From Octopus vulgaris (taxonomy: Eukaryota), in assembly GCA_951406725.2 (NCBI GenBank), contig OX597817.1, positions 124,992,001 to 125,056,000 on the forward strand: a stretch of 64,000 nt of DNA, given 5' to 3'. Shown piece by piece: positions 1 to 64,000 of the stretch (its first letter is position 1; every line of letters starts with the position of its first letter). Made by a program: the position numbers and the translations under genes. Under the pieces are notes generated by a model, which was given only the letters and a program-made list of their open reading frames with translations, ran no database searches and had not been told where the DNA came from.

Positions 1-476
1 TTAACCAAATCAATAGGATATCATATAACATGCTTTGCACTTTGAAACTTATAGAGATAAAATTAGTCTTTTAATCCTTCTAGGATTGGTAGAATAAGTA
101 CCAGTCTCTATGTCATAGGTTCAATTAATCTGACGAAACACTTGAAAGGAGATACCCCAGAATGACCTCAGTTCAATAACTGAAGGCAAGATAGAAACTG
201 TAAAATGCTTGTTTGAGATATATATATGTGTGTATGTGCGTATGTGTATGTATATATATATATATATATAAGTTCAGCAAAAATTTAGATTCAAATGAAT
301 ATGGTACTTAATTTAGATGCACCAGAATTCTGTATGGTGTTATTCATAAAAAATCCATGGGGTAATTATAATCAAAATAAGCAACAAGAATGACTCCGGT
401 AATTTGGTACGATCGTTTCGTACCACATCATTTTATTAAATGTTGTAAGTATTACAACAGTTTTAAAATGCTGAGC

Positions 477-521
<45 letters not shown>

Positions 522-579
522 ATGTGTAATGTAATAATTAAAAAAAAAACATTGGTTTCATATCTAGTGTGAACTAGAC

Positions 580-1743
580 ATTTGCGACCTTATAGGGTTT
601 TACATTCTGAACAGCCTGGGTAATAAATTCCCCTCTGTCCACTTCGGCTTATATAGAGATGATACTTTAGCCATCTCCAGAGGCACTAACCACCATACTT
701 TAGACAGGCTTAGAAAAGACATCATACACACCCTCAACATCTTTGGCCTTAAAATCACCATAGAAACTAACGTCACCTTGGTGAACTTCTTGGATGTCAC
801 ACTTGATCTAGTTAGTGGCACCTACAGACCATACTGTAAACCGAATGATAGGCTATCATACATTAATACAGCCTCCTGCCACCCACTCATAGTGTTCAAA
901 AACCTAATAAAATGTATCAGCAAACGGATTTTGATGTTATCTTCAAATAAAGATAGTTTTAATGCAGTGGCTCCCGCTTACAATGAGGTGCTAGTGGCCA
1001 GCGGGTTCAAAGAGAATATGGTATATATACCAGGATTGAGTAACCATAAATGGAAATGCCACTGCAAGACCTTATGGTTTGCTCCCTGCTTCTCCCTAAA
1101 CATCCGGACATGCATAGGTAAGATTTTTCTAATGCTGATTGATAAGCATTTCATACAATCAAACAAATATAGAAAGATCTTTAACAGACATAATTTAAGA
1201 ATCTCTTTCAGTTGTGCACCCAATGTTAAGAAAAAATTACTTAGCACTCCTAAACTATGGACAGAGGCAGGTTGTTCATGCAGGATTAGAAATGAATGCC
1301 CAGTGGATGGCCATTGTAACACTGAGGCTACAGTGTACCAAGCAAAGGCAGCCTCAAACATAAGCAGCACAAATTACAGTAGCATTAATGCCAAAACAAG
1401 GACACACACTAAAATTTATGTTGGATTTTGTGAATCCAAATTTAAAATTCACCTGAACAATCACAGATCTCCTTTCAAGATCCCAGAGAGATGCATCACA
1501 ACATTCGCAGCATATGTATGGTGCCCAAAGGACAAACATATACCCTTTTAAATCAGGTGGAAATTACTGGAAACTTGTGGACCCTATTGCAATGGAACAA
1601 GACTGTGTAAATTGTGTATGGCAGAAAGATATATTATCCTCATGAACTCATATGAGCCAGGAGGTTACCTGAACACCAGGATGGAAACCATGGGGAGTTG
1701 AACACATTTTCGGAAACTTTTACTTCAAAATTGGAAAAATTAG
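580..1743 (+). pseudogene. PLE reverse transcriptase C-terminal half plus GIY-YIG endonuclease (Hydra-clade-like motifs)
   Basis: One frame reads ICDLIGFYIL...GLYRDD...FLDVTLDL...YINTASCHP, linker CSCRIRNEC (CxCx5C), VYQA...YVG...FK...NH, IRW, CKLC; in-frame stops at 1549 (TAA) and 1699 (TGA). Confidence 0.88.
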
Positions 1744-1848
1744 TTACCAAGCGAAGGAAGACAACATTCTCGGTCATAATGTTTTGAGAGGAATATTTCT
1801 TGAACTATCATGTGTTTAAAAAAACATTCTTTGCAGAGAACAGTTATC

Positions 1849-1913
1849 GTTTAGAGAAACTGAAGACATGTCTAGTTCATGCTAGATATGAAACCAATGG
1901 TATTTTTCTAAAC
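1849..1913 (+). ncRNA. Type I hammerhead ribozyme in the PLE 3' region
   Basis: Stem I GTTTAGAGAAA/TTTTTCTAAAC; CTGAAGA 1860-1866; stem II ATGTCTAG/CTAGATAT; GAAA; stem III ACC-AAT-GGT; predicted cleavage after GTA (1902). Confidence 0.85.
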
Positions 1914-2000
1914 TATTATGTTACACATACAAAAATAAACAACTGCTCTATAGTTTATAGGCTATGCTCTTCTCCTGATTTATGATATTGTAAAGAAGAT

Positions 2001-2037
<37 letters not shown>

Positions 2038-2463
2038 ATGTGTGTGTGTGCTTTGTAAACTACATCTGTTTCCTTTTATATCCAGGTTTTCTCTCAATTC
2101 ATTTTCACTCTATTATTCATATATGCTAATTTTTACATTTCCCTGAAGCATGCTCACTGAAGTTTTTACCATCTTTTATAAATCTTCTATAATCAAAATC
2201 CATAACACACAGCATCACTTCATGCTCAAAGATCATATAGTATGCCTTTCACAGTTAGAGAGAAAACATTTTTGCTAGAAGAGCACTAGCAGTTAGAACT
2301 CCCTAAATGCTTTTTACCCTGTTTTTAATCTAGGACAATGGTTGTGGAACACTTACTTCTGCTGCTAATTTGGCCACATAGGTAACCAAATCTATCAATG
2401 ATTTCTGAAGGTCAGAGAAAAATAATTTTATGTGTATTTTTACTGGCAACTCTTGTGCATCAC

Positions 2464-2503
<40 letters not shown>

Positions 2504-2506
<3 letters not shown>

Positions 2507-2900
2507 CGCAGGAGAGGCTGTGTGGTAAGTAGCTTGCTTACCAACCACATGGTTCAGTCCCACTGCATGGCACCTTGGGCAAATGTCTTTTACTATAGCC
2601 TCGGGCCGACCAAAGCCTTGTGAGTGGATTTGGTAGATGGAAACTAAAAGAAGCCTGTCGTATATATGTATATATATATGTGTGTGTGTGTGTGTGTTTG
2701 TGTGTCTGTGTTTATCCCCCTAACATTGCTTGACAACCGATGCTGGTGTGTTTATGTCCCCATCACTTAGTAGCTTGGCAAAAGAGACCGATAGAATAAG
2801 TACGGGCTTACAAAGAATAAGTCCCGGGGTCAAGTTGCTTCGACTAAAGGCGATGCTCCAGCATGGCTACAGTCAAATGACTGAAACAAGTAAAAGAGTA
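2504..2900 (+). mobile_element. tRNA-derived SINE family A (CORE-like block, internal (TA)n(TG)n)
   Basis: Head ggcgcaggagNggctgtgtggtaag, ccttgggcaa block, tail gactgaaacaagtaaaagag; more than 20 copies or fragments in the window. Confidence 0.9.
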
Positions 2901-2976
2901 TCATCATCATCATCATCATCGTTTAACGTCCGCTTAAACGATGATGATGATGATGATGATACTTTTTTTATATATA

Positions 2977-3008
<32 letters not shown>

Positions 3009-3011
<3 letters not shown>

Positions 3012-3137
3012 GGTGTCCCAAAAAATGTATACACATTGTGGTTCAGCAAAAGAGAACGATAGAATAAGTACTAGGCTTACAAAGAATAACAAATTTACAA
3101 TTATTTAAGGTGTGTATACATTTTTTGGGACACCCTG
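3009..3137. mobile_element. Tc1/mariner-type MITE
   Basis: TIRs CAGGGTGTCCCAAAAAATGTATACACA / TGTGTATACATTTTTTGGGACACCCTG, TA on both flanks. Confidence 0.9.
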
Positions 3138-3639
3138 TATATATATAGTCTACTTTCCTGTCTATCCATCAGTGATACTAGTACACCTCTGATGCATCCA
3201 AAGTTTACTGTTTGGTACACTGTGTGGAATTCCTACCTCTTTTTTTTCTGCAAATGAAGCATAGCTATTTCCCTGGTGTTAATAAAGTCCTTCCATTTTG
3301 CTAACCAAAATTCTTATCTTTGCTCCGTTTACCCTGAGATCTTTTGATTCTAGTCTTAACTTCCAACCTATTAGCTAAATTCTTCACTAAGCTTATTAAC
3401 TCTTTAACTGCACTTCTGTTTATAGCTTCAGTACTTCTGTTTATAGCTTACATAGCTCTCACAAGCTATTTATCTATCTTGACTTTTATTTTAGTGACCA
3501 CCAGACTAATAAGCATTAAACCTAGTCACTGACCATTTTAGATCAATAAAATCTATGGGAGCTTGCTCCTAACTGTGTGTGTCTCCTGTAGCTTCCTTGC
3601 TAAACATGCTTCAATGATTTTGCACAATATATAATTTCC

Positions 3640-4600
3640 AACATTTACTATATAGCAAACAGGATATTTTACCCCAACACGTTTCTTAAAGTATTTTTCA
3701 TTTCGAACATTTTCATGCTAATTATAAAATATAAAACTTCAGCATGTTTTAGAATTTATGATTCTCAGTTTAGCTCATAATGACAGAAACGATATTTTTC
3801 TTCACCTCAGTTCTTCCAAAAAGCTCCATGTTTGGCCATGTAATGAAATATAAAATCTCTCCAATATATTCCCTTTCACCCAATAAAATATATTGGAATA
3901 GGCCATTTAATATATTCTGCACCTTTCAGAATACATAATTTTCGGATTTTCTCAGTGACAAAAACCATATTTTCCCCACCCTATTTCATACAGAATTTTT
4001 CAATTTTTGCTACTTTTAGTTTAGTTATAAAATGTTACAGAATAACTCCCTTTCTCCGACTAAACCCACAGATATAGATCATTAATGGATTCTGCCTCTT
4101 TTAGAATACATAATTTTCAATTTCTCTCACATGACAAATAATATTTTATCCAAATTGGCCCTTACAGATTTTTCATTTTTAGACATTTTCAAGTTGGTTA
4201 TAAAATATTAAAAATGTATATTCAGTCACCTTCTAAAACGTGCTGAAATAGACTATTTAAAATATGCTGTTCTCTTTAGAATACATAATTTTCAAATTTT
4301 CTTGAATAAGAAAATTATATTTTCCTCCACCCCGATCCTTAAAATAATTTTCATTTTTGGCCAATTTCAATCAGATTTATAAAATACAGAATTTCTGTTG
4401 GAATATTCACTCTCATATACAACAATATACTGAAAAGCTTCTACATCTTTTAGTAAATATCATTTTCCATGATATTTTTCACCATCTCTTTTTTCAGTGA
4501 AATTTCCATTTTCCTCATTTCCAAATTATATAATCTGTTACAAAATTTAAAATTTCTGCCACGTTATTCACCCTCACTCAATAAAACATTTAAACCTTTT
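3640..4600. repeat. Degenerate tandem array, unit about 175 bp, about 5 copies
   Basis: GAATACATAATTTTC recurs at 3929, 4104, 4279, with variants at 3752 and 4453. Confidence 0.75.
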
Positions 4601-5156
4601 AAGATGTATCATAATGACCTAAACATTTGGTTTGATGTCACCTTTTTTGGCATAATGTTAACAGGCAATGTGTGTTGAGATGACCAGAAATGATCTATGA
4701 TCAAGCCTCATTTTGATTCCCAAAGGCCATGGAGTCATAATAGAGCTTTACTGTATCATAGGTACTGAGAGGAAATCAATAATAATCATAGTTATTGTGG
4801 GTAAAATACTCAGTTATTACATACTGAAATAAGAGGCATTTGAAATTTTATGTTTCATAAATATGATTGAAATTGACCAAAAATGAACATTTTTTTAAGG
4901 ACTAGATTGAGGGAAAGCAATTTTCTCATACAAGAAATGTTGAAAAGTATGTATTCTAAAAAGTGCAGTAGTCTATTTCTACTCAATTCAAATTGTAAGA
5001 ATGATATATTTGTCTTCACATTTTGTAACTTTGTTGTAAATGGCCTAAAACTCTGTAAAAACTGAGTTCATTACAATATCATAATTTGTCACATGACAAA
5101 ATTTGTAAAATTAGGTATTTTAAGAGGCAGAATCAATTAATGATCTATATAAGCAT

Positions 5157-5207
5157 TCTTCTTCTTCTTCTTCTTCTTCTTCTTCTTCTTCTTCTTCTTC
5201 TTCTTCT
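5157..5207. repeat. (CTT)n microsatellite
   Basis: Read directly. Confidence 0.95.
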
Positions 5208-5758
5208 CCCCTCCTCCCATTCTTATCATCATCAACATTGTCGTCGTCGTCATCATAATATTAATATGCTATTTTCTTATGTACGTACCTGTGGTGTGTG
5301 TCACAATTACTTCAAAGGAAGATTAAAAAGAGAGAAATACACTTGTTCAGCAGAGAAAGTACTGTTGAAGTGAGAGACAAAGTGGCAAAATGAGGGACAA
5401 CACTCTTTCTCTCTCTCAATCTGTTTGTCTCTCTCTCAGCAAATAGCTGTGGATGTTACTGTTACTTTTCTACAGTTGAAGGCAGAGGTACAAAGACAAA
5501 GAAAAATAAAAGATGTTAAGCAGACGAGGTATACTTGAAGAAAGTGCAACGCGAGAGAGAGAGGACAGCCCTCACTAGATCTGGACCATCTAGCTTTGAC
5601 TTCATTAGCTTCCTCACCATTCCCAATTTTCGTTTTCATTTCTGTTGTTAATACTCTGTCAGATTCTAATACTCCTAGATACTTATAACTCTCTCCTCCT
5701 TTCAATGATTTCAATGTATGGCCATCTGGTAATTGGATGCCTTCGCTGTTGACTACCT

Positions 5759-5979
5759 ATTTCTTTATTACCCACAAGGGGCTAAACATAGAGGGGACAA
5801 ACAAGGACAGACATAGGTATTAAGTCGGTTACATCGACCCCAGTGTGTAACTGGTACTTAATTTATCGACCCTGAAAGGATGAAAAGCAAAGTTGACCTC
5901 GGTGGAATTTGAACTCACAACGTAACGACAGACGAAATACCACTAGGCATTTCGCCTGGCGTGCTAACATTTCTGCCAG
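5759..5979 (-). mobile_element. SINE family B with 17-bp TSD
   Basis: TSD TTCGCTGTTGACTACCT at 5742-5758 and 5980-5996; body gagttcaaattcc...tttcatcctttcagggtcgataaattaagtaccag. Confidence 0.92.
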
Positions 5980-6084
5980 TTCGCTGTTGACTACCTGTCT
6001 CTTTCTCATGACTAACATTGCACTCTTATCTATGCCAAATTCCATTCCTATATCTTTGCAGAAGAGTCTTACAGTCTGTATTAA

Positions 6085-8571
6085 CCTTCCATCTGCCAAT
6101 GGTCCAATGAATCCAATGGACTCATTTCAGATTTTTCAGTTGCTTTTACCTATTGTTTCAGTTGCTTTTTTCTACTGTTTATATTATTTGATTCAGCTGA
6201 TTTCTCGTGACTCTTATTTTTTCTTGACTCTCTTTTATTTGTCAAATAGGAAATTTTCCATATGTTTATAAAAGCTAGAAAATTTTACGTTATACATTAA
6301 TTACCATAAGGGTCCACTGGACCCTAGAATTAATACTCTTGTCATTCTAAACAGAATAAAAGCAGTATCAAATATATTTTCCTAGATATTTATCAGATAT
6401 AAAATAGATAAAATTGTATTCAATTTATTTGCTGAATCTTAGATAAAACAGGAAAAATCATGAAAATATTCCTGTAATTTTGTGTGGTGTTGCATCACCT
6501 TCAATCTACTAGATTATAGGGTGATGCAATATTTCTATGTGATGATGCATTTCTTACAATATATTGCATCATATTTCAGGAGAGTATAAATATATGAGAG
6601 GGCAATATCTGCCTTTAGTCTGCTATCAAGTTTCATATAGTTTAGTTGTGCTTTCCAATATGCCTAGACATGAAAACTTGAGTGAAGTCCAAATATCGAA
6701 ATTGTTACTGGAATTAGATGAAGAATGGGAAGAAGATAGTAGTGATTCCTTCTATTGTTCTGAAGATTATGGTGAAAGTGATTGTGTCATCAGATGATGA
6801 AGATACTCAAAGGCAATTATCTGCAAGCCAACCCAATTATGAATGAGCAATATGTTTCTAGAGATAGACAAGAAGTTTGGCATTCTAATCCTCTTTCCCA
6901 AGCAGCAGTAAGAACTTCATCTTGCAATATTGTACACCAAGAATGTGGATCATCCTGTTTTGCTAAAAGGCTTTGCAATAGTATTTAAACATGTTTTACA
7001 ATCTTTATGCACCAGAATTTTCCTGAAGTAATTCGTAAATGGACAAATGTTGAAGGTCAGGTTGTTTACAAAGATAAATGGAAGGAAATTGCTCACTCTG
7101 AACTAAAGGCATTTTATTGGACTGATTATTCTCATAGGTGTTTGTAAATCTAAACATGAAATGGTCACACAGTTATGGAGTCAAGAAGATTGCCACCTAA
7201 TATTCAACAAAATTATGAGCTGGGGAAGATTTCAACAGATTAAACAAGTATTTGCATTTTGATGGTGTTAGTGAAGGAAGAAAAAAGAGAAGTGATGATA
7301 AATTGGAGCCCATAAGAGAAGCATTTGAAATGTGGAATCGGAATTTCCAAGATGGATATGTTCCAAGTTCATGCTTGACAGTTGATGAACAATTAGTTTC
7401 ATTCAGAGGGCACTGCCCATTCTGGGTATATATTCCTTCAAAACTAGGGATATATGGAATTAAGATTTGTGCAATATCTTACAGTGAAACATCTTATGCT
7501 TGGAAAATGCAAATCTACACTGGAAAAGACTGAGTAAAAGGGAAAAAGACAAATCAAGTTTCAAGAGTTGTTGAAGACCTAGTAAAAGAACGTGAAAATA
7601 CTGGTCTCAGTATAACTTGTAATTTTACAAGCCTAGGATTGGCTTGAAAGCTACTTAGCAAGAAAGTGACTTTAGTTCGAACAATTAGAGAGAACAGAGT
7701 TGAACTTCCAAGTGCTTTCACAAATGGAAAAGAAAGAGAAATCAACAGCACAATATTTGGATTTTAAAAAGATTCTATGATCCTATCTTATTGTTCTAAG
7801 AAAAATTATGTAGTCACACTTATGAGTACAATGCACTCTCAGCCTTCAGTTGATTTAAAAAGTGCTGAAAAGAAACCTGAAGTTATTACATGTTACAACA
7901 AAACAAAAGGAGGAGTAGATACCCTACATAAGATGGTAAGGACATACATTTACAGAAGAATTACTTGAAGATGGCCTATGGTTATATTCTACAACATGAT
8001 TGATATAAGTGCAGCGAATGTTTTCATTGTTGTTAAACAGCTTCACTTGCAAAGTTTCAAGGATAAAAGAAGACAGTGCCTAATTCAGTTAGGAAAGGAA
8101 CTTGCTTGAGTTAATGCTAAACACGAACATGACAAACAATCTTCTAGTTCTGCTAATATTTCTCGACCAAACAAGAAAAGAAGACAATCTTCAACCTCAT
8201 TTGAGATTCCTCAATCAAAGAAAAAAGGAAGATGTTCATTGTGTGGCCCCAAAAAAGACAAGAAAACGTGTACTACATGTAAGAATTGTAATATCCATGT
8301 TTGCCAGGAACATTCCAATGTTGTCTGCATTCACTACCTTGAAGAGCTGTAATTCTGTATTTTTGTAATTTTTAAAATTTATAATATGCTCTCTAAGCCT
8401 ATTTTTTTATTAAATTTGTGAGAAACAGTAATTCTCCATTCACCTGACAGCATATATAATGTAGCTAAGAAATAGTGATAGTTTGAATAAAATTTAATGA
8501 AAAGAAAATTATTGGGTCCATTGAACCCAGTTGGTAATTAGTAACGTACATTTTCTCTGGTAGACCAAGGG
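6085..8571 (+). mobile_element. piggyBac DNA transposon (decayed, both ends present)
   Basis: TTAA at 6081-6084 and 8572-8575; degenerate TIRs CCTTCCATCTGCCA / CCCTTGGTCTACCA (reverse complement); subterminal GGGTCCAYTGRACCC near 6310 and 8514; removing it restores the host RT frame DSL|IQTV. Confidence 0.93.
6660..8352 (+). pseudogene. piggyBac transposase pseudogene
   Basis: Acidic N-terminus; TVDEQLVSFRGHCPF..YIPSK..YGIK; YNKTKGGVD; RWP-like motif; C-terminal Cys-rich RCSLC...TCKNC...VCQEH; many stops and frameshifts. Confidence 0.92.
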
Positions 8572-10161
8572 TTAAGGAATCTACCTCTTTTTCATTCATG
8601 CTAAAAAGCTTCAGAACATCCATGTAGAGCAAATGGTTAATTTTTTGATTACTCTTTCTGAACTGATACCCTGTCTTTGCCTTTCTTAATACTAAACTGA
8701 GGGGGATCAAACATAAGACAAATATTAAAGGGAAGAACGAGTCCCCCTGGAAGATTCATGTTTTGATATTAACTTTCCCTGAGAAGTGTGTCACCAGAGT
8801 ATAGATCTAGTTTCCATTTCTTCATGCTACAGCTAATTAATTCTCTTATGTTTGCTATAATGAATATACTCAAACATTCACTCATCCATGAGTGTGGGAT
8901 CATGTCATAGGCTTCCCTATAATCAATCCATGCTATTGTTAGATTTTTCTTCCTAGTCTTTACTTCATTTAGAGCTGCTTCATCAGCATATAACATATTA
9001 TGCATTCCTCTAGCCTTCTTCCTGCAACCTTTCTGTTCTTCTGGTAGTAACTTCTGGTTGTCAAAGTGTTTGTAAATGCTTTCTGAAAGTATTCCTGTTA
9101 ACAGCTTCCACACTAATGATAAGCAAATCATTGGTCTATAGTTGCTAGCTGTATTACCCTTGCTCTTATCCTTCATAATGAATACTGTCCTCCCTCTAGT
9201 CATCCAATTTAGTATTATTCCTTCACTAAGGAAATCTTGAAGTTGTTCCCTAAGGCTCCCATATAAATTTCTATAGCCAGTACCCTTGAACTAAATCTGG
9301 TCCTGGGCCCCTCCAATTCGGCATTTTTCCTAACACTTTACTCATTAATGCACTAGTTAATCTTACAGCTGGCTGCTTTCCACACTTTCTTTAATTATAC
9401 TGCATGTCTATTATGATTGACTGGTTCATCCCAAATATTACTCCAGAACTTTCTAGCTTCTTCCGCATTAGGTTTCTCATCTCCAGTACTTCATTTTCCA
9501 CTATTCAGTTACAAAATCTCCTCTGATCTGTCTTAAGTAATCTATTCTGTTGATACTGATCTATTCTTTTCTGATATCTGGAGAATTTGTCTGCTACTGC
9601 TCTGATACGCTATTTTTACTCTTCTATTACTGTCCCAGATATTTTCTCTGACTAAGTATCTTTTCTCGAGGGAAGATTTGCATCTTGTGTTTCCTAACTT
9701 GCTTGCTTTCCAGGCTTCTATTCTACTCAGATCTAGTCTTAAAGTCTTCCATTTTGTAGTTTCCTTTTCCACGTTTTCTCTTTTCTAATCCTTTCCTGTG
9801 AGATATCTAATATTCTGGTGACTACTACTTCTGCATAGATCAATAAGTTAAGGACTTCTATGTTTTTAGTATTTATCCTATTGATAACACAATCTACTTT
9901 CCTAGTCATTTCTAGCAGCTTCCTTCTGTTGATGCCTTTTAATGCTTTCAGTCTTTTACTCACTACTTCCTACAACTCATCTAAAATCTGATCTTCCGCA
10001 CTTAAATCACTTAAGTCATTGGCTCCAGTTGTCCTTTCCTTATTGGTAGAGCTATTGTTATTTTGTCCCTCAATTTTTTTCTTTGGTTTGAGTTGTATCT
10101 CTTATATTGTTGTTTCATCATCATCATCATCATCATTATTATTATTATTATTATTATTATT

Positions 10162-10378
10162 AAGGTGCTGAGCTGGCAGAATCGTTAGCGCACTGGATGA
10201 GATGCTTAGTGGTATTTCACCTGTTGCTTTGTTCTGTATTCATATTCTGCTGTGGTCAACTTTGCCTTTCATCCTTTCAGGCTGATAAAATAAGTACCAG
10301 TGAAACCACTGAAATCAATGAAATTGATTTATCCCCTCCCACCAAATTGCTGCTCTTGTGGCAAAATTTGAAACCATT
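10162..10378 (+). mobile_element. SINE family B
   Basis: gagctggcagaatcgttagc...ctttgcctttcatcctttcag; a more decayed copy follows at about 10420-10630. Confidence 0.8.
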
Positions 10379-10842
10379 ATTATTGATTGATTTGTTGATT
10401 GATTGATTGATTGCTAATCAATTGGCAGAAAGAAATGTTAGAGCATTGGGCAATTTACCTTTAGGTATTTATTTTGATGCTTTTACATTCTGAGTTCAAA
10501 TTCCACTATGGTCAACTTTACCTTAAAATTTTTTAGGTCCGATAAAAGGAAGTACCTAGCATGAAATGTATTTAGTATAACGAACTTAGTATGTCTTCCC
10601 AAAGTTTCAGGCTTGTGCCTACTTCAGAAAAAATGAGTACCAATAGTTTGAGGGTGGGAGATTGGCCTGATTGTTGTAGTATTGGAAAACTACTTTTCAA
10701 TATACATTCAGGATTTTTATTTTTCTGAGTACAAAAGTAGAAATCCTACTGAGGCTTTATGTTGTTTGTCCTTTGAGAGTTGGTCAAATAAAATTCAGTC
10801 TAATACTTGAATTGATGGTGTCAACTAACTTCTTATGTGTGT

Positions 10843-11117
10843 ATCATCATCATCATTTAACATCTGCTTTCTATGCTGGCATGAGTTGGATGGTTTGACA
10901 TGGAGCTGGTAGCAGGAAGCTGTCCATACTCCAACTGTCTGTTATGGTTTCTATGGCTGGAAGCTCTTCCTTAAACCAACCACTTTACAGAGTGTTCTGG
11001 GTACTTTTTACATGCCACTGGCATGGGTACATTTACACAGCAATGACACGTGTGCTTTTTAAGTAGCACAAGCACCTGAAAGGACAACCTTGTATGTGTG
11101 GAAGATAGTGTTGACTT
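10843..11117 (-). mobile_element. Repeat family D (tail ccaacccatgccagcatggaaagcggacgttaaa-(TGA)n)
   Basis: Reverse complement of the family tail; flanked by an approximately 43-bp direct duplication. Confidence 0.7.
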
Positions 11118-11194
11118 TAATACTTGAATTGATGGTGTCGAATAACATCTGTGTGTATGTGTGTTTACAAAACCATTGTAATTTATTACACTGA

Positions 11195-11345
11195 CATTTA
11201 CTACACTCTCAGAGTGGTTGGTGTCAGGAAGGGCATTCAGCTGTAGAAACTCTGCCAGAACAGACTGGAGTCTGGTGCAGCTATCTGGTTCGCCAGACCT
11301 CAGTTAAATCGTCCAACCCATGCTAGCATGGAAAGCGGACGTTAA

Positions 11346-11383
<38 letters not shown>
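11195..11383 (+). mobile_element. Repeat family D 3' end with (GAT)n tail
   Basis: ggttggtgtcaggaagggcattcagctgtagaaac...gcatggaaagcggacgttaaatgatgat. Confidence 0.8.
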
Positions 11384-12586
11384 ATTGCATATTCACATTT
11401 GAACTGCCAGAATGAATTAAGAATGAATATGTAAGACATCATTTTGATTTTTGCTGTTCACCATGAACATGATGATTTATTATTGCTCGGCAGATATCAG
11501 CATACGCCAGCATATAATTTGCTTGCTGACGTAATAAACAAGTGACATAAATGCTTCCAAGATTCATTAATCCAAGGAGATACAACAATGTCAGAACATT
11601 GGGCATTTTGCCTGAGGATATACAATAATATCAAAACACTGAGTGTCCCATAGTCCCCTTCTGCTAATAAACTGATGGTGCTATGGACACACATTCTGAA
11701 AAAGCTGTTCGCCATTGATGAGAAACAAGAGTAGTTAGCATATTTATGTTAGAACTGCTAGAATGAATTAAGAATGACTATTTAAGTAATCATTTTGATT
11801 CCCATTCTTCACAGTACACATGACAATTTCAGTTAACTGCTTTTTTATGAATTATTCTGGAAATGTATTTCTCTAATCTACCTTGAAATTCACTGAATGA
11901 CAATTTCAATGGTCGATTATTTCTTTGTTTTTTTCCTTTAGCTTAAGTCATTTTTTAAGATGTTCACTTAGGGTCGCATTTATGCTTGCATTTACCTAAG
12001 TACTCTATAATAGTGAAGTTTATTATTAAAGTTAGATTCAGTCATTGTTGTTGCTTCAAACCCAGTTCAGCCTACATGTAATAGACCTATAATTAAAAGT
12101 CATCTTGCCATGACCAACCCACCTTTGCAAACAAGGTTTATCTTATTCTACATAATCCACTATGTCCTTCCTTTCTCTCTTTTTAAGAGCAGAGTGTGAT
12201 TTTATGGAAAATTTTCTGATATATCTAATATGTGACCACATTGAGAGCCTAGCTTCTTAGAGTCCGTATTCCTTCCACTGTGGAAATAAATTACATAGTT
12301 TTTCCAGAAATAATGTTAAATATATGCTTACCAAAATATAGAATTGGTATTTTTTGCAAGTCACATTGCCTCAATAAACTTGACATATCTCAACAAAGAA
12401 TATGTTAAAACAAGACAGTCTTCAAAAAGATTGGTACATAAAACTACTTTCCACAGTTAAGAGTGATGAAATTTTGAGTGGATATTTCTTATTTCCACAG
12501 CAAAAGGGTTAAATACAGATGGTAAGCTTTCCTAATTTTTTAGAAATTTGCCTCAGTACTCACTTTTTAACACTTCTTATATTCTT

Positions 12587-12868
12587 CTACTCTTTTACTT
12601 GCTTCAGTCATTTGCTAAGTTATGGGGAATGTAAACACACCAACATCGGTTGTAAAGCAATGGTGAGGGGAGAAAAATAGACACACAAACACGCATGCAC
12701 ACACATACACACACACATTTCTTTCAGTTTCTGTCTACCAAATCCACTCACAAAGCTTTGGTCAGCCTGAGGTTATAGAAGAAGACACTTGCCCAAGGTA
12801 CCATGCAGTGGAACTGAACCCGGAACCTTGTGGTTGGGAAACAAGCTTCTTACCACACAGCCCTTCCT
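12587..12868 (-). mobile_element. SINE family A, internally deleted
   Basis: Reverse complement of family A head and tail. Confidence 0.8.
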
Positions 12869-13029
12869 GTTTTGTTTTTTTAAACTACATACTGTCTTTG
12901 GTATAGTGTGTTTCATGATACTTACTGGCATGTATTCTTAAGTGTAAGATAATATTTGTTTTGTCTTTCATTCTAATATTTATTTTATTACATTCTTAGC
13001 ATGTAATAAATCACAAGGCATATATACCA

Positions 13030-14163
13030 GGATTTTAGATAAATAATTAATTTGCTTTTTTTCCTATTTAATCCTTATTTTCAATAATTTTAACAAATTA
13101 GTCAAAAATATATTCTCATTTACTGTTCACAACTTCTTGCAAAAGTTCCACTAGCTTGTCAATACTTGACAGTAGAAATTACCGGATCTTGACTCAAAGA
13201 ATTCATGGAGCCATATTTACAGCTTCACATTGTAGTAGAATCAAATGCCTCAAAGACAGATTGGGGCATTTCAGCTGCTCAAATCTGGATGCAAATCTCT
13301 GTATTTATTGTGTAGTTGTTTCCAAGCATTTCATAGTGGAGTAGCCCACTTATTTTATCGGTCTCTTTTGCCATACCACTAAGTTACGGGGAACATAAAC
13401 ACACCAAAATCTGTTGTCAAGCAATGGTGAGGGGATTGTCTTGAATAGATGCAGCTCTGGCTTAGCTAAAGGTGTACTTGCTTGTCGAGACTCATTCAGT
13501 CTTTCTTCTGTTTCATATTTATGTAAAGATATCTTTCTTCATCACCAGTGACAATGCAGTACAGAAATCTCCATTCTTGTCCATAAAAAGTGATGTGTAC
13601 AATAAGCAAACTGGTGGTGATAGAGAAGCTCTGGAATTTGTCTCCTTTATTCAGAGTGTGTGGCACACAAGCATTGAGCTTTTAGACTTTACCCATTAAG
13701 TGAAAGTAACAGATAATGGTATCAGAAGAACATCTTATCTGCAGGGCTAATCTCCGAGAGGAATGGTGTAAATCCACATGAATGACCTCATTCCTTGGAT
13801 TATGCAGGTTAGCTGGAATGCAGAGAGTTTGTGAAGTCGAATTTCTCCTTCTTGCAACATGAAAATCACTTCTGTAATAGTGCCTTCTCCATAAACTGCA
13901 CAAATGTATCAAGTGGCTTTAATAGCTTTGGAGCCTTGTTTCATCAATGCTCATTTTATTTCTACTTGGCACTTTATCCCCATTGTCTGAAAAAAATCAA
14001 AACTTTTTTTGAAATTTCAAAAATGATAAACAAAAGTTACAGAGGAAGAATAGAGCTAAAAAATACAAAAAAAAAGGAAAAACTTAAATCACTACCATAA
14101 AAATATTTTATGAGTGAGTTCAAAAAGAAATGGAAAGAAATGAACAAATTTTTCTGATAACCT
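13030..14163 (-). mobile_element. Decayed mariner transposon, internally deleted, with a SINE A fragment at about 13345-13435
   Basis: Minus strand reads ICAVYGEG (HTH region), VPHTL, RFLYCIVTGDE, and a C-terminal EYIFD-like end. Confidence 0.75.
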
Positions 14164-14164
14164 A

Positions 14165-14300
14165 CACATATACATACATATATATATGTATGTTTATATG
14201 TGTGTGTGTGTGTATACACACACACACATCTATCTATCAATCTCTCTCCATCTATCTATATATATATATATCTGTATACATATATACATATATATATATA

Positions 14301-14361
<61 letters not shown>

Positions 14362-14363
14362 GT

Positions 14364-14413
<50 letters not shown>

Positions 14414-14450
14414 ATATGTATATATATATGTATAAATATATATGTACATA
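14165..14450. repeat. Compound (TA)n/(CA)n/(TCTA)n microsatellite
   Basis: Read directly. Confidence 0.95.
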
Positions 14451-15524
14451 AATATTTCGTTTTTTTTATTTTGGCTTTAGGTCTATAATGTAATTTGCTT
14501 ATTATTACTTCCAACTATTGCATAAAGCTACATCTAACCAGTGAGTTGGAATGTATGACATTTGGTGTTAACTTTCTACAGTATATACCTTTTTTTTTAT
14601 ATAACTCAGAATTGCTTTCCATATAAAATCTCTTTCTATGTTAGTTGTCGCTAAGTTGTTGAAAATGCCTTTGGCAATGAACCAGAGACACCCTAGCAAA
14701 ATATATAACTTCTTTTATGTTATTTTCAAATAAACTTCTAAGTTTGAAAATATAATTATTTTCATTAATGGTTTTGTTGTTTTTACATCGCTAACTCAAT
14801 ATTTTTTCTATAATTCTTTGATAGTTTGTTTCAAGTGTAGGAACTTTGTGCTATATGATATATTTACTTTTCTTTTAGGTAACTTTGTTTTGTTTTATGC
14901 TAATTTATCATTGAATTCATATAAATACTTGGTTCTTTATATAAGTATGTATGTTTTCCTTTTCTACTTTCTTAATCTTAATTTTGAATGAATCCATTTT
15001 TTCTTGTAACTTTAGTGTGTTCCATTCTAAATTTTCTAAAAAGTCTGTTACAAGTATTTTTCCCTAACTGCATAACTCTATATGTATAATCACACTTAAA
15101 AAAAGCATATGCTAGCCTAAATTTTCCCTTTTCCAGTAGCTGAATTAATAACAGAGCTATTAAGAAAATATACACAACTAAACATGTTATATACATCAAT
15201 ATATTTGTACATGGTATGGTTATGTAGTTCAGATGTTTGCTTCTCAAATATGTGGTTTAGTCTCACTAAATGCCATTGGGCAAATGGTTTCTACTATAGC
15301 CCTTGGCTGAGCAAAACCTTTTGAATGGATTTAGTCAATGGAAACCATGTGTCTGCATATACATGCAAGCACATGTGTGTGTAAGTGTTCCTGTGTCTTC
15401 ACTTTGTACAATTGATATAAATTGGTGTAACCATCATGCAAACAGTATTATTTGTTTTTAATCTTCTGTAAGAAAGAATTTGTTGAGCATTGAGAAATAT
15501 TAAAATCCTGTCACTCCATTGATT

Positions 15525-15830
15525 ATGATGATCACTGTTCCACTTGATTCGATCAATAGAACAGCCTACATGTGAAATTAACATGCAAGTGGCTGAGCAC
15601 TCTTCAAACACACTCACACACACCATTCATGTAGTTCACAGTGAGATTCAGCATCACAGATAATGTGACAAGGCTGGCTCTTTGAATTACAGATAAAACT
15701 CATTTTTGCCAGTTGAGAGGGCTGGAGCAACATGAAATGAATTGTCGTGCTCAAGGACTTAATGCACCGCCAGAAATCAATCTCATGACCTTCTGATTAT
15801 GAGCCAAGTACTCTAATCATTAAGTCACAT
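15525..15830 (-). mobile_element. SINE family C (decayed)
   Basis: Shares catttttgccag..gactggagcaacatgaaat...ctcaaggac with copies at 31606 and 54379. Confidence 0.75.
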
Positions 15831-16965
15831 TAAGAAATATTAAATTGCTTGGAAATAGGTGATGGTTGTGGTTGTCAATTTGGAAAGTCCTTAACAAATT
15901 CCATCTGATCTATGCAAGAATGGAAATGCTAAATGTTAAAATAATAAGGAGGAGAATGATATAGGTGGAGATATAGTTGTGTTATTAAGAGGTTCACTAT
16001 TTGACCACATGGTCATAGGTTTATATCTACTGTGTGGCACCTTGATCAAGATTTTTCTGCTATTACTTTAGGTCAGCCAATGACTTTATAAGTATAATTG
16101 GTTAAAAGAAGCTGCATAAAATCCTGAGCATGGGTGTATGTTTAAATTTTTCATTTTTGATGCATTAAACAGACTTCATGACTGAAAAAATGATCATTAT
16201 GCACATGAATGGTTCTGTGATAAGAAGCTTGATTCATAATCATGTGGTCTTGGGTTCATTCCCACTGTGCAGTAACTTGGGCATGCATCTTCCACTATTG
16301 CTCTGGGCTAACTAAAACTTAGTGAGTGGATTTAGATGTGGTGGGAGACAAAACACACAGGCACATACATGCACATATATACACATATATATGTGTGTAT
16401 AAATATTGATTCATACATGCATACATACATACATACAAGCATAAATTCATGTGTGTGTGTGTATATGTGTGTTCATATATGCAACAGGCTTCTTTTAGTT
16501 TCTTCCTACTAAATCCACTCACAAGGTGCCATGCAACGTGACTGAACCTGGAGCCATGTGCTTGGGAAGCAAACTTCGTACCACACAGCCACCCCTGTAC
16601 CATATATATATACCTGCATACATACATACATATATATACACACATGCACACACAAGCAGACACATACATGTATATATGTATATGCATATGTGTATGTATG
16701 TGTATATGTATCAATATGTGTGTGCCTTTGTGTTTGGGTTTGTTCCCCATATCACTTAGAACTTTGGTAAAAGAAACAGAATAAAATCAGGCTTTAAAAT
16801 ATGTATTGTGGTTGATTTGTTCGACTAAGGCCTTCTAGAGTGAGTCTCAGCAAGCCACAGTCCAGAGACTAAAAAAGTAAAAAACAAAACAATAAAAGAT
16901 GAGTTTTACTACAGAAATGATAACTCTACAACTAATGATGTGAAGCTAATAGAATATGAACAGAA

Positions 16966-17134
16966 AGATACAGGAGTGGCTGTGTGGTCAGAAGCTTGCT
17001 TCCCAACCACATGGTTTCGGGTTTAGTCCCCTTGTATGGCACCTAGGGCAAGTGTCTTCTACTATAGCCTGAGGCTGACCAAAGCCTTGTGAGTGGATTT
17101 AGCAGATGGAAACTGAAAGAACCATGTCCTATAA

Positions 17135-17184
<50 letters not shown>

Positions 17185-17386
17185 CTATATTTGTCCCCCC
17201 ACCATCACTTGACAACTGATGTTGGTGTGTTTACATCCCTGTAACTTAGAAGTTCAGCAAAAGAGACCGATAGAATATGTACCAGGCTTACAAAGAATAA
17301 CTCCTAGGGTTGATTTGTTCGACTAAAGGCAGTACTCCCACATGGCCGGAATCAAGTGACTGAAACAAGTAGAAGTGTTAAAGAGT
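16966..17386 (+). mobile_element. SINE family A
   Basis: Complete head-microsatellite-tail structure. Confidence 0.9.
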
Positions 17387-18087
17387 AAGAGAGAAATAAA
17401 AAGTTCTGATTTACCTAACTTAAATAAGAATGATTGGAGAGGTACTGAAATTATATCGAGTGAATTGAATGACCATGTAAGTGAACTCTTGGTAAATAAA
17501 TATACAAATGTAAGTGGGATTCATTTTCATAGCATCAAGTAGGAAATAAACACTAGAGAAGAAAGACACATGCAAATGGTTATGAAAATATTATCCCCAA
17601 GAATGGAATGCATCCTCACCTCTCAATCAATTAATAACAATAATCAATAAATGTGGACGCAGAGTAATTAATGTCAGGGTGAATAGTCTTAATGAGAAAG
17701 ATAGTAATCAAGTTGAAAATTAGCTTTAAGAAGGCCGTTATCACCTTAATGTTCCTCCTAGATGAGTGAGTGGAGCCAGCGTAGTGGCAAAAGCTGAAAG
17801 AGGATAAATTTATTTCTTGATTCCTTTGCTTTTAGTGTTGAGAAAGTGTATAAAATTGAAATAAGATTTATTTGCTGAAGCAGTGATATTTTATGGTTCT
17901 TGGATACAGAGTAAAGTTTGGAAAATTAGTTACGCATTAACTCCTGAATATGTGTTTTCCAGGGAATAACTATAGCTGAGCTGAAAACAACAAAAGGCCT
18001 TAAACATTATCAGTAAATGATAAATTGATAACAACAGAAATAGTTAATTGCTATGGTTTAAGTATATTCTTTGAATAAATTATGAAC

Positions 18088-18485
18088 AGGCATAGGAGTA
18101 CCTGTGTGGTAAGGAGCTTGCCTCCCAACCACATGGTTCCGGGTTCAGTCACACTGCATGGCACCTTGGGCAAGTGTCTTCTACTATAGCCTCAGGCTGA
18201 CCAAAGTCTTGTGAGTGGATTTGGTAGACGGAAACTGAAAGAAGCCTGTCGTATATATGTATATACATATATGTATGTGTGTGTGTATATGTGTGTTTGT
18301 CCCCCAACATTGCTTGACAATCAATGCTGGTGTGTTTATGTCCCCATAACTTAGCGGCTCAGCAAAAGGAGACCGACAGAATAAGTACTAGGCTTTCAAA
18401 GAATAAGTACTGGGGTCGATTTGCTTGACTAAAAGCGGTGCTCAAGTATGGCCGCAGTCAAATGACTGAAACAAGTAAAAGAGTA
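18088..18485 (+). mobile_element. SINE family A
   Basis: Complete structure. Confidence 0.9.
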
Positions 18486-20914
18486 TTGGATTAAAAATTG
18501 ATATGTTTTATTAATTTTATTGCAGATAGCTTGATCTCAAGCTGTTTCTTGAACTGGAAGTTAAATATGGAACGTCATAAGGAAAACAAAGATCTATAGT
18601 AGTACGAGGTAAAGGAATAGCAGAGGATCAAAGAACCAAGTGAGAAGGTAGTTTCAAGGAATTTTAAAGAAACAGCTATACTGGCACAGACTTATAATGG
18701 GAGAAAATATTCTCTGAATAAGTACTATGAGTTGTTGGTGGACAGTATACAACACAGCGATAATGAATAATTCATATGTAGTATAAGTTAAACCTCTATG
18801 CAGTTGTCAGATCTGCTAGAAATTACACATTGGCTAATGTAGCTATAGGTATCCTCTGCTGGCAAAGCAAGATGGAATGCTTTTGGTTATAGGTCTGCAC
18901 AGTCAGAGTTAATATGAGGTTAAAACAGTAGCAGCAGTATTTTTATTCCCAATTGAAACTGAGACAGGTGTATTGCAAAACTATTTCTTTATGAATCATA
19001 CTAATTATAATATTCATAAGGGCAGATAACAACTAACAGATTAGAATGAGTGTATTAAGCAATGGAAATGACATAACAGGAAACTCATACATAAATTAAT
19101 TAAGTATTGTGAATGTATGTAATACGGGCCATGAAACATTTAAGAATACTAATGCACAAGAAGAGATCTACAGCTCAACTGTTTCAATACTTTTGGAAGA
19201 TATAGAAGATACCTGAAATTATGTTTTGGTTTATTAGACCTCTTCACTAAACCATTGATTTTTGCCTTACAACCAAGTAGGACTGTAACCTAAAAAGTAA
19301 TGAGAAATTAGCATATTTAGATGGTTTTATTTTTATCCTTTTTACACTGTAAGAAAAGAATAGTGTTTTGTGAAATATACTTTGCTCATTAATAATCTCG
19401 TTTTCTTTAGAAGCTTTTTATAATGACTGATTCTTTAAATATAATAGTTATGGTAGCTTCTGTATTGCCAAAAACTAACAATTGATTTGTAATTCATCAT
19501 TAAAGGAATATTTTCTTTTTAATATTTTTTTTCTCTTTTCCGCAAAACTAAAGAGAAAATTTTGAAAAACTTTATTTGGACAAAAAAGTTAAATACTGAA
19601 AAGCCTGTACATGCTAAGGAATGAAAGATCTGAATTTTATTGAAAAACTTTGTTTCGTTCAACATAATTAACTTTGAAATATTTTAGGTAAAAACTAATA
19701 AAACACTGCCAAAATAAAACAAGCAAATACAAAACGTAAAGAAGAAAAAAACAACAACATTCAAATAGGAATTCAAAAGAAAAAAAATGAAGTCTCTACT
19801 CTTTTAAAATGTATTTGCTATTACATTTGATATGTATTTACAACATAAATTTTAAACAGACAGCTGCCAACCAATTTGATGCTTAAGCAGGAAACACTCA
19901 ATTTCGTTGTTTGTAACTCTATAGTTCACTTTAATTGTACTTGCTATTATTTTTAAATAGAGTTAAACTCCATTTAAAAATAATAGCAATTTTGTGAAAA
20001 CTTCAAAACACCTTGTGAATATTTTATTGAAAAATATTGATTTTGCGCAATTGTTATTTTCTTGAAGCTACTGATTACATCGTATTAAAATTTTGCTTAA
20101 TGGCTTTAAAATATATCAAAAGCACAAAACGAAATAAACCAAAAACAAAATAATAATATTAATAACAAAATAATAGTGATAAATAAATATAACATGTACA
20201 TGCAAATGTGTAATATTTTGTTTTATATAAATAAATGTAAAATTTATGTAAAACGAACTTACTTTTGATAGATGTTATCTTGTGTCTAACTCTTAAATAA
20301 TCTTAAATTGCATTATTGGCTGCTGCCAACTAACAAAAAAAATATCATATTCAGGTGTGTGTGTGTGTGTGTGATACAAGACATTGTCTTTCTGGACTAA
20401 TTATGTATATATGGAGAGAAGAAATTTCCCATTTGAACTAATTACATGTTAGATTTGTGATTCCTGGTGCATGGTCATCATCATTAACATCATCATCATC
20501 ATCACTACCACCACCACCACATCCATTACCATCACTGTCATCGTCATCACCATCGTTTATTGGGATTATTGCAATAAGATGCATCTAATACTTTGTTATT
20601 CCTGGCAGCAGCAACATCAAACTTATGCTGGTAATCCAAATGCTTTCGTTACCATTTCATTCTGCAGGCTAAATTGAAATATGATTTTCAACAGATCTTG
20701 GTGTTCAGTTTTATGTAATAATTGTACTTTTCCCAAGTTTGTTGTTGGTGTGCTATCCTAATAAAAATTTTTAGATGATATTTTGATGTGAAGGGCACAG
20801 TTCCAAGCTTCTGTACACATCTCAATAACATTTACACAGCTGGAGCCCTATCGTTGAAATATATAGAGTCACAGGTCAAAAGGCTATGTGGTTATACATT
20901 CAAATATTACTATT

Positions 20915-21325
20915 AGGCGCAGGAGTGGCTGTGTGGTAAGTAGCTTGCTAACCAACCACATGGTTCCGGGTTCAGTCCCACTGCATGGCATCTTGGGCAA
21001 GTGTCTTCTGCTATTGCCCCGGGCCGACCAATGCCTTGTGAGTGGATTTGGTAGATGGAAACCGAAAGAAGCCTGTCGTATATATGTATATATATGTATA
21101 TGTGTGTGTGTGTGTGTGTGCCTGTGTTTGTCCCCCTAGCATTGCTTGACAACCGATGCTGGTGTGTTTACGTCCCCGTCACTTAGCGGTTCAGCAAAAG
21201 AGACCGATAGAATAAGTACTGAGCTTACAAAGAATAAGTCCCGGGGTCGATTTGCTCGACTAAAGGCGGTGCTGCAGCATGGCCGCAGTCAAATGACTGA
21301 AACAAGTAAAAGAGTAAAGAGAGTA
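20915..21325 (+). mobile_element. SINE family A (low divergence)
   Basis: Complete structure, CpGs largely retained. Confidence 0.92.
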
Positions 21326-22299
21326 TTATAGTCTTGTTGTTTTGCATCTGAGCAAGAAAATACATCCATTCAGAGTCAGTGAGGGTGCCTCTGCCTAGTC
21401 TTGACCTGCTAAAAATCTCATGTGACTATCACTCAAAGCATGTTTTACAATGTTCAAAATAGGACAAATTGAATAATTGTTTTACCTTACATTATATTTA
21501 TTTTATGCACAGCATAATGTATACCTAAGTGACTGTAATAAATTTAAATATTAGAAAACCTTACTATAGATGCATTAAAACTGTAATCATAATCTGTCTG
21601 TGTGAATGTTGAGTAGAATAAAAAGAAGGAAAACTTACAATGAATATGTTGCATTATCATAAAATAATTAATATTTAATAAATGATGCACCATCAAAAGT
21701 ATAAATATAAATTAGGCTATCCACTAATGCACTAGCCTCATTTTTTTACACCTTTATATAGCAGCAAACTTATGCTAAGGTTCTGGTATGTCTTATCTGG
21801 GGAGAAGTCAACAAGCAATGGACACAATGAATCAGTTCGCATAGAAAGAATGTAATTACATTTCATTACATACAGAGTAAAGCTTTCTAATATTTATATT
21901 TATTTCTGTCCATATGTGTAAAACTGTATTGTGCATAAAATAGATAATGTTTAATTACTGACAAGCCACCAAAATTACAAATATGCAAATTAGGCAACCC
22001 ACCAATGCACTAGCATAATTTATGACTGTTTTATATAGCAGCTAACCTAAGGCAGTGATTGAGGAAGGAAGCTAAGTAAGTATTCTCTGAGGAGCTGTCA
22101 ATAAACTATAGAAGGATCTGCCAAGAGACACCCTCCTCCTTTTCTGTAAAGCTTTTTAATATATAAACTTATTTCAGTTCTTATTGACAATATCTTGTGC
22201 ATAACAGAGGTATATTACATACTTACACACACATTTATATATATATGCACATTATATATGTGTGTGTGTGTGTGTGTGCACATTATGTATGTATATATT

Positions 22300-22685
22300 T
22301 TATTCTTTTACTTGCTTCAGTCATTTGACTGCTGCCATGCTGGAGCACGGCCTTGTAGGGCTTTAATAGAAGAACTCGACCCCAGGTCTTATTATTTGTA
22401 TGCCTAGTACTTATTCTATTAGTCTCTTTTGCTGAACCACTAAGTCACAGCACACCAGAATCGGTTGTCAAGCAATGGTGATGGAACAAATACAGACACA
22501 CACGCACATAAATATATATGTGTATATACGACGGGATTCTTTCAGTTTCCATCAACCAATCCACTCACTAAGCTTTGGTTGGCCCGAGGCTATAGTAGAA
22601 GACACTTGCCCAAGGTGCCATGCAGTGGGACTAAACCTCAAACCATATGATGGGAAGCAAGCTTCTTACTGGACAGTCATGCCTT
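22300..22685 (-). mobile_element. SINE family A
   Basis: Reverse complement of family consensus. Confidence 0.85.
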
Positions 22686-23949
22686 TGCCTCTATGAGTCA
22701 TTAGAGCATCAGACAGATTTGATTAAGCTCAAATACCATTAAGATAAACTTGGCTGTGCGTTAACGTACACTTTTTACTTGCCTCTCCATTTTTTATCAC
22801 ACTTTTGTTGTATCACTTGTTCAACGTACGATATAACGGGATAATAATAATAATGTCCACACAAATCGTTCTACTCAAGATACTAGTAATAACTCTGGAC
22901 AATATGCAACTCTCGGTTTTACACAGCTCAAGACTCTCTGTGTATGTCCATTTATATCGTGGCATAGTCCATTAGGAGCCAACCAATAGGGGCGTTCTAC
23001 TTCCACACAACAACCTTTTAGGTCCAAACCTGACCACTACGTACAATCTATACTCTCAAGAACACTGCTCATGAGGAATATTTTCTCGGCTCATATCTTT
23101 CATTGCCATGTTGACCTGCAATATTTTGAAAAGAATATTAATAGTCTCAAAGAGCTCACAAAGCTCCTCTCATCCGGACTCAGCAAGTAAAAGTTTAATT
23201 CGTTGCATATAAGTTGCATTTTTTTACTTGAAAGAAATGTCTCTCCAAAACTAAGGGTTGACATATAGGGTAGTAAACAACTGAAACAAATCTTCTGACA
23301 ACAATTGTGCACTTCTTTCAGTAACATCAACAAGCTAAAGCAAATATTTACAACTAAAGCTTGATTTCTACGAACATATTTCATATAGTTACAAATATAT
23401 TGCCAAAGATATCAGCTAATTATAACAAACAAACAAACAAAAATAGATAAAATGTTATTATTAACATAAAAGCATGTACTGCTTCCAACAATTGCTTTGA
23501 CTATAAACACCACTAATGTGAAGTAACCAATCGGTCAATTACTATATGCACATGATCTGCATAATTTCATGATCAACCCCAATAGCGAATTTATAGGAAT
23601 ACAAGAATTTATTACTCATAGATCTTTCAGAAAATAACATGTAGATTATATACAAGATTGTGGCTGATGTATTGCTTTTCTGATATATAAAAAGATACAA
23701 TGCATGCTATACACTACATGACTAATGACAGTGTAATGAAAACGAATTGCAGTTTATTGAATATAGATACACAAACATCATTATTGGACACGTTAGTACA
23801 GATTCTGAAGTAAAAGTCATTTTGAGGTGCTTTGCTTAACAATTTAAACCTTCGATAAGATACTGTCATTTTAAAACTTTAAATTACATTTTATACTGAT
23901 CAATTCAATAGCTGATTAATCATTAATGCACTATTTCATTGATAATAAA

Positions 23950-25860
23950 ACATGTACGATTAAATATTAAAATCCTTCAAAATCTTTTAATTACGGTTCA
24001 TCATTCTAGAGTATCAACTTCTTTGGTATATTTGTCCCTATCCTTCCACTTTCTTTCAACAATTACTGGTCCTCTTCCTAATTCATTCTGTTTGAAATAC
24101 ATTTTTTATTATGTCTTTATGGACATTGTCCAAAGACTTTATAACCCAATCGTGACACATATCAGTGGTCAGCGCACATACAATCAGCCTTTGTGGACGA
24201 CTCTTTATTTATTAACAATCAAATTAAAACATTCCACAGTTGATTGCTCACGTATTTTCACTCCGTTTTCTACTGTTATTCAAAATAATTCCTTTGTTTA
24301 TATTCGCTTATTACGATTTTTGTACTTTTTAAAATAAGGTGTTTATAAAACCTGATTCATTAAGGCTTTCACTTTTAAACTCGGTACAATTTGAAAATTA
24401 AAATTATACGCTCCATTCATTTTTTTATTTTGTGGATAGAAACGTAAGATTATAGTTTCAGTTCATGTATAGTTTTGTATTGTATTAACGGTCTTGGCAC
24501 ACTGTGTTCCATAATTTACAAATAGTGATAGATTATACCTTATGACAAATGTATGTTTAAGCTCCTGAAGTCATATATCAAAAGTATTTATGGTAGTCAA
24601 ACTTGGGCATAACCATTTTGCTAAATTAAATAGTTTCTTATTTGTGCGTGTTTCAACAGACATTAGGTAAAATGTAGATATCGTTTTGAATCTTTAGGTT
24701 TGTAACACATGTCTTTTCAATTGAATGCTAACTTTCATTTATAAAATATCTATTAACTGTTATTTTTCTTGACTGTTTCCACTGTAAATATTATTCGATC
24801 CATTAAGTAAGATTTCAAACTATTTTAATTTCTTTGTTATTCACAGAATAAAGTTATCACCAAGAAATCATTTCCAGGTTTCTTTTGACCAAGAGAAATC
24901 CCAAATTTTCGTGGAAGTTGTGATAAAATATTATTTGCAGACAGCCCATAACTAAATTTTCTTCAACTGAGTCTACATTGGTTCCCATGGCTGTTCCGGA
25001 TTTATGTTGATTATAGAATCAGGCATGCAATAGTTATTTTGGCAAAAAATTTTTTGTGCTCTGATTTTAATCCTTTTTTTAAATATGGTTTGATAATTTG
25101 TCCGCAAGATTCTTCAGCACGAATATTTTTGCCTTCTATTTCATAGTTGTGAGGGATGTTTTTATATAAATTCAAAAGATGCAACAGGTATAATTTTATT
25201 TACCGTTGTTGTCACTGTTTCCACATAATATTTAGATTGTCTGTAAGAGAATTTTTAATGTCGTTAAGATATTGTTTCATTAAGTCGCTTAAAAGTTTAA
25301 TCTGACAATAAGTTCTGCATGCTGGGAAAGCTACTAATGGTATTAATTTAAAGATATTTGGTGATTACTCATAAAGAAATATATTTGTGTATCTCTTGCT
25401 ACGCTAACTTTGCTTTTGTGAATTTTTGGTAAGCCATAGAATAGACTAGATTTACATCTAAAATCAATTATATAATCTTATTCTTTATCTATTAATCCTT
25501 CTTAGTATAGGTGCAACAAGATTAAGATTTTTCACTAATTTCAGATGATCGCAGTTAGGAACATTTTTCGTCATATAAACTACTTTCTATAATTGACAGA
25601 ACAAAACTTTTATATATTCAGTATTCATCAAAACAAATGAACCGCATTTTATCGACTTCTTTCATTGTAAATTCATCATCAATTTTGGCACAATTGAATG
25701 GATAAATTTGTGAGTGGCAATATTTGACTTAACTCTCCGTATTACATCGAAAAATTTAAAATGTGACCATTAAAATCCTCAAGTATCATATTTCTATATT
25801 CTGGTGACGATTATTTTATTGCAAATTAATCTCCATTAGGTTGAAGTAAAATTTTGGTTT
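23950..25860 (-). pseudogene. Heavily decayed Penelope-like RT remnant
   Basis: Minus strand reads LYKNIPH (25149-25169), SGTAMGTN (about 24980-24997), FLGDNFIL (RFLDD-type motif), YKPKDSKRYLHF; many stops and frameshifts. Confidence 0.7.
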
Positions 25861-25877
25861 TCTTGATATTTTAAAAA

Positions 25878-25991
25878 TCTTTTACTTGTTTCAGTCATTA
25901 TACATTCTTAGTCGAATGAATCGACCCCAGTACTTATTTTTTAAGACACTAGTACTTCTTCTACCGATTGTCAAGCGGTGGTGGGAGACAA

Positions 25992-26040
<49 letters not shown>

Positions 26041-26165
26041 CAACAGGTTTTGGTCGAACCAGGGCAATAGTAGAAAACACTTACCTAAGATGCCAGACAG
26101 TGAGACTGAACCTAGAACCATGTGGCGGGAAGCAAGCTTCTTACCATACAGCCACGTATGCGTCT
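25878..26165 (-). mobile_element. SINE family A, deleted and decayed
   Basis: Reverse complement of head and tail. Confidence 0.75.
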
Positions 26166-26700
26166 AGGATATGGGAGTATCGTATTGTTAATGTCTTTGT
26201 TCATTAATTTGTTACATATATTACTTTTGCTTTTCTCATGTTTGTCTGGTTCCACTCGGTATCTTTGGTCTTCTAAAGAGAGTCTAACACGCTTATTATC
26301 AATAGCAACAAAAGCAAATACATTATAAAGTTATAAATGAGAATTTTCAGGAATAATTACGAAAAATAAGTTCCAATCTCGTTATAATAAATGTGAGATT
26401 CGACTAATTACATATTTTCACTGAGGACAAAAAATCTCATATATTAGGTCAGTTAATATGTAGAACAAACTCAATATTCTCACAAAAAAAAAACAAGATG
26501 TAAAAAAATTACAATACAAGCATAGAAAATATACCTATTAAATTAAATTTCAATAAGTAAATTGTAAGTGTGGTTTTAAGTTTTAACGTATGTTATAGGT
26601 GTGTGTTTCTAATACATGCATGTATATATCTAGATATTTTTACGCAAACACAAGCATGTAATTATGATATGTATATGCATATACGATCCTCTCTCTCTCT

Positions 26701-26756
<56 letters not shown>

Positions 26757-27641
26757 ATGTATGCATGTGTGTGTGCATACGAACGTATAGATGTGTATGC
26801 ATCTATGTATGTACGAGCGCGTGTCTGTCTATCTATCTATAGGTATGTGTACCATTAGAAGGAAAACTCTATCGTATCTTTTAAGATATTTTTAAAGAAT
26901 GTTTTAAAAAACAATAAAACACAAATAAATGAATATTCCATGAACTCAACATTATTAATTCTTCTACAGAATCTAAAGATAAAGCTAAATCTATAAGAAC
27001 CCGAGCAACGAAGACGATTAAGGAAGAAAATATCATTAGAGGAAATCAAGATACAAATAGATTGGACAAAAGGAAAAGCATCGAACAACGCTCAAATAAG
27101 AAAAAAGACACATTGATTACTTCAGGCTACCGATTGTACTATACAGTTACAAATGCGAGACTGTAGAATTGAACTCTTTTCGGCTGTGAGAAATAAAGAA
27201 AAAAAAAAAAACCCGTCTTTGAAGAAAACCAATGTAGATATTATGGAGGAATGGCTACAAAATCGTACAAGAAGGCCGAATTATTAATCTGTAAAACAAT
27301 ACGAAGGAAGAGCAACTTAAAAAGAACAAATCTTTATGTGAATAATTTTCATGCCAGAACGATGAACAACTAACAAATGCATAAAAGAAATAAGAAACGT
27401 TGCTCTAACATCAAATTTTCATCAGCCTAAATTATGAGTTTGAAGTAAATAGGAGTGTCAAAGTCTTTTGAGTACATATAGCTATTAATTCAGAATATAT
27501 ATTGTGTAGGCTTTAGTTAGAAAGAATTTGTGAGATCATTTTTTGGTTAGATTGGAATAGTAAATCCTAGCCAGTGTATTTCCTGTTTGATATTTAGGAA
27601 ATGTTAGCTTATAGTAGTAACCACATGTCATTTACAATATA

Positions 27642-28241
27642 CTAGACTATCCGTGACCCGTTGGATCACTGACAGTTCAGGTTATAAAACACTGAAGTTG
27701 ATTTCAACGTTGCATTGAAACGAAAGTTAATTTTATGATGATTCAGTTAAATATTTCAATTCGTTCGTGTCATCATAGGTCTGGTTTACAAGTTCATGTT
27801 TAAGGTTTTATTGATTATTTACAGCATCCAATAGAAACAGAACTTCCGGGATAAACTTGAACTCCGGTAACAGCATTTATTTATGGCACATGTGCACACT
27901 TCTACGCAAATGCAAAAGGAATTGTTATAATATGTAAACATAAAATTAAAAGCAACAATTTTCACTGTATTATATATTCCCATTTCACGGTTTAGTTACT
28001 TACGGAATATTTTCCCACTATGCACCGTTTTGGCTATTTATGATGGTTCCCCCCACAAAAAAAACCCACAAAAAAACGCATATCTCGGGAATCCGTGGTC
28101 TGATTTATGCGAAAATTGTTTTATTCCATTTGTATTCATATTTCGGGGGTTCCTTTCCCATTATGCGCAGGTTTGGCTGTATCAAATTACAGGCAAGCAC
28201 GCAAGCAAGCTAACAACCACAGAGTTTGAGTAGCATATAGA
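27642..28241 (-). mobile_element. Non-autonomous Helitron, 600 bp
   Basis: Minus strand starts A|TCTATATG and ends CTAG|T; subterminal hairpin GTGATCC-AAC-GGGTCAC (27653-27669); no TSD. Confidence 0.75.
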
Positions 28242-28269
28242 TGAATACATACATATATGTATATATTAT

Positions 28270-28702
28270 TCTTTTTACTCTAGGCACAAGGCCCGAATTT
28301 TTGAGGGAGGAGACCATCGATTAGATCGATCCCAGGACGCAACTAGTACTTAGTTTATCGACCCAGAAAGGATGAAAGGCAAAGTCGACTTCGACGGAAT
28401 TTGAACTCAGAACGTAAAGACAGACGAAATACCGCTATGCATTTCGCCCAGTGTGCTAAAGTTGCTGCCAGCTCACCGCCTTACATTCTTTTATACTCTA
28501 GGCACAAGGCCCGAAATTTTGGGGGAGGGGGTCTAGTTAATTAGATCGACCTCAGTACGCAACTGATACTTAATTCATTGACCCCGAAGGGATGAGAAGC
28601 CAAGTCGACCTTTGCGGAATTTGAACTCAGAACTTAAAGACAGACGAAATAATGCTAAGCATTTCGCCCGGCTTGCTAAGGTTTCTGCCAGCTTGCCGCC
28701 TT
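28270..28702 (-). mobile_element. Two adjacent SINE family B copies (alternative tail gggccttgtgcctagagta)
   Basis: Units at about 28270-28482 and 28490-28702, each with a full head. Confidence 0.88.
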
Positions 28703-29869
28703 ACACACATATATATATTATGTCTGCTCCATTATTAGGTACTGCACATATGATGTGGCTTGTGTAGAGATCTAACATTTAGAAACCATATTAGATTTGT
28801 CTCAATCCCCTCTTTTTTTTCAATATCTCATGAGATTGATGCATTCTACGTGCCCATGATTCTTTAAGTCATATGGAGCTGAGTGAAAATGTTATTAAAG
28901 AATATATGTAACTCCTTTCAAACGTGTTGAGAGCTCTTTTTTTTTTCATTTGTCAACTTATTCACACACACATATTAGGTTCTGGTAGCGTATAAAGCTA
29001 GGGCATTTTCAAGGAAGCACTCAACCTAATTTCAAGGCTGTCAACATTGTCGGATTCCAGACGAATACCGAAATTCACCAAGTGTAAAAAATTCTGGTTT
29101 CATAGCAGTAAAGCTATTGTGTGGGTTAAGCGACGAGTAAACTATAATCCAAATAATAAAACAATGCAATCCTTTAACACATCTTTAATGATTCATTTCA
29201 ATTGTCTCTGTACCAAGTCTGTTTGAAGTGAATATTTACGTAATGTTTAAAGTTTTAGACATTAAAGTGGCACTTCATCAGACTTGCATCAAATGTGCGG
29301 TCTTACATTTTGTGTCTCCTCGACGTTGTTGGTTTTTTTTTTTTTTGCTTTCCTTTTGCTTATATAAAGAGGAAACAAAAAGTAAATAAAAGTATGGTTA
29401 TTCTAGAGATCGTGTAGGAAGGATGATGAAGAAGAAGAAGAATGAGAAGGTGGCTAAGGACATTTATTAATGAGGAAAATACAATATATAGTAAATCAGT
29501 GTATCTGGGCGAAAAAAATCTCAGAGCTGTCAGTCAGAACAACACCGTTACAGGTATGAAATTTCATTTGATGAGCAAAAAATTACTTCAGTTTACCACA
29601 AGGTCAGCATTACACAGACAAAAGGGGAGGACGGATGAAAATTGATAACAACAACAGCAAAATACTTATAGCGAGAAGATGATTAAAAGAAATAAAAATA
29701 ATGATAAGAATAATGATACTAGTGATGTGTGCGTCAGAGGAGTGATGTGGGTTGTAGGAGAATGCCATAAACCACATGCTAACCAGCAAACTATTCTGAT
29801 GACCTTAGAATGTCATATGCTGAGACACAAAAGAGAAAAAAGAAATGAAAAATGAGAGGGTAAGCTAAT

Positions 29870-30839
29870 GGAGTAGGTGTGTCTTAAACAGTTTATGCAG
29901 AAATGTAGAAGTTAGAATTTAATTCTAAATTGGTCACGTAAGCTGCATTCATTCAAAACTAAGATAGTTTACAAACTTCTTGACCACATTTCAGTTAGAA
30001 TGCCAAATTAATTTGAAATAATATCTAAGGACCTACTGTATTAAATAACACAAAAGTTTCAGCAGTAGACAAAAATCGTTTAAGCATCGTTAGTAAAAAT
30101 GCAGGATGCGCATTCTTGTCTCTTTCAGCTTTGTCAGTTCTATGTACTCATCGGCAACTGCATTCTGACAAAATCAGTTGTCGCTGCTATAAGAAAACTG
30201 AGATTGAAAAAAATCACTGATATTGCATTAGCAAGTTAACTGAATAAGAATGCTTTATACACAACAGAAGCAGTATCAGATTAAAATAGTCAACTAGCCT
30301 GGGGAGCTATTTGGAACAATGGTAGATCAGATTTGGTGGAGTGTGAGGGAAACATAAACTCAGATAAATGTGTCCATATTGCAGAAAAAGACTCCTTCCA
30401 GTCTTCTCCAGTGGTGAAATGATTAAAGAAGACTCTTTATTCATGGAATAAATGTCACACGGTTAAAAAAGACTCAAGATTGATTGGAAGAGAATGACAT
30501 TAAAGTGCTTCCCTGGCCAAGCCAGTCACCATATATGAACCCAATTGAGCACCTCTGGAGCATAATGGGCAGGGCACTTCGTAAAAAGTACAAGCATCCT
30601 CAAAGCCAGATCTTTTGAGATTACTACATGAAACTTGGCAAGAAATTCCTCAAGAGAATATTCATCATCTGATCAGTAGCATGCCTAATAGGGTCCTCAT
30701 GTTGAAAAATACAAAGGGCATGTCTACTAAATATTGAATATTAACATTATAATAAATAAATAATTTGAACTGTAATTTCAGATTTAAATAAATTTTAACG
30801 ACTGTAAGGGTGTCTATTTACTTCTATCATGTCTGTGTA
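29870..30839 (+). mobile_element. Tc1-like transposon remnant (DD34E type), internally deleted
   Basis: LEENDIKVLPWPSQSPYMNPIEHLW...WQEIP...LISSMPNRV...KGMSTKY* (about 30480-30737); 5' limit uncertain. Confidence 0.8.
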
Positions 30840-31091
30840 CATACATGCATACATAAAAAAAATACTCTGTTGCTGATGTTGACATTTCAATGAAGGGGCA
30901 TTGGATCAAGGTTAGAAACCGGCTCTTTTTCTATTGGCAAGAAATCCTGAAATAAAACTGAACAATCACATACATACATACATACATACATACATACATA
31001 CATACATACATACATTACTACATACATTCATATTATATTCGCAAAACTACATGTGTTCGCAACACACTTTATTCATCGAATAAAGGGTTGC

Positions 31092-31136
31092 TTGAAACAA
31101 GAAGGAGTTTCGACCTGAATGTATGTCTTCAGTCAA
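31092..31136 (-). ncRNA. Degenerate type I hammerhead motif
   Basis: TTGA-CTGAAGA-CATACATTCAGGTC-GAAAC-TCCTTCTT-GTT-TCAA; stem II is defective. Confidence 0.55.
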
Positions 31137-31605
31137 AGGTACATCCAGATCTATGAATCTAAACAGGAACTGAGGTTCTTTGTTATGTAATTCAGTAAAC
31201 TGTTTATCTGCTGATTCATGCCTTTGTCTATTAAACAGATAATTCATCACGTGTACAGAGTGAAAATCTATAAAGAAGAATTTTGGATCTGTATTATAGA
31301 TTCTCTCTGTTCTCCATACACACCGTGAATTATTACTGAGTTGTAGCACTGGCCAAAGAGCCATAATCTCACTGAAAGTGCTCGTACCTCAGTGAATAGG
31401 CTGCTCGTTAAAACATCTTCTGAAAGGAGAAGTTGTTCTCCAAAGATGAAATACTCGAGCGATTGACATATTCATCTTCAAATAAGCTGGAACATTTTAA
31501 GAATGAATATATATATTCATTGATGTGTAGTATAACACGCGCGTACACACACACACACACACATTCATACATATGTACACACATATATATGTGTACATAC
31601 ATGCA

Positions 31606-31925
31606 ATCCATCGGTTATGAAGACAACGGTTCCAGTTGATCCTATCAACAGAACAGCCTGGTCGTGAAATTAAGATGCACGTGGCTAAGCACACCAGATA
31701 CACATGTACCCTTACTGAAGTTTGCAGGGAGATTCAGTGTGAAACAGAGTGTGACAAGGCTGGCACCTTTGAAATAAAAGTACTACTTATTTTTGCCAGC
31801 TGAGTGAACTGGAGCAACATGAAATAAAGTGTCTTGCTGAAGAACACAACGTGTCACCGGGAATTGAACTCATGACCTTATGATCGTGAGTCAAATACAC
31901 TAACCACTAAGCCATGCCCCTTCAC
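31606..31925 (-). mobile_element. SINE family C
   Basis: Minus-strand A box TGGCTTAGTGG and B box GTTCAATTCC. Confidence 0.88.
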
Positions 31926-32274
31926 TACATATCTATACGTGTAATGTATACAGCTATATTTATGTCAGTATATTTCATCCACCCTTAGAGACTTATATAA
32001 TTTACCCTAAAAATCTAGTGAAAATCTGTTCGTCTCTGTTATAATCCTGAGTTGGGAAATGCTTCTTAGACTTATGGGACACAGTGACTTCACTTACACT
32101 GGTGCAATGGAAGAAGCAATCAACGCACACAGTAGTTCACATTTGAGGAGAGTCAAGTCATAGAAACCATGCTAAAATAATCGTAGGAATAACTGATATA
32201 TGGGATCCGGTCAAACAGTTGAAGGACTGCCTAAGTTATCATGGAAAATAGATTCTGAATGGTGATATAGATGA

Positions 32275-32936
32275 TACACAAAATGTATTCCAGAAGTTTT
32301 CTCACTCTTTTTAAGAGAGACATTAAAATCAAAGAAGTGCAAAACCCTAATCTTTGCTGAATTAGGATCCTCTGATTTCAAGACATTTGTGGTAACACTC
32401 CAGCCACTTCCTGAAAGCCCCGTGAAAGTTCTCTAAAAGTGAAAGTGTCCAGGATCCTTGTCACATCCTTCTTCATCTTTAAAACGCCTGTCCCTGAGGT
32501 TCTCCTTCAGCTTGGCCAACAACTGCAAGTCAGAGAGCAAGGTTTGGAATGAAAGGGAGGGTGAGGGGCAGTTTTGATGTCCATCTCTGTCAAATAGACT
32601 GTTGCCAGTATGTTCGTTACTGAGCACCATGGTAACAAACTTTGCAGAGTTCCATGAATGTTTAGAGCTCCATGAATAATTTTATGTACAGGTTACTATT
32701 CCAGCTCCAAAGTGTATGTTTTTCGTCTTTATTGATATACGACATTTTTCATCCAGAAAATTGCGAATTTTCTCAATTAGATCTGATGATCTCATGTCTC
32801 GCTTCCTTCCACGTCTCTCATCCTCTCTCACCTCTTCTCTATCGTCTTTGAACCTCTAGTGTTTACAAAAAGGTAAATCCATAATCAGTCTGGAGAATTT
32901 TATAAGTTTCTGCACCCACCCACCCCAGTTTAACAC
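32275..32936 (-). mobile_element. Decayed mariner remnant, internally deleted
   Basis: Minus strand reads VKLG..AETYKILQTDYG, RFKDDREEVREDERRGR, and SDLQLLAKLKENLRDRRF (SDFxLFxKLK-type motif). Confidence 0.72.
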
Positions 32937-32938
32937 GG

Positions 32939-33336
32939 TAGGAGTGGCTGTGTGATAAGTAGCTTGCTTACGAACCACATGGTTCATGGCACCTTGGGCA
33001 AGTGTCTTCTACAATAGCCTCGGACTGACCAAAGACTTGTGAGTGGATTTGGTAGATGAAAACTGAAAGAAGCCTGTCATATATATGCGTATATATATAT
33101 ATGTATGTGTGTGTGTATATGTTTGCGTGTCTGTGTTTGTCCCTCCAACATCGCTTGACAACCGATGGTAGTGTGTTTACATCCCAATAACTTAGCAGTT
33201 TGGCAAGAGAGACCAATATAATAAGTACTAGGCTTACAAAGAATAAGTCCTGGGGTCGATTTGCTCGACTAAAAGGCAGTGCTCCAGCATGGCCACAGTC
33301 AAATGACTGAAACAAGTAAAAGAGAAAGTAAAAGAG
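32939..33336 (+). mobile_element. SINE family A
   Basis: Complete structure. Confidence 0.9.
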
Positions 33337-33542
33337 ACATTGCAAACTTCCAAATGTCCCAACACAGTTCTGCAAACAGTGTTTAGTAGGATGTGTTCAA
33401 AGTGCTTTTACAACCTTCTCTTGCACTCTAGAATAACAAACTTTGGTACGGCAGGTTATTTGATGTATAGTAATGATATCAAAAGTGGAGGCGCGTGGCT
33501 TAGTAAGCATCTAACCACTTAACATAAATTTGCTTTGTTATT

Positions 33543-33849
33543 AATAATAAATCTCTGAACGAGATGTAAACAGTAACCGCTTGACAACGTAAAGTATACT
33601 AGCCATCTCAATATGGTTAACCACTATGGGTGGGTGTTACTGTAGCTTTTAGCCCCAGGAGATCATCGTCTCCAGCTGGCTTTAGGCACACTTTCTGTGC
33701 CCTTTTGGTATTTGCAAAGGGAGGTCATCCCTCTCTCGTAAACCTAAGTGATACGCACGAACTGCAGTTTCGAGGTATTTGCCTCTTGTCAACGTACGGC
33801 AATCCCTTAGTGGTTAGCCATATTGAGATGGCTAGTATACTTTACGTTG
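33543..33849. mobile_element. Small non-coding element with a 46-bp inverted repeat, TSD and HHR
   Basis: TSD TTGCTTTGTTATT at 33530-33542 and 33847-33859; IR 33585-33630 vs 33804-33849. Confidence 0.8.
33755..33797 (-). ncRNA. Minimal type I hammerhead motif (core mutated)
   Basis: GTACG-TTGACAA(vs CTGACGA)-GAGG-CAAATA-CCTC-GAAAC-TGCA-GTT-CGTGC; palindromic stem III. Confidence 0.7.
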
Positions 33850-34179
33850 CTTTGTTATTGTTATGTGTTATTTTCCAAAAAGTATATTTTATTTCAGGTG
33901 ATGGTGGTGGTAGTGGTGGCAGTTGTAGTTGCAATGATGGTGACCATAGTAGCAATAGTTGTGTAATACAAGTAGTAATGATTGTATTAGCCTCAATTGC
34001 AGAAGCACTAGTTGTAACAAGAACAGCCGAAACAGTAGTTGTAGTAGTAGTGGTGGTATAAATGTTAGTATAGGGTAACATAAGCAAATTTAAAATAAGA
34101 AATTAAAAACTGAAGAAGTTGACAAAGGGAATGCAGTGACTTTGAAGAATACAAAAGACTGCAAAAATCTTGTGTTATT

Positions 34180-34872
34180 CATCAACCACATGGTTCTAGG
34201 TTCAGTCCCACTGCATGGCATCTTGATGGAAGCACGTGGCTTAGTGGTTAGAATGTTGGACTTTGATCATAAGATTGTGGTTTCAATTCCTAGACTAGGT
34301 GATGCCTTGTGTTCTTGAACAAAACTTTTTGTCCACTCAGCTGACAATAGCAAGTAATCCTGTTACAGATCAGCATCCCATCCAGGTGTGGAATATATAT
34401 GCTGTGAAACCAGGAAACCAGCCCTTTTGAGACAGTATGACTTGAGAAGGTATATTTACTCTTATCTTTACCATGGCACTTTGGACAAGTGTCTTCTAGT
34501 ATAGTCTCAGAGAAGCCAAAGCCTTATATATGTATCTCTACCTTTGTCCTCCACCATCATTTGACAACTGTTGTTGGTTTCCCATAACTTGGCAGTTCAT
34601 CAAATGGGACCAATAGATTTAAATGGGCTTAAATAAAATACATACATACATGTGTGTGTGTGTGTCTTTGTGTCTGTGTTTGTCCCTCATCACCGCTTGA
34701 CAAACAGTGCTGGTGTATTTACGTCACTGTAACTTAGAGGTTCGGTAAAAGAGACCAATAGACTGAGTACTAGACTTAAGAAATAAGTCCCAGGGTTGAT
34801 TTGTTCAACTAAAACCCTTCAAAGCAGTGCTCCTGCATGACTGCAATCAAATGACTGAAAGAAGTAAAGAAT
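34180..34872 (+). mobile_element. SINE A interrupted by SINE C (about 34226-34450), with a partial duplication
   Basis: Family A head breaks at catggcatctt and resumes at catggcactttggacaagtgtc. Confidence 0.75.
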
Positions 34873-34995
34873 AAATGATTAATATTTCTTACTTTCAACA
34901 TAAATCCAGCTTTACTATTACTGTGCCATAGCAAAAATTCACAAAAGGGAAAACATAAATGAAGCAGGACAGAGAGCACAAATGTATGAGTTTAT

Positions 34996-35220
34996 AAAGG
35001 TGGCGACCTGGCAGAAACATTAGCACGCCGGGCAATATGCTTAGCGGTATTTCGTCTGCAATTACATTCTGAGTTCAAATTCTGCCGATGTTGACTTTAC
35101 CATTTGGGTCGATAAACTAAGTACCAGTTATGCACTGGAGTCGATGTACTCAACTTAATCCCTTTTTCTGTCCTTGTTTGTCCCCTCTATGTTTAGCCCC
35201 TTGTGGGCAATAAAGAAATA
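34996..35220 (+). mobile_element. SINE family B with 18-bp TSD
   Basis: ACAAATGTATGAGTTTAT at 34978-34995 and 35221-35238. Confidence 0.92.
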
Positions 35221-35833
35221 ACAAATGTATGAGTTTATGTTCCATTGTGAAATGACTTGATATTAAGACCAATAATGAATGGCCCAGGATATGAACCTTG
35301 CCATCTGAGTAATATTTCATACATCATATTAAATGTATTCATTAAACATATTACAATTTTTATAAGAGCGGGCTTCAGTTTGCTAAATAACCTTCTGGAA
35401 AAAATTGAAGAAAAATTTCTGATTGTATAGGTTCAGGTGCAGCTTTGCTATAAGAAGCTTGTTTCACAAGTACATGGTTCTGGGTTCAGTCCCACTGTGT
35501 GGAACCTTGAGTAAGTGTTTTCTACTATAGCCACAAGCAGACCAAACACTTGTAAGTAGATTGGGAAGACAATAACTGAAATCCATGTCGGCATGGAAAG
35601 CAGATATTAAATGACAATGACGACGAGGTTTTTTCGCTCATTAAACACTCACAACGCCCAGTTTGGGAATCAAAACCGTGATCTTCTGACCGCGTGTCTG
35701 CTGCCCTAACCACTGGGCCATTGTGCCTCCACACACACACACATATATATATATATATACATATATATATACACATATATATATATACATATTTATATAT
35801 ATATATATATATAGTTTACATAGAGAGAGAGAG

Positions 35834-35880
<47 letters not shown>

Positions 35881-35883
<3 letters not shown>

Positions 35884-36256
35884 AAGAAGAAAAGAAAATG
35901 GAGATTAGGAAGTTAACAGTTAATTATTATTAACAAATTGGTCATCTTTGCTTCTTACAGCCATTTCAATTAATACTCAATAATTTAATTATGAAATTGT
36001 TCATTAAATTTGCATTTATGCAACATGAGCATAATTTCATCAGTGTAAAAGATGTACCTTGAGATGTTATATGTGGCCCTATCAATTCATTTCAGCAGAC
36101 TGCTGAAATGAATTGATAAGTCCGCATATTTAATGTACAAATTTGTAATTAAATTATTGAGTATTAATTGAAACAACTGTAAGAATTGAAGATGACCAAT
36201 TTGTTAATAATAAATAATTGCTAACTTCCTAATCTCTATTTTATTTTCTTCTTTTA
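35881..36256. mobile_element. Palindromic (fold-back) AT-rich element, resembling a PLE pLTR
   Basis: Arms are reverse complements centred on 36099; the left arm has about 55 extra bp containing minus-strand CTGATGA. Confidence 0.75.
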
Positions 36257-37005
36257 ACTGGATATAAACTATGTAACTTAGCATTTCAGCTTAAGAAACT
36301 GGTAGAATATATACCAGGTTTTACAAAAATGAGTCCTAGGATTGATTTATTTGACTAAGGCAATGCTCCAGCATGGCTGCAGTCAAATTACTGAAGCAAG
36401 TAAAAAATAAAAGGTATCTATCAATACAGAGAATATTTATATCTCTCATGATTATGGAGCTGAAGTCATGAAATTCTGGTTAGATAGCAAAAGAACATGG
36501 ACCACCAAAGTACATAGAAAAAGAATTAATCTTAAAAGTACTAATATTTATTCAGAAGAACAACCATTTTCTTTTTGAGGATAACTTTCACCATCAAAAC
36601 TCCATCTCTGCAATGGAAATGTAAACAGGCCCAATCTTATGCATATTTATTTATGGCTTGTTTCTATATCACTGAGTTCCTAAAATCACAACAAAAATGA
36701 GGTATTCTTCTTTTAAATATATACAAAATAATGGGAAAATATATCTTGACAATTGTTTCCCTTTGTGAAATAAAAACATAGAAGGAAAAGAATTTGAAGT
36801 AATACTTAAAAGAATTAACTTTCAAAACCGCTGTCAGGTAAGATAAATTTAATTTATTTCATTTTCCTTTTCCATCTGTGTGACTGCACTCTTAACAATT
36901 GAAAGCGTAGCATCTGTTGATAAAATGCAAATATCTTCTTTGCATTTTTAAGATAAAGGCCTGAAAGCATTTAGCTTTCAATTTATTTGTGTATAGGCAT
37001 GGCTC

Positions 37006-37170
37006 AGGCGCAGGCATGGCTCTGTGGTAAGTAGCTTGCTTCCCAACCACATAGTTTGGGGTTCAGTCCCACAGGCATGGCATCTTGGGAAAGTGTCTTC
37101 TACTGTAGCCTCAGGACAACCAAAGCCTTGTAAGTGGATTTGGTGGACGGAAACTGAAAGAAGCCTGTCA

Positions 37171-37214
<44 letters not shown>

Positions 37215-37490
37215 GATATCTATATATATATATATGTATATAGATATCTATATATATATATATATGTATGTATATATTTGTGATTGTGTCTGTGTTTGTC
37301 CCTCCACCATCATTTGAAAACTGATGTTGGTGTGTTTTCTGCCCCTGTAACTTAGCAGTTTGGCAAAAGAGACTGATAGAATGAGTACCAGGCTTACAAA
37401 GAATAAGTCCTGAGGTCGATTTGTTTGACTAAATGTGGTGCTCCAGCATGACCACAGTCAAATGACTGAAACAAGTAAAAGAATGAAAGA

Positions 37491-37491
<1 letters not shown>
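37006..37491 (+). mobile_element. SINE family A
   Basis: Complete structure. Confidence 0.9.
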
Positions 37492-37525
<34 letters not shown>

Positions 37526-37527
<2 letters not shown>

Positions 37528-38399
37528 GGGTGCGATGGGTAAATTGTTGCCATTTTATATTTTATATTTCGCACATGTGCATTGTTTTTTATGTTGTCAA
37601 ATACATTGTATAGTAAGGTCAGGTGGGCACCATCTCTGAGAAAAACAGCACCATGACTCACGTCAATCTACCAGAAACTTCGAAATGACCTGCTGTACTG
37701 CTTGGCATTCATGTCGGAAGCTCCCTTATGAACATTTCAGAGTGTTTGGGTGTTGATCTGAGGACATTTACCGGAAGTGATAAAAATCAAACATCCAGTC
37801 AACATCATTGTATTTGCAGTGATCACTAGTGATGGTGACATTTATGCCTCCATTCATCTTTCCACACAGCTCCAGACTCAACATGGAGGCCTCAATCAAG
37901 TGCTCGGAGGAGGTAGTGCTACCCTATGTCAAGATGATGGCTACTGGAAGACCCTATGTCTGGCAGCAGGACTCTGCACCATGCCACACAAGCAGGAGAA
38001 CCTAGTCATGGCTGTCAAACAATTTCTGCGACCACACCACCCCTAACATTTGGCCACCTAACTTTCCAGACTGCAATCCCCTTGATTATTATGTGTGGGC
38101 ACAGTTGAGCGAGAGACCAACAAGACTCCTTGAAACACTAAAGATGAACTGAAAGCAAGGATTATGACCACATTTACCAACTTAAACAAGGAGACCATCC
38201 AGAAGAGTTGCAGGAGATTTCGAAGTCGTCTGCAGGCCATGGTTGAAGTCAATGGAGATTTTATTCAATAAATTTACTCTTTAGTATTTCAAGATATTCT
38301 TATATTCTTATTTAATTTTGGTAAATATATCTGTTAAAATGAAATGTCAGTGTTATTTTCATTTTTGGGTAATTTAAACAGTTTATTCAACACTCCCTC
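37526..38399 (+). mobile_element. DD37D (maT-type) Tc1/mariner transposon, internally deleted
   Basis: YVWQQDSAPCH...WPPNFPDCNPLDYYVW with 37 residues between the catalytic Asps; degenerate TIRs. Confidence 0.85.
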
Positions 38400-38497
38400 A
38401 ATATATGCATATAATATGCCTGTCATTCATATATAATATATGCAATAATATATATTATATATACATACATAGTTAGATAGATACACACACACACAAA

Positions 38498-38534
<37 letters not shown>

Positions 38535-38902
38535 TTGACTCAGGGCTATAGTAAAATTTCCCTGCCCAAGGTGCCATAAAGTGGGACTGATTTCAAAACT
38601 GTGTGATTGCAAAGCAAGTTTCTAAACCATACAACCACACTTGCATTTATACATGTTTGTGTATGTGTGCATGTGTGTGTGTGTGAGTGTGTGTGTATGC
38701 ATGTACTGTGTATATTCACATACCCTTGTATGCATGCTTATATATCTATATCTATGTACATATATCTTTATTCATATCTATATATCTCAACCTATCTATC
38801 TAGCTAACTACATATATCATATTTATCATATTTGTATATATCCAGTATGTATGGAGTATATAATATAAATAATGAATTATATACATATATACACATATAT
38901 AT

Positions 38903-38959
<57 letters not shown>

Positions 38960-40317
38960 TATATGTAAAATAAATATTTATGTTTTGTCTATATAAAATA
39001 TATGGGTAGATGATGTATTGCTATGGTGAATATCTTAATGAAATGATGTAATTCTGAATGAAAATAAACATGTCAGTTGAGATACGATAGCATAATTGGA
39101 ATGAAGATTTATAACCATGTTAATGGCAGTTCACCTTCAAAAGATGAATTAGTGAGTGTATCTCATTGGCTAATTTAAATGTTTCTGAATTATTTATATC
39201 CTAATGGACACTATTGAATAGTTTAAGAAATAATTTCCTCTCTAGAGTTTGCTTTAAGTTGCAAAACTAATAATTAAAACTATTTGGTTACTTCCTCATT
39301 AATCTCTAGTCTTTGCTTCTTATCATTTTATATTTTTATATTTAATATTTTCTTTGATTCTTTTGTTTGTCTTTCATTTTATATTTTTGACATATTCCAT
39401 TTCAATTCCCTCTTTCTGTCTCTGTCTCAGTTTCTGTCTGTTTGTCTCTCTATCTCTCTTTTTCTCCAAGTTTCTTTATTTTGAATTGTTTTGACTAGGA
39501 AGATGAGGGGGAAAAAATAACTAGAACAAAAATGACCTATATATAAATAATTTATTTTTTTACTTTAAAAATATCGTATTCCAGTCATCTTGTATCAACA
39601 GAATACTTTATACAATTTTAGAATTTTTATCATGTCCTGCAGCTTAAGTTACACGTGCACCGAATGGTGCATATATATCTGCTAGTGTGTCTGCATATGT
39701 CATTGCATATGTATCTACACGTGCATATATATCTGTGACCATCTACATGCATGTATACAGGAGCATTTTCTCATAATATTTGTGTCTTTTGTTTTTGATT
39801 TTAGCTCCTTTTGCCTCCTTATCAGGGTAAAACTATACCACGTAACGATTCAGTTGTTTAATTCCAAAATCAGCCCTGACCAATCAGTCATGTAATCAAA
39901 AGCATTCCTGGCATGGTCTCTTTTTGTGCTGCTTCCCCACCCCCACTGTAGTTTATCTAGAATTACATTCTCCACTGTCTTCTGATGGTAGGACATGATA
40001 TAAAAGAAATCTAACCAGTATTTCTTACAGGTTGAATGAACACATACACTTTCTCCATTGGTTTAATTCAGTTGAATAATTTGATTTGAACTACAGATCC
40101 AGCATACCACATAAATCAGGTTTTAACCAGATTGGCAACCAACTTGTACACTCTAAATACAATGGTTTACAGACAGGGTTCAGAAAAGAAAATTAAGTAT
40201 GTTGCATATCTAATTTCTTTTTGTATGCATCAGAATTGTGTTAGTTGTATTCCAAGATCAAGTTCTGTGAAAGATGATATTGTCCTTTCAGTGTCAATAA
40301 AATTAGTAGCAAATTTG

Positions 40318-40970
40318 GCAAGCTGGCAGAAATGTTAGCAAACCAGTTAGTTAGTTATAGGCATAGGAGTGGCTGTGTGGTAAGCAGCTTGCTTACGAAC
40401 CACACGGTCTGGGTTCAGTCACACTGCGTACCACCTTGGGAAAGTCTCTTCTACTATAGCCTTGGGCTGACCAAAGCCTTGTGAGTGGATTTGGTAGACG
40501 GAAACTGAAAGAAGCCCGTCATATATATGTGTATATATATATATATATATATTTATGTGTGTGTATATGTTTGTGTATTTGTGTTCCCCCCCCCCGACAT
40601 CGCTTGACAACCGATGGTGGTGTGTTTATGTCCCCATAACTTAGTGGTTTGGCAAAACAGATTGATAGAATAAGCTCTAGGCTTACAAAGAATAAGTCCT
40701 GGGGTCGATTTGCTCAACAAAAGGTGGTGCTCCAGCATGGCCACAGTCAAATGACTGAAACAAGTAAAAGAGTAAAAGAGCAAACCAGGCGAAATGCTTA
40801 ATGGTGTTTCATCTGTCTTCACGTTCTGATTTCAAATTCTACCCAGGTTTACTTTGCCTTTCATCCTTTCAGGGTCGATAAACTAAGTACCGGTTGCAAA
40901 CTGGGGTCGATCTAATCGACTGGCCCCTCCCCAAAAATTTCGGGCCATGTGCCTGGAATAGAAAAGAATG
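40318..40970 (+). mobile_element. SINE B interrupted by SINE A (about 40358-40780)
   Basis: AGCAAACCAG duplicated on both sides of the family A copy; the family B body resumes at about 40780. Confidence 0.85.
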
Positions 40971-42104
40971 AAATAAGTAACAGTTGAACACTGGGGTCAG
41001 TGTGATCGACTTTCCCCCTCCCCTCATAATTATTAGCCTTGTACTAAAAATTATGAAGAATGTTATGATGAGGATGAGGAGGATGAGGATAAAGAAAATT
41101 AGGATGAGGATGATGATGACCACAATGATGATGATGACAACCATGATGAATAGGTGTCTGAAATAGATTTGACATATTTCAGTTATTCTATTATTCTGTT
41201 ATATGTTTCAACCCTAAGGCTGTGGCCATGCTGGGGCCCCAAGAGTGAATGAACCAAAAAGTGATTCTTGGAGTAGTGCTATTACAGTGACTTTAGATAC
41301 ATTGAGTTGAATTCCTACCAAAGTCAAATCTATCTTTCATCCTTTCAGGGAAAATATAACAAGTACAAATGCAGGGCAGTAATTTCATGAACGTGTAAGA
41401 ATTTCGAAGCATATGTTTTGCTGTATTTGCTCCAGCTCTTTGCTTTCTGAAATCATGTAATCACCATGACCTACTTGGGTGGTGGATGTAATCCATAGCC
41501 TTGTTTGACACTGACAACAAAGGCATGTTTTGCCTTTTTGCCTTTTTGTTATCATTCAGTCTAGATTTCCATTTGGAAGATAACTTCTTCCTGTCAGCCC
41601 ATCAGAGGAGGAGTTAGAGAATACTGATGATGATGATGATGATGACGACGACGACGATGACGATGTTAATGATGTCTTTTATTTGGTTTTTTGCCTTTTT
41701 TGCCAGCATTCAGTCTAGCTTTCCATTTGGAGGATAACTTCTTGCTTTCTGCCCATCAGTTTCAGAGACCCTGTGAAAGGTCCATGGCTGGTTCCATTCC
41801 TCCCGACAAGAAGATAAAGATAAAAATATGAAAACAAATATTTAATATTTAAGGGGACTTTATTTGCAACATTATTGTATTACCATGTCTACTATATGAA
41901 TTATTTTTGGATGGAGTGGGATGCTTTGTGCCAAGTATCACAGATGATGGCTTGTTTACTGGTGTATTGAAGGGTTGTAATTAAGGGTGGAAAGTATGCT
42001 GGAGCAGGTGTTGTTGATTTTAATGCTGTTTAACTCAAGGTCAGTTCTTATTTAACTGTTCTGTGTCCAGAGGCATTCAAGCCAAAACTGGCTTTTTTTT
42101 TTTG

Positions 42105-42270
42105 GCTTGTGTGGCAGTGTGGTAAGAAACTTGCTTCCCAACCTCATGGTTTTGGATTCAGTCCCATTGTGTGTTGTGTGGCACCTTGGGTAAGTGTTGT
42201 CTACTATAGCCTCAGGTTGACCTAAGACTTGTGAGTGGATTTGGTAGACAGAAACTGAAAGAAGCCTGTC

Positions 42271-42320
<50 letters not shown>

Positions 42321-42602
42321 ATGTATGTATGTATGTATGTATGTATGTATGTATGTACATGTTTATATGTCTGTGTTTGTGCTTATACCCCACTACCACT
42401 TGACAACTGGTGTTGGTGTGTTTACATTCCCGTAACTTAGTGTTTTGCCAAAAGACACCAATAGAATAAGTAGCAGCCTTTTAAAACAAAAAAACTTGGA
42501 GCCGATGTGTTCAACGAAAAAAACGCCTCCAAAGTAGTACCCGAGCATGGACACAGTCAAATGACAGTCAAGCAAGTGAAAGATAATAGGAAAGATAAAA
42601 GA
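42105..42602 (+). mobile_element. SINE family A
   Basis: Complete structure with (TATG)n. Confidence 0.85.
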
Positions 42603-45099
42603 TATCGAAAACTACATCATATAATGTACCCCTTTTCAAAGAGCAGGGTATGATTCGAAGTAGATTTGGATGTTAATTGTAACTGATTCACTAGTGGCGC
42701 AGAAAATTCCAGTTGGTTGATGTGACTGATGATATACTATATATATACACATCTAAATGTTAAGTACCTTCATATGAATGTTTTTCTTTTTATCTTGATA
42801 ATAATTGTATTTCACTTGTATCCAACATCCCCTGTTTGTGTTCATGTGTCATTTGTGATGTTTGTGTACTGCTCAGCTAAACATACTGTTAATAATATGT
42901 TTTCACAGCATTTTTCTAAACTTGTAATAATAGCTATCTATCTTTTGGCATTAGTCCAAGACCTTGACAATTCAACAACCTATCACCCTGCCTATAAAAT
43001 ACTTCTTGAATGTAGTTAGATAAAATTCCCTCATGATAAGTTTAATTTCAGGCATCAATCCTTTTTATCACGAACTCAGTATATATTCTACTTTCGACTT
43101 TGTGAAAATTTGGTGAATTGTGACTATTGACAAAAAAAAATTGTGTTTAAACTGACTACACATCATTATAAAACTTTATAGTAAACAAATTCACCATTGT
43201 GTTACATATAACATAAAAGTAAAGTTAATCCAGTAAATATATTTTTTCATAAACTGTTTGCAAAACACGATAAAACAGCAAATCTGAGAACTGAAAGGTG
43301 AAGGGAATTATTCTATGTGAATGAATTTAAGTGATAGGAAAACAAAAGTTTTTTTTGCTTGTTTTAAGAATTTTTTCTCTATCTTTTTCTTTCCTTTTTT
43401 TTTTTGTTTTATGTTTCAAATTTACTGCATTTTCACAGATTTTGGTAACCAGGAGTATGATCGCATACATGATACAATCATTTCACTTTAGAGGGATCTG
43501 TTTTCATTTTAAATTTGTGCTGCATTGTAATAAAAATTCATTCACATATCCTCATCTCTCCCTTTTCCTCGATTGGCACCCACCATATCGATTTCTTTTA
43601 TTCATCACCTAGTTTTTTTACATCAGTTTAATGATGAGAAAAATGGAAACCATTACATACACTTGAGTGAGTCCTAGGGAAAAAAAATAGCCTGTTGATA
43701 TTATTTTTGTTGTTGAAAAGGAGCTGAATTAAAAATATGAAGTTTATTGTCACATATGTGAGTTACTATGGAAACAAAAGTGCCATATAACTGCTTCTAT
43801 AAATTGATTTGACTGTGTACCAAGCCACAAGCATTATACAAAAATATTCCTTTACCATTTACAGGTTTCATGCATCCCCAAGGTACATAGGATCACTGGT
43901 TATGTTTAATTTCTGAAGCACTTATAAGAAAGCATTCTGCAGAGTAAATAAATATATTTCAACTATTTTATCACTAAGCACTCCCCACCTCTTACAAAAA
44001 GCTATACACGCTATATATTATACTATATACTATATTCAGCCTCATCTGCCAACCTGGGAGCTTTTACTTGGCTGTTCAGCTGACTGAAATTAAAAACCAA
44101 ATTTCCATCAAATCATACACTGCTGTCATTAAAAATATATACACATCACATGTCCAAAAAAGTGAAAGTGACATTACTGCATTACCTCTGGCTATAGGTC
44201 TGTTCAATCAGGGATAACTTGAAGCATAAAGCCAACAGTAATAATAACTATTCCCTAACTACAACACTTAATCACACTCAGTAGAACCATCAGTGATGGG
44301 GCAGAGACAGGTGGTTGCATATAATTTCTTCATATAAAAATTTATGTCCTACAGAGTAATCTGAAGTAAAAAGAAATGAATTCCATTTTCAAGAGTGGTG
44401 CAATTGATACTGCTGGCTTCAGTATGAATGCTATTTCATTAACATCAACAATAAAAAGTTCCAGCTGGTCAATGTTCTTAGATGGCAGGAGAGGGTATAT
44501 TGGATGGCTCAGAGACAAAAGAGGCTATAACAAGCAGTAAGAGCAACAAAGGGAAGAAGATTTAGGTTTGTTGGGTAATGGTGGTTGTGATGGTGGTGAT
44601 GGTTTTAACAGCTAGCTTATTTCAAGTGAGCAGAGGCTGTTGTAATAAGGCTAGAATTGGCAGAGAGAGAAGTCAGTATGTCTGTGAGTAAGCCAGAGGT
44701 CATAGAGTATGTTAGACACTGAATCTGCAACAATCCATGAGATAAACTTCTTGTAGATGTAGTCTATAATGTTTCATGGAGTACTTATTATGAGACAAGA
44801 ACACAAAATCTATTAATCTCTTAATTGATTGGCATATCTTCTTAAACTCAGACACATACTCACATTGCACAGACACATATGCAAAGTTTCAAAAGCATAT
44901 GGACACATATACATACATATAAAGATTTTCAGATACATGTAGACAAGCAGATATACTTATGCAAATGCTCACAGATTTACACTCATAGACTCAGTACTTT
45001 AGAATATTATCAGTTGAAATCATGACAAAATCGTGTATGAAATTAATGAAATACATATGACAATGTAACTATGAAATACACTATTTTAATATACTTCAC

Positions 45100-45540
45100 A
45101 GACAGGTGCCACATGACTGTTTGATAAGAAATTTGCTTCCCAACCCCATATTTTCAGTTCATTCCCAGGGTGTAGCACCTTGTGAAAGTATTTTCTATTA
45201 CAGCCCTGGGCAGACTAAAGCCTTGTGAATGAATTTGGTAGGCAGAAAATTAAAGAACAGCTAGCTGGCAGAAACGTTAGCATGCAGGGCGAAATGCTTA
45301 GCTGTATTTTGTCTGCCGTTACGTTCTGAGTTCAAATTCCACCGAGGTCGAATTTGCCTTCCATCTTTTCGGGGTCGATAAACCAAGTACCAGTTACGCA
45401 CTGGGGTCAATGTAATCGACTTAACCCCTTTGTCTGTCCTGATTTGTCCCCTCTATGTTTAGCCCCTTGTGGGCAATAAAGAAACAAGAAAGTTAAAGTA
45501 CCTATCATGTATATACATATATGTATGTGTATGTGTGTGC

Positions 45541-45574
<34 letters not shown>

Positions 45575-45802
45575 ATGTATGTATGTCTTTGTGTTTGTAT
45601 TTATCCCTAACCATTGCTTCACAACAGGTGTTGGTTTGTTTGTGTTCTCCTAACTTAGTGGTTTTGCAAAGGAAACTTATAGAATACATGTCAGATTTCA
45701 AAAATATAAACTCTGGTGTTGATTCTTTTGACTATGACCTTTCAAGATGGTGCTCCAACATGGCCACACCGAAACGACTGAGACAGGTAAATAGCAAAAG
45801 AT
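45100..45802 (+). mobile_element. Old SINE A with a nested SINE B (about 45260-45486)
   Basis: Family A head and tail split by a family B copy. Confidence 0.8.
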
Positions 45803-46395
45803 AGATATGATATATGCAGGTATTATCATCTTAATGGTGTTTGTTTGGGCATGTACATGTATAAGTGTATATTGTATAAAAGCTACCAGTGAGGAAATCA
45901 GCATCTAAGTTTTGTATTTATATCTAAATTCATTTAAATAAAATGCATTAATGTTCTGTATAAATGTCAAAGTTTGTGTTCTGTCTCACATCCCTCTCTT
46001 TCTTTCTGTCACTTTGCTTCCTTCCAGCCCAAACCAACCAATATGTATATTTAGTTGTCAAGCTGTTTGTCAATACAGCAGTCTGTTTTGCTCAACATGT
46101 ATAAAGATTCATTTAATTGAATGGTGATATGTTTTATTTTTTTTATCTCTCCTTCCTTTTCCTTTCTATCACTATCCATATATGTAGTAGTGCAAATATG
46201 CATGTATACATGTGCGTGTGTATGTGTGTGTGTGATTATACATATATATTTGTATTTATGAATGAGTGTACACACTCACATATATATGTACATATATATA
46301 TACATATACACACACATACATATATATATATGTGTATGTATACAAACATCTATACATATTTGTATGTATGAATGAATGTACAGAGTTACATATAC

Positions 46396-46399
<4 letters not shown>

Positions 46400-46462
<63 letters not shown>

Positions 46463-46512
46463 GAAGAAGGAGGAGGAGGAGTAGAAGAAGAAGAAGAAGA
46501 AGAAGAAGAAGA
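46400..46512. repeat. Compound (TA)n(GA)n(GAA)n microsatellite
   Basis: Read directly. Confidence 0.95.
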
Positions 46513-47424
46513 GCTATGAACCATTTTCGAAAAAGAAAGAAAATTCTATTGGTGACTTCTGTTATTTAGAATCTTTGTTTGCTATTTTCAAAACAAATTT
46601 TTCAAAGCAGCGCTCTGGCCTTGCGTGATCTGCATTGATTACTTGCATGCTGTCACAATAGGTTTGAGCAAAAACTTTTAATAATAATAATAATGATGAT
46701 GGTGATGATGATAACGATGATGATGACGAGGAGGTAGAGAATACCAATGATGATGATGACGGTGATGTTGATGGTGTCTTTTATTTGCCAATAAAATCAT
46801 TTTTTTTTTTTCCCCCAACATAGATTTTGTCTAAATGTAAATAATTGCTTGCCAACATATGACAGAGAGTTATTATAAGAAATTGTCAATGCAAATGTCC
46901 TCTGAATGTTGTTTTGTTGGTGGGGAGGAGGGGAAATAAAAAAAAAAAAAATATACATATATTTTTTTTTAAATGTAATCTTACACCTGGCAGGAGTCTA
47001 ATGCTGTTTAATATTCCAGAAAACTATAAATGTTATACGTAATTATGACAAAATATGATATCTTTCATCTGAGATAATGACAGTTTATTGGTAAAATCAT
47101 AACTTTGGTGGTAAGTGAAAAATAATGTTGCCAAGTCTTGGGAGCATAGTATCTGTTTATGAATCTGTCTTCAGGGTAAACTTGAGTTATTTTCATATAT
47201 TTGTGTGTGTGTATGCGTGGGGGCTACTATATTCTTTCGGTCAAATATTGTGCAGCAAAATAATCATTGGTCATTTCTTTAGCTTTTCTCTCTCCAGTAG
47301 TAGAATGTGAGTTATCATCATGAGTTAGTCTTTAACATGGAGAATATGTATCTTACACTAAACTTTTCCAATGCAATTAAACTTTGTAGCTTCATTGTTG
47401 GGATTTAAAAGAGTGACTAGTGGA

Positions 47425-47841
47425 ACTCTTTTACTCTTTTACTTGTTTCAGTCATTTTGACTGTGGCCATGCTGGAGCACCAACTTTAGTCGAGCAAATC
47501 GACCCCAGGACTTATTCTTTGTAAGCCTAGTACTTAATCTATTGGTCTCCTTTTGCCGAACTGCTAAGTTATGGGGACGTAAACACATCGCCATCGGTTG
47601 TCAAATGATGTTGTGGGGACAAACACAGACACAAACATATACACACATACATATATATATGTATATACACATATATACGACGGGCTTCTTTCAGTTACCA
47701 TCTACCAAATCCACTCGCAAGGCTTTGGTCGGCCTGAGGCTATAGTAGAAGACACTTGCTCAAGGTACCATGCAGTGGGACAGAACCTGGAACCATGTGA
47801 ATGGTAAGCAAGCTACTTACCACACAGCCACTCCTACGCCT
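47425..47841 (-). mobile_element. SINE family A
   Basis: Complete structure. Confidence 0.92.
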
Positions 47842-48793
47842 ATATTTAGTATTTTCAATGCATATACATTGGAAGCTATACCAAAAATATGGAATGGCAG
47901 CAGAAAAAAAGATAGCATAGATGTATCCCAGAAAAGGCCTCAGTTAATTAGAAAGCAACCATACTCTATATAGACAGAAAGATCAAGACTGATTGACCAG
48001 ATTCATTACTTTTAGCATGTGTTATGATGTAAAAATCTACACTTTTGAAAGTTGTGATCTATCATCATTCAATGATAATCCAATCAGATGTGATATGAGT
48101 TTATGATGGAGAGGAACAAATGGCAAAATAGACTGACTATTGCTGAGCACACAACAGTTCTTACATTGTGGGTTATAGCTTATGTAAACACAACTGGAAA
48201 AGCTGGAGTATGTGTTATGGAAGGTTGCTTCATGTGATTGCAATCTTAAGGATTTAAGCAAATTGGTTCTGTGTCAAGAATGTGAATATCATTAAATACA
48301 CATGTGTACACACAAACACAAACACTCACATGTGCACACACATACGAATGCAATCATGGCTGAGTGGAATTTGCATCTTAACCATAAGCTTCCAGACCCA
48401 GTCCCATCACTTGGCATCTTTGGCTGGTGTTAGGAAGGTCATAGAAGCTATCGCAGCCCATGTGAAAACTGAGAAATCTGACCAGTTTTCTGATCCATCT
48501 ACAAGAGATGTTACTGTAATAAAACTGACCCAGATCTTGTTGAAGGATCCAATACATACCAACGTAGAATACAATAACTATATTAGTAATAATAATAATA
48601 TTAATAATAATTACTTAAAATTTTGGCACAAAGCCAGGACTTTTAAAGGGAGTGATCAAGTTGATTACATTTATACCAATACTTTGATTTACCCCAAAGG
48701 AATGAAATGCAAAGTTGACCTCGGAATTTGAAAATAGCATAACAAGCCAGAAGAAATGCTGCTAAGCATTTTGTCTAATGTGCTAATGCTGCC

Positions 48794-48839
<46 letters not shown>

Positions 48840-49252
48840 TATAATAAAATAATAGTAATAATAATGATGAGGGTAAGGATGATGATACTGCCTCTGGCTG
48901 CCCAATCTTGACTAAAAAGGAATATATCCACAGATATGATAGAGTTGGGACCTATATACACTGGGAGCTATGCTAACAATATGGAATGACAACAGAAAAA
49001 AGATGGCATAAACAAATCTCAGAAAATGCCTCATCTGTTTACACAAGTATCTATACTCTGTAGAGATAGAAAGATCAAGGCTAATGGACTAGATATAGTT
49101 GTCAGAGACATTCAAGAAAAAATTATTGTCTTCTAATTGACATATCAATTCCAACAGGTGGCAAGGTATCTCTAAAAGAAATCGAGTAACTCTCGATGAC
49201 CTAAATGTGGAATCTGAAAACAGAAACAATCCCTATAATATTAAGTGCATTA

Positions 49253-49513
49253 AATAAAAATAAATGCACCCTTTTTAAAGCCTAGCCCGGCTCATGGGCC
49301 CAGTTTCCTGGTTTCTGTGAAGTATTTGTTCCCCAGCTGGATGGGACGCCAGTCCATCGCAGTGTTACTCATTTTTGCCAGCTGAGTGGACTGGAGCAAT
49401 GTGAAATGAAGTGTTTTGCTCAAGAACACAACGCGTCACCCAGTCCAGTGATTGAAACAACAATCTTACGATCATGATGCTGACACCCTAAACACTAAGC
49501 CATGTGCATCCAC
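49253..49513 (-). mobile_element. SINE family C variant with 11-bp TSD
   Basis: TAAGTGCATTA at 49242-49252 and 49516-49526. Confidence 0.88.
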
Positions 49514-49742
49514 AATAAGTGCATTAGGTATGATTAAAAAACATATGGCCAAATATACAACCAGGACATATGAATAAATACGAACATACAGAAAATAGCA
49601 CTGCTAGGTACCACACATATCTTACATAAAACAATTTCAATAACAATACCAAAGCAGTTCTATATTCAAGAGATGAGGAATTATGTACATTATTTATACT
49701 ATTTATATTTGACAGATATTTGTCCACATCTTGTTTGTTGTT

Positions 49743-49788
49743 AACACAGCATTTCAGCTGATATACCCTCCAGCCTTCATCAGGTGTC
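49743..49788 (-). ncRNA. Minimal type I hammerhead motif (inverted-arm copy)
   Basis: GACAC-CTGATGA-A-GGCTG-loop-CAGCT-GAAAT-GCT-GTGTT. Confidence 0.72.
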
Positions 49789-49830
49789 TTGGGGAAATTT
49801 CGAACCTGAGTTCTCATTCCTAAGGTATTT

Positions 49831-49907
49831 GTGGGGGCATGTGGCATAGTGGTTAAGAGCATAGGCTACTAACCCCAAGATTCAGAGTTCAATTCCAGGC
49901 AGTGACC
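49831..49907 (+). promoter_or_regulatory. tRNA-derived Pol III internal promoter (SINE head)
   Basis: A box TGGCATAGTGG 49842-49852; B box GAGTTCAATTCC about 49885-49896; anticodon-loop-like CTACTAA; acceptor stem does not pair. Confidence 0.75.
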
Positions 49908-49913
49908 AGAAGG

Positions 49914-49969
<56 letters not shown>

Positions 49970-50047
49970 CATAATAAGAATAAGAATAAGAATAATAACA
50001 TCGAAAAATACCTTAGGAATTAGAACCTAGGTTCGAAATTTCCCCAA

Positions 50048-50093
50048 GATACCTAATGAAGGCCGAAGTGTATATCAGCTGAAACATTGTGTT
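50048..50093 (+). ncRNA. Minimal type I hammerhead motif (sense copy)
   Basis: GATAC-CTAATGA-A-GGCCG-loop-CAGCT-GAAAC-ATT-GTGTT; consensus of the two copies restores CTGATGA...GAAACGTT. Confidence 0.7.
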
Positions 50094-52100
50094 AACAATT
50101 AAAAAGATGAGGACAAATATCCATCAAATGTAAATAATATAAATAATACCAAAGCAAACATACCCATGGCACATGTACTCATTAGGGCAGTGAAAGCGTT
50201 TGATAAAAATAACACTACTGAATAATAATGTTGATGATGATGATGATAACAACGACGACGACGACAAAGAAGATGATGATGATGATGATGATGATGATGA
50301 CAACAATATAAATGATGCTGTATGATCCATAACTGGGGCTTTTTACAGGTGCTACTACCACATGTTAGAGCAAGCCTAGAAGTAATGATGACTAAGGGAT
50401 CTCAGCATATTTCCCAATGCTCCGGAAACTCAAGAGTTGAACCCTTACCAATGGATGCAAAATAAAATCTTAGCCAAGAAAATACAATATCAGATGAAAT
50501 TTCAAGGTGACGACACAGTTATAACTCTGCTAAAACTCTAATTCTAATGTTGATTTTCATTTTGAGAATTAGAAAATACTTCAATTCTGAGCATTTTCTG
50601 ACACATAAATCCCAAATATGAGATTACTATTCGCATATTTGTAATAGTGTAGTTGCTTATACATGTAATATTTTCAATGACATTAGAAAAAATCTTTGTC
50701 ATTTGATAATTAAGCAAACTTTCACTTACCAACAAGATACAACCCCTTTTCTTTTCTTCTACTTGTGCAACAGTCCCTACTCCTACTTCTGTATAGCAGT
50801 ATTTAGTGTACCACATCACATATACCTACTAAATATATCTATTTGTCCTCCTCACACAATTGCTTCTGTTTATTCCACACGCCATTCAAAATACGTTTTT
50901 CAGTTCTTACTCCCACAGAACAGAATTTCTTGATCTTTAACTCGCTCACACACACACACACATATAGAAAATACACAAACATGGATATACAAGCACGTGA
51001 ATATGCAGGATATATACATACAGATGCCCACACATACATATATATATACATATGCATACACATACATACATATATACATATGCATACACATACATGTATA
51101 CATACATACACATGCATACATACATACATACACATGCATACATACATACATACATACATACATGCATGCATGCATAGGCACACACACACACACACACTGA
51201 CCCACACACATGCGCACAAACAAGCAAAAAGGAACACAGTGTAAGTAATGGACAGAGTCAAGACTATTGAAAAGGTTGCAAGGCACACCCAAAATTTTAG
51301 GAAAATAAAAATAAGAAATAAGTGGAAATTTCACCAGTGAGTGTGTTACATTATAAGGCACAAAAAGAAAATGACTCTCACCAGACACAACAGAATATGG
51401 TTCAACACACAAACTCATATAAAAAATCTTGCAAACCAAATCCAAAAGCAAAATATTAATCATTAACATTTTCTCAAAAAATTTGTTGTATAAAATTACA
51501 TTCTGAAAGCGATTGCATTGGGAGACTAGCACTATAATGTCGTTAGAAATAGCAATCAAATCTCACCCAAATCATGTCCTAGTGTTTCAAAAAGTAGCCT
51601 GACTACATCAGATATGTGCATGAAAAATTTAAGCAGATGATGTCTAGAAAACTTTTGCACAATCAGGGGTGAATTGGGGCTAAGAACCAACACTAGCAAC
51701 AACGTGTAAGATTCGTCTGAGATGGCCATGCAAAAATATGGATATTTCTCTTTTATAAAAGAATTTTTATACTAAATACAAAGTACAAAGCCTGTAATTG
51801 ACTGGTTTATCTTTTTATTGACCCTGGACAGCTGAATAGGAAAGTCAATAAGAGTAAGGTGTGATCTATACTAAATAAGCTAAATAAAGCAAACTATTTA
51901 GTTTGGCAATCTACCAATAACATCGATCTACTGTTTTTTGAGTCAATGAAGGAGTTTATGAGTGCTCATGCAACTTACTAGAAATAGCAGCTAAATATTA
52001 TCAATTTACTCTACACCACCTTTGATAACTGATTAGCCAAGTAACCTGGGCTAATCAATATCAAAGTTGAATAATATCAATAATAATAATAATCATAATC

Positions 52101-52144
<44 letters not shown>

Positions 52145-52145
<1 letters not shown>

Positions 52146-52845
52146 GAAACTATAGAAACTCAGGGTGTAGAGTCATAGCACCTGTAGAATATAAAGCAAG
52201 ACATGTCAGAGTCGGCCAGTTTTTACACTGGACAATATGTCGGCATTATAAAATCAAAAGTGCTGACAAATGGTATAAACACCATCCTGAAGCTGTGACT
52301 GGGGGAGAAAATGTGTCGATTCTCTGAGACTTCCCCGTACATACCGACAAAACTATTAAAGCTAATTAACCGGATGTTATTATAAAAGATCAGACAAAAA
52401 AGATGTGTTTATTAATAGACATGAGTATTCCTTGCGATCACAATATAGCGTTGAAAGAATTAGACAAGATCAGTAAATATAAAGACTTGCTAATAAAAAT
52501 TGTAAAAACATGGCATCTCAAGGTGACTACCAGTGATTGTAGGATCTCTAGGAATGATAAAAAAAGGTACTGAAACCTATTTGAAAATGATACCAAGCTT
52601 ACCATCCCTGCAGGAATTGCAAAGAATCATGTTTACTGGAATGGCTCATGTACAGAGAAGAGCATTATCACTGTGAAAACAACATCCATTCAGGAATTTA
52701 TTTATTTATTAATTTTTTTTTAAATACATATTTTACATGTGAATTTGCATGTGTAATCTGGGAATGCATACAATGAGCTTCTCTGCCCTAGGTGTACAGA
52801 AAACACTCGGTGAGAAATGGAAGAAAATTTGAAGAAAGAAGGAAA
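52145..52845 (+). mobile_element. 5'-truncated R4/Dong-type element inside (AAT)n
   Basis: SGCRVIAPVEYKARHVRVGQFLHWTIC...IL*DFPVHTDKTIKAN*PDVII...LLIDMSIP...KISKYKDL...PVIVGSLG; (AAT)n at 52070-52144 and 52846-52917. Confidence 0.9.
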
Positions 52846-52917
<72 letters not shown>

Positions 52918-53322
52918 TTTGGTGTGTATGAAGTTATAAACAATATACTATAATATAGTGAGTTAAAAACCTGTTAGCAGGAAAAAATGGTTAAAGGTTG
53001 TTTCTAATTTAGTTGTAAAGCCAGTAGAATTAATGAGAGGACTAACTCAATTACATCAACCTCAGTACTTTACAAGGTTCATTATTATATGAAGCCTAGA
53101 GGAATGAATTACGAAGTTGACCTTGGTAGAATTTGATATCAGAACATAAAGATACTAAGCAAAAGCATAAGGTATTTTGTCTGGCGATCTAATGATTCTG
53201 CTAATCCACTTCAACAAATAATAATAACAATAATTCTTTCAACTATACAGATACAACTTCATCATCATTATTTAACGTCCGTTGTCCGTGCTGGTATGAG
53301 TTGGACAGTCTGACCAGGGTTG

Positions 53323-53728
53323 AAGGTGGTGAGCTGGCAGAAATGTTCGTACGCTGAGTGAAATGCTTAGCGGTATTTTGTCAGCTGCTATGTTCTGAGT
53401 TCAAATTCTGCTGAGGTCGACTTTGTCTTTCATCCTTTCAGGGTTGATTAAATAAGTACCAGTTACGCAATGAGTTCGATGTAATTGACTTAATTCGTTT
53501 GTCTGTCCTTGTTTGTTCACTCTGTGTTTAGCCCCTTGTGGGTAGTAAAGAAATAGGTATTTCGTCTGCTGCTACGTTCTGAGTTCAAATTCTGCCAAGG
53601 TCGACTTTGCCTTTCATCCTTATGTAGTCGATAAATTAAGTACCAGTTACGCACTGGGGTCGATGTAATCAACTTAATCCGTTTGTCTGTCCTTGTTTGT
53701 CCCCTCTGTGTGTGGCAGTAAAGAAATA
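53323..53728 (+). mobile_element. SINE B partial tandem dimer inserted in a family D repeat (about 53262-54010, minus strand)
   Basis: Second unit is headless; junction AAGAAATA|GGTATTTCG at 53555/53556. Confidence 0.88.
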
Positions 53729-54378
53729 AGTTTGACTGGGGCTGGTTAGCTGGAAGGCTGCACCAGATTCCAGTCTGATTTGGCATGGTTTTCTATGGCT
53801 GGATGCCCTTCCTAATGCCAGCCACTCCAAGAGTGTAATGGGTGTTTTATGTACCATTTGTGTGACACCAGTATCTGCCATGACTGTGATTTTGCTCGGC
53901 TTGATGGGTTTTTTTCCTTAAGCACAACATAATGCCAAAGGTCTTGGTCATTGTCTCTGTGAGGCCCAACACTCGAAAGGAACTCAGCTACTTTGCTTTC
54001 GTGAAGCCCAAAGCCTGAAGTTTTGAAGAAGGGAGCTAGTTGATCACATCGAATCCAGTGCTCAACTGGCACTTATTTTAACATCCCCAAAATGATGGAA
54101 GGTGAAGTCGATCTTGGTGGGATTTGAATGTAAAGTGGGAAGAAATGATTCTAACTATTTTACCAGGGGTGCTAACAATTCTGCTAGCTCACAACTTTGA
54201 TCTGCTTGAAAAACAAACCAATAATAATAATGACTTGAATGCAAAGCCAGAAACTCATAAAAATTGATTTAATTTACCTCAGCATTTCCTTTGTTATTAT
54301 TATATCACTCCCCTATATGCTGATGGATAAAATAAACTGGGATTACAGCTCAGAGTGTAAAAGGACATAACTAAGAGC

Positions 54379-54697
54379 ACTCTGTCGGTTACTACAACGA
54401 GGGTGCCAGCGGATAGATCAACAGAACAGCCTGCTCATGAAATGAACATGTAGGTAACAGAGCAATCCACAGACACGCATACCCCTAATGTAGTTCTCAG
54501 GGAGACTCAGCGTGACACAGTGTGTGACAAGGCCGGTCTTTTGAAATACAGATACAACTCATTTTTGCCAGATGAGTGGACTGGAGCAACGTGAAGTAAA
54601 GTGTCTTGTTCAAGGACACAATGTATCGCCAGGAATCAAACTCACGACCGTACAATTGTGGGTCGAATGCCCTAACCACTAAGCCACGCTCATTCAC
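54379..54697 (-). mobile_element. SINE family C
   Basis: A and B boxes on the minus strand; flanking GACATAACTAA at 54364-54374 and 54710-54720. Confidence 0.88.
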
Positions 54698-56309
54698 AAA
54701 AAAAAAAAAGACATAACTAATACAAACCTAATTAGAAGAGGTATTTCATCTGCAACACTACAGACTCTGTCATTGACCTACATACTTTCAGCTGAATAAT
54801 AAAGACAAAAATAGAAGTAACTCTGATGTTCATTCATTTTCATATGCTTTTATGCTTGGTTTCTTATGCTAGAGTGTGTTAGAAGAATATATTACTAAGG
54901 TATTGATTAACAGCCACAGACAGATGCCCTTCCTGTTACAAGGGAATTGTTTTTCATGCAACGGATCTCTTATTTTGCATGTTTTTGATGGTGCAAAGCT
55001 GGTATACAATTTGTTAACTGGGGAAATGAGAGCAGCACCCTCCAATTGATGCCTAGCAGGTCTTGTAAAACCACAAATATAAACAAAGACATACAAGTGC
55101 ATACACACACATACACACTCACACAAACGTACACACACATGAAGGTAACGACAAGCTTTTTTCATTTCCTGTCAACAAAATCCATACCCAAGGCTTCGGT
55201 CAGCCTAGGACTATAGTGGAAGACATATAACCCAGGTGCTATTCAGTGGCACTGAACCCCAAACTACTTTTTTAATTACACAAGTATGTTTGCAATTAAT
55301 TTTTAAAAAGGAAATCTGTCATTGCGCTATTTCATTTGTCAACGAAATTTAATACATCCCTGTGCAATCAAATATATTACAGTGCCAAATATGTCTTTTT
55401 GAATTAACATAGTAATGTTGAAATGAGATTTTTGTTATTTCAGCTAGATTGTTTGTCATAATATAAAATTCTCCAGGTAATTCTAGGGTAATGTTGTTTC
55501 TCAGTAATATTGTCTAGTCAGGACAAAGTAGAGGATAATAATGCTATTACTGAAACTGCTATGTATGGTCTAAGATTATACTCAGAATTTATACTGATAT
55601 CATCAGCTTGTGCTAAATCATATTTTTGTTCTATCGTCATTTGAATAAATTGTTTATTTATAATTATGTTGTTCATTTTTGTTGATTATATTTATTTTTG
55701 TAACAATTCCAACCCTAAAATAAGTGAATTTAATTACTTAAAATGTGTTTTTAATGCTTTCGTATTCAACCTGTACCATTACAATCACACTGAATTCAGA
55801 TGGCTAAGAATAAATTTCCATAATTCCAAGTTCACTTCATGGATGTTATTCTCATAGTCAGTAATATTTTTATTATTATTTTTTATTATTATTTTTTGAA
55901 TAGAAATGTTCAAATGCAATTAGTTTTAAAAGAGGAATTCTGTCAAAACAAAGCCAAATCAATAATCTAGCTCAGGAAAAAGAATGTAAGGAGACAAAAA
56001 TAAAAGACCCACCATCACTACCACCACCAGTAGCATCACAACAAGCATCTGCATCATTACCATTAAGGTATTTTTCTTCATTACTGATCATTTGAAAACT
56101 AAATAGAAAAGAAATCAATATAAAAAACACATTGAAATCAGAAATGAAACAGCTTTTTGGGTGGTTATGCTACAGGTTAAACTCTTCCCTAATGCACATA
56201 ACACATAGAAATTGCATTTGCTGAGAATTTTCTTGAAATGACTTCATTTTATATTAGAGGAAGCAATATCTTGAGTTATTCTTGGATCCCTTCAAAAGCC
56301 AATTGAAAA

Positions 56310-56365
56310 AATAAAATAAAATAAAATAAAATAAAATAAAATAAAATAAAATAAAATAAAATAAA
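56310..56365. repeat. (AAAAT)n microsatellite
   Basis: Read directly. Confidence 0.95.
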
Positions 56366-56564
56366 TTAAATGTCTGGTGTTTTATTTTTCAATTTCTAAT
56401 TATTCTTTTTTAAAATATTATACAAAACTTGCTACATAACGTTCGGTTATGTCATTATCATGATCTCTCTTCTGGCTAGACAATACTAAATACTAGCTGA
56501 AAAAAATTCAGCACCAACAGACAAAACTACACGGCAGCAGTAATACAATGCAGCAACGGACTAT

Positions 56565-56992
56565 ATTCTTTTTATCTTTATCTTTTATCTTTTACTTGTT
56601 TCAGTCATTTGACTGCGGCCATGCTGGAGCACCGCCTTTAGTCGAACAAATTGACCCCGGGACTTATTCTTTGTAAGCCCAGTACTTATTCTATTGGTCT
56701 CTTTTTGCCGAACTGCTAAGTGACGGGGACGTAAACACACCAGCATTGGTTGTCAAGCAATACGAGGGGGACAAACACAGACACACAAACACACATGCAT
56801 ACATATATATATATATATATACATATATACGACAGGCTTCTTTCAGTTTCCGTCTACCAAATCCACTCACAAGGCATTGGTCGGCCCGAGGCTATAGCAG
56901 AAGACACTTGCCCAAAATACCACGCAGTGGGACTGAACCCGGAACCATGTGGTTTGTTAGCAAGCTACTTACCACACAGCCACTCCTGCACC
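56565..56992 (-). mobile_element. SINE family A (low divergence)
   Basis: Complete structure. Confidence 0.92.
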
Positions 56993-57245
56993 TATTGAAT
57001 CTGAAATTAACAGTACTGTGTATTTCAAAGAAACACATTGGTATTATAAACAAAATATAGTTTTGTTGTTTAACCCAAGATCAATTCCTGAATGAGGAAA
57101 CCTATTGTTAAAAGCATTCCAGTTGGTACCATCACATCTTATTTTAAGAGATAATGTATCTCAGACAATACTGTCCAATGTAATCCTTTATTTTAATATT
57201 TTAGAGTATGACTTGAAATTTCATGGTGATCTAGTTACTATTTCT

Positions 57246-57847
57246 TATTTCTTTATTGCCCACAAGGGGCTAAACATAGAGGGGACAAACAAGGACAGAC
57301 AAACGGATTTAGTCAATTATATCGACCCCAGTGCGTAACTGGAACATAATTTATCGACCCCGAAAGGATGAAAGGCAAAGTCAACCTCGGCGGAATTTGA
57401 ACTCAGAACGTAACAGCAGACGAAATACCTATTTCTTTACTACCCACAAGGGGATAAACACAGAGAGGACAAACAAGGACAGACAAAGGGATTAAGTCAA
57501 TTATATCGACCCCAGTGCGTAACTGGTACTTATTTAATCGACCCCAAAAGGATGAAAGGCAAAGTCGACCTCGGCGGAATTTGAACTCAGAACGTAACAG
57601 CAGACGAAATACCTATTTCTTTACTACCCACAAGGGAATAAAGACAGAGAAGACAAACAAGGACAGACAAACGGATTAAGTCAATCATATCGACCCCAGT
57701 GCGTAACAGGTACTTATTTAATTGATCTTGAAAGGATGAAAGGCAAAGTCGACCTTGGCAGAATTTGAACTCAGAACGTAACGACAGACGAAATACCGCT
57801 AAGCATTTTGTCCAGTGTGCTAACGTTTCTGCCAGCTCACTGCCTTA
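57246..57847 (-). mobile_element. SINE B partial tandem trimer with a single TSD
   Basis: Units start at 57246, 57430 and 57614 (184-bp period); TSD TAGTTACTATTTCT at 57232-57245 and 57853-57866. Confidence 0.92.
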
Positions 57848-58582
57848 CTATATAGTTACTATTTCTGACTGGTCAAGCAATCAGATAGATTTCTTGCTTG
57901 TTCAATAATCAGATATGCTTGATTCTAAGGAGAAAAAAGGAAGCTTTCCTACCTGGAAATTCTGCTCTATTTTGTGGTCAATTTTATTGTCACCTTTTTG
58001 AGATACCTGATTGGTTAAAGCACTTTTATCACAATAAAACTATTCTTTTGAACACCAAATGTATTCAGTGAAATATCTCAAAAATGCTTTCCCAGATACA
58101 TCAATAAATGGATACACTGGAAACATGCATATTGGGTTTCCCTTTAGCTAATCCAATATATATAATTGAAACACATACTTCTGCAGATTAGTAGCACGAT
58201 AGAAAAACAAACAAATTTTTCAAAAGGCAATTACTGTTGAGAGGACAATTATTGTGGGAAATAAAATTACAAGTAGGAACAGAGATAGTATTATTGATGT
58301 TGGAAAGAATTTTTGAACTGAAATGGTTAATTGAGAAAGGAAAAAGTTTTACTGCGAGAATAGTTAATTTTGATTGAATTGCTGCTAAAAATCTTATGTC
58401 TGTTATCACTGAGAAAATGTAAAGACATTAAATTTACAAAACCTTTGGCAATAGTTTGTTCCATTTTTCATAATTGTTCATAGATTTGTGAGGTTTCAGT
58501 GCTAGCAAGATATAATATATAATTCTATACTTAGTATTGCATATTCTCTTTCCTTCCTCTTGTTCACACTTAAATGTTTACA

Positions 58583-58616
<34 letters not shown>

Positions 58617-58987
58617 TGCATGTGTGTGCAAATTACAAATCATATACATATAAATTAGTTCATGCCGATGCCAAAATTTACATGTAGTTTTACCCTAAGT
58701 AATAATTTTCACCAGAATTTGACGAAACAATCACTCTGGCAAATTTAATATAATAAAATCATAAGTTACTCTCTAAACTGCTGAAATGTGTTAAACATTA
58801 AAAAATAATATAGAATTTAAATAATAAAACTGTTTATTTACACAAGTTCATAACTACACGTTTTTTTTTTTATTTGTTGACCAGAATTCAAGTGTATAAT
58901 GTTTAAAATAGTCAGTTGTTCTTATGCTCACATGTTTACATTCAGTTTTTAAAATATATTAAACGCACAGAAATATATAAAAGAACC

Positions 58988-59519
58988 TAGTGGTCACTCT
59001 CTTATATTTGTGTATAAATTTTTATTGTATCCCTGGTTTTTATGCACTAAGCCACTCGGTGTTAAATTGATGGTATTATTAAATTAATATTCAATTTTTT
59101 CACCCTTATTTTTGATTTTAATTATACTGCAGTAAATTTTTTATGAAGTATTTGTTTCCGGAAGTCTTAGCGTGCTTTAGTGAGAGAATTTGAATCATAA
59201 CTGAAAGTATAATTGATTAAACCACACGTGTGTTTGACGTTGTTAAAATTTAGCGTGCGGTTTAATAAATTGTATTCAAGACAAATTCTACTGATGACCT
59301 ATGGATATGTTATGTAAGTAAAATTGCATAATACATTAATAGCGAAACAATTGTCTAGAGTTAATCTACATTTTTGTTATTTTTCATTTGCCCTGCTCGT
59401 TTACGTTAAATGTTGTGCTGATTCTTCCTGGAAACAATTTTTTAGTGGTTAATACCATAGCGGATCTATTTTTAGTGCAAGAGTCGACCATATAGTGGTC
59501 ACTCTCTTATATTTGTGTT
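58988..59519 (+). mobile_element. Retrozyme-like non-coding element: 505-bp monomer plus 26-bp terminal redundancy
   Basis: Direct repeat TAGTGGTCACTCTCTTATATTTGTGT at 58988-59013 and 59493-59518; TSD TAAAAGAACCTA at 58978-58989 and 59520-59531; internal HHR. Confidence 0.85.
59284..59362 (+). ncRNA. Type I hammerhead ribozyme
   Basis: AATTCTA-CTGATGA-long stem II-GAAAC-AATT-GTC-TAGAGTT; intact core, palindromic stem III ACAATTGT, predicted cleavage after 59355; first stem II pair is a C-C mismatch. Confidence 0.88.
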
Positions 59520-60710
59520 TAAAAGAACCTACTCTGTATTTTCTTTGTCAAGTATAAGGCATAAAATAGTTTTCTTGTTTTCTTTTCTCTTCTGAAAACC
59601 ATTTCTTGAAGAATTCTGGAACAGGTAAATAAGTATTGAAGTACTCAAAATTTCTGTGAATTTTGATTAAAATGTTTTTTTCTGTATATTTTACAAATAA
59701 TACTATTAATTGTAACCTTTCTTCAGTTTCATTCTCTGGACATGAAGATTTTTTTCTGTAAAGGCAGGTGGTTATTTGTGAGACATTATTACATTTTTCC
59801 TTTGTTCATATGGACAAAAGAAAAATGTCCATTTTCTTTTCATAGGAGTGAGTAAAATGAAATGACACAATCAGAAATCAAAACCACATTAAAAACAGGA
59901 TCTCCTGTAGCTTACGTTGGGAAAGCTCACAATAAATTAAAACTTAATTACTAGTAAGTTTAGGATAAATTAACTAATCTAAATAATTATTTCTCACACA
60001 GCAGGTCAAAAGTAGTACATTTGTAAGAAAGTTAGTATAGTTAATGGAACAAAAAATTTTATTAGTTTATGACTAGTATTTAATTTCTCAACCACAGTAC
60101 AATGAAATACAATTTTCCCTGGCAAGATTTGAACTGAAAATATAGACAAACTGAAACTAACTATTGTAGAGCGTTTTCTCAGTACTGTTATTGCAGCAGA
60201 TACCATCTTTAAGAAGGTATGAATAATTAATTTTTACTAAGTCCAATACCAACTGTGGTAGAAGAAGAGCACAGTTAATTAAATCAAAGCTTGTTGAATT
60301 AACACTCTATCTTATTAAGAGCAGTGTAATGAAAGTTATCTAGGAAAAGCACACTTGACCTTAGTAATGGGATTTGAGTTGAAAGCTAAAGCATTCAGTA
60401 TTAAATTATGTTTAGTAAGTCTTCTACTCCAGTAGTCTGCTGTGCTGGTTATGACCAGCTGCTGAAATAATAGGGTTGGATTTGACTGCTTAGATTTCAA
60501 CTAACTCCAATCAGATAATGGAAAACAAACAAATTGAAAATAATGAGGATGATAATAATTACAATGATTGTTTCTAACATAGGCACAAGGCCACAGATTT
60601 GTGTTGAGGGGCTTAAGTTAATTACATTGACACCAGTACTTGACTGGTATGTTATTCTATCAATGTTGGAAGAATGAAAAGCAAAGGTAGTCTCAGTGGG
60701 AATAGGACAG

Positions 60711-60752
60711 ATAATAATAATAATGATAATAATAATAATAATAATAATAATT

Positions 60753-60783
<31 letters not shown>

Positions 60784-61308
60784 AATTATTGTATACAGTG
60801 CTCAGGTGCACCACAATTTGTCAAAAGTGAGTATAAAGCATATGCAGTAATGTACAAATGTCTGGGAAGTGAACAGTGTATGAGTCAGATACATGCTTGC
60901 ATGTGTATGGAGGGGAGAAAATCAGGTGTAGTGTTGGCGAATCTCAGGAAGCATGGATATTTTGAAGGATGCAGTGCTCCGACAACTAACAACTGATGCC
61001 GGCAGTTTGCTCCATGCTTCAGCAACTCTTAGCGTGAAAAAATGTTTCTGAAAGTCATGGGAGCTGCGCTGTTTTCTGACTTTGTAAACATGTCCTTGGG
61101 TGTTAGACAGGTGGAGTTTGAAAAAGTGCTCAAACTTATTGTTAGTAAGATGGTTAATAATTTTATGGGTGTCTGCCAAGTCAGCTGCCAGATGTCGGAG
61201 TTTCAATGTATCTATGCCCAGGGAAGTAAGGTATTCAGAATATGGCAAATGCCTGATGGAGGGTATTCTCTTGGTTGCACCCCGCTGAACAGTTTCCAGA
61301 TGATTAAT
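60711..61308 (-). mobile_element. CR1/L2-group LINE 3' end with (ATT)n tail
   Basis: LETVQRGATKRIP..LPYSE.L..LG..TLKLR...DL, TQGH.YK, FFTLRV.EAWSKLP; 3' UTR ends in (ATT)n. Confidence 0.88.
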
Positions 61309-62868
61309 GTAAAAAGCCACAATAAATACTACAAAGAATTTAACCCAATGCTTTAACAATCCTTCTAATCTATATCCCTTAACTATGATTATAATTCAAT
61401 TCTTAGTCACTTTTTCTTAGAATAACCCTATTTTAGTCAAATCTATATAAAACATTCATTAGTCCCTTTTTTATCAGTTCGTTGCTTGCCATTAGCTTGC
61501 ATCCCAGTTTTTTACAAGTAGATATGAGTATATGAGCTTCATATGATGGCAAATTTCTGCAAGTCTCTTGTCTCTGTTATGCATTCATCAGTCATGACTC
61601 TTAGTGATTAATTAGTAGTCTTCATACAACACATATTTAGTTACATTTTTTATTTTGAAATACATCCATAGCAGCAAGTCTAGATCAACCTATAATGGTC
61701 ACTATGAAAAATAACATTCACATATCGCTCAGTAATTCATTGTAAAATTTTAATAGAATAAATTTACATTCACCCACTTTGTTCTCATTCTTTTACTGGC
61801 TTCAGTTATTGGACTACATTCATGCTTTGGTAATGTTTTTGAGGAATTTTATTGACCATAGTATGTATTTTGATTTAGTGAAGAGGCATCAAACTCATCT
61901 GTCTTTATAAGCTGGTTTAAGCATAAACTAAATCTCATGGACTGGATTGAAGCACAAACTTTGTTTTGTTGATTGAACAAGGACAATTATTCCTAAAATG
62001 TGTGTTCATAATGTAGGCTATAGTAAATGTATAAAGGGGTAAACCTATAATATTGTTATTAATAAAGAAAAGAAAGAACATGAAACGTTTTGTGTGAGAA
62101 AAATTCAATCACACACAGACACACACACACATGCAGATACACACACACATACATACATACATACACACATATATACATATGTACATGTGTGTAAGAGCTT
62201 CATATATCATATATAAATATGTGTATGTGCATATATATATATACCTGTGTGGGTATCCCTATATGCATATATTTATATATGTATGGTTTTATTAAGCAAG
62301 TGTCTTTAGAGTAAAGTTGGATGCAGAAATGATCAAAATGATAGTATACACTTCGTGAGAAGACCAAAACTTGATAGAAAGCTTGCACTGTTTCAACAGC
62401 AAAATCTTTCAATACAGTTCATAAAACTACAATTAATTTCAATGAATATCAATATTAATTTAAAACAAAATAGCCTCTGTTAGGCTCAATACTTGATTCA
62501 TAAGCTTCTTTTTTATTGGTGGAGATAGCAAAAAATTCCTTAAGTTGCACAGGTTTGACTGATTGAAAGTAATGATAATCAAAACATTAGTTGATTTTTC
62601 ACTTAGTTAATGCATGAGATATTTTATTAAATAAAAATATTTTTAAAATAATTTTTTTATATAATTGCAAAGGTCCAGCCTAAGAATTGCTGCTGGCCAG
62701 ATCCAGCCTATGGGTCATATGTTTCTTTTAGTCTAATATTTCATTGATGTCATGTTTGTGAAACCAGTAAACTATTGAAGACCAAAGGACATAGCATAGA
62801 AACGATGTAAACAAATACATATATTACAAGTGTATAATTATCTAAAAGAATATGTATAGGTATAGGTA

Positions 62869-63028
62869 TAGGTGTAGCTGTGTGGTAAGAAGCTTGCTTT
62901 CTAACCTCATGTTTCTGGGTTCAAGTCCCACTGCGTGCCACCTTGGGCAAGTGTCTTCTGCTATAGCCTTGGGCCAACTAAAGCCTTGTGAGTGGGTTTG
63001 GTAGACCGAAACTGAAAGAAGCCCATTG

Positions 63029-63069
<41 letters not shown>

Positions 63070-63300
63070 ATCTGTGTGCATATACCTTTGTGTCTGTGTT
63101 TGCACCCCTCTCCACCAACTAACAACTGGTGTTGTTGTGTTTACATCCCTTTAACTTAGCAGTTTGTCATAAAAGATTGATACAATAAGTACCAGGCTTA
63201 AAAGGTAGTCCTGCATTTGATTTGTTCAACCTAAAACCCTTCAAGGTGGTGCTCCAGCATGGCCGCAGTCTAATGACTGGAACAAGTAAAAGATAAAAGA
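62869..63300 (+). mobile_element. SINE family A
   Basis: Complete structure. Confidence 0.88.
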
Positions 63301-63304
63301 TATG

Positions 63305-63341
<37 letters not shown>

Positions 63342-63450
63342 ATATATATATATATTGGCAAAAACGGTAAGATAACAAAAGAGACCTCAATATTATGTAA
63401 ATAGAGGAAATTTATCTATAAAATAATATGTTACAATTACTCAATAGTCA

Positions 63451-63513
63451 AGATAAAACTCTGAGTTTCAGATACCGAAGTGGAAATCCACAACACCATC
63501 TCTTTGGTTATCT
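63451..63513 (-). ncRNA. Degenerate type I hammerhead motif in a pLTR-like segment next to (TA)n
   Basis: AGATAA-CCAAAGA-GATG...TATCT-GAAAC-TCAGA-GTT-TTATCT; perfect stem I, palindromic stem III, first core box differs from CTGANGA at two positions. Confidence 0.6.
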
Positions 63514-64000
63514 GGCCATCTGAAAAAACGCTATGAAAAAATACCGTTATATAAAGGGAAATTACTGTGTTATAATTCTGCTACTTATATAAAATAAGAT
63601 TAAAATTTCATAGTAAACATGTCTAGTCATACGCTCACATGTGCGCTCGTGGACCCACGTGTGTACTTATACGTCACTATAAAAACGTACACATCTTCAC
63701 TCGCATTTTTCGCCAAATATATACGCATATATATACAAACTCATACACACACACATGCGTACCGTAAAAGTTCATACATATGTCTATATATGCACATACA
63801 CACATATCTATGATGATGATGATGTTATATTCCCCATTTTGTTTCCCAGTTTCCACTTGCCCAAAATATTGCAAAATGTGATCACAATGCCATGTTTATT
63901 AAGGAAACACAATCTTACACATTTTAGTCAGAAATATCGTGTATAAGTTCCATTAAATAGAGATCATAGGAAAGAAGTGGTGAGCACAAGATTTTCTGTC

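Follow-up and report, generated by a model that had tools for sequence, protein, structure and literature searches.

The window, a 64-kb stretch of Octopus vulgaris DNA, contains hammerhead motifs at all nine sites listed by a sequence-only reading of it. Eight of the nine belong to genome-wide repeat families with 29–3,272 first-look candidates each, designated A (site 1849), B (31092), C (33755), D (35953), E (49743/50048), F (59284), G (63451) and H (408). The motifs are very probably type I hammerheads located in Penelope-like element (PLE) 3' ends (A and G) and in those of short elements likely borrowing Penelope enzymes (C, E and F, probably also B, D and H). The window harbors the following features.

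269–478, minus strand: family H, 5'-truncated copy with the 3' half of the hammerhead only (1715 candidates, 96–97% identity)
505–583, minus strand: inverted short copy of the A 3' end, adjoining the 5' truncation point (blastn against A loci)
568–1548, plus strand: ORF of A, with RT YRDD motif, thumb, Cys linker and the start of GIY-YIG
577–1999, plus strand: family A, 5'-truncated autonomous-type PLE plus 3' UTR/pLTR (324 candidates)
1849–1913, plus strand: type I hammerhead of A, CTGAAGA at 1860, predicted cut after 1902
31047–31249, minus strand: family B, old repeat (29 candidates, 68–80% identity), hammerhead at about 31090–31138
33543–33849, minus strand: family C, retrozyme-like 355-bp monomer family (2375 candidates, best matches mostly 95–98% identity)
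33754–33798, minus strand: type I hammerhead of C, with U3-A8 core, 4-bp stem II, 6-bp stem I and palindromic stem III
35881–36272, minus strand: family D 3' end, with long-stem-II hammerhead (35955–36050) and inverted arm (36124–36272) (1277 candidates)
49655–50147: family E, SINE-like, tRNA-like head plus hammerhead tail (3272 tail and 1819 head candidates)
49655–49830, minus strand: inverted long tail of E, hammerhead 49743–49787
49835–49908, plus strand: tRNA-like head of E, A box at 49842 and B box at 49885
49914–49998: (AAT)n linker of E between head and short tail
50009–50147, plus strand: short tail of E, hammerhead from 50048
58990–59519, plus strand: family F, retrozyme-like 505-bp monomer, ~1.05 units here (1070 candidates)
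59284–59362, plus strand: hammerhead of F, palindromic stem III
63356–63802, minus strand: family G, a young autonomous PLE represented by a solo pLTR/3' UTR (2342 candidates, 96–99% identity)
63451–63513, minus strand: hammerhead of G, family-wide U4->C and private G5->A

The motif density had been expected to exceed that of shuffled controls, which holds at strict settings and fails at loose ones. With a post hoc type I descriptor, written with the candidates already known and relaxed after a stricter version that gave one perfect-core match in the window, perfect-core matches scoring at least 12 number 4, against a mean of 0.16 in local dinucleotide shuffles of the window (maximum 2; 0/100 reach 4). 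With up to one core mismatch and a score of at least 8, there are 5 against 3.49, and 26/100 shuffles reach 5. The anticipated palindromic stem III is borne out, with 3 filtered matches against 0.11 in shuffles, none of 300 reaching 3. The 360 kb of genome sampled at arbitrary positions hold 7 perfect-core motifs, against 0.73 in shuffles; this excess, together with that of the window, indicates a genome-wide trait. The window itself is not clearly richer (3 in 64 kb vs. 4 in 360 kb of arbitrary stretches, p=0.075).

In 7/7 families (A–G), a majority sequence derived from the copies adopts a type I hammerhead fold. The core tested (C3/U3-U-G-A-N-G8/A8-A ... GAAA ... U-H) shows no mismatch in A–F and one (U4->C) in G. 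H17 is never G in six of the seven families. The core is conserved above non-core positions in B (96% vs. 79%), F, D and A, the copies not being independent, and no more than the flanks in C, E and G. Stem pairing amounts to 94.5% for F and 81.6% for B (25–44% in slid controls); covariation within families is thin, with one event in F and none above shuffles in B. The only sequence similarity detected among the eight families is one 43-nt match between H and F (E=0.001), in agreement with the claim of diverse, unrelated hammerhead retroelements.

Most window copies are decayed relics. G5->A is found at 50048 and 63451, U16.1->C at 49743, and the 10.1-11.1 pair is broken at 31092 and 59284; five of the eight repeat-family window copies fold no better than shuffles. 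No Rfam hammerhead family appears among the 150 listed of 183 matches in a scan of the window. Random matching in a repeat landscape rich in AT and hairpins would account for these two null results, for the lack of excess at loose settings and for the single-copy site 61543, but is refuted, with 61543 and possibly 17838 excepted, by the strict-match excess in the window and elsewhere, the fit of all seven majority sequences, the location of motifs in pLTRs and core covariation. Site 17838, a perfect-core match that had escaped the sequence-only reading and is one of the window's four, has no match in the part of the genome sequence compared with it, and may be chance. The candidate at 61543–61600 (minus strand) was rejected as chance: its single genome match is itself, an acceptable stem III is absent, and it folds no better than shuffles (z +0.77). 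Of the two motifs flagged as weak, this one is thus lost, whereas 408 is the half copy of a real hammerhead family. A general repeat search of the window was swamped by microsatellites.

Families A and G are, by their sequence features, Penelope-like elements, with a single ORF combining RT and GIY-YIG, hammerhead-bearing pLTRs, inverted copies and an optional tail. The ORF of A, whose frameshifted continuation runs to about 1760, is 47% identical over 328 aa to a 717-aa PLE ORF. Its hammerhead has one extra nucleotide before stem II and a near-palindromic stem III, and its window copy folds better than shuffles (z -4.66); all 11 core nucleotides are kept in 19/35 copies, and the pLTR copy of A is seen on the 3' side only. 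The G hammerhead lies ~200 nt 3' of the stop of intact 717-aa ORFs in 4/4 retrieved loci, and on both sides of the ORF in two of them. The sites 1849 and 63451 are hence 3' ends of protein-coding PLEs, contrary to the proposal that all these elements are small and non-autonomous.

The 717-aa ORF displays YxDD and a GIY-YIG-like C-terminus. Among its nearest Atlas clusters, HTH_animal is found in 25–38% of members (top three), GIY-YIG or RVT_1 in clusters further down. Pfam returned no match for the whole 717-aa ORF or for the ORF P0001, and a PDB search with the former none either; a weak Pfam GIY-YIG match exists in a piece of locus L175 (E=0.004). Among 50 of ~240 ORFs from loci and window, Pfam found two DDE transposases and weak unrelated matches; it also identified an RT piece at window 8772–9290. 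In 13/30 GIY-YIG loci, the ORF of a second PLE type (781-aa ORFs) is followed by a U3-A8 hammerhead of its own. By motif appearance, A and G are presumably Nematis-like.

Families C and F are of another kind and appear to correspond to non-LTR retrozymes, i.e., non-coding head-to-tail monomers with one type I hammerhead. The period is 354–357 bp in 10/25 C loci and 504–509 bp in 12/30 F loci, and no upstream ORF is common to the loci of either family. The C window copy consists of a 5'-truncated part (33543–33804) followed by a 46-bp inverted arm (33804–33849), flanked by a 13-bp target duplication (33530–33542 and 33847–33859); that of F is flanked by a 12-bp one (58978–58989 and 59520–59531). 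The C core is kept in 18/20 distinct copies. A sister family at locus L184, 72% identical to C, comprises 2.3 x 353 bp with units 99% identical; two complete units occur there, and not among the 25 C and 30 F loci of 3.2 kb. Compared with C, the sister has C3-G8 instead of U3-A8, a swapped stem I pair, a different palindrome in stem III and an unchanged stem II. In F, a stem I A-U pair changes to G-C in 9/29 rows, and the 10.1-11.1 pair is missing in 22/29. Monomers fold better than shuffles (z -3.1 to -8.1 in C, whose GC content is 43–45%, and -2.6 to -4.7 in F; three copies each, 40 shuffles), and so does the opposite strand, so that monomer folding is not discriminating. Contigs from four presumed-RNA runs, which show no ends, strand or level, extend over 27–29 of the 29 bins of a C stretch, and their summed depth rises toward the 3' end, a pattern that is neutral as to circles.

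Family E associates a tRNA-like head with a hammerhead tail, in that order, in 27/30 head-selected loci (including the query locus and one overlapping pair). Its A and B boxes show about one mismatch to the consensus in PMC8969392, with correct spacing. In 13/13 distinct head-selected arm pairs, one arm is long (174–176) and one short (130–155), which matches the optional 30–40-bp tail of PLEs (available part of PMC8557442; PMC11167929). ARAGORN detects a tRNA in 0/20 E loci, Rfam tRNA has no match in five, and the E 3' tail has none in a small sample of 34 + 30 PLE loci. E is mobile as a single head-body-tail unit with target duplications (12 bp in the window, 49645–49656 and 50145–50156), without an internal T4 terminator (one full copy checked for the T4 run). 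Octopus tRNA-derived retroposons were reportedly described by Ohshima and Okada in 1994; E may be one of those families.

The three other families are less well defined. In the B window copy, the first pair of stem II is broken. D keeps its core in 23/33 copies and shows no linked ORF upstream in 25 upstream-selected loci; its upstream region is pyrimidine- and TA-rich, resembling the UTR of G. The H window half near 408 retains GAAA, the palindromic stem III and the stem I 3' strand, its CTGATGA box being lost at a (TA)n tract; the full core, including this box, is found in 14/14 other H loci.

A common mode of insertion is suggested by the ends of these elements. In each family the 3' end is fixed, about 90–430 nt behind the hammerhead, and the 5' truncation is variable. 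Inverted upstream copies are observed in 7/29 (A), 9/24 (C), 15/24 (D), 22/29 (E), 14/29 (F) and 7/24 (G) loci, and the 3' ends in these loci fall into two classes; in the window, C, E and F show 12–13-bp target duplications. The suspected Penelope link is direct for A and G, and inferred from insertion signatures for the remaining families. A search of ~1.3 Mb with three protein baits revealed no autonomous partner with a common 3' end for B, C, D, E, F or H. All eight families might instead be 5'-truncated ends of autonomous PLEs, with no independent non-autonomous element among them. This holds for A and G, and the G-like region upstream of D would fit it; it is improbable as a whole and already contradicted for C and F, where the upstream sequence is not an ORF but another copy of their own 3' end, spaced at a constant 355 or 505 bp, and for E, which starts with a tRNA-like head in head-selected loci.

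With short elements borrowing Penelope enzymes, the PLE GIY-YIG would nick AT-rich or microsatellite DNA, and the RT would start near the RNA 3' end, copy through an uncut or religated hammerhead and halt early, often folding back to yield the inverted arm. With a stem III this short and self-complementary, ribozyme cleavage would take place mostly in dimeric form, within tandem transcripts. In C and F, it is an evenly balanced proposition that cutting releases monomers, which may circularise and be copied more than once round.

A doubtful but substantial alternative, compatible with a PLE origin and rivaling only the catalytic step, holds that the hammerhead fold mainly marks where the PLE protein binds or initiates and seldom cuts, tandems arising from uncut multimers rather than circles. 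Every hammerhead-bearing copy was indeed copied through the predicted cut site, and full-length head-plus-tail E copies need uncut RNA. Non-canonical cores are fixed in successful families, as U4->C in G and, outside the window, A6->U in 34/36 distinct copies of a family occurring 7 times in 360 kb; U4->C in G and the missing pair in F mean that catalysis may be weak. Eight of nine Xenopus dimers were without cleavage. In vitro, insertion by Anolis Poseidon did not need hammerhead cleavage, and catalytic mutants left PAc insertion unimpaired (PMC11167929). In contrast, the C3-G8/U3-A8 covariation and the palindrome-preserving changes of stem III answer the needs of catalysis and dimer formation, and mussel retrozymes of 350–390 nt cleave and circularise, according to the available part of PMC7229834. 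We tentatively propose, at somewhat less than an even chance, that Penelope enzymes, and not a LINE, drive E as a tRNA-headed Pol III SINE via a pLTR-derived hammerhead tail, that the fixed U4->C and A6->U cores of the most successful elements of this genome show the fold as an RT landing pad, and that, next to them, C and its sisters are true 355-nt retrozymes which have retained a catalytic core and produce circular RNAs in octopus.

These observations extend PLE hammerheads and retrozyme-like monomers to a large octopus genome, with tens of thousands of motifs genome-wide by rough extrapolation from the 360 kb. The genome combines intact young PLEs with young hitchhikers and natural variants of the core, which suits the question of whether PLE hammerheads must cut to transpose. 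If true, a PLE-driven tRNA SINE widens the list of known SINE partners. The suggestion that such elements are undescribed in cephalopods stands for octopus, for which no description was found in the literature searched, supplements of the cited papers possibly listing cephalopod examples; a recent octopus repeat annotation makes no mention of ribozymes in its main text. It does not stand for giant squid, in which the available part of PMC6962438 counts 235 Rfam "hammerhead 1" loci, without element context.

Minimal hammerheads, the U3-A8 variant and inverted pairs are already known (Cervera 2014), as are retrozymes (Cervera 2020; Li 2026), as far as the available parts of these papers go. The part of Cervera & de la Pena 2014 (PMC4209133) available reports hammerheads in pLTRs (as in A and G), an extra nucleotide between A9 and 10.1 (A and E), palindromic stem III, the U3-A8 variant (here C and the 781-aa PLE type), opposite-strand pairs 100–700 bp apart, and many sequence-unrelated families per genome, mostly as solo truncated copies. 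The octopus lineage is not named in that part, and the fixed U4->C of G, with an extra nucleotide on the stem II 3' side, and the fixed A6->U of the family outside the window go unmentioned there.

Like the non-LTR retrozymes in the available parts of PMC7229834 and of Li, Clavereau & Pollet 2026 (bioRxiv 10.64898/2026.07.22.740005), C and F are non-coding, with one type I hammerhead per head-to-tail monomer and a structured RNA, and exist alongside PLEs, with two complete units in the C sister. Unlike them, the sampled C and F copies are dispersed, of ~1.3 units or shorter and without long arrays; no homologue of C or F turned up among PLE pLTRs. In E, as in the Schistosoma Sm-alpha/Sj-alpha elements presented in the available part of a review (PMC6765202), a type I hammerhead follows a putative Pol III promoter. 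E differs in being dispersed and in having a head on its 5' side, an (AAT)n linker and a minimal stem III of 2 bp; it also inserts with PLE-type inverted arms and tail, whereas Sm-alpha is described as tandem and no PLE partner is named there. Finally, A and G resemble the EN+ PLEs with a Zn-finger-like linker, Neptune and Nematis, in the available part of Craig et al. 2021 (PMC8557442), by their RT, Cys-rich linker and C-terminal GIY-YIG, as well as by their pLTRs, inverted copies, tail and microsatellite-rich sites.

The hammerhead-bearing elements of the window are real, have an explanation and belong to a kind already known. The source genome comprises 2.8 Gb in 227 contigs, and the window (34% GC) holds many microsatellites and short repeats. 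The sequence-only reading had placed type I hammerhead ribozymes (HHRs) in at least seven unrelated small elements, and sequence inspection finds every motif that it named legible at its position; none of the Rfam hammerhead families occurs among the 150 window matches listed (of 183). Genome searches around the flagged sites define the following repeat families.

Repeat families A to H by flagged site, with genome-search candidates (first-look counts, not copy numbers) and retention of all 11 core positions of the family's own motif
A, 1849: 324 candidates; core kept in 19 of 35 copies
B, 31092: 29 candidates; 10 of 15 copies
C, 33755: 2375 candidates; 18 of 20 copies
D, 35953: 1277 candidates; 23 of 33 copies
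E, 49743: 3272 candidates; 30 of 48 copies
F, 59284: 1070 candidates; 24 of 31 copies
G, 63451: 2342 candidates; 21 of 29 copies
H, 408: 1715 candidates; all 14 other loci have the full core, and the window copy lacks the 5' half

The majority sequences of A to G each display a type I hammerhead fold, and several window copies carry disabling changes. Across copies that are not independent, conservation of the core exceeds that of the remainder in B (96% against 79%) and likewise in F, D and A, but does not do so in C, E and G. Covariation in B does not rise above shuffles. The weak motif at 61543 was rejected as a repeat-borne HHR, its genome search returning only itself.

Motif density was measured with a type I descriptor that permits C3-G8 or U3-A8, tolerates one extra nucleotide by stem II and admits a stem III that is short and self-complementary; it is post hoc, having been composed with the candidates already seen. 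With a perfect core and a score of at least 12, the window contains 4 hits; 100 local dinucleotide shuffles average 0.16, and none of them reaches 4. The excess disappears when one mismatch is permitted at a score of at least 8 (5 vs 3.49 shuffled). Thirty-six arbitrarily placed 10-kb stretches yield 7 hits vs 0.73 shuffled (30 shuffles, maximum 3). Adding a palindrome filter leaves 3 hits in the window (0.11 shuffled) and 4 in the 36 other stretches (0.23 shuffled), with no clear enrichment of the window over those stretches (p=0.075).

Families A and G are the ends of coding Penelope-like elements (PLEs). In A, the hammerhead is preceded by a 327-aa frame that contains YRDD, a thumb region, a Cys linker and the first part of a GIY-YIG-like domain, and the longest copies of A run through this region. 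A GIY-YIG-like ORF upstream of G at locus L175 has 21,053 genome candidates, some of them inside 717-aa open frames. The G hammerhead sits ~200 nt past the stop of the 717-aa ORF in 4/4 loci and also ahead of it, as a pseudo-LTR (pLTR), in two of the four. The proteins of A and G share 47% identity; a Pfam search with the 717-aa ORF gave no hit, and its Atlas neighbours carry HTH_animal, GIY-YIG or RVT_1. The G core reads C-C-G-A-N-G-A (U4 to C), intact elements included. A second PLE type, reached via Pfam GIY-YIG, has its own downstream U3-A8 hammerhead in 13 of 30 loci; this young type has 781-aa open frames with the HHR in the 3' UTR (L283, L288 and others), and its tail is not shared with the window families. 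Further features of the window are these.

8772-9290 (minus strand): probable LINE relic, a piece of reverse transcriptase (RT) matching RVT_1 at E=6e-9
17830-17880 (plus strand): unflagged U3-A8 descriptor hit in the 17838 region, score 16, with no match among fetched sequence; possibly chance
25224-25507 (minus strand): old PLE RT fragment akin to the 781-aa type
35212-35427 and 36505-36819 (plus strand): two more such fragments, with family D located between them
28268-28705, 53372-53711 and 57246-57797: a common short repeat in head-to-tail arrays (220 and 184 bp), devoid of hammerhead hits

By their sequence organization, C and F are retrozyme-like. Their own 3' end recurs upstream with a spacing of 354-357 bp in 10/25 loci for C and of 504-509 bp in 12/30 loci for F, each count including one overlapping pair, and the upstream regions share no ORF. 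The window copies are flanked by target-site duplications (TSDs) of 13 bp (C) and 12 bp (F). A sister of C, 72% identical to it (L184:620-1420), forms 2.3 head-to-tail units of 353 bp that are 99% identical and harbor two complete hammerheads with C3-G8 cores; inverted copies are also present. Between C and this sister, U3-A8 is replaced by C3-G8, both partners of a stem I pair are altered and a different palindrome occupies stem III, stem II being the same. These paired changes are the best evidence for selection of the motif as a ribozyme. In F, stem I shows one compensatory change (9/29 rows), and the 10.1-11.1 pair is absent in 22/29 rows. A third relative of C occurs in stretch L016.

Family E is SINE-like. 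A ~76-nt head containing motifs that resemble A and B boxes is joined by an (AAT)n linker to a 176-bp tail, which carries a minimal hammerhead. In loci picked by the head alone, the tail follows the head in 27/30, and an inverted tail precedes it in 14. In all 13 distinct inverted pairs, one arm ends at 174-176 and its partner at 130-155. One full copy, checked for an interrupting T4 run, has none; ARAGORN and Rfam make no tRNA call on the head, and no PLE bearing the E tail was found among the PLE loci compared. The 5' end is a small terminal hairpin, the common junction of many head-to-head pairs (L040, L050, L054-L056, L333-L361), an arrangement suggesting that the second arm or strand is primed by fold-back. 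Where tested, B, D and H insert in the style of E, with an inverted arm in 15 of 24 D loci.

The insertions show fixed 3' ends past the HHR, 5' truncation, inverted arms and two 3'-end classes, together with TSDs, tandem monomers and an HHR in pLTR position. These traits are PLE hallmarks according to PMC8557442 and PMC8969392, and PMC11167929 attributes the PLE tail to two RT start sites. A PLE RT/endonuclease would be the maker of all window-family insertions, presumably from RNA uncut or religated at the hammerhead. Hammerhead cutting is reported to be protein-assisted and, for insertion in vitro, dispensable (PMC11167929), and minimal hammerheads to cleave weakly, as dimers only (PMC4209133). 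C and F might pass through a circular stage; mussel retrozymes of 350-390 nt are described as forming circles (PMC7229834).

Outside the window, an abundant minimal-HHR family has seven copies in 360 kb (L225:4472+, L244, L247, L249, twice in L252, L258). It carries A6 to U in 34/36 distinct copies, position 7 being free (T16/C8/A7), and is also found behind a PLE ORF in L254. A dozen or more other HHR types, mostly with palindromic stem III, were seen in flanks and arbitrary stretches (L233, L240, L252, L260, L150, L280, L288, L143, L121 and others).

No octopus account of such hammerhead elements turned up in the literature searched. The 2026 octopus repeat annotation (PMC13282606) reports 31 recently active PLE families, "ribozyme" and "hammerhead" being absent from its main text; for giant squid, a count of 235 Rfam hammerheads is on record (PMC6962438). 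Cervera 2014 (PMC4209133) already covers U3-A8, inverted pairs and an extra nucleotide at 9/10.1, and Li 2026 (bioRxiv 10.64898/2026.07.22.740005) the PLE origin of retrozymes. Possible novelties are the lineage of the host, a tRNA-headed SINE of PLE style, and the U4C and A6U cores in their fixed state. For E, as a PLE-style tRNA-headed SINE, the schistosome alpha elements as presented in PMC6765202 are the nearest precedent.
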